This document shows, piece after piece, positions 1-37,891 of a DNA stretch of 37,891 nucleotides. The DNA is taken from the sequence record SRR22947727_319; one strand, written 5' to 3'. The translations under genes and the position numbers were made by a program. The notes below the pieces were generated by a model that was given only the letters and a program-made list of their open reading frames with translations, was not told where the DNA came from and ran no database searches. Position 1 is the stretch's first letter. Every line of letters starts with the position of its first letter.

Positions 1-1
1 T

Positions 2-388
2 TGGACGGATTACAACGGCCATATGAATGAGGGGCGCTACGGGCAAGTGTTTTCCGATGCTGCGGATAGTTTTATGATTTCGATCGGGGCCGATGCTGCA
101 TATATCGCCGCTGGGCATAGCTATTTTACCGCCGAAACCACTGTGAAATATCTGCAAGAAGCCTATGCCGGGCAGCATATCTACGTTGAAAGCGAGGTTT
201 TGCTTGCCGAGGGCAAAAAATTGAAGCTGCGCCATTTTATGCGCGCCGATGATGGTACGACCTTAGCAAGCTGCGAGCAATTCATGCTGCATGTCAGCCT
301 GAGCACCCGAAAATCATGCGCGCCTTTGCCCGAGGTGGCGGATCGTTTGAATGCGTTGAAATTGGCGCTTGAGGAGCAAAGCTTATGA
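2..388 (+). CDS. 5'-truncated hot-dog-fold thioesterase domain; probably the C-terminus of a carnitine 3-dehydrogenase/betainyl-CoA thioesterase fusion, or a stand-alone CdhB-like thioesterase
   Basis: The frame is open from base 2 and reads WTDYNGHMNEGRY, a 4HBT/FcbC-type DxNGHMN motif, so the ATG at 23 is internal. Its stop overlaps the next ATG (ATGA), and the carnitine CoA genes lie downstream. Confidence 0.75.
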   Translation, partial: WTDYNGHMNEGRYGQVFSDAADSFMISIGADAAYIAAGHSYFTAETTVKYLQEAYAGQHIYVESEVLLAEGKKLKLRHFMRADDGTTLASCEQFMLHVSLSTRKSCAPLPEVADRLNALKLALEEQSL

Positions 389-1545
389 ATTTTGGATTGA
401 GCGAAGAGCAGGAGATGATCGTCAACACGGTGCGCAGCTTTGTTGAAAAAGAGATTTACCCGCATGAAGATCTGGTCGAGCAAAGCGCAGAGGTACCCCG
501 CGAAATCGCCCAGGACATCAAACAAAAAACCATTGATATGGGTTTTTACGCGTGCAACTTTCCCGAATCTGTGGGCGCAGCTGGTCTTTCCCATGTTGAT
601 TTTGCCTTGGTCGAGCGCGAGTTGGGCCGAGGCTCGATGGCGCTAACGCATTTCTTTGGCCGCCCTCAAAATATCCTGATGGCTTGTCAGGGCACGCAGG
701 TGGAACGTTATCTGCGACCCGCCATACGTGGCGAAAAAATGGATGCGCTGGCGATGACTGAACCGGGCGCAGGATCCGACGTGCGCGGCATGGCCTGCAG
801 CGCCCGGCGCGCGGGAGGTGATTGGGTTTTAAATGGTAATAAGCACTTTATATCAGGCGCGGAACATGCTGATTTTGTTATTGTATTTGTTGCCACAGGG
901 GTGGATGAAACGCCGCGGGGCCCAAAGAAACGCATCACCACATTCTTAGTGGATCGGGGCACTCCCGGTTTCACCATTCGCGAGGGCTATAAATCGGTCA
1001 GCCATCGCGGATATAAAAATATGATTTTGGAGTTTGACAATTGCCGATTGCCAGATGCGCAAGTGTTGGGTGAAGTCGATGGCGGATTTTCGGTTATGAA
1101 TGAATGGCTTTATGCAACGCGAATCACGGTGGCCACGATGGCGGTTGGGCGCGCCCGCCGGTGCTTTGAATATGCATTAAACTATGCTGCTGAACGCAAA
1201 CAATTCGGGCAACAGATTGGGAAATTTCAGGGCGTAAGTTTTCAAATTTCTGATATGATCACCGAGATCGACGCGGCCGATTGGCTGACCTTGGCCTCTG
1301 CATGGCGGCTGGATCAAGGGCTGCCCGCAAACCGCGAAATTGCCAGCGCGAAGCTTTACGCCAGCGAAATGCTGGCGCGCGTCACCGATACCACGCTGCA
1401 AATATTTGGCGGTATGGGCTTGATGAGCGATTTCCCAATCGAACGGTTTTGGCGCGATGCCCGCGTCGAGCGGATTTGGGATGGCACGTCGGAAATTCAG
1501 CGCCATATCATCAGCCGCGATTTGTTGCGCCCATTAAATGCTTAG
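385..1545 (+). CDS. Acyl-CoA dehydrogenase; by context probably gamma-butyrobetainyl-CoA dehydrogenase
   Basis: ACAD motifs AMTEPGAGSD, WVLNGNKHFISG, RKQFG and QIFGGMG...RIWDGTSEIQR; co-oriented with caiD. Confidence 0.9.
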   Translation: MNFGLSEEQEMIVNTVRSFVEKEIYPHEDLVEQSAEVPREIAQDIKQKTIDMGFYACNFPESVGAAGLSHVDFALVERELGRGSMALTHFFGRPQNILMACQGTQVERYLRPAIRGEKMDALAMTEPGAGSDVRGMACSARRAGGDWVLNGNKHFISGAEHADFVIVFVATGVDETPRGPKKRITTFLVDRGTPGFTIREGYKSVSHRGYKNMILEFDNCRLPDAQVLGEVDGGFSVMNEWLYATRITVATMAVGRARRCFEYALNYAAERKQFGQQIGKFQGVSFQISDMITEIDAADWLTLASAWRLDQGLPANREIASAKLYASEMLARVTDTTLQIFGGMGLMSDFPIERFWRDARVERIWDGTSEIQRHIISRDLLRPLNA

Positions 1546-1575
1546 GTTGCTTTGAGATAAGGCAAGGGGGATAAA

Positions 1576-3636
1576 TTGCAGGATCTCGATCGATTGTTAA
1601 ACCCGAAATCCATCGCTGTGATTGGCGGCGGCGTCTGGGGGCGATCGGTCATTGCGCAATGCCAGAAAATTGGCTTTGAGGGACCGATTTTTCCGGTACA
1701 TCCCTCTGCTCAAACGCTTGCAGGTTTATCGGCATTTCAGGATATTTCAGATTTGCCGATGGCGCCTGATGCCGTGTTTATCGGGGTAAACCGCCATGCG
1801 ACCATCGACTGTCTTGGCAAATTGTCTGCATTGGGGGCAGGGGGCGCGGTATGCTTTGCCTCCGGGTTCTTAGAGGCGCAAAACGAAACCGAAGATGGAG
1901 AGGCCTTGCAAGAGGCTTTGCTTCAGGCCGCGGGCGAGATGCCCTTCATCGGGCCCAATTGTTATGGGTTTGTGAATTATCTTGAGGGGGCTGCGCTCTG
2001 GCCTGATCAGCATGGTGGGGTGCGTGTGAATTCGGGTGTGGCCATCCTCACGCAAAGCTCAAATATTGCGATTAATATCACCATGCAGCAGCGTGGCCTG
2101 CCAATTGCCTATGCGGTGACGGTTGGCAATCAGGCGCAGATCGGGATGTCAGAAATTGGTCTGGCCTTGCTGCGCGATGCGCGCGTCACCGCCTTGGGGT
2201 TGCATATTGAAGGCGTGGGAGATTTGCGGGCGTTTGAAGCTTTGGCGGCAGAGGCGCGGCGCCTTGGAAAAGGCATTGTTGCGTTAAAAGTTGGCCGCTC
2301 GCTGCAAGCGCAGGCGGCCACTTTATCGCATACCGCCTCGCTTGCGGGCGATGCTGCGGCGGGCGATGCGTTGCTTGCGCGGCTGGGCATTGGGCAAGTG
2401 CGCTCGTTGCCCGAATTGGTCGAAACTTTGGTGCTGCTAAACCAGATTGGGCCACTTACGGGCCATCATATCGCTTCGCTTTCCTGTTCGGGGGGCGAGG
2501 CCAGCCTGATTGCCGATACTGCTTTGGACTATGATGTGGTATTTCCACCTCTTGATGGGCAGCAGCTTAGCGGGTTGCGCGCTGCTTTGGGGCCCATGGT
2601 GTCTCTGGCCAACCCTCTGGATTACCACACTTATATTTGGGGCGATGAGGCGCGCATGACGGCGGCGTTTGCGGCAATCCTCAGCGGTGATGTGGCGCTG
2701 GCTTGCGTGATCGTTGATTTCCCCCGCTCTGATCTATGCGATCCCTCGGCTTGGCGCTGCGTGATTTCTGCTGCGCGCGCGGCCGCTAAGACGAGCGGCA
2801 AGCCAGTGGTCCTTCTGGGCAGCTTTCCAGAAAATATCCCTGAAGCGTTGGCCTTAGACCTATCCGGCGGCGCTGTTGTTGCGTTGCGCGGCTTGCCCGA
2901 GGCGCTCTGTGCAATCGCGGTGGCGGCCTTTATCGGCCGCCGGCACCTACCGCATCTGCCGCCGCCCCTTGTTTTAGGCGCACCGCCGCGCCGTATCCAT
3001 CTGATCTCTGAGGCGCAGGCCAAGCAAGATCTTGCCAAATTCGGGGTTTTAATCCCGACAGGTGCGCTGGTGGCTTCCGCGGCCACGGTCGAGCAGGAGG
3101 CGGCAGGGCTTGGCTTTCCCGTCGTTTTGAAAACCATGGGCTTGGCGCATAAATCGGAAGCAAATGCAGTGCATTTGAACCTTGGCAATCTGAAAGAGGT
3201 TCAGCGCGCCTTGTCTGAGATGCCACAGGGCAGTTTTCTGATCGAAAATATGGTGCAGGGGGCGGTGGTAGAGCTATTGCTCGGGGTTGTGCGCGATCCG
3301 GCGCATGGGTTTCTGTTAACGCTGGCAGCTGGCGGTGTGCTGACTGAGCTGCTGGAAGACAGTGCGTCCTTATTGTTGCCGGTGACCGCACAGGATGTTG
3401 AGCATGCGCTGGACAGCTTGAAAGTTAACAAAATTCTTCGGGGCTTTCGGGGCAGGCCAAGCGGCAACCGGGCCGCGGTGATTGCTGCTGTTTTGGCGCT
3501 TCAGGACTATGTGCTTGCGCATAAAGATCAGATCGAAGAAGTTGAAATCAACCCGCTTATTGTGACGCCAAACGCGGCGATTGCGGCGGATGCATTGATC
3601 AGAATAGGACATTTAGATGACACAGACTCCGATTAA
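1576..3636 (+). CDS. NDP-forming acyl-CoA synthetase (acetate-CoA ligase family; CoA-binding, ligase and ATP-grasp domains fused); probable gamma-butyrobetaine/carnitine CoA ligase
   Basis: LNPKSIAVIG, GPNCYG, SHTASLAG (phospho-His motif), NPLDY, GFPVVLK and EVEINPL; TTG start preceded by AAGGGGG. Confidence 0.85.
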   Translation: MQDLDRLLNPKSIAVIGGGVWGRSVIAQCQKIGFEGPIFPVHPSAQTLAGLSAFQDISDLPMAPDAVFIGVNRHATIDCLGKLSALGAGGAVCFASGFLEAQNETEDGEALQEALLQAAGEMPFIGPNCYGFVNYLEGAALWPDQHGGVRVNSGVAILTQSSNIAINITMQQRGLPIAYAVTVGNQAQIGMSEIGLALLRDARVTALGLHIEGVGDLRAFEALAAEARRLGKGIVALKVGRSLQAQAATLSHTASLAGDAAAGDALLARLGIGQVRSLPELVETLVLLNQIGPLTGHHIASLSCSGGEASLIADTALDYDVVFPPLDGQQLSGLRAALGPMVSLANPLDYHTYIWGDEARMTAAFAAILSGDVALACVIVDFPRSDLCDPSAWRCVISAARAAAKTSGKPVVLLGSFPENIPEALALDLSGGAVVALRGLPEALCAIAVAAFIGRRHLPHLPPPLVLGAPPRRIHLISEAQAKQDLAKFGVLIPTGALVASAATVEQEAAGLGFPVVLKTMGLAHKSEANAVHLNLGNLKEVQRALSEMPQGSFLIENMVQGAVVELLLGVVRDPAHGFLLTLAAGGVLTELLEDSASLLLPVTAQDVEHALDSLKVNKILRGFRGRPSGNRAAVIAAVLALQDYVLAHKDQIEEVEINPLIVTPNAAIAADALIRIGHLDDTDSD

Positions 3637-4402
3637 AACCTCGCGGCGTGGCCATGTGTTAGAGGTGACTATTGACCGCCCAAAAGCCAACGCGATTGAT
3701 TTGGCCACCAGCCGGATTATGGGAGAGGTGTTTAAAAACTTTCGCGATAACCCTGACTTGCGCGTGGCGGTTTTAACATCAGCGCATGATAAGTTTTTTT
3801 GCCCGGGCTGGGATTTAAAAGCGGCGGCAGAAGGCGATGCGGTTGATGGTGATTATGGCGTGGGGGGCTTTGGCGGCCTGCAAGAATTGCGCGGGTTGAA
3901 CAAACCGGTGATCTGCGCGGTGAACGGTATTTGTTGCGGGGGCGGATTGGAAATTGCCCTGTCTTGCGATCTGATATTGGCCGCAGATCATGCCCGCTTT
4001 GCGCTGCCCGAAATTCGCAGCGGTACGATCGCCGATGCGGCCAGTATCAAGCTGCCCAAACGCATCCCCTATCATATCGCGATGGAAATGTTGTTGACCG
4101 GACGGTGGTTAGAGGCCGAAGAGGCCGCGCGATGGGGCTTGATCAACCATCTTTATCCCAAAGAAGATCTGATGCAAAAGGCGCGTGATCTCGCCGATCT
4201 TTTGGCCTCGGGTCCGCCCTTGGTTTACGCCGCGATCAAAGAGGTGGTGCGCGAGGCGGAAGATATGAAATTTCAAGATTGTCTGAATAAAATCACGCAG
4301 TCACAATTTGAAACGGTTGAGAGACTGTATACATCCGAAGATCAATTGGAGGGGGCGCGGGCGTTTGCAGAAAAGCGCGATCCCATATGGAAAGGCAAAT
4401 AA
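3617..4402 (+). CDS. caiD: Carnitinyl-CoA dehydratase / crotonobetainyl-CoA hydratase (crotonase family)
   Basis: IDRPKANAID, FFCPGWDLKAAAEG, GGFGGL, GGGLE, FALPE and EGARAFAEKRDPIWKG closely follow the CaiD pattern. Confidence 0.88.
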   Translation: MTQTPIKTSRRGHVLEVTIDRPKANAIDLATSRIMGEVFKNFRDNPDLRVAVLTSAHDKFFCPGWDLKAAAEGDAVDGDYGVGGFGGLQELRGLNKPVICAVNGICCGGGLEIALSCDLILAADHARFALPEIRSGTIADAASIKLPKRIPYHIAMEMLLTGRWLEAEEAARWGLINHLYPKEDLMQKARDLADLLASGPPLVYAAIKEVVREAEDMKFQDCLNKITQSQFETVERLYTSEDQLEGARAFAEKRDPIWKGK

Positions 4403-4483
4403 AGGCAAACCCGCGTCAGGCGTCAAATCATTCTTAGGCTGATCAGGCGGGATCAGGGGCTGTTGCGTTTGCGGCGATTTGGA

Positions 4484-5800
4484 TCAGATATCCAGCGTAT
4501 TCTCTTTTTCCCAGGTTGAAAAATGCGCGGCGAATGCATCCCATTCCTGATGCTTTAACTTCAAATAAGCGGCTGAAAACTCATCTCCCAACATCGACTT
4601 TAAGCCTTTATTCTTGTTAAATTCACGCAATGCGTCCAACAGGTTCAAAGGCAGGCGCGGGGCACCGCGCACCTTATGCCCTTCGGCATACATATCAATG
4701 TCATAGCGTTTGCCTGGATCGGCATTGGTGCTCACCCCATCCAGACCGGCGGCAATAATTACGGCTTGCAACAAATAGGGGTTGGCGGCTCCATCCGGTA
4801 GACGCAGCTCAAACCGGCCAGGCCCGGGCACGCGCACCATATGGGTGCGGTTATTGCTGGTCCATGTTACGGTATTGGGTGCCCAAGTGGCCCCCGACAT
4901 CGTCCGCGGCGCATTGATGCGCTTGTAGCTGTTGACCGTGGGGTTGGTAATTGCGGCCAATGCGCCGGCATGTTTCATAATGCCACCCAAAAAGTGCCGC
5001 CCGGATTGCGACAGGCCCAGATCCATCGCATCATCGGCAAAAACATTTGTTTTTGCCGCATTGCCGGCACCATCCCAAACCGAAATATGGGCATGGCAGC
5101 CATTGCCGGTGAGCCCTTCAATGGGTTTTGGCATGAAGGTGGCGCGCAGACCGTGCTTTTCTGCCACGGATTTGGCCATGAATTTGAAAAAGCTGTGCTT
5201 ATCGGCGGTTTTTAACGCGTCATCGAATTCCCAATTCATTTCGAATTGGCCATTGGCGTCTTCATGATCGTTTTGATAGGGGCCCCAGCCCAACTCCAAC
5301 ATATAATCGCAAATTTCGCGGATCACCTCATAGCGGCGCATCACAGCTTGTTGATCATAGCAGGGTTTTGCGGCGGTATCGAACGGATCGCTGATTTGAT
5401 CGCCCTGTGGCGTGAGTAAAAAGAATTCAGCCTCAATGCCGGTTTTCACATGCAACCCCTGATCTGCAGCCCGATCAATAAGCTTGCGCAGCACGTTGCG
5501 CGGGGCCTGCGCGACATCTTCGCCCTCCATCACGCAATTCGCGGCCACCCAAGCCACCTCTGGCTTCCACGGCAATTGAATAACCGAAGACGCATCAGGC
5601 ACCGCCAGCATATCAGGATGGGCGGGGGTCATATCAAGATAGGTTGCAAATCCGGCAAATCCGGCGCCATCCTCTTGCATTTCGGCGATGGCCTGCGCGG
5701 GTACCAGCTTGGCGCGCTGACCGCCAAAAAGATCGGTAAATGACACCATAAAATATTTGACACCTGTTGCTTTTGCAAATGCGGCGAGATCAATGGTCAT
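4484..5800 (-). CDS. gmaS: Gamma-glutamylmethylamide synthetase (GlnT / type III glutamine-synthetase-like)
   Basis: FTDLFGGQRAKLVP, GAGFAGFAT, QNDHEDANGQFEMN, GATWAPN and FELRLPDG; last gene of the mgsA-mgsB-mgsC operon. Confidence 0.92.
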   Translation of the reverse strand: MTIDLAAFAKATGVKYFMVSFTDLFGGQRAKLVPAQAIAEMQEDGAGFAGFATYLDMTPAHPDMLAVPDASSVIQLPWKPEVAWVAANCVMEGEDVAQAPRNVLRKLIDRAADQGLHVKTGIEAEFFLLTPQGDQISDPFDTAAKPCYDQQAVMRRYEVIREICDYMLELGWGPYQNDHEDANGQFEMNWEFDDALKTADKHSFFKFMAKSVAEKHGLRATFMPKPIEGLTGNGCHAHISVWDGAGNAAKTNVFADDAMDLGLSQSGRHFLGGIMKHAGALAAITNPTVNSYKRINAPRTMSGATWAPNTVTWTSNNRTHMVRVPGPGRFELRLPDGAANPYLLQAVIIAAGLDGVSTNADPGKRYDIDMYAEGHKVRGAPRLPLNLLDALREFNKNKGLKSMLGDEFSAAYLKLKHQEWDAFAAHFSTWEKENTLDI

Positions 5801-5847
5801 CTTTTTTATCCTTTCGACTGTGATAGGGGGCTTGGCGGTTTAAGAGT

Positions 5848-7194
5848 TTAAAATGGAGCCTCCGCGCCGGGTATCCAGCTGGTGCCGGCAAGCGGTACGC
5901 CAGCCATGGCGGCAGCTTCAATCGTGAGGGCGCAGAGATCTTCGGGTTCCAAATTGCGCAAATTGTTTTTTCCGCAGGCGCGGGCGATGGTTTGTGCCTC
6001 GAGCGTCAAAACCTTAAGATAGTTCTTTAACCGTCGGCCAGCTTCGATCGGGTCCAGCCGGGCCATCAGTTCGGGATCTTGGGTTGTGATGCCAGCAGGG
6101 TCATTGCCCTCATGCCAATCATCATAGGCGCCCGCTGTGGTGCCCAATGCCTGATACTCGGCCTCCCATTTGGGATCATTATCGCCCAGCGCAATCAAAG
6201 CGGCGGTTCCGATGGAAACAGCATCTGCCCCCAGCGCCATGGCTTTGGCGACATCCGCGCCATTGCGAATTCCGCCCGAGACGACCAATTGAACTTTTCG
6301 GTGCATCCCCAGATCTTGCAGCGCTTTTACCGCCGGGCGAATGCAGGCCAAAGTGGGCAGGCCGACATGTTCGATGAACACATCCTGCGTGGCCGCTGTG
6401 CCGCCTTGCATCCCGTCAATCACCACAACATCTGCCCCTGCTTTCACGGCAAGCGTTGTATCAAAATATGGGCGGGTTGCGCCTATCTTTACATAAATCG
6501 GTATTTTCCATTGGGTGATTTCGCGCAGTTCGGTCAGCTTGATTTCAAGATCATCGGGGCCGGTCCAATCGGGGTGCCGGCAGGCCGAGCGCTGATCAAT
6601 ACCCTTTGGCAGATTGCGCATATCGGCCACGCGGTCCGATATTTTTTGGCCCAAAAGCATTCCGCCACCGCCGGGTTTCGCCCCTTGCCCGACCACCATT
6701 TCAATTGCATCGGCTTTGCGCAGATCATCGGGGTTCATTCCATAGCGCGAAGGCAAATATTGATAGACCAGCTTATCAGAATGCCCGCGCTCTTCTGCTG
6801 TCATGCCGCCATCGCCGGTGGTGGTTGAAGTTCCCGCTGCTGTGGCGCCGCGCCCCAGCGCTTCTTTTGCAGGCCCAGATAGAGCGCCAAAGCTCATCCC
6901 CGCGATAGTGATCGGAATATCCAGTTTAATCGGATTTTGCGCGTAGCGCGTGCCCAATGTAACCGAGGTATCGCAGGTTTCACGGTAGCCCTCTAAAGGG
7001 TAGCGAGAGACCGAAGCACCCAAGAATAAAAGATCGTCAAAATGGGGAACCGCACGTTTTGCGCCGCCGCCGCGTATGTCATAAATACCGGTCGCCGCAG
7101 CGCGGCGGATTTCGGCATTTACCGCCGGCGTAAATGTGGCGGATTGTATCGGTTCGGTGCGCGGCGCTGCCGCGGTTTCAGGGGGTTTGTTCAT
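5848..7194 (-). CDS. mgsC: N-methylglutamate synthase subunit C (GlxD; FMN-binding glutamate synthase domain)
   Basis: AGMSFGALS, TTGDGGM, GQGAKPGGGGML, RHPDWTGPDDL and SGGIRNGADVAKA; lacks the Fe-S cysteines. Confidence 0.9.
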   Translation of the reverse strand: MNKPPETAAAPRTEPIQSATFTPAVNAEIRRAAATGIYDIRGGGAKRAVPHFDDLLFLGASVSRYPLEGYRETCDTSVTLGTRYAQNPIKLDIPITIAGMSFGALSGPAKEALGRGATAAGTSTTTGDGGMTAEERGHSDKLVYQYLPSRYGMNPDDLRKADAIEMVVGQGAKPGGGGMLLGQKISDRVADMRNLPKGIDQRSACRHPDWTGPDDLEIKLTELREITQWKIPIYVKIGATRPYFDTTLAVKAGADVVVIDGMQGGTAATQDVFIEHVGLPTLACIRPAVKALQDLGMHRKVQLVVSGGIRNGADVAKAMALGADAVSIGTAALIALGDNDPKWEAEYQALGTTAGAYDDWHEGNDPAGITTQDPELMARLDPIEAGRRLKNYLKVLTLEAQTIARACGKNNLRNLEPEDLCALTIEAAAMAGVPLAGTSWIPGAEAPF

Positions 7195-7202
7195 TCTTCA
7201 CC

Positions 7203-7886
7203 TTAATAATCGCCGGCATGATCGACGTCAAAATTATAGAGTTTGCGCGCCGATCCATAGCGCTTGAACTCGCTGGGTTTGGCCGTGCTTTCGGCGCGCT
7301 CAAGCAAAGCCTGCACTTCCGCCAAATCTTCGGGCCGCATCTCTTTTTCCATGCAATCCGCACCTAAGGATTTAACTGCCCCGCGCACGAACAGCTTTGC
7401 CTCATATAGGCTATCGCCAAGCGCTTCGCCCGCGTCACCGCAGACAACCATTGTGCCGGATTGCCCCATAAAGGCCGACATATGTCCGATATTGCCATGC
7501 ACCACGATATCAATCCCCTTCATAGAGATCCCGCAGCGAGAGGAGGCATTGCCTTTGATCACCAAAAGCCCCCCATGGCCCGTTGCCCCTGCATACTGGC
7601 TGGCATCGCCCTCAATAATCACCGTGCCGGACATCATATTTTCCGCAACGCCCGGGCCTACAGAGCCATTAATGCGCAGACGCGCCTGTTTGTTCATTCC
7701 CGCGCAATAATAGCCGGTTGAGCCCTCAACCGTGACGTCAATTGGTGCGTCTAATCCAACCGCAATCGCGTGGGCGCCTTTGGGGTTTAAGATCTGCCAC
7801 GCTGTGAGCTTGGTGGCGGTATTTTGATTTTGCAACTGCGCATTGGCCTGTCGCAGGTCTGTTTGGTCTAGATCGATTATCTGCAT
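7203..7886 (-). CDS. mgsB: N-methylglutamate synthase subunit B (GlxC; GXGXG beta-helix)
   Basis: NPKGAHAIAVG, GYYCAGMN, GVAENMMSG, CGISMKG and GDSLYE repeats; lies between mgsA and mgsC. Confidence 0.9.
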   Translation of the reverse strand: MQIIDLDQTDLRQANAQLQNQNTATKLTAWQILNPKGAHAIAVGLDAPIDVTVEGSTGYYCAGMNKQARLRINGSVGPGVAENMMSGTVIIEGDASQYAGATGHGGLLVIKGNASSRCGISMKGIDIVVHGNIGHMSAFMGQSGTMVVCGDAGEALGDSLYEAKLFVRGAVKSLGADCMEKEMRPEDLAEVQALLERAESTAKPSEFKRYGSARKLYNFDVDHAGDY

Positions 7887-8783
7887 TTAATGGGTCCAAA
7901 AATAGACAGTTGCGGGTTCCGGTTCCCAAATATGGGCGTCGGCTATTCCGGGTAAATTCACCAAAGCCCGATATTCCGAGCCGAAGGCAACATATTGATC
8001 GGTTTCCGCCATCACCGCCGGTTTGCAGGCAATCGGATCGCGCAGCACGCCAAACCCATCCTTGGTGCCAACGACAAAGGTGAAAAACCCGTCCAGATCA
8101 TCAAGGCTGCTTTGCAGCGCTTCGCCCAACGAGCTGCCGTTTTGCATTTTCCAAGTTAAATAGGCCGCGCCTACTTCGGTGTCATTTTCGGTATCGATCA
8201 CCACGCCTTCGCGCTGCAATTGACGGCGCAGCGAATTGTGGTTGGACAAGGATCCATTATGCACCAAGCATTGATCCGGGCCGGTGTTAAAGGGGTGGGC
8301 GCCCATCGTGGTCACCGCGCTTTCGGTGGCCATTCTTGTATGGCCAATGCCGTGGGTGCCTTTCATCAGCGGGATATCAAACCGCTCTGCAACGCTTTTC
8401 GGGAGGCCAATATCTTTGTAAATCTCGATGTTATCGCCCGTGCTCATAACTCTGATGCCGGGATGAGCCCGGCGAATTCGGGCGCGGAGCTCACCGACCT
8501 GGTTTTGCGCAATTTCAAAAACCGCATGGCTGTTTTTGCGCTGCAAAGCTAGCGGCTGCTGGAAGGTTGATTTGAAATCTGCCTCTAGGGCGGCAAAATC
8601 TTGATCCGGGTGTACAGATTGGATGGTGATTTTGGCGCGATCCTCCACAGCCTCGCTATAGATGGCGATCCCTGCGCTGTCGGGCCCGCGATCCGACATA
8701 GTGACGAGCATATCCGTGAGCATGCGCCCCAACGCAGCTTCCAGCGAGGGGTCTTTTAAGAAAAGCCCAACAATTCCGCACAT
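7887..8783 (-). CDS. mgsA: N-methylglutamate synthase subunit A (GlxB; class II Ntn glutamine amidotransferase)
   Basis: N-terminal MCGIVG, RGPDSAG, GIGHTRMATES, HNG and DTE motifs. Confidence 0.9.
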   Translation of the reverse strand: MCGIVGLFLKDPSLEAALGRMLTDMLVTMSDRGPDSAGIAIYSEAVEDRAKITIQSVHPDQDFAALEADFKSTFQQPLALQRKNSHAVFEIAQNQVGELRARIRRAHPGIRVMSTGDNIEIYKDIGLPKSVAERFDIPLMKGTHGIGHTRMATESAVTTMGAHPFNTGPDQCLVHNGSLSNHNSLRRQLQREGVVIDTENDTEVGAAYLTWKMQNGSSLGEALQSSLDDLDGFFTFVVGTKDGFGVLRDPIACKPAVMAETDQYVAFGSEYRALVNLPGIADAHIWEPEPATVYFWTH

Positions 8784-8919
8784 TATATAATCCTATGAGT
8801 CTGTCGTAAGTTACTGCGTTGCAATTTTTGGCTGCAACCGGGCCCCTGCAAAAATACTTTAGTAAGAAAATTATATGTTTCCAGTCTTGATTGGAGCTTG
8901 TTTCAAAAAACAGAGAATT

Positions 8920-8936
8920 TGCATAAAATTTCTGCA
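8920..8936. promoter_or_regulatory. Possible NtrC-type site upstream of mgsA
   Basis: TGCATAAAATTTCTGCA is a TGC-N11-GCA dyad with an A/T-rich core, about 140 bp upstream of the mgsA start. Confidence 0.3.
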
Positions 8937-8937
8937 C

Positions 8938-8966
8938 AAAAAGGGCAGGCTTGCATAAGCCTGCCC
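8938..8966 (-). terminator. Rho-independent terminator of the amt-small ORF transcript
   Basis: Perfect 10-bp stem GGGCAGGCTT/AAGCCTGCCC with a 4-nt loop. AAAAA at 8938-8942 gives a U-tract on the minus strand, 20 bp after the 62-aa ORF stop. Confidence 0.8.
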
Positions 8967-8985
8967 AATTCTTTTATGTCGGCCT

Positions 8986-9174
8986 CTATTTTTCGGCGTT
9001 TTTGTATTTTTGCGCTTCAGAGCTGTTGCCCATCACCAAAACCACAATGCAAATGATGACCGCAATCAATGTATACCAGCCTGGCGCGCTGCCGCCCCAT
9101 CCGGTAAACATCACGCCGCTTGCACCTTCGGCAAAGATCCCCGACCAATCGCCGGTGTCATATGGAAAACCCAT
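8986..9174 (-). CDS. Small single-pass membrane protein (62 aa) of unknown function
   Basis: Strong RBS (AAAGGGAGA on the minus strand) 21 bp after the amt stop; one hydrophobic helix, WYTLIAVIICIVVLVMG; followed by a terminator. Confidence 0.75.
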   Translation of the reverse strand: MGFPYDTGDWSGIFAEGASGVMFTGWGGSAPGWYTLIAVIICIVVLVMGNSSEAQKYKNAEK

Positions 9175-9195
9175 GGTTTTTCTCCCTTTTCTAGA

Positions 9196-10596
9196 TCAAT
9201 TGGATGCGGGCGCAGAGGCAGGAATGCCCTCTGGATAGCCCTGAGCAGGCACTTTAACAGGATCAAGCCCGGCCAGTTCTGCCGCTTCCGGAGTGCGCAG
9301 CATATCCAACCCTTTGAGGATCAAGGACACCACATAACCCGGGACAAAGCCCAGCAAGAAGAACACAACCGCACCCACGATTTGCCCCGTCAGCGAAATG
9401 GTAGGCCGTACGGCATCGCCCATAAAGGCATCTAAAGCGGGATATCCACTGGCAAAGACCCCCAGCATAATCAAACCAAAGAGGCCGATCGTGCCATGCA
9501 CGGTGACAGCGCCAACTGCATCATCTATCCCCATCCGCTCAAGAATATTCGCGCAAGGCTGCAGAATAACACCTGCGGCAAAGGCGATGATAAAGGCCAG
9601 ACCCGGGAAATAGATATCCAAGCCCGAGGCCACCGAAATAATACCGGCCAGCGCGCCAGACATCATCCAGAACGGATCTTTGGTGTAAATCCAAGCACCA
9701 ATAATCCCGCCGGCAATGCCCATTAGGATGTTGAAGGCCAAAGCTGAAAGCGTGATCGGCGTGCCATAAATCGTTGCCGGTGCGTTTTCATACCACGACC
9801 AACCTTCGCCGGGCACAATCACGCAGGCCATCAAAAAGCCCCAGAAGCCAACGATAATCAGCATCAAGCCCGTCACCGTCATCGGCATGTTATGTCCAGC
9901 GATGTGATTGGCGCTGCCATCGGCATTGAATTTGCCAATTCTGGGTCCAAGATTCACCAAAACGCCAAGCGCGAAGAAGCCTGCCACCGCGTGTACAAGG
10001 CCCGCCGCGCCAAAATCATGTAGCCCCCATTGCGTGACCAGCCAGCCATCCGCGTGCCAGCCCCAGGCCGCCGCAACCACCCAAGCAAAAGAACCGAGAA
10101 TGATCGCCAGAATGGTGAAACCCACCGTTTGAATACGCTCGATCACCGCGCCGGACATGATAGAGGCCGTGGTGCAGGCAAACAGCGCGAAGGCGCCAAA
10201 GAAAACGCCCGAGGCTTGATCGGCAATATTTGGCCCCATAGCGGCCGCGCCATCCCCCCAACCCAAAGCGATTGAGCTTGCATATTTGGCGCCGGAAATT
10301 TCCATGGCGCCCATAGATAGGCTGAGACCGGTTGGAAACGCCCAATAAATCCACCAACCAAAGAAGTAGAAAGTGGGGATCATAAAGGCAAAAGCCAGAA
10401 TGTTTTTAACGCCTGAAGAGAGCACATTTTTCATTCTAGAGGCGCCCATTTCATAGGCGAGAAATCCCGCGTGAATGATGATCATTAGCGGAATCGTTAA
10501 ATAATAATAGGCTTCCGCAAACATCGTGTTTGTCACGCTGCTGCTGGCTTGAAGAGCGGCAACTTGCGCAGCCAATTCTGCAATTTGTTCTTCCAC
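9196..10596 (-). CDS. amt: Amt/Mep/Rh-family ammonium or methylammonium transporter
   Basis: GFLAYEMG, SGAVIER, HDFGAAGLVH and IDDAVGAVTVHG (both pore His), C-terminal ELAGLD. Start reassigned to GTG at 10596, which has the RBS GAAGGGA. Confidence 0.9.
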   Translation of the reverse strand: MEEQIAELAAQVAALQASSSVTNTMFAEAYYYLTIPLMIIIHAGFLAYEMGASRMKNVLSSGVKNILAFAFMIPTFYFFGWWIYWAFPTGLSLSMGAMEISGAKYASSIALGWGDGAAAMGPNIADQASGVFFGAFALFACTTASIMSGAVIERIQTVGFTILAIILGSFAWVVAAAWGWHADGWLVTQWGLHDFGAAGLVHAVAGFFALGVLVNLGPRIGKFNADGSANHIAGHNMPMTVTGLMLIIVGFWGFLMACVIVPGEGWSWYENAPATIYGTPITLSALAFNILMGIAGGIIGAWIYTKDPFWMMSGALAGIISVASGLDIYFPGLAFIIAFAAGVILQPCANILERMGIDDAVGAVTVHGTIGLFGLIMLGVFASGYPALDAFMGDAVRPTISLTGQIVGAVVFFLLGFVPGYVVSLILKGLDMLRTPEAAELAGLDPVKVPAQGYPEGIPASAPASN

Positions 10597-11036
10597 GATC
10601 TGTTCCCTTCGTTTTTTAATTTTGCTCCCGTGCCGCTCCGCGGGCATTCTGATGTGCCATTGCGGTTTGGCCGCTTAAGCAGGGCCTAAGCGTGGCTGAT
10701 GATTGCAAATTTTCAGGTTATTTTAACGAATAGTTTTTGGGGCCTAAGCCCTTATTAATTAGAGGCTGAAGAGTGAATGAGAAAATTAATAGCAATCATT
10801 TTCAGTGCTTTAGAAGGTTTCTATGGAAGGGGGGCGGGCTATTGAAAGATTTGTTTTTATTATTTTTTGAGATTTAAAACCGCAGGTGGCGCTCTGTCCG
10901 CTTTGACGATCTTGAAATTGCAGTTGGTTTTGCGTTTCCTGGGCTGTGAGGAAAATATCGCGGCGCGAATGAATAAGAATGAGATGGCAGAACCTGTGAT
11001 CGGCGAGGGCTCTCTGCCTGGAAAAGTGAGGAATGC

Positions 11037-12380
11037 ATGCAAAAACGTATCGCAGTGATCGGAGCCGGGCCATCGGGGCTTGCACAATTGCGTGCATTTC
11101 AATCCGCCGCCACCACAGGCGCTGAAATTCCAGAGGTGGTCTGCTTCGAAAAACAGGCCACGTGGGGTGGTTTATGGGCCTATGATTGGCGCACTGGTCT
11201 AGACGCAAATGGCGAGCCCTGCCATAGCTCAATGTATCGCTATCTTTGGTCAAATGGGCCCAAAGAGGGCCTTGAATTCTCGGATTATAGTTTTGATGCG
11301 CATTTTGGTCGATCCATTGCTTCTTACCCTCCGCGTGCCGTTTTGTTTGATTATATCGAGGGTCGCGTAAACGCCGCTGGGGTCAAAGATTGGATCCGCT
11401 TTAACACGGTGATCCGTTGGGTGTCTTACGATCCTGCCAGCGAAAAATTTCACGTCACTGCCCATGATCATGAAAAGGACAGCAGCTATACTGAGCTCTT
11501 CGATCACGTGGTGGTGGCTTCGGGTCATTTTTCAACACCAAATATGCCGTATTATGAGGGGTTTGAAAGCTTTAACGGGCGGATTTTGCACGCGCATGAT
11601 TTCAGAGATGCGCGCGAATTCACCGATCAGGATATCTTAATTTTGGGCACTTCTTATTCTGCAGAGGATATTGGATCGCAATGTTGGAAATACGGCTGCC
11701 GCTCGGTGACTGTGGCGCATCGAACCGCGCCGATCGGGTTTGATTGGCCCAAAAATTGGCAAGAAGTGCCCGCGCTAAAGCGCGTAGAGGGCAAAACTGC
11801 ATATTTCATTGATGGCAGCAGTCGCGAGGTTGATGCAATCATTCTATGCACGGGTTACAAGCATTTCTTTAATTTCCTGCCGGATGATTTGCGTTTGGTC
11901 ACGGCCAACCGGCTGGCTGCAGCTGATCTTTATAAAGGGGTGGCTTGGGTCCATAACCCGAAATTATTTTACCTTGGCATGCAGGATCAATGGTTCACTT
12001 TTAATATGTTTGACGCTCAAGCATGGTGGGTAAGGGATGCGATTATGGGGCGGCTTGTGATACCTCAGGATAAAGCCCGTTTGCTGGCAGATGTGGCCGA
12101 GCGGGAGGCGCGCGAAGAGCGCAGCGATGATGCAAAATATGCAATCGCCTATCAGGGGGATTACGTGAAAGAGTTGACTGGCGAAACCGATTACCCAGAT
12201 TTCGATGTTGATGGCGCCTGCGAGGCGTTTTTCCAATGGAAGGCGCATAAGGGTCAGGATATTATGGGTTTCCGTGATAATGGCTACAAGTCGGTGATCA
12301 CTGGGAAAATGGCACCGGTTCATCACACGCCCTGGAAAGAGGCTCTGGATGATTCATTGGAAAGCTATCTTCAAAGCTGA
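11037..12380 (+). CDS. tmm: Trimethylamine monooxygenase (bacterial flavin-containing monooxygenase)
   Basis: [24 protein letters not shown] fingerprint [19 protein letters not shown] and LCTGY; methylamine gene context. Confidence 0.93.
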
Positions 12381-12395
12381 AAGGTTTAAGCCAGG

Positions 12396-12434
12396 CAAGG
12401 CGTCTTTGCTTCTTCGAAAGAGCCTTGTTCTTCT
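12396..12434. terminator. Probable terminator hairpin between convergent tmm and soxG
   Basis: Imperfect stem CAAGGC-G-TCTTT / AAAGA-GCCTTG followed by TTCTTCT. Confidence 0.4.
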
Positions 12435-12468
12435 GCCTCCGCAGCGCTTTGTGCACTTGCGTTTTGCC

Positions 12469-13044
12469 TCATTGAACGTTGTGGATCGATGTTTCGAGCG
12501 CATGTAAAAACGATTTTGCCGATGAACTGGCCGAAAACAGCCAATAGGTTTCGTGATCCACGCATAAAATTATTGTGCCCAGATGCTCCATCTGCGTGCG
12601 CGCAACCGCGTCAATCGCGAACCGCTCGGGGTGCAAATCAATTGGACAAATGCGTTCAAGCGCGCTGCGGCACCCAGGTCCGGATATTTCCAAACCAACC
12701 CAATTATGGCTTTGATCTGTTGTATAAACGGCGCTTGTCATCAGGGTTTTAATCTGTTGCTCCGCGCGCCCGATATTCTGCGCTCGCGGGAAAAGCACAA
12801 ACATCTGATCCAATCCCATGCGTAGCACCCGCGAGTCCAGTGGTGCCGCGCGTTGGCTCTGCCCAATATCGGGCATATCGATACCAAAGCCTGTTTTCAA
12901 AGCCTTTTGCACGGCTTGCTTCTCTGCCAAGGGAACCGCCATCGAGACCATGCATATATCGCTGATCTCGCGCAGGCTGATTGGTCCAAATTGTGCTTGA
13001 TAGCCGTTAAGAAATTCTTCCGAGGTTAATCTATACTCAGCCAC
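12469..13044 (-). CDS. soxG: Sarcosine-oxidase-type gamma subunit; probable N-methylglutamate dehydrogenase subunit D (MgdD)
   Basis: TDQSHNW...ISGP...LERICPIDL...ARTQMEH...SSAKSF. Start reassigned to GTG at 13044, which overlaps the soxA stop (GTGGCTGA). Confidence 0.85.
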   Translation of the reverse strand: MAEYRLTSEEFLNGYQAQFGPISLREISDICMVSMAVPLAEKQAVQKALKTGFGIDMPDIGQSQRAAPLDSRVLRMGLDQMFVLFPRAQNIGRAEQQIKTLMTSAVYTTDQSHNWVGLEISGPGCRSALERICPIDLHPERFAIDAVARTQMEHLGTIILCVDHETYWLFSASSSAKSFLHALETSIHNVQ

Positions 13045-15985
13045 GTTGCCGTCCTCCATCCGGATCATAGAAATGCGGCGATACGATCTTTACTTGCACC
13101 TCTTTCTTCTGGGCCGGGTTGACCGCGCGCACCACTTCTCCCATGCGTTCATGTCCCGCCTTTATAAAGCCCAAGCCGATCGAATGCCCCAAAACCGGTG
13201 AGTAGGCCACCGACGACATCCAGCCTTGATCATTGGCCATTGTTGCTGCGTCACTCAGCGCAATGAAATGCGCCCCTGCAGACAGCGCTTGGCTTTGATC
13301 TACGGGTTTAAACCCGACAAGGCGGATCGCATCCTCGCGGTTCATTTCCGGGCGTTGAGACAGGGTTTTGCCGATGCAATCCTTCTTGGCGCTGACAAAT
13401 CCGCCCAGCCCCAAATTCAACGCTGATGTTTGCCCGTTTAATTCATTGCCCGCGGCATGGCCTTTTTCGATCCGCATCACCCCAAGCGCTTCGGTACCAT
13501 AAGGCACGGCGTCAAATTCCTGCCCCGCTTGCATCAAGCAGTCCATCATTGCAGTGCCAAAGCGCGCGGGCACGGCGATTTCAAAGGCCAATTCACCCGA
13601 AAAAGAAATTCTGAACAAACGGGCTGGCGTGCCGCCGCAGACGGTTGTTTCCGCGCAAGCCATGAAGCCGAAGCCTTCATTTGATAAATCGAACGGTTTA
13701 TCGACGAGCTTTTGCAACAGCGCGCGCGAATTCGGCCCGGCTACCGCAAATTGCGCCCAAGCATCCGTGCTGGAAATCATATGAACATCAAGCTCAGGCC
13801 ATAGGCATTGCCGCGCAAATTCTAAGCGCCGAAAGACCAAGACGGCATTGGCCGTCGTGGTGGTCATCACAAAATGGTTTTCGCCCAACCGAGCTGTTGT
13901 GCCATCATCATAAGCGATGCCGTCTTCGCGCAGCATCAGCCCATAACGCACTTTGCCCACGGGCAGTTTCAGAAAGGCATTGGTGTAAACCTGGTTTAAA
14001 AACAGGGCAGCGTCTTTGCCTTGGATATCAATTTTTCCTAAAGTTGTGACATCGCAAATGCCCACCGACGCTCGGGTCATTTCTACTTCGCGATCAACGC
14101 TGTCGCGCCAGCCTTTTTCCCCGGGGCGAGCATACCATTGGGCGCGTAACCAATTCCCTGTTTCCACGAAGGTCGCGCCATTTTCTGCGGCCCAGCGATG
14201 GCTGGGGGTCAGCCGATAGGGGCGGAAATCCTTGCCGCGCGCGCGCCCAGCCAAAGCGCCCATGGGCACCGGCGTGTAGGGGGGGCGGAAAATCGTGGTG
14301 CCGGTTTCTGGGATCGTTTTGCCCGTACATTCCGCCATAATCGCCAAAGCCGGTATGTTGGAGGTTTTGCCCTGATCCGTGGCCATACCCAGCGTGGTAT
14401 AGCGTTTGAGATGTTCAACCGAGCGAAACCCTTCCTGATAGGATTGGCGAATATCTTTGACCGTCACATCGTTTTGTAAATCTATCCAAGCGCGGGCTTT
14501 GCTAGCGCCGACATGCCAGAACGCGGCCCCCATGCTGGCTTCATCGCTGGCTTTGGGTGCGGCTTTTCGCGTGGCTGTGAAGCCCAGATCTTTGACCATC
14601 TCTTTGGCCTTTTGATGCGCGCCGCTCATCGCTTGCGACAGTGTTAGATCGCCTTGTGCGGCCCCCACAACCTGCATTCCTGGGGGAAGATGTTCGCCGG
14701 GTACAAACGCGTTTATGTCTTCTGCCCAGCTTGGTCGGCCACGTTGATGGCAGGTTAAATGGACATTCGGGTTCCAGCCACCAGAAACGGCTAAGCAATC
14801 TGTCGTAATCCTCTGGCCGGTTGTTAGGGTGATCTCTTTCAAAGCCTTGCGCCCGGATGTGTCCATCACGCCTGCGCCCATGACAATCTTAGCATGTGGA
14901 ATGTCGGTCAATGGCGCAATATCCCGGCTGTCAATAACCGCAGCCACCGACACGCCCTGAGCGCTGAGATCGCGCGCTGTGCGCCACCCATCGTCATTAT
15001 TTGTAAAGATGCTGATCCGCTTTCCCGGTGTGGCAGCAAACCGGTTTACATAGCTGCGCACCGCGCCCGCAAGCATAATACCGGGGCGATCATTATTGCC
15101 AAAGGCAATCGGGCGTTCCGTTGCGCCCGCGGCCAAAACGGCGCGCTTTGAATAGATGCGCCACAGGATTTGCCGGGGTTTTCCCCCAGAATGGGGCAAG
15201 TGGTCGGTGCGGCGCTCAAGCGCGCCATAAATGCCGTGATCATAGGCCCCATAGATTGTGGTGCGCGACATCAGCCTTACATTGGGCAGGCTTGCCAGCT
15301 CTTGCCAGAGCGCCTGCGCCCAATCCGCCCCCTTTTTTCCATCAACCTCGAAGGTTTCGCTGTTGAGCCGCCCCCCCCCTCGGAAATCTTCATCTGCCAG
15401 AATAACCTGTGCCCCGCTGAACGCGGCGGCGCGCGCAGCGGCCAAACCACTGGGACCCGCGCCGATAACCAAAAGATCACAATGCAAAAACCCTTTGTCA
15501 TAAATGTCTGGATCGTCTTCTAAAGACAGACTGCCCAAGCCAGCCGCCGCGCGAATGGCTGGTTCATACAGTTTTTCCCATGCAAATTTGGGCCACATGA
15601 AGGTTTTATAATAAAACCCGGCGCTTAAAAATGGCGATAGATAATCGGTAAAGGCCATCAGATCGAACTCTAAAGAGCCACGATGATTTTGGCTTTTCGC
15701 GCTGAGCTGGTCGAATAACTCGACAGTGGTGGCCCTGGTATTCGGCTCTTGAAAGGCACCTTTGCGCAGTTCAACCAAAGCGTTTGGTTCCTCAGAGCCG
15801 GCGCTAAAGATACCGCGCGGGCGGTGGTATTTAAAACTGCGCCCCACCAGCGTTTGGCCATTCGCGATCAATGCTGAGGCCAGCGTGTCACCCTGATAGC
15901 CTTCAAAGCGCCGGCCATTAAACTCAAAACTTAAGGGTGTTTTGCGATCGATAAAACCACCCGCGATACGACGAATTTGTTTCAT
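13037..15985 (-). CDS. soxA: Sarcosine-oxidase-type alpha subunit; probable N-methylglutamate dehydrogenase subunit C (MgdC)
   Basis: GDTLASAL...GRSFKYHRPRG, GAGPSG, EHLKRYTTLGMATDQGK and a C-terminal GcvT folate domain (RISFSGELAFE, MRIEKG). Confidence 0.92.
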   Translation of the reverse strand: MKQIRRIAGGFIDRKTPLSFEFNGRRFEGYQGDTLASALIANGQTLVGRSFKYHRPRGIFSAGSEEPNALVELRKGAFQEPNTRATTVELFDQLSAKSQNHRGSLEFDLMAFTDYLSPFLSAGFYYKTFMWPKFAWEKLYEPAIRAAAGLGSLSLEDDPDIYDKGFLHCDLLVIGAGPSGLAAARAAAFSGAQVILADEDFRGGGRLNSETFEVDGKKGADWAQALWQELASLPNVRLMSRTTIYGAYDHGIYGALERRTDHLPHSGGKPRQILWRIYSKRAVLAAGATERPIAFGNNDRPGIMLAGAVRSYVNRFAATPGKRISIFTNNDDGWRTARDLSAQGVSVAAVIDSRDIAPLTDIPHAKIVMGAGVMDTSGRKALKEITLTTGQRITTDCLAVSGGWNPNVHLTCHQRGRPSWAEDINAFVPGEHLPPGMQVVGAAQGDLTLSQAMSGAHQKAKEMVKDLGFTATRKAAPKASDEASMGAAFWHVGASKARAWIDLQNDVTVKDIRQSYQEGFRSVEHLKRYTTLGMATDQGKTSNIPALAIMAECTGKTIPETGTTIFRPPYTPVPMGALAGRARGKDFRPYRLTPSHRWAAENGATFVETGNWLRAQWYARPGEKGWRDSVDREVEMTRASVGICDVTTLGKIDIQGKDAALFLNQVYTNAFLKLPVGKVRYGLMLREDGIAYDDGTTARLGENHFVMTTTTANAVLVFRRLEFARQCLWPELDVHMISSTDAWAQFAVAGPNSRALLQKLVDKPFDLSNEGFGFMACAETTVCGGTPARLFRISFSGELAFEIAVPARFGTAMMDCLMQAGQEFDAVPYGTEALGVMRIEKGHAAGNELNGQTSALNLGLGGFVSAKKDCIGKTLSQRPEMNREDAIRLVGFKPVDQSQALSAGAHFIALSDAATMANDQGWMSSVAYSPVLGHSIGLGFIKAGHERMGEVVRAVNPAQKKEVQVKIVSPHFYDPDGGRQRG

Positions 15986-16269
15986 TTGCTGCGGCCTCTT
16001 TCTTTTGCGACATCGCGGGCCAATCGAACCGCTGTGATGTCATGGGTCAGCGTGTCGCGGGTGACCACCAGCCAAGACCGGTCGCCTTGTTCATGATACC
16101 AAAGCTCCTCATGCATCCCGGCCGGATTATCGCGCAGATAGCCATATTCAAAAAACCGATCGGCGGCATCTTCTGCATTTGGATCAGGCCGGTCGATCAG
16201 GCTTGCATCGCCCAAATAGACAAATTCGGCTGAGTCGCGCGGGCCCAGCAGTGGGTGGTTGATAATCAT
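15982..16269 (-). CDS. soxD: Sarcosine-oxidase-type delta subunit; probable MgdB
   Basis: GPRDSAEFVYLGDA, YLRDNPAG, ELWYH and RDTLTH; its stop overlaps the soxA ATG; RBS AGGAG. Confidence 0.88.
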   Translation of the reverse strand: MIINHPLLGPRDSAEFVYLGDASLIDRPDPNAEDAADRFFEYGYLRDNPAGMHEELWYHEQGDRSWLVVTRDTLTHDITAVRLARDVAKERGRSK

Positions 16270-16376
16270 GAAAAATCTCCTGCGCGCGCTCTGCTGCTAA
16301 GCTCGAGCGCGGGTAAGAAAGGAAAGCGGTATTGCGGGTATATAATCATTTCAAGTTCAACGCTTCGGTGCTGGGG

Positions 16377-17627
16377 TTAGTGTAAATTCGGTTGTGAGCC
16401 TTGGCCCTTTTCATCGATCAAATGGCCGCGTTTGAACCGATCAAGGCGCAGCTCTGTTGCGACAGGGTGGGGGGCATCAGTCGCGAGCAAATGGGCATAG
16501 CATAAGCCACTGGCCGGGGTGGCTTTAAACCCGCCATAGCACCAGCCGCCATTGAAATAGAGCCCGTCAATATGGGTTTTGTCGATAAAGGGCGAACCAT
16601 CCATAGACATGTCCATAATGCCGCCCCAGCTGCGCAACAAACGCGCCCGCCCGATCATTGGCATGATCGCCATTCCGCCCTCAGCTACATCTTCAACCAC
16701 CGGTAAATTGCCGCGCTGGGCATAGGTGTTATAGCCGTCAATATCACCACCAAAGACCAACCCGCCCTTGTCAGATTGGCTCACGTAAAAATGGCCGGCA
16801 CCAAAGGTGATCACGCCGGGCAGGGTGGGTTTCAGACCTTCGGTGACAAACGCTTGCAACACGTGGCTTTCGATTGGCAGGCGCATGCCGGCCTGGGCCA
16901 TCACGCGGCTGGATGATCCGGCCACGCAAACGGCCACCTTGCGCGCTTTGATGGGCCCTTGAGATGTTTCCACCCCGCTGCATTGGCCGTTTTCAATGTG
17001 AAACCCGGTGACTTCGCAATTCTGAATGATATCTACGCCTCGGCTATCAGCGCCGCGCGCGTAGCCCCAGGCCACGGCGTCATGGCGCACGGTGCCGCCC
17101 CGTCTTTGGTACAGCCCACCCTTGATGGGAAACCGCGCATTGTCAAAATCCAAAAAGGGAAGTTCGCGCCGCAATTGCTGCTGATCGGCCAATTCCGCAT
17201 CTGCTCCGGCCAACATCATCGCATTGGCGCGGCGCACGAACGCGTCGCGTTGTGGATCCGCGTGAAACAGATTGAGGATCGAGCGTTGGCTGACCATCGC
17301 ATTGTAATTAAAATCTTGTTCAAGGCCCTCCCAGAGCTTCAATGACAATTCGTAAAAGGGTTCGTTGCCCGGCAGCATGTAATTTGAGCGGATAATTGTT
17401 GTGTTGCGCCCTATATTGCCCGAGCCAAGCCAGCCTTTTTCTAACACTGCAACATTGGTGATCCCGTAGGTCTTGGCCAGATAATGCGCCGTCGATAGCC
17501 CGTGGCCGCCACCGCCCACGATCACAACGTCATAGCTGTCTTTCGGCTTTGGATCCCGCCAAGCAGGTTTCCAACCTTTATTTCCAGTCAATCCCTGCGT
17601 TAGAATTTTGAATGCGGAATAATTCAT
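16377..17627 (-). CDS. soxB: Sarcosine-oxidase-type beta subunit; probable N-methylglutamate dehydrogenase subunit A (MgdA)
   Basis: GGGGHG, GNIGRNTTIIRSNY, RHDAVAWGYAR and GWCYGGFKATP. Confidence 0.92.
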   Translation of the reverse strand: MNYSAFKILTQGLTGNKGWKPAWRDPKPKDSYDVVIVGGGGHGLSTAHYLAKTYGITNVAVLEKGWLGSGNIGRNTTIIRSNYMLPGNEPFYELSLKLWEGLEQDFNYNAMVSQRSILNLFHADPQRDAFVRRANAMMLAGADAELADQQQLRRELPFLDFDNARFPIKGGLYQRRGGTVRHDAVAWGYARGADSRGVDIIQNCEVTGFHIENGQCSGVETSQGPIKARKVAVCVAGSSSRVMAQAGMRLPIESHVLQAFVTEGLKPTLPGVITFGAGHFYVSQSDKGGLVFGGDIDGYNTYAQRGNLPVVEDVAEGGMAIMPMIGRARLLRSWGGIMDMSMDGSPFIDKTHIDGLYFNGGWCYGGFKATPASGLCYAHLLATDAPHPVATELRLDRFKRGHLIDEKGQGSQPNLH

Positions 17628-17709
17628 GCTGACAACACCTTTGTTCCAATACTAGCTTACCGGATCACTGTGCATATACTTTTCTAAAAAAGACGCTTAT
17701 TATAAATAA

Positions 17710-18684
17710 ATGGAAAAAATTGGTACAATGCCTGACCAAAGAGACCAGACGGATATCATCCGAATTGGCGTTTTGCCGATCGATGGCTTTGCCTTGATGT
17801 CTTATGCATCCACGGTTGAGCCGTTTCGCGCCGCCAATATGTTGAGCCGGCGTATGCTTTATGAGGTTGTGAATATTGGCCCATCGCTTGAGCTAATATC
17901 GAGCTCTGGCGCTGCCAGTGTTGCGCCGCAGGCTACGCTTTTGACCGCACCCCGCCTTGATTATCTGTTTGTTGTTGCCGGTGGCAACCCCGCCACCTTT
18001 GCGGATATGGCTGTCTGGAATTGGCTGGCGAAGATCGCCCGATTTGGCGTGCGCCTCGGTGGGGTGTCGGGTGGGCCAGTCATTTTGGCCAATGCAGGCT
18101 TGATGGCAGAGCGGCGCATGACCGTGCATTGGGAACATGCCGCAGCGCTTGAAGAAAGCGCGCCGCATCTGCTGCTTGAACGCAGCCTCTACGTTATCGA
18201 CCGGGATCGTTTGACATGCGCGGGTGGAACGGCTGCGCTGGATTTGATGCTGGCCTTGATAACGCAGCATCAGGGATCAGTTTTTGCCAGTTTGGTCAGC
18301 GATTGGTTTTTACATACGGAAATTCGCCCCGCGATCGGACCTCAGCGCAGCGGGTTGATCGCGCGGATCGGATCAACCAACGCACAGGTGTTAGAAACGG
18401 TGAAAGCGATGGAGGCGCATGTTGCGGATCCGCTGACGCTTGAACAATTGGCACAGGTGTCAAAGATTTCACCGCGCCAGCTAAACCGGTTGTTTTCGCT
18501 TAAGTTGGGGCGGTCAACGATGGGTTATTATCGCGATTTAAGGCTTGATAAGGCGCGCAATTTATTAACCAACTCACCGCTGTCACTTACCGAAATTGGG
18601 CTGGCAACCGGCTTCTCAAGCGCCTCGCATTTTTCGCGCGCATTTCGGGAATATTTCGGCCGCGCACCGTCGGAATTTCGCTAG
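17710..18684 (+). CDS. GlxA-family transcriptional regulator (DJ-1/ThiJ-like sensor plus AraC HTH)
   Basis: GFALMSYAS..EPFRAAN, TVHWEH, TCAGGTAALD and a C-terminal AraC double HTH; divergent from soxB. The true start may be ATG 17728. Confidence 0.9.
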   Translation: MEKIGTMPDQRDQTDIIRIGVLPIDGFALMSYASTVEPFRAANMLSRRMLYEVVNIGPSLELISSSGAASVAPQATLLTAPRLDYLFVVAGGNPATFADMAVWNWLAKIARFGVRLGGVSGGPVILANAGLMAERRMTVHWEHAAALEESAPHLLLERSLYVIDRDRLTCAGGTAALDLMLALITQHQGSVFASLVSDWFLHTEIRPAIGPQRSGLIARIGSTNAQVLETVKAMEAHVADPLTLEQLAQVSKISPRQLNRLFSLKLGRSTMGYYRDLRLDKARNLLTNSPLSLTEIGLATGFSSASHFSRAFREYFGRAPSEFR

Positions 18685-18737
18685 ATACTTGTCTAAGGGG
18701 CTGAGAAATGCCTATGTAAACGCAGCTAGGAGGGCAC

Positions 18738-19457
18738 ATGCATTTACTTGTTTTACAACATGCTCGGGCAGAACATCCCGGTATTTTCCGCCAATTTTTG
18801 CAAGAAGATGGTCACAGTTGGGATGCGGTGCATCTTGACGAGGGAGAGGCTTTGCCTGCCCTAGAAGGCTATGATGGGCTTTGGGTTATGGGCGGACCGA
18901 TGGATGTTTGGCAAGAAGAGTCGTATCCTTGGCTCATCGCTGAAAAAGCCTTTATTCAAAAGGCCGTTGAAGAAAAAGGCCTGCCGTTTCTTGGGCTTTG
19001 CCTTGGCCATCAATTGCTGGCGGAAGCACTGGGTGGCAGCGTTGGCAAATCGGAAATTCCGGAAATTGGGGTCTGTGAGGTTCAATTAACGGAAGCCGGT
19101 GCCTCCGGAATTTTATGCGATGGATTGCCCGAGCGCATGCATTGCCTGCAATGGCATGGGGCGGAAATTAAAACGCTGCCGGCAGGGGCAAAAGTTTTGG
19201 CAACATCGCCCGATTGCGCCGTGCAAGCGATGAGCTGGGGCCCTCGAGCTTATTCGCTGCAATTTCATATTGAAATAGAACAGAGCACGGTGCAGGACTG
19301 GGGCAAAATTCCAGAATATGAAGCCAGCTTGACCGCGGCGCTGGGCGCCAATGGCCAAAAGACGCTTGAAGCGGATTGCGCTGCGCAAATGCACGCGTTT
19401 AACGCCATGGCCGAGCGTCTATATCTGAATTGGTTGCAAACTGCGGCCCGCGCGTAA
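18738..19457 (+). CDS. Class I glutamine amidotransferase-like protein (stand-alone); possible gamma-glutamyl-amide hydrolase
   Basis: VMGGPM oxyanion loop, GLCLGHQ nucleophile and QFHIE (His-Glu); RBS AGGAGG. Confidence 0.85.
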   Translation: MHLLVLQHARAEHPGIFRQFLQEDGHSWDAVHLDEGEALPALEGYDGLWVMGGPMDVWQEESYPWLIAEKAFIQKAVEEKGLPFLGLCLGHQLLAEALGGSVGKSEIPEIGVCEVQLTEAGASGILCDGLPERMHCLQWHGAEIKTLPAGAKVLATSPDCAVQAMSWGPRAYSLQFHIEIEQSTVQDWGKIPEYEASLTAALGANGQKTLEADCAAQMHAFNAMAERLYLNWLQTAARA

Positions 19458-19467
19458 CGCCGCGCTC

Positions 19468-20148
19468 CTATGCCGCGGCAGCCCGCGTTAGGGATAGGCG
19501 CGCCGTTTCAAGATGTTCTTTCATATTGCTTGCGGCAGCTTCAGGCTCACGGCTGTAAAGTGCGTTTAAGATGCGCCTGTGTTGCGCGTTATATTGCTGT
19601 ATAATGGCAGTGTTCAACGTCAAACTGCGCATTCTTGTCCAATCGCTTTGACCGCGCACTGATGTGATCTGATCCATGATCCAGATTAAAAGAACGTTGC
19701 CAGTGCATTCGACCAAGGCGCGGTGAAACTCTGTATCGGCTTCTGCGAAGGCGGCGGCGTTGTCAACGCTGGCCTCCATTTTTGTGCATAATTGCCCTAA
19801 ACGATCGAAGTCAGCACGGCGACCATGCAGAACAGCCAAGCGGCAAATATGCGGTTCTAGGGCAAAGCGGGCATCAATCAGCTCAAGCGGATTCGCCGTT
19901 TGGATGACGCTGGGCTGGGGAGGCGGCGCCTCAAATGTTACATAAGTGCCGCTGCCTCTTTTTATATCAACCAGATCCGTGTCCATCAATTTGATCAGGG
20001 CTTCGCGCACGGTGCCGCGCGACACGCCATAAGTTTCTGCCATCTCGCGCTCGGCGGGAAGTTTTTCATGCTGGGCAATAACGCCTTGAATGATTTCCCC
20101 ACGCAATATGCTGGCCAGATCAGCCGCATTCATTTTTTTCTTCTTCAC
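19468..20148 (-). CDS. GntR/FadR-family transcriptional regulator (FCD domain)
   Basis: LPAEREMAETYGVSRGTVREAL...RGSGTYV HTH; FCD motifs ARFALE, DTEFH, GN, QHRRI and MKEHL. Confidence 0.92.
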   Translation of the reverse strand: MKKKKMNAADLASILRGEIIQGVIAQHEKLPAEREMAETYGVSRGTVREALIKLMDTDLVDIKRGSGTYVTFEAPPPQPSVIQTANPLELIDARFALEPHICRLAVLHGRRADFDRLGQLCTKMEASVDNAAAFAEADTEFHRALVECTGNVLLIWIMDQITSVRGQSDWTRMRSLTLNTAIIQQYNAQHRRILNALYSREPEAAASNMKEHLETARLSLTRAAAA

Positions 20149-20166
20149 CTACATTAGATCCTTTTT

Positions 20167-20202
20167 TTGGTCCAATTTTGTACCAATGATGGGGAATGTC
20201 AA
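20167..20202 (-). promoter_or_regulatory. gntR promoter with two tandem GntR/FadR-like operator boxes
   Basis: Perfect TTGACA on the minus strand (20202-20197). TTGGTCCAA (20167-20175, dyad TTGG-N-CCAA) and TTGTACCAA (20178-20186) are 11 bp apart and overlap the expected -10. Confidence 0.55.
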
Positions 20203-20334
20203 GTAAAATTCAGAAAGTGGTGCGAAATAGGTTGACTTTTGGTTTGCTTTTATCAAGCTCGGCTTACGTCTGGGCGGAAAAGCTGCCGCATAACGAAGGC
20301 AAAGCAGTTGGAACACTTTTAGGGAGATGGGTGA

Positions 20335-21678
20335 ATGGCGTTCCCCACACATGTAGACTACCTCATCATTGGCGCGGGCATTCATGGGTTATCCACAGCC
20401 TGGCGCTTGGCGGATCGTTTGATCGCTCAGGGTCAAGATGTTGAGGGCCGCGTTGTTGTTTTGGACAAATCGGGGATTGCGTCCGGAGCGTCGGGAATTG
20501 CCTGCGGCGTGGTACGCAATAATTATTTTCAACCTGCGATGCGGGAACTTATGGCGCATTCCGTGGATGTTTGGGAAAGCGATCCGGCCGGCCTCAGCTA
20601 TCATCCTGTGGGCTATATGCAGATTTCTTGCGAATCGATGCGTGAAGACGTGACCTCGATTTATGAGCAACAGCGAGCAATCGGTTATGAAAGCGAGTTT
20701 ATCGAGGGTGCGGATGCTTGCGATTCTTACATGAAATCCATGTTTAACGATTGGCAGGCGCAAGGCATTACCTCGGTCCTGCATGAGAAGCGGGGGGGGT
20801 ATTCGAACAACACCAAATCGATGTACGGGCTGGCCAAGAAGGTCGAAGAGCGCGGGGTTCGGATTATCTCTGGTGTCGAGGTGAAGGGTCTGACAAGCGA
20901 AAGCGCCAGTTCTAGCATCAAATCTGTTGAGACATCCCATGGCACGCTCTCTTGCGCGCATGTGGTTGTGGCGCCCGGTCCCTGGGCCCGAGATTTCTGG
21001 GATATGCTGGGCATGCCCAAAAAGATCAGCCTAAAAGATTTAACGGGAAAGATGCATCACGACATCGATATGTGGCGATTCTGGCAACTTGAAGAAGGCG
21101 TTTTGCAATTGCCGCCTGAGGTGCTGCAAACCAATGATGGCAAAATACCACCAGTGATACATGTCGATACCGATGCCCCGCTACACTCTTGCGTGGATGG
21201 CAGCGTAATTACCGAAGATCTGTGGGGCATTTATTACAAACCTGATTGGCATTTTGACGGTATTCAAGGGGGCGCCTCGCCCTATAAAGTGGATACGCCG
21301 GTTGAGCGGGTTGCAATTGACCCTTACGGCCCCTCGTCTCCTGAATTTGTGGCCTCTGACGGTTTTGCTCATATGTGGGTCTCGGCCTTGGCGCATTGCC
21401 ATCAGCGCTTTGAAGGCATGATGGGTAAATATCACCGTGAAGCATCCGGTGGCATCGGCTGTTTCACCGCCGATAGCTTTCCGGTTTTTGACCATTTTAA
21501 TGAGAATGCCACGCTGATTGCGGATAGTAACCATGGGTGGAAAATGCTGGGCGTCGGACATTTGATAGCCGATGAAGTGCTTGGCGAAAAGCAGAGCTTG
21601 TTAGAGCCTTTCCGCTTTGACCGTTTCGAAAAAGGAAATCTGCACCCAGTATCAAACAGCCCATATCCTTGGAGTTAG
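20335..21678 (+). CDS. FAD-dependent amine oxidoreductase (DAO/DadA/SoxB-like family), substrate unknown
   Basis: GAGIHG Rossmann motif, GASGIACGVVRNNY (compare SoxB RNTTIIRSNY), VVAPGPW, TADSFP and NHGWKM; RBS AGGGAG. Confidence 0.85.
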   Translation: MAFPTHVDYLIIGAGIHGLSTAWRLADRLIAQGQDVEGRVVVLDKSGIASGASGIACGVVRNNYFQPAMRELMAHSVDVWESDPAGLSYHPVGYMQISCESMREDVTSIYEQQRAIGYESEFIEGADACDSYMKSMFNDWQAQGITSVLHEKRGGYSNNTKSMYGLAKKVEERGVRIISGVEVKGLTSESASSSIKSVETSHGTLSCAHVVVAPGPWARDFWDMLGMPKKISLKDLTGKMHHDIDMWRFWQLEEGVLQLPPEVLQTNDGKIPPVIHVDTDAPLHSCVDGSVITEDLWGIYYKPDWHFDGIQGGASPYKVDTPVERVAIDPYGPSSPEFVASDGFAHMWVSALAHCHQRFEGMMGKYHREASGGIGCFTADSFPVFDHFNENATLIADSNHGWKMLGVGHLIADEVLGEKQSLLEPFRFDRFEKGNLHPVSNSPYPWS

Positions 21679-21743
21679 TGGCTGGTGAAATCAAAAATAT
21701 AAAAAAAGGCAAAAAAATAAAGATATAAAAGGGGAGAATTAAA

Positions 21744-23222
21744 GTGGCCGAAATGGACCTTGAACGTTTTGTGGAAGCGCCTGGGCGCGATGCGAAGATC
21801 AAAGAAGTGCGTAAGATGATCGATTCCCTCGGCATCGAATATCTGTATCTTCAGTTTGTCTCTGTAACCGGAAAAATTATGGGCAAAGGCATTCCCTCGG
21901 ATCATTGGGAAACCGTTGCTAAAAAAGGCTTTCAGCTGGTTTATGGCGCAACCGTCAATTTGTTCACGGATCGCGCGGGAAATTATATGGGATATGGCCC
22001 CGAGGCTGCGGAATTGGTTGGTATTCCTGAGCCTGAGACGTTTATGCAATTGCCTTGGGCACCGGAAATTGGACGGTTTTATTGCACTTTGTTTCGCAAC
22101 CGCGAAGAGAAAGTGGATCCTGGCGCTTATTTGACCGCAGACTCTCGGGGCAATCTGCGCCGCATGCATGAAGAATTTAAGGCCAAGCATGGGCGCCAGC
22201 TGCGCATCGGCACCGAGCCCGAAATGATGTGGCTGAAATTTGACGAGAATGGCAAGCCAAAAGACGGATTTTCAAAACCTTATTGCTATCACATTGATCA
22301 ATTTGAAAGCCTGCGCCCCGTGACCATGAAGGTTATGGAATACACTCGTAAAATGGGTTTGGATATGATTCAGGGCGATCATGAAGATGCGCCTGGTCAG
22401 CTTGAATTAAACTGGATGTTTGATGATGTGCTGCGCAATGCCGACCGTCTGACAACTTACCGTCAGATCTGCGCGCAAGTGGCGCGCGAGCATGGTATTT
22501 TTGCATGCTTCATGACGAAACCGTTCATGGGCGTGTCAGCCTCTGGGTGCCACCATAACATGTCGCTCTGGCGGGGCGGCGAAGATCAGTTTGTCAAATG
22601 CGGAAATGATCCGGATAACCTGCCGGGCATGCGTGATAATTACATGTATGTAAAGGGCGGCAGCAACACGTTTATGCCCGATGATGATGATCCGCAAATG
22701 CCGGGCGCCGAAGGGCTGGTTGCGATTGGCGGCGTGGTGAAAAACCTGCAAGCGTTGACCGCGATTGGTTGTTCGACGGTGAATTCTTACCGCCGCTTGT
22801 GGGATACGGGCTTTTGGGCGCCGGTATTTGCCGATTGGGGCTTCCAAAACCGGACCACGGGCTTGCGCGTCTCGGCGCCGGGCCGGTTCGAATATCGCTC
22901 GGTGGATTCAATGGTCAACCCGTATTTGATGGGCACAACATTACTGGCCGCAATGGATGATGGGATTGATAACAGCATCAGCCCGGGCGAGCCTGAAGAG
23001 CGCAATATTTATGAGGCGATCAAAGAGGGCAAAGAAGTCAAGAAATTGCCAATGTCTTTGGGTGAGGCGCTGAGCTATCTCGAGCAAAGCGAAGTGGTGC
23101 GCCGCGGCATGCCGGGCGAAATGTATCGTTTGTACCATGAATATAAATATGACGAATGGGCCCGCTTCATGTCCACGTCAACCGATTGGGACAATGAGAT
23201 GTATATGGAGTGCTTGCCATAA
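21744..23222 (+). CDS. Glutamine-synthetase-like gamma-glutamyl-amine ligase (second, divergent GmaS-like enzyme)
   Basis: GTEPEM, DHEDAPGQLELN, FMTKP, SGCHHN, NSYRRL, GFWAP, NRTTGLRV and FEYR; GTG start with RBS GGGGAG. Confidence 0.88.
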   Translation: MAEMDLERFVEAPGRDAKIKEVRKMIDSLGIEYLYLQFVSVTGKIMGKGIPSDHWETVAKKGFQLVYGATVNLFTDRAGNYMGYGPEAAELVGIPEPETFMQLPWAPEIGRFYCTLFRNREEKVDPGAYLTADSRGNLRRMHEEFKAKHGRQLRIGTEPEMMWLKFDENGKPKDGFSKPYCYHIDQFESLRPVTMKVMEYTRKMGLDMIQGDHEDAPGQLELNWMFDDVLRNADRLTTYRQICAQVAREHGIFACFMTKPFMGVSASGCHHNMSLWRGGEDQFVKCGNDPDNLPGMRDNYMYVKGGSNTFMPDDDDPQMPGAEGLVAIGGVVKNLQALTAIGCSTVNSYRRLWDTGFWAPVFADWGFQNRTTGLRVSAPGRFEYRSVDSMVNPYLMGTTLLAAMDDGIDNSISPGEPEERNIYEAIKEGKEVKKLPMSLGEALSYLEQSEVVRRGMPGEMYRLYHEYKYDEWARFMSTSTDWDNEMYMECLP

Positions 23223-23298
23223 GGCATTTCCAAAATTGTAATGCGGCGGGCTAACCCCGCCAAACTTCTGACGCAACCCGATGGAGGTGGGATGTAAT

Positions 23299-24234
23299 AT
23301 GTGTGGTATCGCAGGATTAATTCATAAGGGCAAAAGCTCGAATGTGGGGGGGGAGATGACAGCAATGTTGCAGGCCCTCAAGCATCGCGGGCCGGATTCG
23401 ACGGGCTACGCTGTCTATGGCGAGCCAACCGAAGGCGATTATGTGCTTCGTTTGAAAGTGGCGGAAGCCGAAGATATGGCCAAAGGCCGTGGCATTCATC
23501 AGGTTTTGGCGGATCGCATCACGGAGGTGGAAGCGATCATGCAAGGGCATGGCGTGACGGTGAAAACGAAAGAGCACGCAACCGAATATGCTCTGCGCTA
23601 TCTGATTTCCCATGAGGGGGATACCACCGCACTGGCCGAGCATATTGAAGAAACCGATGGCGTTGAAATTTTATCGCTTGGAAATGGCCTAGAGCTGATC
23701 AAAGATTTGGGCGATGCGTCAGATGTGGCCGGGCTTTATGGTCTGAATGAATTTAACGGAACGCATGGCATTGGCCATACGCGGATGGCAACCGAGTCGG
23801 ATGTGGATATTCGCTCCGCGCACCCCTATTGGGCCTTTCCCTATAATGACGTGAGCGTTGTACATAACGGACAAATCACAAATTATTGGATTATGCGCCG
23901 CCAGATGGAGCGCAAAGGCCATCGCTTTATGTCAAATTGTGACAGCGAACTTTTGGCTGTTTACACTGCGAACAATTTAGCAAATGGCGTAACGCTTGAG
24001 CAATCATTGCGCAATTCAATCGAAGAAATTGACGGCGTCTTTACCTATTTGGTCGCTACCAAAGATCAACTGGGCATGGCCAAAGATACGATGGCTGCAA
24101 AGCCATTGGTGCTTTACGAAAGCGATGATTTGATCGCTATGGCATCAGAAGAGGTCGCTATTCGGGCCATTCTTCCCCAAGAAATTGACACTTACGATCC
24201 CTATGATGAGGAGGTACGCGTATGGCAAGCCTAA
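23299..24234 (+). CDS. Class II (Ntn) glutamine amidotransferase, MgsA/GlxB paralogue
   Basis: Start reassigned to ATG 23299 so that Cys is residue 2 (MCGIAG; RBS GGAGG at 23283); RGPDSTG, GIGHTRMATES, HNG and CDSE motifs. Confidence 0.88.
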   Translation: MCGIAGLIHKGKSSNVGGEMTAMLQALKHRGPDSTGYAVYGEPTEGDYVLRLKVAEAEDMAKGRGIHQVLADRITEVEAIMQGHGVTVKTKEHATEYALRYLISHEGDTTALAEHIEETDGVEILSLGNGLELIKDLGDASDVAGLYGLNEFNGTHGIGHTRMATESDVDIRSAHPYWAFPYNDVSVVHNGQITNYWIMRRQMERKGHRFMSNCDSELLAVYTANNLANGVTLEQSLRNSIEEIDGVFTYLVATKDQLGMAKDTMAAKPLVLYESDDLIAMASEEVAIRAILPQEIDTYDPYDEEVRVWQA

Positions 24235-25091
24235 GCGATACTGAACTAAAGCAAATGAGTCAGGAAGAGCGGGTGACCGCGCTTGGAATGCGCACCGAGG
24301 CACTGACGGGAAAATCGCTTTACATTGAGTTTGATCCGGATGCGGAAGAGCGCTTCACATACCCTTGGGCGCCCGAAGTCGATTACAATAAGCGCACCGA
24401 GCTTGATACAGATGAAATGACCACCACCGAGGTGAATTCCAAAATTCGGGCCCTCATGGCCGAAGGCTATGGCACGATTGTGCTGAAAAATCCGCGCGGA
24501 AAGCATTCGCTGGGCGTGGGGATCCTAAGCCGGTTGAATTTAATTATTGAGGGCTCGTTGGGCTATTTTGGTGTTGGGTTGATCGATGGCCCGAATGTGC
24601 GCATCAACGGGCGCGTTGGCTGGTCTTGCGGCGAAAATATGATGGCTGGAACGATTGTCATTGAAAAAAACGCCGGTTCGACCTTTGGCGCTGCGATCCG
24701 CGGCGGGGATCTGGTCTGTCGGGGGTCGGTTGGCTCTCGGACTGGTATTGACCAAAAAGGCGGTACGATACTTGTCGGTGGTGACACGGGGGCGTTATCG
24801 GGCTTTATGATGCAACGCGGTCGGATGGTTGTGTGTGGAAATGCGGGTAAAAACCTTGGCGATTCAATGTATGACGGCACCATTTTTGTGGGCGGTAAGA
24901 TTCAATCGCTTGGAGTGGATGCAATCGAGGCGGAATTGACTGACCTTGATCGCGACTGGCTCACCGCAAAGCTGACCCAATATGGCATGATGCCCGATAA
25001 GGGTGTTGACCATTTTACAAAGATTGTCGCTGGGAAACAGCTTTGGAACTACGACAATCTTGAACCCAATGAGAAGAAAATAATTCTGTAA
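24222..25091 (+). CDS. GXGXG beta-helix protein, MgsB/GlxC paralogue with an N-terminal extension
   Basis: NPRGKHSLGVG, GYFGVG, GENMMAG and GDSMYDG repeats; overlaps the upstream gene by 13 bp. Confidence 0.85.
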   Translation: MASLSDTELKQMSQEERVTALGMRTEALTGKSLYIEFDPDAEERFTYPWAPEVDYNKRTELDTDEMTTTEVNSKIRALMAEGYGTIVLKNPRGKHSLGVGILSRLNLIIEGSLGYFGVGLIDGPNVRINGRVGWSCGENMMAGTIVIEKNAGSTFGAAIRGGDLVCRGSVGSRTGIDQKGGTILVGGDTGALSGFMMQRGRMVVCGNAGKNLGDSMYDGTIFVGGKIQSLGVDAIEAELTDLDRDWLTAKLTQYGMMPDKGVDHFTKIVAGKQLWNYDNLEPNEKKIIL

Positions 25092-25113
25092 GTCTAAGGA
25101 AAGGATAATACCT

Positions 25114-26478
25114 ATGGCTGACGGTGATATGCCAAGAAAGAAAGCGCTGGATCGTGATGTAAACCGCATCGGTGACAGCTTTGTATTCCCACCCCGTGTG
25201 ATGGATGACATCCATATCAAATCCGAGCTTGGACGCTATCGGATGCGCGGCTTCTCGTTGTTCAAGAAAATTCCCCACTGGGATGATCTAACCTTCTTGC
25301 CGGGCACGTTGACGCGGTTCGTGATCGAAGGGTATCGCGAAAAATGTGAAACCAAAACGGTGATTGGTCCCCGCGCAAAGCGTCCGCTTGAGCTGGATAT
25401 TCCAATCTATATCACAGGGATGAGCTTTGGGGCGCTGAGCTATGAGGCGAAAACCGCGCTGGCGCGTGGCGCCACAATGGCGGGTACCGCAACTTGCTCG
25501 GGTGAAGGGGGGATGATCCCGGATGAGCGCCGCTATAGCTCAAAATGGTTTTATCAGTGCATTCAATCGCGCTACGGGTTCAACCCAAACCACTTGGTCT
25601 TGGCGGATGGCTGCGAGTTTTTTATCGGACAGGGCTGTAAAGTGGGCCTTGGTGGGCATTTGATGGGGCAAAAAGTGACCGATCAGGTGGCTGAAATGCG
25701 CTCATTGCCCGCAGGCATTGACCAACGTTCACCCGCGCGCCACCCTGATTGGCTAGGCCCTGATGATCTGGCGCTTAAGATTCAAGAGATCCGCGAAGCC
25801 ACAGATTGGCAAATTCCAATCCAGTTAAAACTGGGTGCGGCGCGGGTTTATGATGATGTTCGTATGGCGGTGAAATGCGATCCAGACTCGATTTACATCG
25901 ATGGGATGGAAGGCGGCACAGGCGCCGGGCCGCATTTGGCTACCGAAGACACAGGGGTGCCCGGAATGGCCGCGATCCGTCAGGCGCGCAAAGCCATCGA
26001 TGATCTTGGCAAACGCGGCGAAATCAGCTTGATTTATGCAGGCGGCATCAGAAACGGTGCCGATGTTGCGAAAGCCATTGCGCTGGGCGCAGATGCGATC
26101 GCCATCGGGCATTCCGCGATGATGGCCTTGAATTGCAACAAGGATATCCCGGAAGCCAATTATCCCGAAGAAATCGGTGCAGAGCCCGGATATTGCTATC
26201 ACTGCCATACCGGGCGCTGCCCTGTTGGCGTGGCGACGCAAGATCCCGCGCTGCGCACCCGTCTTGATCCGGATGAAGCTGCCGAGCGCGTGTATAACTT
26301 TTTGCACACGCTGACGATCGAAGCGCAGCTTTTTGCCCGCGCCTGCGGCAAAACCAATCTGCATAGCCTTGAGCCTGAGGATCTGGCCGCGTTGACGATG
26401 GAAGCCTCTGCCATGGCAGGCGTTCCTTTAGCTGGCACGAACCACACTGTGGGCGTCGAAGATTACCACCATCTCTAA
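25114..26478 (+). CDS. FMN-binding glutamate-synthase-domain protein, MgsC/GlxD paralogue retaining Fe-S cysteines
   Basis: GMSFGALS, SGEGGM, RHPDWLGPDDL, AGGIRNGADVAKA and CYHCHTGRCPVGVATQ. Confidence 0.88.
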   Translation: MADGDMPRKKALDRDVNRIGDSFVFPPRVMDDIHIKSELGRYRMRGFSLFKKIPHWDDLTFLPGTLTRFVIEGYREKCETKTVIGPRAKRPLELDIPIYITGMSFGALSYEAKTALARGATMAGTATCSGEGGMIPDERRYSSKWFYQCIQSRYGFNPNHLVLADGCEFFIGQGCKVGLGGHLMGQKVTDQVAEMRSLPAGIDQRSPARHPDWLGPDDLALKIQEIREATDWQIPIQLKLGAARVYDDVRMAVKCDPDSIYIDGMEGGTGAGPHLATEDTGVPGMAAIRQARKAIDDLGKRGEISLIYAGGIRNGADVAKAIALGADAIAIGHSAMMALNCNKDIPEANYPEEIGAEPGYCYHCHTGRCPVGVATQDPALRTRLDPDEAAERVYNFLHTLTIEAQLFARACGKTNLHSLEPEDLAALTMEASAMAGVPLAGTNHTVGVEDYHHL

Positions 26479-26490
26479 GGAGGAGTTACA

Positions 26491-26904
26491 ATGGCTGGAA
26501 CACAATATCGCGGATCTGAAATCAAAGACGTCAATCAGTTTTTGAATGATGCTGATGGTTTGGAAAGCGAACGCGAAAAAGAAATTGGTCAGCATATTGG
26601 CTATCGGTATGATGTGAACTTGGTGCCCGATAAAAGCCGGATCACGCCCTATTTAGCCAAATATATGGAAATTATGGGCTGGGATGATCTGAACTGGCTG
26701 GAAGATATTCATATGGGCTATGAAGAGGGGGCGCCGGCGGTGTTTGAACGCAACAATAATGGCTGGGTGCGTATCCCCAGCAGTATTGATCTGCCGGATA
26801 ATCAACAGGATCGGGATATGATTGCACGCGAATTGCTCTTGAAATTTCAGATGTCTGATCGCCATCCTTTGGCCAATCTGCGCAAAGCCTATATGAAGTT
26901 TTAA
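26491..26904 (+). CDS. Hypothetical soluble protein (137 aa)
   Basis: Ideal RBS AAGGAGGAG, 12 bp after the mgsC paralogue; operon-like spacing on both sides; no family recognised. Confidence 0.8.
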   Translation: MAGTQYRGSEIKDVNQFLNDADGLESEREKEIGQHIGYRYDVNLVPDKSRITPYLAKYMEIMGWDDLNWLEDIHMGYEEGAPAVFERNNNGWVRIPSSIDLPDNQQDRDMIARELLLKFQMSDRHPLANLRKAYMKF

Positions 26905-26908
26905 GGTC

Positions 26909-27766
26909 TTGCTGCGCCCGCTGAATATTGCATGTCTGCAAACGCATCCCAAAGCCTCGATATCTGAGGCGATTGCGGAGGCGATGCCACTGGCAGAGGC
27001 AGCTGCAAAAGCGGGCGCAGAATTTATTTTTTTGCCCGAATATTGCGGTGGATTGGCCAGCGAAGGCGCCGCGCTGCGGCCCCCCGTTGCACAAGAAAAA
27101 GACCACCCGATGCTGCGGGTGTTTCAAGCTTTTGCACAAAACTATCAGGTTTGGGTTATGTTGGGCTCGATCGCTGTAACCGCGCCTGATGCAAAAATAC
27201 TAAACCGTGGCTACATCATTGACTCCGCAGGTAATGTTCAAAGCCATTATGATAAAATACATCTGTTCGACGTAGAAATTTCGGAACAAGAAGTATATCG
27301 GGAAAGCGCGCATGTCACGCCCGGCGCTGCGGTTCAAGTGACGCCCGCCTGTGGTATGCAGTTGGGCCATACGATCTGTTATGATCTGCGGTTTCCAAAA
27401 CTGTTCCGCGATTTGGCGCAAGCAGGGGCAGAGGCGATTGCGGTGCCGGCCGCGTTTGTAAAGAAAACAGGGCAGGCGCATTGGCATGTTCTCAACCGCG
27501 CGCGGGCGATTGAAAATGGATGCTTTATCATCGCCCCGTGTGCGGTAGGGCCTATTCCGGGGCGGGGTGAAAGTTACGGTCACAGCTTGATTATAGACCC
27601 TTGGGGACGGGTTTTGGCTGATGGCGGTGAAGATCAGGGCTTTATTCAAGCCACGATTGACCTATCTCAGGCGCGGCGGGTGCGCTCAAAAATTCCAAGC
27701 TTAACGCATGACCGGGCGTATAGCCTGCAGTCGGCAGAAATGACAGAAAGATACCAGGATCTATGA
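26909..27766 (+). CDS. Carbon-nitrogen hydrolase (nitrilase superfamily; Nit1/YbeM/omega-amidase-like)
   Basis: Catalytic triad motifs FLPEY, YDKIHLFD and TICYDLRFP, plus RARAIEN and YGHSLIIDPWG; TTG start. Confidence 0.9.
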   Translation: MLRPLNIACLQTHPKASISEAIAEAMPLAEAAAKAGAEFIFLPEYCGGLASEGAALRPPVAQEKDHPMLRVFQAFAQNYQVWVMLGSIAVTAPDAKILNRGYIIDSAGNVQSHYDKIHLFDVEISEQEVYRESAHVTPGAAVQVTPACGMQLGHTICYDLRFPKLFRDLAQAGAEAIAVPAAFVKKTGQAHWHVLNRARAIENGCFIIAPCAVGPIPGRGESYGHSLIIDPWGRVLADGGEDQGFIQATIDLSQARRVRSKIPSLTHDRAYSLQSAEMTERYQDL

Positions 27767-28347
27767 GTTCAGTTGCATCCCTTTTGGGCGATAGCTACGC
27801 CAACCACCCTTTGAAAGACCGGTTTTTAAAATGGCAATGCCATTGCCGGCAAATGATGATGCGTGATAATATGGGCCGCCCGGATGCTACAATCATGCCC
27901 GAAGTTTATTTGAAAGACGACGCGCAAGCGATGGGAACCATTATCACCATTATGAACAAACTGCCGGCCTATTCTGAAACACCCGAGATGCTGCATATGG
28001 CGCGTAAAACCAACGATCCTGCGCAGCGCCGCAATCAAGCGATCCAATATTTTTCCGCAACCTTTTACCAAAAGCACAAACAGTTTTCGGATATCTTAAC
28101 CTCGACATTTCCGCCCCATTCCCCAGGGGCGGCCAAAATTAGGAGCGCGGAAACCTGTCGTCTGGTTTTTGCAGCCTATGCGCAAAGCTTTGAAATTCGG
28201 TGTAAAGTCTGGAAACTCACCCCCAAAAACCTTTTGAATCAATCGACAATCGCGCATAATCGCTTGTTCAACCCAGAGCTGCCGGGCAATACGATTGTTT
28301 TGGGCTTTGAACCGGATTGGTCAAGCTCGCAAGAAATGAAGGTTTGA
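27763..28347 (+). CDS. Hypothetical protein (194 aa)
   Basis: ATGA-coupled to the nitrilase gene and fills the gap to DUF1330; no confident family. Confidence 0.75.
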   Translation: MSSVASLLGDSYANHPLKDRFLKWQCHCRQMMMRDNMGRPDATIMPEVYLKDDAQAMGTIITIMNKLPAYSETPEMLHMARKTNDPAQRRNQAIQYFSATFYQKHKQFSDILTSTFPPHSPGAAKIRSAETCRLVFAAYAQSFEIRCKVWKLTPKNLLNQSTIAHNRLFNPELPGNTIVLGFEPDWSSSQEMKV

Positions 28348-28355
28348 AAAAAGCT

Positions 28356-28649
28356 ATGGCCTACGGATATGTGATTGCGCAAATCAACATTCATGACCCA
28401 GAAGCCTACGCCACCTATGTGAAAATGGTTCAACCCACTTTGGATCTTTTTGGTGGTCAGTTTTTGGTACGGGGCGGAAAAGCCCGCAGCTTTGAAGGCG
28501 CGCCGCCGGGCGATCGGCATGTTATCATTCAATTCCCCAGCTATGACAAAGCGATGAATTGGTATGCCTCAGATGCCTATGCGCCAGCCAAGAGGCAAAG
28601 GCTCTCTGCCTCATCCAGCGTTCAAACCATCGTTGAAGGTGTTCTGTAA
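28356..28649 (+). CDS. DUF1330-family dimeric alpha/beta barrel protein
   Basis: GYVIAQI..HDPEAY..Y, GGQFLVRGG, EG, IIQFPS..A.NWY.S..Y and IVEG. Start reassigned to ATG 28356. Confidence 0.85.
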   Translation: MAYGYVIAQINIHDPEAYATYVKMVQPTLDLFGGQFLVRGGKARSFEGAPPGDRHVIIQFPSYDKAMNWYASDAYAPAKRQRLSASSSVQTIVEGVL

Positions 28650-28693
28650 GCCCTTTTATTGGAATCTGCACATCGGTTTTTACGCAGTTTTTT

Positions 28694-29635
28694 TTAAAGC
28701 GTTGAGGCGTTTGGTTGCTGATATCTTTGCCGGCTCGCAGATACTTCCAAAAGCCAATTTTCAACCCGATCGCGTTCTGGAAAACTAGGGCCATCGCTTG
28801 CTTTCAGCAAATAATAGCCATGATCTGTTCTGGCCGAAATGTTACCCAATGGTCGGATAAGTTTGTTATCATCAAGCAGATGATCTACCAAATGGGCCCA
28901 TCCAAGCGCAATTCCCAATCCGTTTACGGCAGCTTCAATCGCAAGAGGATAGGTGTTCAAGCTGACTGTTTCTTCAAATTCAGCCGCCGCGTGATGCATC
29001 AAATCAAACCAAGCGCGCCAGGTCATCCACTCGGTATGCATGGTGTGAATGCCGATTAAGGAGCTTTGCGACATTGCGGCCAATGTGGTGATGCCGGGGT
29101 TTTTGCGCAAAAATTCCGGCGAACAGACCGGGAATATTGTTTCGCCAAATAATAACTCTGCCGAATACCCCGACCAATGCCCATTGCCCCGTAAAATTGT
29201 TAAATCGACATCTTCCGCCAGACATTCATCATCGTCATCTGAGGACAGTAAGTTGATGTTAACCGGTTCGTAAAGCGCGTTGAAACGGGGTAATTTGGGC
29301 ATCAAATAAAGCCCCGCCACCGAGTTGGTTGCCGCGATTGTCACAGCATTGTTTAACGTGGCTTCCAGAAGGTTTTGTGAGAGGGCTCGCAACTGATCAA
29401 GCAAGGGTAAAATATCATCAAAAAACCTTTGCCCACGCGGGGTTAGGTGAATCGAGCGATGCCCGCGATTGAATAAATTTATTTTATAATGCAGCTCTAA
29501 AAGCCGAACTTTCCTGCTGATGGCCGTTTCGCTGATGTTCAGTGCTTTAGAAGCACCTGCAAAACTGTTGTTAACCGCCGCAGATTCAAATGCAAGTAGA
29601 TAATCTAGGCGTGGTAATACATTGTTTTTATTCAT
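28694..29635 (-). CDS. LysR-family regulator (GcvA-like)
   Basis: LPRLDYLLAFESAA...SFAGASKALNISETAISRKVRLLE HTH, PVCSP and AAVNGLGIALG. Start reassigned to ATG 29635; divergent from tmoX. Confidence 0.9.
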   Translation of the reverse strand: MNKNNVLPRLDYLLAFESAAVNNSFAGASKALNISETAISRKVRLLELHYKINLFNRGHRSIHLTPRGQRFFDDILPLLDQLRALSQNLLEATLNNAVTIAATNSVAGLYLMPKLPRFNALYEPVNINLLSSDDDDECLAEDVDLTILRGNGHWSGYSAELLFGETIFPVCSPEFLRKNPGITTLAAMSQSSLIGIHTMHTEWMTWRAWFDLMHHAAAEFEETVSLNTYPLAIEAAVNGLGIALGWAHLVDHLLDDNKLIRPLGNISARTDHGYYLLKASDGPSFPERDRVENWLLEVSASRQRYQQPNASTL

Positions 29636-29720
29636 TTGTTTTGACCAATCATAGTTTAATTTAGTAAAAACGAGAATGGCGTTAGCGTAACCTTGTCTGA
29701 GATATATTGCCACTAATTTT

Positions 29721-29747
29721 TTGACCCTAAGCCCATAAAATCTATGT
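29721..29747 (+). promoter_or_regulatory. Candidate sigma70 promoter of tmoX
   Basis: TTGAC-N16-CTATGT resembles the alphaproteobacterial TTGAC-N16/17-CTATAT pattern; about 85 bp upstream of tmoX. Confidence 0.35.
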
Positions 29748-29832
29748 GCGGAAAACGTGACCAAATTTGCGAAGCTATGGGCATGCCCGAATTCGGGTAG
29801 AGCCAACCAAAAAAATATATCAGGGGGAAAAA

Positions 29833-30777
29833 ATGAATAAATTTACTCGGAAGGTTGCAGCTGGAGCCATGTCGTTAGCGGTCGGTTTTTCAGCTGGCCA
29901 AGTATATGCGGCGGATTCAAGTAAGCCCATCGTTATACCCACTCACAATTGGTCTAGTCAGGTTGTGATGGCCTATGTAATCGGCGGTATTTTTGAAAGT
30001 ATGGGGAATAACGTCGATTATGTTCCCGCCGATACGCAAGCAGTTTATGAAGCCATTCGTAATGGTGATGTGACGATTTCGCACGAGGTCTGGCAATCCA
30101 CATTTGGAGCTTCTTTTTACAATGCAATGGCAAAAGGAGGTATAATCGACGCCGGGACTCACGCGGCCATGACGTTAGAGGAAATGGGAGTTCCACAATA
30201 TGTAATCGATGATAATCTTTGCCCAGGTCTTCCAAATTGGGAGGCTTTGAAAGATTGTCATGAGGTTTTTGCAACTCCGGACTCTGGCGGAAAAGGCCGC
30301 TGGCTTGAGGGTCCGCAGAGTTGGCATGGTAACCAAATGCCAGAACGTCTTGCAGGGCTTGGTTTGGACGACAAATATATGGTCAAATTTGCCGGATCTG
30401 CTGACGCAATCTGGGCAGAGCTGGCGTCAGCAAAAAAAGAGGGAAGAGGCGTAATTACTTTTAATTGGACGCCTAATTTCACCGATGCTGATGGTTTTGT
30501 TTTTATTGAATTCCCGCCATATTTTGATGGATGTCGCGTAGGGGATGGAGGTGACGGTGCTTGTGGTTCTCCAAAAGGTTGGCTGAAGAAAGCGGCGAAT
30601 TATAAGTTTCCTAAGACACATCCGGCTGCATATACGGCATTTACAAAAATCTCCTTCACATCAAACCAAATTGGTCAAATGGCCGCATTAGTTGATATTG
30701 ATAAGATGAGCCACCAAGATGCGGCTAAAGCATGGCTTGCCGCTAATGAAGAAGTTTGGAAGCCATTTACGCAATAG
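29833..30777 (+). CDS. tmoX: TMAO ABC transporter substrate-binding protein (OpuAC/ProX family)
   Basis: Signal peptide, then PIVIPTHNWSSQ, HEVW, CPGLPNW and FNWTPNF, typical of TmoX; RBS AGGGGG; co-oriented with tdm. Start reassigned to ATG 29833. Confidence 0.85.
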   Translation: MNKFTRKVAAGAMSLAVGFSAGQVYAADSSKPIVIPTHNWSSQVVMAYVIGGIFESMGNNVDYVPADTQAVYEAIRNGDVTISHEVWQSTFGASFYNAMAKGGIIDAGTHAAMTLEEMGVPQYVIDDNLCPGLPNWEALKDCHEVFATPDSGGKGRWLEGPQSWHGNQMPERLAGLGLDDKYMVKFAGSADAIWAELASAKKEGRGVITFNWTPNFTDADGFVFIEFPPYFDGCRVGDGGDGACGSPKGWLKKAANYKFPKTHPAAYTAFTKISFTSNQIGQMAALVDIDKMSHQDAAKAWLAANEEVWKPFTQ

Positions 30778-30816
30778 TTTAGTTTGGCTTCGCGTTTCAA
30801 CTAGCTTTAAAACAAA

Positions 30817-30863
30817 GAAGGTTGTGCGCTTTCAGCGGGTTTGTCTGCAAGCGCACAATTTTC
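30817..30863 (+). terminator. Stem-loop after tmoX (partial terminator or mRNA stabiliser)
   Basis: 10-bp arms TTGTGCGCTT (30822-30831) / AAGCGCACAA (30849-30858), extendable by G-U pairs, followed by TTTT. Confidence 0.65.
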
Positions 30864-30972
30864 GAGTTGAAAAGAGCAAGTGTGGGTCAGTGCTGTCGCA
30901 CAGTATATCTTGAATTTATGTGGTTGAATGCGGAAATTGGATCCTCTGCCGGCGACCTAACAGGAAATAAAA

Positions 30973-32043
30973 ATGAATCATCCCAACGTCCAGGCTACTG
31001 ACAACCGTCCAATAATTAAATGTGAGTCAGTTTATAAAATATTCGGTGAAAATTCTAAGAGGATGCTTCAACAAGTAAATGGACAGGTCGATACAAAGAA
31101 GTTTCAAGCTGCCGGCTTAGTTGTAGGAGTTAACAATGCCAGCTTCGAAGTTTCAAAAGGAGAAATGCTTGTAATAATGGGGCTATCGGGCTCTGGAAAA
31201 TCAACGTTATTGCGCTGTATTTCACGACTTTCAGAGCCAACTTCGGGCCAAATATTTATAGATGGCGAAGACCTAGTGGGAATGAGCCCGCGACAGCTGA
31301 TCGAATTACGCCGAAATAAAATGGGGATGGTTTTTCAAAACTTTGCTCTGTTGCCACATAAAACCGTGCTTGAGAATATCGCGTTTCCATTGCAAGTGAA
31401 GGGTCAGACCACGGCTGATAGTATAAAACGTGCTTTGGAAATGGTTGAGCTTGTTGGCCTGGCAGGTCGAGAAAATTACTTTCCAAGAGAGCTTTCTGGC
31501 GGTCAACAACAAAGGGTGGGTATCGCTCGCTCGCTCGCGGTTGAACCAGATATTTGGTTTCTTGATGAACCATTTTCAGCGCTTGACCCCCTTATCAGAA
31601 AAGAAATGCAAGATGAGTTCATGCGTTTGCAGGGCGTGCTGAAAAAAACAATTCTCTTTGTTACGCATGATTTTAACGAGGCGTTACGTCTCGCGGATCG
31701 GATCGCAATTATGAAAGATGGGATAATTGAACAGCTTGATACCCCTGCTAATATCGTTCTGAACCCAGCCACCAGCTACGTGCAAAAATTTACTGAAGAA
31801 GTACCGCGAGAAAAAGTACTGAAGATAGAGGCGGTAATGGACCCACCGTCTGAACATGCCACTGATGCAACGTTCCAAATCTCAAAAGACGCGATTATTG
31901 AAACAGTGGCTGAAGCCGTACTTTCTGCAAAGAACCCAGTGGATGTCGTGGATGCGCAGGGAACCATTGTTGGCTCGGTGCAAGCATCAAAGGTAATCCG
32001 TGTGCTATTCGGCAAAACTGTTACCAATCGGGTTATGGAGTAA
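30973..32043 (+). CDS. tmoW: TMAO ABC transporter ATP-binding subunit (ProV/OpuAA family)
   Basis: Walker A GLSGSGKS, signature LSGGQQQR, Walker B/D-loop FLDEPFSALD and H-loop VTHD. Confidence 0.88.
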   Translation: MNHPNVQATDNRPIIKCESVYKIFGENSKRMLQQVNGQVDTKKFQAAGLVVGVNNASFEVSKGEMLVIMGLSGSGKSTLLRCISRLSEPTSGQIFIDGEDLVGMSPRQLIELRRNKMGMVFQNFALLPHKTVLENIAFPLQVKGQTTADSIKRALEMVELVGLAGRENYFPRELSGGQQQRVGIARSLAVEPDIWFLDEPFSALDPLIRKEMQDEFMRLQGVLKKTILFVTHDFNEALRLADRIAIMKDGIIEQLDTPANIVLNPATSYVQKFTEEVPREKVLKIEAVMDPPSEHATDATFQISKDAIIETVAEAVLSAKNPVDVVDAQGTIVGSVQASKVIRVLFGKTVTNRVME

Positions 32044-32052
32044 GCTGAGAAG

Positions 32053-34113
32053 ATGGTAATGATAATCCGCAATTCCAAGCTTGCTCAGTTTGTAATCCTC
32101 TTGATAATATTTTTCAGTCTTTATTTTGGAATAGAGGCCGCTGATGACAATATATTGTGGCGCTTTCCTGCCCTGCTTGCTGGGCTTCCAGGTGCAATAA
32201 ATGTGTTTGTCGAGCATTTGATGTATGATTGGATGCCGATACAGATTTATGATCCTGAACTCGACGATTACGAGGACTCAGCTTTAATTAAAGAAATCAC
32301 AAGAAGCTTTTCTCGTGCAGTTCTCTTTTTTATAGAACTAATCCGTGAGCTACTTCTCGGGGGTGTAAAAACTATCGTAGCGTTCACGAGCTGGGATTTT
32401 GTGGGAGAGAATGACTGGGCGGTTTGGCCCGCTTTACCCTGGACATTCGTTGCAGGAGGCGCTGCATTTTTAGGCTACACATTGAAAGGCAAAGGTTTAG
32501 CTTTTTTGGCGGGTAGCTCTGCCGCCTACATAGCTATTTTTGGTCAATGGGAGCCCGCGATGGAGACTTTATCCTTTGTCTTAGTCGCAGCGCCAGTTTC
32601 ATGTTTTTTAGGTTTGGTATTTGGGGTCCTCTGCTTCAAAAGCCGGTCAATAGAAATTGTCATGATGCCGTTATTAAACATTGCTCAGACAATGCCTCAT
32701 TTTTCCTATTTGGTGCCCGTCATGGTCTTTTTTGGCGTGGGAGATCATGCTGGGGCCATCGCGACTATTATCTTTGCCACGCCTCCTATGATACGTCTCA
32801 CCTTGCTTGGGCTTAAAAGCGTACCGCCGGAGGTTTTTGAAGCAGGTATGATGAGCGGCTGCAATGATTATCAGATCTTGATGCAAGTTCTCATTCCCAC
32901 TGCGAGAAGAGATATTTTGATCGGTATCAACCAGGTTATAATGCAATGTCTGGCGATGGCTGTTATTGCGTCATTTATCGGTGCGAAAGGCTTGGGTTTC
33001 AATCTTCTTCTTGCGCTGAACCAATTACGTGTTGGTCAAGCATTAGAGCTTGGGATTTGCATTGTATTGATAGCGGTGGTTTTGGACAAATTATCGCTGG
33101 CATGGGCCAATAAGCCAGTGGATTATTTTGCGGATCGGGTGATCTTAATCCGCCATAAAAATATTCTGACATTGCTCGGAATATTTTTGATCAGCGTTCT
33201 GTTTTGTGTTTTTGGTCGTTATGCATTCAGTGAAGAGCTAAACTACCTCTACCTGATCCCCCATAATCAGGGAATTACTACAGAAAATTTCTGGCAAGCC
33301 GGTGTCGATTGGATGGTTGAGCATTGGTATCAAGGTCTTCAGGGATTTAATACAGCACTTATAAAAGGCGTTTTGATGCCTATGAAGGCGGCTTATCTCG
33401 GCATGCCGGTGATTGCGACCTTCGTGCTAATAATGGGTGTGGGATATATTATTGGGGGACTAAAATCAGCTTTAGTGGTGTGTGGGTTTTTGATGTTTAT
33501 CGCACTGAATGAGTGGTGGGATCGAGCCTTAATCACTGCTTATATGGCATCATTTGCGGTAATCGTATCTGTGAGCTTAGGGGTGTTAGCAGGCTCGTTG
33601 GCTGCACAACATCAAAAAGCGAGTAAGATGATCTTACTGGTTTGCGATACGTTTCAAACATTTCCATCGTTTATTTACCTGATACCTGTAATAATGCTTT
33701 TTGGTGTTACTGACACATCCGTTCTAATCGCGGTTATCGTTTACGCGACAATACCAGCAACTCGCTATACGGTTGAGGGGCTCAAAAGCGTACCTCAATC
33801 GTTGCATGATGCAGGCTCAATGTCAGGCGTGAATAAAATGCAAAGATGGTTAAAAATAGAATTGCCAATGGCATTTCCTCATATAATGCTTGGGGTCAAC
33901 CAGACTGTCATTTTTGCTTTATTTATGATAATTATCGGAGCGATGATTGGAACGGATGATTTAGGACAATACATCCTAAAAGCTCTTTCTGATAAAAATG
34001 GAACCGGAAATGGCCTCATGCTAGGCCTGTGCGTCGCGTTTATCGGTTTATCCGTTGATCACTTAATTCTGACATGGGCAAACAAGCGCAAAGCGTTGCT
34101 TGGTTTAGTATAG
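32053..34113 (+). CDS. tmoV: TMAO ABC transporter permease with two fused ProW-like domains
   Basis: Two repeats, QTMPHFSYLVP...FEAG...GINQ and QTFPSFIYLIP...HDAG...GVNQ; highly hydrophobic. Confidence 0.88.
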   Translation: MVMIIRNSKLAQFVILLIIFFSLYFGIEAADDNILWRFPALLAGLPGAINVFVEHLMYDWMPIQIYDPELDDYEDSALIKEITRSFSRAVLFFIELIRELLLGGVKTIVAFTSWDFVGENDWAVWPALPWTFVAGGAAFLGYTLKGKGLAFLAGSSAAYIAIFGQWEPAMETLSFVLVAAPVSCFLGLVFGVLCFKSRSIEIVMMPLLNIAQTMPHFSYLVPVMVFFGVGDHAGAIATIIFATPPMIRLTLLGLKSVPPEVFEAGMMSGCNDYQILMQVLIPTARRDILIGINQVIMQCLAMAVIASFIGAKGLGFNLLLALNQLRVGQALELGICIVLIAVVLDKLSLAWANKPVDYFADRVILIRHKNILTLLGIFLISVLFCVFGRYAFSEELNYLYLIPHNQGITTENFWQAGVDWMVEHWYQGLQGFNTALIKGVLMPMKAAYLGMPVIATFVLIMGVGYIIGGLKSALVVCGFLMFIALNEWWDRALITAYMASFAVIVSVSLGVLAGSLAAQHQKASKMILLVCDTFQTFPSFIYLIPVIMLFGVTDTSVLIAVIVYATIPATRYTVEGLKSVPQSLHDAGSMSGVNKMQRWLKIELPMAFPHIMLGVNQTVIFALFMIIIGAMIGTDDLGQYILKALSDKNGTGNGLMLGLCVAFIGLSVDHLILTWANKRKALLGLV

Positions 34114-34122
34114 GGGGCTGGA

Positions 34123-36507
34123 ATGAATACACCCGTTTTATTTTCAACACCCCAAACAAAAGCAGGGGTTCGCAAGCCCGGTATGATGGTTTTGCCACAA
34201 GGGGTTGAAAGGCATCCCGTGCCCGGAGGGGGCAGCCGTGCCGTACCAATTTTTGCGGGTGATCAGATTACGCTGCAAGATGTGGAAGGTTTGCAACCCA
34301 TTGAAATGGTATTTTTTGGGCCCGACAAACGATCAGATGCCGCGATGTTGGGGGCCAAAGGCGGGCGCAGCCCAGAGGGGTTGATTGCCGCGCTTACCGG
34401 GCACCCATCTGGTAAAAAAGTAATCGCTGCGCTTGAGAAAACAGGGTTTTCAATCGCCGATGCCGATGCCAGTCTCGTGTTTGAAGGCGGCTCGCGTGCG
34501 GGAGAGACGGCAAGTTTTCAGGCCGTATCGGATGGATTATTGATCATATGCGCCGCGGGTGGCGCGATGGATGCGCATCAGCAATGGGCCCCAAGCGATG
34601 TGGTGTTGTTTATCACGCGGATTAATAAGCGGCCCTTGAAAGACATGTCATTGGTGCATGACCCACTGGCCGACCCTTTGGTGAGTTTGCATATTCAACC
34701 AGGCGAGGCAAAACCTTATGAGGTGAAGGCGGGGGAATATATTCAAGTTTTAGACGTGCAGGGCAGAGAATGCAGCGATTTTCAGGCCTTTTCGCGCCGC
34801 GCTTTGGACGCTGGATTGGAGCGCGATATCGATCCCACAACCACGCGGTCTTTGATGGGGGCGCTTTACCCCAAGCCAGGGCTCTTGGCAAAATACTTTA
34901 GCGTTGATCAGGAACCTTTGGTCGAGATTATCCAAGACACGGTGGGCCGCCATGATACATTTGGATTGGCCTGTACCGCGCGGTATTACGAAGATCTTGG
35001 CTATCCGGGCCATGTCAACTGTTCGGATAATATCAACCTTGAAATGCAGGCCTATGATGTGCGTCCGCGGGGCGGCTGGCCAGCGATAAACTTCTTTTTC
35101 AATACGATTTTAGACGAGACCAATGCGATTTCGATGGATGAGCCTTATTCGCGGCCCGGAGATTATGTTTTGATGCGGGCGCTCACGGATTTAGTTTGTG
35201 TTTCAACGGGTTGTCCTTGTGATGTTGATCCAGCAAATGGCTGGCAGCCAAGCGATATTCAAGTCTGGACCTATCGCGAAAGTGAAGATTTCAAGCGCTC
35301 GATTGGCTGGCGCAAAACTCCGGGGGCTGATGTGGAAGAAACGAAAAAAACTGGGTTTCACGATTGTTTTGCCCGCCATACGCGCAATTTTGTGGAATAT
35401 GCCGGATATTGGCTGGCGCAGGACATGATGCATCATGGCAGCATAGCTGAATATTGGGCCGCGCGCGAAAAAGCGGTTATTATGGATCTATCGCCGCTTC
35501 GAAAATATGAAGTGACGGGCCCTGATGCCGAAGCGCTGATGCAGCTATCTATCACGCGGGATGTGAAAAAAATTCCGGTCGGCGGCATCGTCTATACCGC
35601 GATGTGCTATGAACATGGTGGTATGATTGACGATGGCACGTTGTTTCGCTTGGGGGATACCAATTTTCGGTGGATCGGCGGCAATGACCAATCCGGGCTT
35701 TGGCTGCGCAAACAAGCCGAGGAGCGTGGCCTAAACGCATGGGTGCGTTCTTCCACGGACCATCATTGCAATGTGGCGGTGCAAGGGCCGTTGTCGCGCG
35801 AAATTCTGAAAGATGTGATTTGGACGCCCCCCGCGCAGCCCACTGTTGAAGAGCTGCAATGGTTTCGCTTTTCGATTGGCCGGATTGGCGGCTTTCATGG
35901 CCCCTCCGTGGTGCTCAGTCGGACCGGATATTCTGGAGAGCTGGGCTATGAGGTTTTTTGCCATCCGAAAGACGCAGAACAGGTTTTTGACGCGATTTGG
36001 GCCGCAGGTGCGCCGCATGGGCTTACGCCTTTTGGGCTTGCTGCGCTTGATATGGTGCGGATTGAGGCTGGGTTGATCTTTGCTGGCTCTGAATTTGATG
36101 ATCAAACCGATCCAATGGAGGCAGGCATTGGTTTTACGGTGCCTTTGAAAAGTAAAACTGATGAATTTATCGGCCGCGCAGCGCTCGAGCGGCGCAAAGC
36201 CCATCCGCAAAAGAAACTTGTCGGGCTTGAATTGGAGGGCGGTGTTGTGCCAACGCCGGGCGATTGTATCCATATCGGGAAGCCACAAGTGGGCGTTGTG
36301 ACCTCGGCGATGCGCTCGCCTGTTTTGGGCAAAGTGATTGCTTTGGCACGGGTAGATTTGGCCCATGCCGAGATTGGCACTGAGTTGGAAGTTGGGCGGC
36401 TGGATGGGGACCAACTGCGCTTACCAGCTAAAATTGTTGCATTCCCGCATTTCGATCCGAAGAAAGAGCGGGTGAAGGGCAATTATGAGGGCGTGCGAGG
36501 CGGGTGA
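34123..36507 (+). CDS. tdm: Trimethylamine N-oxide demethylase (DUF1989 plus GcvT aminomethyltransferase domains)
   Basis: DUF1989 motifs GRECSDF, GRHDTFGLAC, HVNCSDN and CPCDVD, followed by a GcvT fold (DLSPLRK, RTGYSGELGYE, RIEAG). Confidence 0.9.
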   Translation: MNTPVLFSTPQTKAGVRKPGMMVLPQGVERHPVPGGGSRAVPIFAGDQITLQDVEGLQPIEMVFFGPDKRSDAAMLGAKGGRSPEGLIAALTGHPSGKKVIAALEKTGFSIADADASLVFEGGSRAGETASFQAVSDGLLIICAAGGAMDAHQQWAPSDVVLFITRINKRPLKDMSLVHDPLADPLVSLHIQPGEAKPYEVKAGEYIQVLDVQGRECSDFQAFSRRALDAGLERDIDPTTTRSLMGALYPKPGLLAKYFSVDQEPLVEIIQDTVGRHDTFGLACTARYYEDLGYPGHVNCSDNINLEMQAYDVRPRGGWPAINFFFNTILDETNAISMDEPYSRPGDYVLMRALTDLVCVSTGCPCDVDPANGWQPSDIQVWTYRESEDFKRSIGWRKTPGADVEETKKTGFHDCFARHTRNFVEYAGYWLAQDMMHHGSIAEYWAAREKAVIMDLSPLRKYEVTGPDAEALMQLSITRDVKKIPVGGIVYTAMCYEHGGMIDDGTLFRLGDTNFRWIGGNDQSGLWLRKQAEERGLNAWVRSSTDHHCNVAVQGPLSREILKDVIWTPPAQPTVEELQWFRFSIGRIGGFHGPSVVLSRTGYSGELGYEVFCHPKDAEQVFDAIWAAGAPHGLTPFGLAALDMVRIEAGLIFAGSEFDDQTDPMEAGIGFTVPLKSKTDEFIGRAALERRKAHPQKKLVGLELEGGVVPTPGDCIHIGKPQVGVVTSAMRSPVLGKVIALARVDLAHAEIGTELEVGRLDGDQLRLPAKIVAFPHFDPKKERVKGNYEGVRGG

Positions 36508-36748
36508 TCAACGCCAAAGCGCCTTCGGGCGGCCTATCCTGCCGCAAGCGCGCTGCGGCCTGTGAGATGCGCGCTGGTATGTGGATGGTACAGTTCTTTA
36601 GCCATACGTGAGCAGGAATGAATGGCTCTGATCTGCCATTTGAGCCGTCGATATGAGTTGCACGCAAGACCGCCAAAGCCTGCGCAGCATTTCTTGGTTG
36701 TGTTTTTTAAATCTATGATAGTGGCGCTGCGCGCTGGCGGCTTTGTAT

Positions 36749-37291
36749 TTAGGTTTCCCCAGTAAAACGCACCTTTCCAATATAGGCAAGGTTGCGGTTC
36801 CGCTGAGCATAGTCAATGCCGTAGCCGACCACAAATTCATCTTGAATGCTGAACCCGATCCAATCGGCTTGAATATCTACTTCGCGCCGCGACGGTTTGT
36901 CGAGCAATGCGATGGTTTTCATCCGCGCAGGGTTTCGCGAAGCCAGCAGGCCGGTCACATGATGCAGCGTAAAACCGGTATCCACGATATCTTCCACAAC
37001 CAAAACGTCTCGATCCTCAATTGCCCCGCGTAAATCTTTTAGGATCCGAACTTCGCGCGAGCTTTCCATTCCGTCGCCATAAGAAGAGGCTTCCAAGAAA
37101 TCCACCTCCACGGGCAAATCAAGCTCGCGGACCAGATCTGCGATAAACACGAAAGAACCGCGCAGCAAACCAACCACCACCAGTTTATTGGTGCCCGAAA
37201 ATTCATCACGGATTTCCCGGCTTAAACTCTCAATTCGGGCCGCGATTGACTTTGCCGAGATCATTTCATCGATGACATATGGACGCTGCAC
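36749..37291 (-). CDS. hpt: Hypoxanthine phosphoribosyltransferase
   Basis: [21 protein letters not shown] motif [16 protein letters not shown] and FVVGYGIDY. Confidence 0.95.
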
Positions 37292-37363
37292 GGCAAAACC
37301 CTCTTGATTTTCGTGTCCTACATTACTTAAAGAATGCCGACTGTCACGTCAAAAAGAAGCGAA

Positions 37364-37810
37364 ATGCCAACCCATCAAGAAACAAAAATTTTACCCTATA
37401 GCGCCGAGCAGATGTATTCACTGGTCGCGGATGTTGCTGCTTATCCAGAGTTTTTGCCTTGGTGTTCGGCGGCGCGTCTGCGCTCGAATGTGATCGAAGG
37501 TTCCAGCGAAATTCTGGAAGCTGATTTAGTAATTAGTTTTAAAGTGTTTCGCGAACGCTTTGGCTCGCGCGTCACTTTATGGCCGGCCGATCTTAAAATA
37601 GATACGGAATATCTTGATGGCCCTTTTAAATACATGGTGTCAAATTGGGCATTTCGCAACGTGGAGGGCGGCTGCGAAGTGACTTTCTTTGTTGATTTTG
37701 AATTCAAAAATGCGATCTTGCAGGGCATTATTGGCGTTGTGTTCAACGAAGCGATGCAGCGCGTTGTGCGGGCGTTTGAGCGGCGCGCCGCTGATTTGTT
37801 CAAGACATGA
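37364..37810 (+). CDS. ratA: Coq10/RatA (PasT) START-domain protein
   Basis: MPTH...LPYSAEQMYSLVADVAAYPEFLPWC, GPF, VDFEF and AFERRA. ATG 37364 is preferred over 37334 because of the family N-terminus. Confidence 0.85.
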   Translation: MPTHQETKILPYSAEQMYSLVADVAAYPEFLPWCSAARLRSNVIEGSSEILEADLVISFKVFRERFGSRVTLWPADLKIDTEYLDGPFKYMVSNWAFRNVEGGCEVTFFVDFEFKNAILQGIIGVVFNEAMQRVVRAFERRAADLFKT

Positions 37811-37840
37811 AAAAAGGCGCTCTTCCTAAAAAGCGCCTTT
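37810..37840. terminator. Probably bidirectional intrinsic terminator
   Basis: 9-bp stem AAAGGCGCT (37813-37821) / AGCGCCTTT (37832-37840); an A-run on the left and TTT on the right. Confidence 0.7.
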
Positions 37841-37861
37841 AAACTTGTTATCGCTATAATA

Positions 37862-37891
37862 AGCTGTTTAGCTGTTTAGCTGTTTAGCTGT
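37862..37891. repeat. Perfect 8-bp tandem repeat (AGCTGTTT)n, 3.75 copies, running off the window edge
   Basis: AGCTGTTT AGCTGTTT AGCTGTTT AGCTGT read directly from the sequence. Confidence 0.9.

What the first reader, a model, noticed from the sequence alone, without database searches (positions are those of the whole stretch)
4484..36507. The methylamine super-cluster has every step except the DMA -> MMA enzyme
Seen: tmoXWV (uptake), tmm (TMA->TMAO), tdm (TMAO->DMA) and gmaS/mgsABC/mgdABCD (MMA) are all present. No ORF in the window resembles the heme/ferredoxin-reductase DMA monooxygenase subunits (DmmABC) or a TMA/DMA dehydrogenase. Established: in model roseobacters dmm genes lie in this cluster, and many pelagic marine bacteria with tmm/tdm lack them, which has been regarded as a DMA bottleneck. 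Inference: the unexplained operon sits in a cluster missing exactly this function. Without a DMA step, TMAO nitrogen could not reach the MMA pathway.
Basis: partly seen in the sequence, partly recalled or inferred. Interest (0 to 1): 0.75.

Follow-up and report, generated by a model that had tools for sequence, protein, structure and literature searches.

The report
Candidate missing dimethylamine route
This marine bacterium's gene island for breaking down trimethylamine lacks the known dimethylamine enzyme, and in its place carries an unstudied sister copy of the methylamine-to-glutamate genes that is also found in SAR11 and may be the long-sought other way to use dimethylamine.

Summary
The window encodes gmaS-mgsABC, an Amt-family carrier, tmm, mgdABCD, tmoXVW and tdm, and no Dmm subunit or TMA/DMA dehydrogenase. 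No genome is held for the window. The nearest complete genome (G001, 99% identical) has no DmmA-family match and only a lone, distantly related DUF3445 gene 346 kb away.

The "unexplained operon" (20335-28649) is a paralogous module: a flavoprotein (DAO2), a GmaS-like ligase (GS2), an N-methylglutamate-synthase-like trio (GAT2, GXG2, GLT2), a 137-aa unknown and accessory genes.

- **One family, one genome per genus:** of 34 Tdm-bearing genomes, 17 have DmmA, 16 have GS2, none has both and 1 has neither.
- **Alphaproteobacteria sample:** of 26 Tdm-bearing genomes, 21 have GS2, 3 have DmmA, none has both and 2 have neither.
- **Pelagibacter:** the module follows tdm directly, in 40 of 40 full-length loci.

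I read the module as the alternative to DmmDABC for dimethylamine use (confidence 0.55). The chemistry is inferred. The exclusivity partly reflects two island types that move horizontally. GS2 also occurs in 14 genomes without Tdm.

My literature searches found the gap stated but no function assigned to these genes. This scan flagged the same module before on other DNA.

The parts
4484..5800 (-). gmaS, canonical gamma-glutamylmethylamide synthetase
   Evidence: TIGR03105 661 bits, over the cut-off. 612 bits to RhGmaS, PDB 7cql.
5848..8783 (-). mgsC (5848-7194), mgsB (7203-7886), mgsA (7887-8783): canonical N-methylglutamate synthase
   Evidence: Glu_synthase, GXGXG and GATase_6 domains. MgsA begins MCGI. 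MgsC lacks the three GltS-type Cys.
9196..10647 (-). Amt-family transporter, 483 aa
   Evidence: PF00909 179 bits. TIGR03644 'marine subtype' 159 bits, below its cut-off.
11037..12380 (+). tmm, trimethylamine monooxygenase
   Evidence: NF058570 801 bits, over the cut-off of 675.
12469..17627 (-). mgdD (12469-13068), mgdC (13037-15985), mgdB (15982-16269), mgdA (16377-17627): N-methylglutamate dehydrogenase
   Evidence: soxG 62.6 bits (below its cut-off), soxA 1335 bits and soxB 674 bits. SoxD 96.8 bits.
17710..18684 (+). AraC/DJ-1 regulator beside mgd, in the position of TmaR
   Evidence: HTH_18 and DJ-1_PfpI domains. GbdR-like 257 bits, below its cut-off. TmaR (SPO1584) lies upstream of mgd in R. 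pomeroyi (PMC13390433, passages).
18738..19457 (+). class-I glutamine amidotransferase / peptidase C26-like protein, 239 aa
   Evidence: PF00117 and PF07722. A homologue lies in 36 of the 80 roseobacter-type GS2 loci and in 0 of the 80 SAR11-type loci.
19468..20148 (-). GntR/FCD regulator, divergent from the second module
   Evidence: FCD and GntR domains. It travels with GS2 in 68 of 80 loci, including loci without tmm or tdm nearby.
20335..21678 (+). DAO2: single-subunit FAD oxidoreductase, counterpart of SAR11_1304 by gene order
   Evidence: The DAO domain matches only residues 8-226. soxB 74 bits against a cut-off of 529. 58% identical to the Pelagibacter gene that follows tdm.
21744..23222 (+). 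GS2: divergent GmaS-like glutamate-amine ligase, 492 aa
   Evidence: TIGR03105 296 bits, below the cut-off of 469.6, in two stretches. About 29% identical to gmaS. Trp replaces the GS flap Glu, Asp stands at the RhGmaS Asp177 position, and the Asp50' position is not acidic.
23281..24234 (+). GAT2: Ntn-type amidotransferase subunit; the true start is probably the MCGI Met six codons in
   Evidence: GATase_6 and GATase_7. The MCGI motif is conserved with MgsA and the Pelagibacter copy.
24222..25091 (+). GXG2: GXGXG-domain subunit
   Evidence: PF01493 53 bits.
25114..26478 (+). GLT2: FMN glutamate-synthase-like subunit that keeps three GltS-type Cys
   Evidence: PF01645 306 bits. 53% identical to MgsC. 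Its Cys residues align with the GltS motif C...C-H-x3-C-PVG. 88-98% identical across 60 roseobacter-type loci.
26491..26904 (+). u137: conserved 137-aa protein of no known family
   Evidence: No Pfam or NCBIfam hit. Found in 59 of 80 and 70 of 80 loci. 63 invariant columns in 28 sequences. Model pLDDT 64 with no fold match.
26909..28649 (+). accessory genes of the roseobacter version: CN-hydrolase (26909-27766), u194 (27763-28347), DUF1330 (28317-28649)
   Evidence: PF00795 180 bits and PF07045 101 bits. The CN-hydrolase scores below the cut-off for deaminated-glutathione amidase. All three are absent from the 80 SAR11-type loci.
28694..29806 (-). LysR regulator upstream of tmoX
   Evidence: LysR_substrate and HTH_1.
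29767..34113 (+). tmoX (29767-30777), tmoV (30973-32043), tmoW (32053-34113): TMAO ABC importer
   Evidence: OpuAC, ABC_tran and BPD_transp_1 domains.
34123..36507 (+). tdm, TMAO demethylase (produces DMA)
   Evidence: NF053776 1191 bits, over the cut-off of 1100.

Best explanation
The island is a complete trimethylamine/TMAO-to-ammonia pathway in which DmmDABC is replaced by the paralogous module at 20335-26904: DAO2, GS2, GAT2, GXG2, GLT2 and u137, plus accessory genes.

**Shown**
- The genome line lacks Dmm.
- The module is a sister of GmaS-MgsABC.
- GS2 carries the catalytic signature of an alkylamine ligase rather than of a glutamine synthetase.
- GS2 and Dmm were never found together in the Tdm-bearing genomes sampled.

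**Inferred mechanism**
1. Tdm makes DMA.
2. GS2 ligates DMA to the gamma-carboxyl of glutamate, with ATP, giving N5,N5-dimethylglutamine.
3. GAT2 (Cys1 amidotransferase) releases the amine inside the GAT2-GXG2-GLT2 complex. There the FMN and probable Fe-S subunit GLT2 fixes it on 2-oxoglutarate as N,N-dimethylglutamate.
4. DAO2, where present, removes one methyl to give N-methylglutamate. In genomes without DAO2 this step has no candidate other than MgdABCD.
5. MgdABCD removes the last methyl, giving glutamate.

My confidence in the general claim (the module is the DMA route that stands in for Dmm) is 0.55. My confidence in the stated intermediates is about 0.3.
For: **1. Dmm is absent.**
- G001 has no DmmA match at E<=1.
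- Its only PF11927 hit is the lone short type. That type also occurs beside true DmmC in Dmm-bearing genomes.

**2. Complementarity within one family (121 genomes, one per genus).**
- 34 carry Tdm: 33 over the cut-off plus G057, which is cut by a contig end.
- 17 of the 34 have DmmA. 16 have GS2 at 73% identity or more. None has both, and 1 has neither (G097).
- None of the other 87 genomes has either.

**3. Complementarity across the class (401 Alphaproteobacteria).**
- Of 26 genomes with Tdm over the cut-off, 21 have GS2, 3 have DmmA, none has both and 2 have neither. The two with neither are 75% and 94% complete.

**4. Further genomes reached through GS2 loci.**
- They are two Roseovarius, one Ruegeria, Pseudaestuariivita, Marinibacterium, and MAGs labelled Aestuariivirgaceae, Rhizobiaceae (two), SAR116 and Hyphomicrobiales.
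- 9 of 10 have Tdm and 0 of 10 have DmmA.
- In several of them GS2 and tdm lie 0.5 Mb or more apart or on different contigs.

**5. Independent switches.**
- On an RpoB tree of 28 of the 34 genomes the label needs 7 changes, at least 6 of them forced by well-supported branches.
- Inside the GS2-type Tdm clade two genomes, G010 and G072, carry dmmDABC and no GS2.

**6. Synteny.**
- In all 40 full-flank Pelagibacteraceae loci, tdm, DAO2, GLT2 and u137 lie together with GS2.
- In G520 the order is tmoXVW, tdm, a 116-aa ORF, DAO2, GS2, GAT2, GXG2, GLT2, u137, amt.

**7. Enzyme signature.**
- GS2 has Trp where GS has the flap Glu.
- It has Asp where RhGmaS has the amine-deprotonating Asp177 and GS has His.
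- It has no acidic residue at the Asp50' position.
- Its Asp50' loop and flap are remodelled relative to GmaS (residue roles from PMC7948447, passages).
- GAT2 keeps Cys1.
- GLT2 keeps the three Cys that align with GltS, and MgsC has lost them.

**8. Published experiments.**
- HTCC1062, which lacks dmmDABC, grows on TMAO as its only nitrogen source. The authors suggest an unknown isoenzyme (PMC8918994, section 12 read).
- SAR11_1304, next to tdm, is the second most induced enzyme under nitrogen limitation, and its function is called uncertain (PMC3870248, passages).
- RhGmaS turns over with DMA at Km 16 mM, so a GS-fold ligase can accept DMA (PMC7948447, Table 1).

**9. RNA-library contigs.**
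- Contigs from two studies cover the module at 95-100% identity.
Against: - There is no biochemical or genetic evidence for any step. The intermediates N5,N5-dimethylglutamine and N,N-dimethylglutamate are not reported as bacterial metabolites of DMA in the 15 papers that search 40 returned.
- The exclusivity is partly linkage. The Tdm tree splits into a clade of 15 genomes that all have Dmm, and a clade of 18 that holds 15 with GS2, 2 with Dmm and 1 with neither. The label needs only 3 changes on that tree. The many switches on the RpoB tree are therefore mostly exchanges of two island types.
- 14 of the 38 GS2-bearing genomes in the class sample have no Tdm, and several of them are 100% complete.
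- Parts of the module are dispensable.
  - DAO2 is missing from 5 of 16 GS2 genomes in the family sample and from 6 of 23 GS2 genomes with Tdm in the class sample. It is present in one Dmm genome, G475, and absent from 5 of 5 genomes reached through loci.
  - Four genomes have GS2 but only the canonical MgsC-type subunit.
- In HTCC1062 the SAR11_1305 and SAR11_1308 proteins were slightly less abundant under nitrogen limitation, at 0.67 and 0.66 fold (PMC3870248).
- G097, G381 and G470 carry Tdm with neither module, so Tdm without a known DMA route may truly occur.
- The window's own genome was not searchable. G001 is a stand-in.
Confidence: 0.55

Rival explanations
1. There is a true metabolic bottleneck. 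The organism has no DMA-to-MMA step and uses TMA/TMAO only for energy and C1 units, excreting DMA. The second module then serves another amine (ethylamine, another primary amine, or MMA at a different affinity).
For: - This is the published reading for Dmm-less marine bacteria (PMC5520151).
- 14 of 38 GS2 genomes have no Tdm.
- Three Tdm genomes have neither module.
- Roseovarius indicus, reported to have only MMA and TMA genes, did not grow on MMA or a methylamine mixture with glucose (PMC7574528, passages). I did not check whether it holds GS2.
Against: - It does not explain why GS2 and Dmm never co-occur in 59 Tdm-bearing genomes.
- It does not explain why GS2 is gone in the two genomes of the GS2-type Tdm clade that carry dmmDABC.
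- It does not explain why the streamlined Pelagibacter genomes keep six extra genes directly behind tdm in 40 of 40 loci.
- HTCC1062 grows on TMAO as its only nitrogen source without Dmm (PMC8918994).
Confidence: 0.2
2. DAO2 alone is the missing enzyme. It would be a flavin-dependent DMA oxidase or dehydrogenase making MMA and formaldehyde, as speculated for SAR11_1304. GS2 and the synthase-like trio would be a parallel MMA or ammonia system.
For: - DAO2 resembles the sarcosine-oxidase beta subunit and L-amino-acid deaminase in its FAD half.
- It lies directly after tdm in Pelagibacter.
- SAR11_1304 is strongly induced under nitrogen limitation and has been proposed as an amine demethylase (PMC3870248; PMC5520151).
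Against: - DAO2 is absent at E<=1e-60 from 11 of 39 GS2-bearing, Tdm-bearing, Dmm-less genomes.
- It is absent at E<=1e-30 from 5 of 5 genomes reached through loci.
- It is present in one Dmm genome without GS2, G475.
- It therefore tracks the gap less well than GS2.
Confidence: 0.15
3. A DMA enzyme of a known kind is encoded elsewhere in the genome. Candidates are the lone DUF3445/HODM-alpha-like protein working with an unlinked reductase, or one of the two unassigned two-domain old-yellow-enzyme-type flavoproteins acting as a DMA dehydrogenase.
For: - G001 holds one PF11927 gene (165 bits) next to glnA-glnB.
- G001 holds two FMN/FAD two-domain proteins of about 680 aa with 147-182 bits to trimethylamine dehydrogenase.
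Against: - PF11927 matches occur in 94 of 121 genomes of the family; most of these are the short lone type, which also occurs in genomes that have a true DmmC and in genomes without Tdm.
- It is 28% identical to DmmC and has no DmmA or reductase neighbour.
- The flavoproteins score higher against NCR and FadH than against TMADH, and they lie far from the island.
Confidence: 0.05

Closest known systems
N-methylglutamate pathway front end: GmaS + MgsABC (Methyloversatilis, Methylocella, Ruegeria pomeroyi; RhGmaS structure 7cql)
   Same: - Same gene order: a ligase followed by Ntn-amidotransferase, GXGXG and FMN subunits.
- GS2 shares the GmaS-specific residues: Asp at the Asp177 position, Glu at the Glu186 position and Trp in place of the GS flap Glu.
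- GAT2 keeps Cys1.
- GLT2 is 53% identical to MgsC.
   Different: - GS2 is about 29% identical to GmaS and scores 296 bits against a cut-off of 469.6 for TIGR03105.
- It has extra segments at the Asp50' loop and elsewhere, and a flap five residues shorter.
- GLT2 keeps the three GltS-type Cys that MgsC has lost.
- The module adds u137 and often a single-subunit flavoprotein.
- It coexists with the canonical set in the window, in G161, G520 and G486, and in five further GS2 genomes.
Dimethylamine monooxygenase DmmDABC / haem-dependent oxidative N-demethylase
   Same: - Same place in the pathway and the same genomic neighbourhood, between the mgs, mgd and tdm genes.
- Complementary distribution among Tdm-bearing genomes.
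   Different: - No homology. No DmmA domain, no haem PAS subunit of the operon type and no 2Fe-2S reductase.
- The proposed chemistry goes through glutamate conjugates, not direct hydroxylation of DMA.
Glutamate synthase large subunit (GltB; 1ea0, 7mfm) and glutamine synthetase
   Same: - GLT2 aligns with the FMN domain of GltS, including the Cys triad before PVGVATQDP.
- GS2 has the GS fold and ATP-grasp-like catalytic domain.
   Different: - The subunits are split, and no GltD-like partner is in the window.
- GS2 lacks the flap Glu and Asp50' that bind and deprotonate ammonium in GS (roles from PMC7948447).
- That the three Cys bind a 3Fe-4S cluster in GltS is recalled knowledge, not from a call.
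Gamma-glutamylation routes for other amines (Puu putrescine pathway, Ipu isopropylamine pathway)
   Same: - A GS-like ligase, a FAD oxidoreductase and a class-I amidotransferase/C26 hydrolase occur together (window 18738-23222).
- GS2 scores 210 bits against gamma-glutamylputrescine synthetase NF045547, far below the cut-off of 650.
   Different: - The Puu and Ipu routes have no glutamate-synthase-like trio.
- The hydrolase and the CN-hydrolase are missing from the SAR11 version.
- The comparison with Puu and Ipu is recalled, not tested.

Membership tests
DmmDABC dimethylamine monooxygenase | DmmA-family domain (NCBIfam NF041259, cut-off 60 bits) | tested here: not met
   No match in G001 at E<=1, while G027 matched at 115 bits in the same call. 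None of the window ORFs scanned with NCBIfam matched it.
DmmDABC dimethylamine monooxygenase | Haem subunit (PF11927) of the operon type: about 350 aa, at least 213 bits, next to dmmA, dmmB and dmmD | tested here: not met
   G001's only PF11927 hit scores 165 bits, is 267 aa long, stands alone, and is 28% identical to G027 DmmC.
DmmDABC dimethylamine monooxygenase | FNR-type 2Fe-2S reductase subunit and GcvT-like DmmD in the cluster | tested here: not met
   No such Pfam domains outside Tdm and MgdC in the window. No dmmB or dmmD best hit in 80 roseobacter-type loci.
Trimethylamine/dimethylamine dehydrogenase (Tmd/Dmd) | Close similarity to TMADH (PDB 2tmd/1djn) over both the FMN and the ADP-binding domains | tested here: not met
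   The three G001 candidates score 137-182 bits to TMADH. Each scores higher against FadH or NCR. None lies in the window.
GmaS (TIGR03105, gamma-glutamylmethylamide synthetase), tested for GS2 | Score over the curated cut-off of 469.6 bits | tested here: not met
   296 bits in two stretches. The window's gmaS scores 661 bits.
GmaS (TIGR03105, gamma-glutamylmethylamide synthetase), tested for GS2 | Catalytic residues of RhGmaS: Asp177, Glu186, Trp300 in place of the GS flap Glu, and no Asp50' | tested here: met
   GS2 has GDHEDAPGQLELNW and GFWAP, and a non-acidic residue at the Asp50' position. The same holds in two SAR11-type copies. Residue roles are from PMC7948447.
Glutamine synthetase proper, tested for GS2 | Flap glutamate and Asp50' for ammonium binding | tested here: not met
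   Trp stands at the flap position, and Gly or Val (depending on the alignment) at Asp50'.
N-methylglutamate synthase MgsABC, tested for GAT2-GXG2-GLT2 | Three split subunits: Ntn amidotransferase with Cys1, GXGXG domain, FMN glutamate-synthase domain | tested here: met
   Domains. MCGI start. 53% identity of GLT2 to MgsC.
N-methylglutamate synthase MgsABC, tested for GAT2-GXG2-GLT2 | Activity on gamma-glutamylmethylamide or methylamine giving N-methylglutamate | not testable with these tools
   This needs an enzyme assay. The Cys triad kept in GLT2 but lost in MgsC suggests a different redox arrangement.
N-methylglutamate dehydrogenase MgdABCD / heterotetrameric sarcosine oxidase, tested for DAO2 | SoxB-family score over 529 bits, with alpha, gamma and delta partners | tested here: not met
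   74 bits over the N-terminal half only. It is a single gene with no partner subunits.
TMA oxidation island (Tmm, Tdm, TmoXVW, GmaS, MgsABC, MgdABCD) | Tmm and Tdm over their curated NCBIfam cut-offs, with the NMG genes adjacent | tested here: met
   Tmm 801 bits against 675, and Tdm 1191 bits against 1100. Gene map.

The most novel reading that the evidence does not exclude
The GS2 module (SAR11_1304-1309 in Pelagibacter ubique, judged by gene order) is a previously unrecognised glutamate-conjugate pathway for dimethylamine. DMA is ligated to glutamate and carried over to N,N-dimethylglutamate by an Fe-S/FMN synthase. It is then demethylated to N-methylglutamate. If so, SAR11 and most other Tdm-bearing marine Alphaproteobacteria do not have a DMA bottleneck at all. 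Marine DMA budgets and the gene markers used for them would then need revising.
Probability: 0.3. Interest if true: 0.9.

Novelty: new variant of a known kind. Interest (0 to 1): 0.8.

Why it matters
DMA is a climate-relevant volatile amine. The absence of dmmDABC from SAR11 and many pelagic bacteria has been read as a bottleneck that lets DMA escape to the atmosphere (PMC5520151).

HTCC1062 nevertheless grows on TMAO as its only nitrogen source (PMC8918994). The enzyme responsible has been an open question since at least 2013 (PMC3870248).

The work here gives that question a concrete, testable candidate.
- It is a conserved gene module that replaces Dmm in every sampled Tdm-bearing genome but three.
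- It is abundant in public sequence data: its 90%-identity protein clusters hold 1,297 to 6,264 members.
- It is present in culturable roseobacters (Roseovarius, Ruegeria, Salipiger by record titles), where gene knock-outs can be attempted.

If the reading is right, surveys that score DMA degradation by dmm genes alone undercount it.

Tried and rejected
- **Whole genome of the window.** None is held. I used G001 as a stand-in.
- **RpoB trees.** My scripts picked antisense ORFs, and a wrong reference. Both trees are discarded and only one search is used.
- **u137.**
  - No Pfam hit even at E<=5.
  - The protein-atlas neighbours are unnamed clusters at scores of 0.85 or less.
  - The AlphaFold model has mean pLDDT 64, and Foldseek against PDB gave nothing at E<=0.001.
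  - Its role stays unknown.
- **u194.** Only a chance-level DUF1499 hit at E 0.18.
- **RNA evidence.**
  - The laid runs are contigs from RNA libraries, so they cannot show levels, starts or strand. DNA carry-over is not excluded.
  - The stretch 29.7-34.1 kb (tmoXVW) had little or no cover in these runs. I draw nothing from that.
- **Growth data for GS2-type roseobacters.**
  - The comparative paper on roseobacter methylated-amine use (Chen 2012) is not held.
  - The choline paper gave nothing on TMA growth of Roseovarius.
- **The lone DUF3445 gene and the OYE-type flavoproteins as hidden DMA enzymes.** Considered and rated unlikely.
- **Supplementary tables.** Those of PMC5520151, which list the genomes with and without dmm, were not opened. 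They could name tested strains that bear on the claim.
- **Complex prediction.** Not run. I make no claim that particular subunits bind.

Full report
**What is in the window**

ORF listing and Pfam/NCBIfam scans give this map.
- **Minus strand:** gmaS (4484-5800; TIGR03105 661 bits), mgsC/B/A (5848-8783), an Amt-family carrier (9196-10647), and mgdD/C/B/A (12469-17627).
- **Plus strand:**
  - tmm (11037-12380; NF058570 801 bits).
  - An AraC/DJ-1 regulator in the TmaR position (17710-18684).
  - A class-I amidotransferase/C26 protein (18738-19457).
  - tmoX/V/W (29767-34113).
  - tdm (34123-36507; NF053776 1191 bits).
- **Regulators on the minus strand:** GntR (19468-20148) and LysR (28694-29806).
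- **Between GntR and LysR, a nine-gene plus-strand operon (20335-28649):**
  - DAO2, a FAD oxidoreductase.
  - GS2, a 492-aa GS-fold protein.
  - GAT2, an Ntn amidotransferase.
  - GXG2, a GXGXG-domain protein.
  - GLT2, an FMN glutamate-synthase-like protein.
  - u137, a 137-aa protein of unknown family.
  - A CN-hydrolase.
  - u194, a 194-aa protein of unknown family.
  - A DUF1330 protein.

None of the 33 scanned ORFs has a haem N-demethylase domain, a 2Fe-2S/FNR reductase or an old-yellow-enzyme domain.

**Is Dmm elsewhere in the genome?**

No assembly is held for the window. The nearest held genome is G001.
- It is one contig of 3.62 Mb with completeness 100.
- It matches window 1-19998 at 99%.
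- It carries GS2, DAO2 and Tdm at 100, 99 and 99.6% identity.

G001 has no DmmA-family match at E<=1, while the control genome G027 matched. It has one PF11927 match, a lone 267-aa gene 346 kb from the island. That gene lies beside an M24/creatinase-like peptidase and glnA-glnB.

Across 121 genomes of the same family, PF11927 hits fall into two classes.
- **Operon type:** at least 213 bits, about 350 aa, found in 17 genomes.
- **Short lone type:** 130-198 bits, found in most genomes, including those that also have the operon type.

G001's gene is of the lone type and is 28% identical to G027 DmmC.

In G027 the operon type lies in tmoP-dmmD-dmmA-dmmB-dmmC-AraC-mgdDCBA. This matches the R. pomeroyi layout described in PMC5520151.

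G001's three two-domain FMN/FAD proteins are one FadH and two that score higher against NCR and FadH than against trimethylamine dehydrogenase. The genome line therefore lacks every known DMA enzyme, as far as a 99%-identical stand-in can show.

**What the unexplained operon is**

GS2 is about 29% identical to the window's gmaS and to the GlnA of G001. It misses the TIGR03105 cut-off, at 296 bits against 469.6.

I aligned GS2 to B. subtilis GS and to RhGmaS, taking residue roles from PMC7948447.
- GS2 has Trp where GS has the flap Glu, as GmaS does.
- It has Asp where GmaS has the amine-deprotonating Asp177; GS has His there.
- It has Glu at the Glu186 position.
- It has no acidic residue at the Asp50' position.
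- It has a 10-residue insertion at the Asp50' loop, a flap five residues shorter, and two further insertions.

It is therefore an alkylamine ligase of the GmaS kind with a rebuilt amine pocket, not a glutamine synthetase.

GAT2 keeps the catalytic MCGI start.

GLT2 is 53% identical to MgsC. It keeps the three Cys that align with the C...C-H-x3-C-PVG motif of glutamate synthase, where MgsC has Asp, Trp and Asp. That these Cys bind the 3Fe-4S cluster in GltS is recalled, not tested.

u137 has no family and no confident fold.

Public records give these proteins only generic names.

**Distribution**

*Family sample.* In 121 genomes of G001's family, one per genus, Tdm is over its cut-off in 33, plus one copy cut by a contig end. 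I dropped two genomes whose only hit is a sub-cut-off paralogue.
- DmmA is in 17 genomes.
- GS2 at 73% identity or more is in 16. Twelve further hits at 30-33% are canonical gmaS-type genes, and one at 51% is in G060.
- The 34 Tdm genomes split into 17 with Dmm, 16 with GS2, 0 with both and 1 with neither (G097).
- None of the other 87 genomes has either.

*Class sample.* In 401 Alphaproteobacteria, 26 genomes have Tdm over the cut-off.
- 21 have GS2, 3 have DmmA, 0 have both and 2 have neither. The two with neither are 75% and 94% complete, and each is in a genus with a GS2 member.
- Against the hypothesis, 14 of the 38 GS2 genomes have no Tdm.

*Genomes reached through named GS2 loci.* Nine of ten have Tdm and none has DmmA. 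One of the ten duplicates G098. In the Roseovarius, Aestuariivirgaceae and Rhizobiaceae cases the two loci are unlinked.

*Flanks of GS2 loci.* None of the 80 roseobacter-type GS2 loci has dmmA, dmmB or dmmC within 10 kb.

**Independence**
- On an RpoB tree of 28 of the 34 genomes, the Dmm/GS2 label needs 7 changes, at least 6 of them forced. The shuffled mean is 8.9. Six Dmm genomes gave no RpoB match and are missing from this tree.
- The Tdm tree shows why (33 genomes plus two SAR11-type rows, G057 left out). There are two deep Tdm clades. One has 15 genomes, all with Dmm. The other has 18: 15 with GS2, plus G010 and G072 with Dmm, and G097 with neither. The label needs only 3 changes.
- The islands therefore come in two types that move between genera, and much of the exclusivity is inherited with the island.
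- Two things go beyond linkage.
  - Inside the GS2-type clade, G010 (the nearest Tdm to the window, 78% identical) and G072 each carry dmmDABC and have no GS2.
  - The pattern holds where GS2 and tdm are unlinked.

**SAR11**

GS2 homologues at 64-84% identity occur in small low-GC genomes. G520's copy is 99% identical to named Pelagibacter records.
- The gene order there is tmoXVW, tdm, a 116-aa ORF, DAO2, GS2, GAT2, GXG2, GLT2, u137, amt. The canonical gmaS lies about 8.5 kb further on.
- All 40 full-flank Pelagibacteraceae loci hold tdm, DAO2, GLT2 and u137.
- This order fits the published HTCC1062 locus tags: SAR11_1303 AMT (Tdm), 1304 'monomeric sarcosine oxidase', 1305 glnT, 1308 gltB2, 1310 amt, 1313-1315 glxBCD and 1316 glnT (PMC3160333; PMC3870248).

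The literature states the gap but assigns nothing to SAR11_1305-1309.
- SAR11_1304 is the second most induced enzyme under nitrogen limitation, with its function called uncertain.
- The DMA pathway is 'in question' (PMC3870248).

**Which genes are core?**
- DAO2 is in 11 of 16 family-sample GS2 genomes, 17 of 23 class-sample GS2 genomes with Tdm, and 10 of 14 without Tdm. It is in none of the other 8 Dmm genomes searched, but it is in G475, a Dmm genome without GS2.
- It is absent from 5 of 5 further GS2 genomes.
- Four genomes with a solitary GS2 next to amt, tmm and tdm have only an MgsC-type subunit and a canonical gmaS.
- GS2 is thus the one constant element. The trio plus u137 is usual, and DAO2 is frequent. 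The CN-hydrolase, u194, DUF1330 and the C26 protein are additions confined to the roseobacter-type loci.

**Mechanism**

The best reading is that GS2 captures DMA on glutamate and the synthase-like complex carries it to the alpha-nitrogen. One methyl is then removed by DAO2 where it is present, and MgdABCD removes the last. This uses only reaction types known from the N-methylglutamate pathway. It fits the finding that a canonical GmaS turns over with DMA, although poorly (Km 16 mM; PMC7948447). Every step is inference.

The rivals are:
- a real bottleneck, with the module serving another amine;
- DAO2 alone as a DMA oxidase;
- a hidden enzyme of a known kind elsewhere in the genome.

**Expression**

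Contigs from RNA libraries of two studies cover the regulator genes, the whole second module and tdm at 95-100% identity. Single contigs bridge GLT2 to u194. Contigs cannot show levels, and DNA carry-over is not excluded.

**Novelty**

Eight literature searches found no paper that gives these genes a function or describes a glutamate-linked DMA route.

After I had formed this reading, the scan's own notes showed that earlier agents reached similar readings for the same module on other DNA. Those notes are not independent evidence. Their remark about a retained iron-sulfur site led me to the Cys check.

**Verdict**
- The function is unproven but directly testable.

Noticed in passing
G001:C1:2358728-2359531 (L010:8729-9532): A lone 267-aa HODM-alpha-like (PF11927) gene lies divergent from an M24/creatinase-like peptidase and next to glnA-glnB. 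PF11927 matches occur in 94 of 121 genomes of the family, most of them this short type, which also occurs in genomes that have true DmmC. Its function is unknown.
   Followed up: partly
G085, G099, G111, G098, G026; G124, G125; G389, G419, G511, G224: A Tdm-like paralogue class scores 1002-1069 bits, just under the NF053776 cut-off of 1100. It sometimes occurs beside a true Tdm and is sometimes the only copy. Genomes with only this class have neither Dmm nor GS2.
   Followed up: no
window 25114-26478, about residues 335-370 of GLT2: GLT2 keeps three Cys that align with the C...C-H-x3-C-PVG motif of glutamate synthase, with a 17-residue insert between the first and second. The canonical MgsC (5848-7194) has Asp, Trp and Asp there.
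   Followed up: yes
window 18738-19457 and 26909-28649: A class-I amidotransferase/C26 protein, a Nit-type CN-hydrolase, u194 and DUF1330 accompany the module in roseobacter-type loci. They are absent from all 80 SAR11-type loci. The C26 and Nit enzymes could hydrolyse gamma-glutamyl or 2-oxoglutaramate-type amides.
   Followed up: partly
window 23281-24234: The longest ORF of GAT2 starts six codons upstream of the conserved MCGI. The real start is probably the second Met, which would expose the catalytic Cys.
   Followed up: partly
window 28694-29806 (-) and 29767-30777 (+): The LysR and tmoX ORFs as listed overlap head to head by 40 bases and use TTG starts. The true starts are probably further in.
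   Followed up: no
G126:C23:258695-260002, G532:C2:30673-32001, G161:C1:1198926-1200245: These are further GS-like genes inside or beside the methylated-amine islands, distinct from both gmaS and GS2. Those in G126 and G532 score 522-543 bits to TIGR03105 (over its cut-off of 469.6); the one in G161 scores 358 bits (below it).
   Followed up: no
window 2-4402: The left flank encodes a thioesterase, an acyl-CoA dehydrogenase, an ADP-forming acyl-CoA synthetase and an enoyl-CoA hydratase. These are not part of the amine island.
   Followed up: no
G475: One genome that has Dmm and Tdm but lacks GS2 carries a DAO2 homologue at 69% identity. DAO2 can therefore occur without GS2.
   Followed up: no

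Follow-up and report, generated by a model that had tools for sequence, protein, structure and literature searches.

The closest described system is the gamma-glutamylmethylamide/N-methylglutamate pathway (GmaS-MgsABC-MgdABCD) of Methyloversatilis, Methylocella and Ruegeria pomeroyi. Glutamine synthetase (GS) has a flap Glu that in GmaS is a Trp, as described in PMC7948447, and Table 1 of that paper gives a Km of 16 mM for dimethylamine (DMA) vs 27 uM for monomethylamine (MMA); the turnover with DMA makes GS-fold chemistry on this amine feasible. The dimethylamine monooxygenase DmmDABC is O2- and NADPH-dependent according to PMC5520151, which also reports dmmDABC to be missing from SAR11 and many marine bacteria, a gap acknowledged in the literature. 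The Dmm set comprises GcvT-like, DmmA-like, Fer2/NAD reductase and haem-demethylase-like proteins and is not ATP-dependent.

Two other systems are related in architecture or in logic. The large subunit of glutamate synthase (GOGAT), together with its split archaeal-type forms, has the same three domain types as MgsABC-like proteins of the locus described here (Mgs2). GS-like ligases also serve many amines, as seen with PuuA, IpuC and the theanine-forming enzymes. In the isopropylamine (Ipu) and putrescine (Puu) pathways such a ligase tags the amine, and the tagged form is the substrate of an oxidase or P450; pathways of this type free the glutamate again by means of a class-I amidotransferase-type hydrolase.

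The window analysed here is a whole stretch of DNA of 37,891 nucleotides (sequence record SRR22947727_319). The operon and its divergent GntR gene had been delineated by a sequence-only reading, and 10 of 10 ORFs were found in place with the domains given there (Pfam, NCBIfam; Table 1). Genes of the operon are separated by gaps or overlaps of -13 to 65 bp, and 11.5 kb separate the module from a canonical mgsABC-gmaS set. The same window also has tmm, mgdABCD, tmoXVW and tdm, the last named by its ORF and orthologues and not by family scan. An imperfect inverted repeat, GGTCCAA-TT-TTGTACC, can be seen by eye in the GntR-DAO intergenic region; a repeat finder detected no repeat there, and promoter-like sites in this region show no excess over shuffled controls. 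RNA-library contigs span the operon; these may contain DNA and are no measure of induction.

Table 1. Features of the module and its context in the window
Feature	Position	Strand	Basis or remark
Class-I amidotransferase-like protein adjoining GntR	18738-19457	+	PF00117 + PF07722
GntR/FadR-type regulator	19468-20148	(-)	PF00392 + PF07729; diverges from operon
Divergent intergenic region (promoter/operator)	20149-20334	.	sequence read
DAO-family FAD oxidoreductase, accessory	20335-21678	+	PF01266, residues 8-226
GSL, GS-fold ligase (Gln-synt_C)	21744-23222	+	PF00120
MgsA2, class-II (Ntn) amidotransferase subunit	ORF 23281-24234, probable start 23299	+	GATase_6/7
MgsB2, GXGXG subunit	24222-25091	+	PF01493
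MgsC2, Glu_synthase/FMN-domain subunit	25114-26478	+	PF01645
unk137, 137-aa protein	26491-26904	+	without Pfam or NCBIfam match
Nitrilase-superfamily amidase (CN_hydrolase), accessory	26909-27766	+	PF00795
unk194, 194-aa protein	27763-28347	+	without family match; PNPOx-like split barrel by model
DUF1330 protein, accessory	ORF 28317-28649, probable start 28356	+	PF07045
Canonical mgsA-mgsB-mgsC-gmaS set, context, outside module	4484-8783	(-)	GmaS above TIGR03105 cut-off
tdm, TMAO demethylase (DMA-producing step), context	34123-36507	+	794-aa ORF

The module and GmaS-MgsABC share a GS-fold ligase with a flap Trp, a three-subunit split glutamate-synthase-like enzyme (GATase II, GXGXG and FMN domain) and a location in methylated-amine islands. 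They differ in sequence, with identities of 28% for the ligases, 33% for MgsA, 41% for MgsB and 54% for MgsC, which agrees with the proposal of an old paralogue and not a recent duplicate. The gene order also differs as had been proposed: the ligase is first in the module and last in the canonical set (mgsA, mgsB, mgsC, gmaS). In addition, the module contains unk137 and unk194, and often DAO, the nitrilase-type amidase and DUF1330. The window's species retains both sets, and therefore the module is not simply redundant for MMA.

GSL falls outside the GmaS equivalog TIGR03105 (295.8 vs a cut-off of 469.6), whereas the canonical GmaS of the window scores 661.3, in support of the sequence-only reading. 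The score against the PuuA equivalog is 209.8 (cut-off 650). In all 81 sequences compared, the catalytic DHEDAPGQLE and further motifs do not vary, and the flap carries the GmaS-like Trp. Relatives of GSL are found in more than 595 species genomes. GSL is read as an ATP-dependent glutamate-amine ligase and is a candidate gamma-glutamyl-dimethylamide synthetase. One genome, G060, has a GSL paralogue, 50-51% identical, which is outside the island and beside another P450.

MgsA2, MgsB2 and MgsC2 are each present in 52/52 loci of the type found in the window (variant A). The probable ATG start of MgsA2 results in an N-terminal Met-Cys. In MgsC2, Cys341, Cys364 and Cys369 align with the three [3Fe-4S] cluster cysteines of GOGAT large chains, as does the CPVGVATQ motif, which is preceded by a 17-residue insert and an additional cysteine, Cys361. 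All four cysteines are kept in 59/59 orthologues; in canonical MgsC these positions are D, Y, W and D, and the Fe-S cysteines are lacking, so the difference in cofactor ligands that had been noted between the two Mgs sets is real. Unlike GOGAT, Mgs2 consists of separate polypeptides with no GltD partner in the module, and the comparison with the glutamate synthase family NF008730 gives 135 bits vs a cut-off of 1047.

Of 52 testable related loci, 51-52 keep the synteny of the core (GntR, GSL, MgsA2B2C2, unk137 and unk194). The two unknown genes are conserved across 26-32 orthologues and are real genes. The unk137 protein, with a mean column identity of 87% and a family of 317 representatives (50% clustering), follows MgsC2 in 52/52 variant-A loci; its structure model is poor (pLDDT 65). 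The unk194 protein (51/52 loci; mean column identity 57%) gives a model of pLDDT 92.3, which models as a PNPOx-like split barrel, a fold that would bind flavin or haem (3db0_B: Z 11.1, rmsd 2.7, 118 aligned residues, VIA; Foldseek E 5.6e-4).

Other genes are accessory to varying degrees. DAO, which among NCBIfam models matches SoxB best (74 bits, well short of the cut-off), has an orthologue in 33 of 50 GSL-bearing genomes, nearly always directly 5' of GSL, and at 18/49 loci when loci are counted. Its absence from 17 of the 50 means that the proposed demethylation step is not fixed, and the FAD oxidoreductase as a general step of the pathway, an element of the sequence-only reading, is ruled out. 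The amidase is present in 42/52 variant-A loci (best NCBIfam match deaminated-glutathione amidase, 188 bits vs a cut-off of 500) and DUF1330 in 15/52, its probable start in agreement with orthologues of 96-97 aa. A class-I amidotransferase-like gene is found in 23/49 variant-A loci and is possibly a gamma-glutamyl-amide hydrolase. Wherever 3 kb or more of sequence precedes a variant-A operon (49 loci), a GntR orthologue is found upstream. It should be pointed out that the window GntR shares only 32% identity with the GntR adjoining tmm in a dmm-type island, and at this identity the published DMA-sensing TmoR cannot be used as support.

A second variant is found in 9 of 80 loci. Here a P450 directly follows the ligase, which is 84-89% identical; together with a neighbouring GMC oxidoreductase and hydrolase, the P450 stands in for Mgs2, unk137 (0/9 loci) and unk194; neither MgsC2 nor dmm was found in these genomes. 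The arrangement follows the logic of glutamate tagging and then oxidation. Together with the class-I amidotransferase-like neighbour (4/9 of these loci), it fits Ipu/Puu-type gamma-glutamylation, whereas the window variant has a GOGAT-like enzyme in place of a P450, and a ligase below the PuuA cut-off.

The distribution of the module was compared with those of tdm and dmm. In a family sample of 301 genomes, about one per genus, Tdm orthologues (54-100% identity) occur in 69; the module is found in 28 of these, a dmm marker in 39, both in none and neither in two, the last being assemblies of 250 and 370 contigs. All 28 family-sample genomes with a GSL match have tdm. A class sample of 28 further tdm-bearing alphaproteobacteria from 19 families, including two genomes of 1.3-1.4 Mb that are 99% complete, gives 23 with the module, three with dmm, none with both and two with neither. 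Co-occurrence with tdm and anti-correlation with dmm thus appear in both samples as had been predicted. Both markers applied to the window's species, PF11927 context and PF22290, show dmm to be absent there; G027 served to validate the dmm marker. In the alternative genomes DmmDABC occupies the same kind of site, in tdm/tmm/mgd islands and no more than about 25 kb from tdm, and its proteins have no homology to those of the module. A Tdm tree (FastTree) shows a mostly-module clade and an all-dmm clade with a minimum of only three switches. Island ancestry therefore accounts for much of the complementarity, which rests on few independent events.

Two further counts bear on the role of the module. 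Among 37 GSL-bearing alphaproteobacteria, 13 have no Tdm homologue (E<=1e-60), five of them 100% complete, and hence the module is not dependent on tdm. One of the genomes lacking tdm has a DMF-amidase-beta-like gene (PF20254) 1.7 kb from the module. Canonical MgsC is missing from 13 of the 23 tdm-bearing module genomes of the class sample. The module may thus also handle MMA and not simply feed the canonical set, a pattern as compatible with a general methylamine pathway as with one specific to DMA.

The reading towards which the evidence leans, if slightly, is ATP-dependent gamma-glutamyl capture of DMA followed by demethylation on glutamate, the operon being an uncharacterised sister of the gamma-glutamylmethylamide/N-methylglutamate pathway. 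In tdm-bearing bacteria without dimethylamine monooxygenase, the module would take DMA from the TMAO demethylase onward. GSL would couple DMA, with ATP, to the gamma-carboxyl of glutamate. The Mgs2 complex would then act as a split glutamate synthase, in which MgsA2 frees the amine into the complex and MgsC2, with FMN and an Fe-S cluster, performs iminium reduction on 2-oxoglutarate to give N,N-dimethylglutamate; MgsB2 would contribute the GXGXG domain, with unk137 probably an additional subunit. The Fe-S cluster would be the entry point for electrons, possibly supplied by the unk194 split barrel. Methyl groups on glutamate might be removed by flavoprotein dehydrogenases, DAO where present and otherwise MgdABCD, and the nitrilase-type amidase may clear keto-acid forms of gamma-glutamyl amides. 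The presence of the module in marine trimethylamine islands wherever dimethylamine monooxygenase is missing makes it a strong candidate for the unexplained DMA step in many ocean bacteria. A full-text literature search found no paper describing this operon, in line with the sequence-only reading, to which no characterised operon of this composition was known.

A rather unlikely alternative is that the module is a second, Fe-S-dependent but isofunctional N-methylglutamate pathway for MMA only, with the DMA-to-MMA step elsewhere or DMA excreted. The three-subunit architecture and ligase are those of the canonical set, the module would replace MgsC in the 13 genomes without it, and tdm-less genomes have a self-contained DAO-GSL-Mgs2-unk137 operon; the 'bottleneck' idea put forward in PMC5520151, that dmm-lacking bacteria release DMA, also agrees. 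What this leaves unexplained is the absence of the module from all 42 dmm-bearing genomes (39 family, 3 class) when the canonical set does coexist with dmm, as well as the retention of both sets in the window's species and the P450 variant.

Capture of another amine (ethylamine, ethanolamine, N-methylhydroxylamine or a further alkylamine), with the module merely a passenger in trimethylamine islands, is improbable. Of the 23 class-sample genomes with GSL (16 families), 11 have it no more than 20 kb from tdm, tmm directly follows the operon on the same strand in 26/52 variant-A loci, and the pattern of the module excludes dmm; these argue against a passenger, whereas the 13 of 37 genomes without tdm, the range of amines served by GS-like ligases and the G060 paralogue are in its favour. 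That the module is a dedicated GS/GOGAT pair for recapturing ammonium set free from methylated amines is very improbable. In favour of this are the GOGAT-like conservation of the Fe-S cysteines and a GSL that is no closer to GmaS (E about 1e-51) than to archaeal and Bacillus GSI (E 2e-56). Against it, the operon has no GltD-like subunit, ordinary glnA-glnB genes are present in G001, and in all 81 sequences Trp occupies the flap position that is Glu in true GS, as PMC7948447 describes for GmaS.

The ten open reading frames that a sequence-only reading had placed in the module are found at the same positions, with the domains claimed for them (Pfam and NCBIfam). They comprise a GntR regulator gene and an operon with spacers of −13 to 65 bp, set in a methylated-amine island (see the table). 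The start preferred for MgsA2, the MgsA-like protein, is likely because it gives Met-Cys, which an Ntn amidotransferase requires. Promoter and terminator scans give nothing above shuffled controls, and the repeat finder returns no inverted repeat in the intergenic region.

Features of the module and its island in the window, and loci discussed from compared genomes
Feature	Position	Strand	Remarks
GntR/FCD regulator	module	−	Pfam, NCBIfam
DAO-family flavoprotein (DAO)	operon		Pfam, NCBIfam
Glutamine-synthetase-fold ligase (GSL)	operon, 21744-23222	+	Pfam, NCBIfam
MgsA2, class-II amidotransferase	operon, probable true start 23299		Met-Cys start
MgsB2, GXGXG protein	operon		Pfam
MgsC2, FMN glutamate-synthase-domain protein	operon		Pfam
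unk137, 137 aa	operon		no family (Pfam, NCBIfam)
Nitrilase-superfamily amidase (Nit)	operon		PF00795 matched
unk194, 194 aa	operon		no family (Pfam, NCBIfam)
DUF1330	operon, probable true start 28356		
Canonical mgsA-mgsB-mgsC-gmaS	4484-8783	−	
tmm	island		801 bits on the trimethylamine monooxygenase equivalog
mgdABCD	island		
Amt-type transporter	island		
AraC/DJ-1 regulator	island		
Class-I amidotransferase	island		
tmoXVW	29823-34000		
tdm, TMAO demethylase	34123-36507		named from a 794-aa open reading frame and orthologues, independently of a family scan
LysR open reading frame	28694-29806	−	
Island flank	2-4402		
Cytochrome P450 of the P450 variant	L061:11501-12712		same place in L027, L035, L039, L054, L073, L082, L085, L087
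Sole PF11927 gene of G001	L090:8729-9532		
GSL-paralogue cluster of G060	L202:7756-13211		
DMF-amidase-beta-like gene of G528	L199:1400-3760		PF20254, 786 aa
Second Tdm-like family, example	G300:C16:107873-110143		

GSL keeps the catalytic residues of glutamine synthetase (GS), and none of its catalytic motifs varies among the 81 sequences compared; D212 and E221, the equivalents of Asp177 and Glu186, are likewise invariant in 81 of 81. In the same 81 sequences the flap has Trp at the position of the catalytic Glu of true GS. The GmaS structure likewise shows a Glu to Trp change in the flap, and the Km values of GmaS are 16 mM for dimethylamine (DMA) and 27 µM for monomethylamine (MMA), as reported in PMC7948447. 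In similarity searches GSL is about equally close to archaeal and Bacillus GSI (E 2e-56) and to solved GmaS chains (E ~1e-51). GSL differs from GmaS in falling under the cut-off of the GmaS equivalog TIGR03105 (295.8 bits in two stretches, cut-off 469.6; NCBIfam), whereas the canonical GmaS of the same window is over it at 661.3 bits. The main rival to the DMA reading set out below, judged unlikely, is that the module is simply another version of the MMA pathway.

The view that the module is an old paralogue of the canonical set is borne out by identities of 28% for the ligase and 33%, 41% and 54% for the MgsA, MgsB and MgsC subunits. Both sets have the class-II GATase, GXGXG and FMN synthase domains as three subunits (Pfam), but the ligase gene comes first in the module and the canonical order is mgsABC followed by gmaS. 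MgsC2 Cys341, Cys364 and Cys369 align with three cysteines ahead of CPVGVATQ in GOGAT large chains (7mfm and 2vdc). The three cysteines before CPVG(V/I)ATQ, which we take to be the 3Fe-4S cluster ligands of GOGAT, are thus a feature common to both proteins; MgsC2 differs in scoring 135.5 bits on the large-subunit equivalog NF008730 vs a cut-off of 1047. A fourth cysteine, Cys361, lies within a 17-residue insert. All four are conserved in 59 of 59 MgsC2 orthologues; at the corresponding positions the window's canonical MgsC carries D, Y, W and D. No GltD-type electron-donor subunit is encoded within the operon (Pfam).

The two small proteins differ in how far they can be placed. The structural model of unk194 (pLDDT 92.3) aligns 118 of 124 residues with 3db0_B (Z 11.1, rmsd 2.7; Foldseek E 5.6e-4), and 30 chains reach Z of at least 8, each of the 31 rows listed from Z 8.0 upwards belonging to the PNPOx-like split-barrel fold class. 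The protein, which has no Pfam match, is therefore predicted to be a PNPOx-like split barrel, a fold class of FMN-, FAD-, F420- or haem-binding proteins. unk137 has a mean column identity of 87% in a family of 317 representatives; it has no known relative, and its model has a pLDDT of only 65. A predicted complex of MgsC2 with unk137 scores 0.00, which gives no verdict either way. Atlas searches with both proteins return no match at or above 0.9. Nit belongs to the PF00795 superfamily and scores 188.1 bits on NF043013 (deaminated-glutathione amidase/Nit1) vs a cut-off of 500. DAO is common but dispensable: 33 of 50 module genomes have an orthologue, which in nearly all cases adjoins GSL.

GSL relatives are found in at least 595 species genomes, and GSL identity is 63-100% across every examined genome and locus. 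The best 80 of these loci were compared, among them loci of Roseovarius, Ruegeria, Sulfitobacter and SAR116 and of Rhizobiaceae and Hyphomicrobiales MAGs. Variants were separated among the 59 of these 80 in which the sequence continues for 7.5 kb or more past GSL: 52 are variant A, like the window, six are of a P450 variant and one has GntR, GSL and Nit only. MgsA2, MgsB2, MgsC2 and unk137 occur in 52/52 variant-A loci among the best 80, unk194 in 51, Nit in 42 and DUF1330 in 15. Upstream counts for variant A, again among the best 80, are 49/49 for GntR, 18/49 for DAO and 23/49 for the class-I amidotransferase. In 26/52, tmm follows on the same strand, with a distance from GSL of 4.4-5.9 kb in 25 cases.

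The P450 variant accounts for 9 of the best 80 loci, and its cytochrome P450 gene lies directly behind a GSL that is 84-89% identical. A divergent MetX-like alpha/beta hydrolase accompanies it in 9/9 loci and a choline-dehydrogenase-type GMC oxidoreductase in 8/9, and GntR, DAO, unk137, unk194 and Nit are absent (0/9). MgsC2 orthologues are missing from five genomes that have the P450 variant; in four the only match is a canonical MgsC (51-53%), and in the fifth there is none. The same five have no dmm-type PF11927 gene. The P450, hydrolase and GMC oxidoreductase form a second back-end for GSL. GSL is the constant element, with two oxidoreductive back-ends, a GOGAT-like Fe-S/FMN enzyme or a P450, and both variants are located where dmm, the dimethylamine monooxygenase operon, is missing.

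The sequence-only reading had predicted that the module would co-occur with tdm and be anti-correlated with dmm, and this is what two samples show, with no genome having both. The dmm marker is PF11927 at 213-243 bits in an open reading frame of ~350-400 aa. It was validated in G027, where the gene clusters with those for GcvT-like, DmmA-like and Fer2/NAD reductase proteins. The module operon differs from DmmDABC in that it has no GcvT-like, DmmA-like (PF22290), Fer2/NAD reductase or PF11927 domains (Pfam). G001, whose GSL is 100% identical to that of the window, stands in for the window's species, and it has no dmm by the two markers PF11927 and PF22290. PF22290 has no match in this genome; the control G027 gives 115 bits. 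The sole PF11927 gene of G001 encodes a stand-alone 267-aa protein beside glnA-glnB, similar to a haem N-demethylase alpha subunit. This type, at 145-200 bits, is present in most genomes of the family, 48 of 61 having some PF11927 match.

The family sample consists of 301 genomes, about one per genus. GSL (E≤1e-100) is found in 28 of them, at 73% identity or more in 25, as partial genes in two and as a 51% paralogue in one; all 28 have tdm. The dmm marker is present in 41 genomes, and 69 have an orthologue of Tdm with an identity of at least 54%. Among these 69, the module is found in 28 (27 by GSL, and G097 by a 92% identical MgsC2 at a contig start), dmm in 39 (including G039, with the gene split over contig ends), both in none and neither in two assemblies of 250 and 370 contigs (G164 and G210). 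G060 has dmm and only a GSL paralogue at 50-51%, which is beside another P450 and outside the island. That cluster also has a second GS-like gene, its P450 is 52% identical to that of the P450 variant, and it may serve another amine. Three genomes with dmm are without tdm (86-91% complete).

The class sample covers 401 alphaproteobacteria, 29 of which have tdm at E≤1e-200, i.e. 28 besides G001, from 19 families. GSL at 64-74% identity is present in 23 of the 28, a dmm-type gene in three (G399, G649 and G679), both in none, and neither in two genomes that are 75% and 94% complete. A PF11927 gene in G658 was ruled out as dmm; it is 28% identical, has no dmm neighbours and is another paralogue. 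In all 23 genomes with GSL an MgsC2 (78-93% identity) lies ~3 kb from the ligase gene; the canonical MgsC is present as well in only 10, and tdm and GSL are no more than 20 kb apart in 11. Two of the 23, of 1.3-1.4 Mb and 99% complete, have MgsC2, canonical MgsC and tdm within ~20 kb. No record named as SAR11 was found among the cluster members, and a SAR11 link has only the indirect support of genome size.

It should be pointed out that just three changes are enough to account for the module and dmm states on a FastTree tree of the 69 Tdm sequences (a dmm clade of four that is sister to the window's pair, a single dmm genome and a deep split). With so few changes, much of the family-level pattern is inheritance of whole islands. 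The module also occurs without tdm. Among the 401 genomes of the class sample, GSL is present in 37, and 13 of these have no Tdm homologue at E≤1e-60, five of the 13 being 100% complete. Four tdm-less loci show a self-contained unit of GntR and DAO-GSL-MgsA2B2C2-unk137, and a fifth has GSL beside mgdABCD. In one tdm-less genome (G528) a DMF-amidase-beta-like gene lies 1.7 kb from the module. DMF amidase converts dimethylformamide to dimethylamine. PF20254 is found in 3/7 genomes with GSL vs 3/44 without, in 4/10 tdm-less genomes with GSL, and adjacent to the module once; these numbers are too small to weigh. G528 itself has five PF20254 genes. Another family of Tdm-like proteins (41-50% identity to Tdm) is present in at least 15 family genomes, some without a true tdm.

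On the simplest account, which we consider slightly more likely than not, GSL would first tie up DMA as a gamma-glutamyl amide, after which demethylation would take place on the glutamate scaffold. The route of the window's variant would probably pass through N,N-dimethylglutamate, and in the P450 variant the gamma-glutamyl amide would be demethylated directly to gamma-glutamylmethylamide. A fuller proposal is put forward tentatively. The module could be the missing DMA route of many marine bacteria that have tdm and no dmm, including those with SAR11-sized genomes of 1.3-1.4 Mb. The route would proceed via gamma-glutamyl-dimethylamide and N,N-dimethylglutamate, two metabolites not known from biology, the second of which would be formed by a ferredoxin- or flavoprotein-driven Fe-S/FMN ‘dimethylglutamate synthase’ that has unk137 as a new small subunit; in the P450 variant the amide would be demethylated directly. 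In the sea, methylated amines form a substantial nitrogen pool, and they are precursors of aerosols. Presence of the module in 23/28 sampled tdm-bearing alphaproteobacteria beyond the window's species would alter metagenome estimates of DMA turnover, and the choice of marker gene would change to the conserved GSL. If the proposal is true, a GOGAT-like enzyme with a secondary amine as substrate is added to known chemistry.

A search of full-text literature gives no account of the module operon and no description of microbial gamma-glutamyl-dimethylamide or N,N-dimethylglutamate. dmmDABC is reported to be missing from SAR11 and many marine taxa, which makes the DMA step a genetic ‘bottleneck’ (PMC5520151). 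TMAO as nitrogen source supports growth of SAR11 strain HTCC1062, and the authors suggest an unknown Dmm isoenzyme (PMC8918994). In R. pomeroyi, growth on DMA requires dmmA, and the GntR-type regulator TmoR senses DMA (PMC13390433). The GntR of the window was rejected as a TmoR orthologue, since its identity to the tmm-adjacent GntR of a dmm-type island is only 32%. R. pomeroyi SPO1554-1561 was also rejected as a module operon, as SPO1557 is fhs-1.

RNA libraries of two studies contain contigs covering positions 16000-29800 at 95-99% identity, one of which, 3.7 kb long, spans MgsB2 to unk194. Transcription in seawater would fit this coverage; the contigs are silent on induction and may include DNA. 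No RNA-library contig falls on tmoXVW. One contig departs into different sequence at 29837, which points to a strain difference, and thus the missing contigs permit no inference. The tmoX-tmoV-tmoW stretch (29000-34000) has 42-46% G+C vs ~52% elsewhere in the window, and the transporter block looks strain-variable or exchanged. The LysR open reading frame overlaps the tmoX start by 40 bp; with an HTH that starts only at residue 68, its translation probably begins downstream of the listed TTG. The island flank encodes a thioesterase, an acyl-CoA dehydrogenase, an ADP-forming acyl-CoA synthetase-like protein and an enoyl-CoA hydratase.
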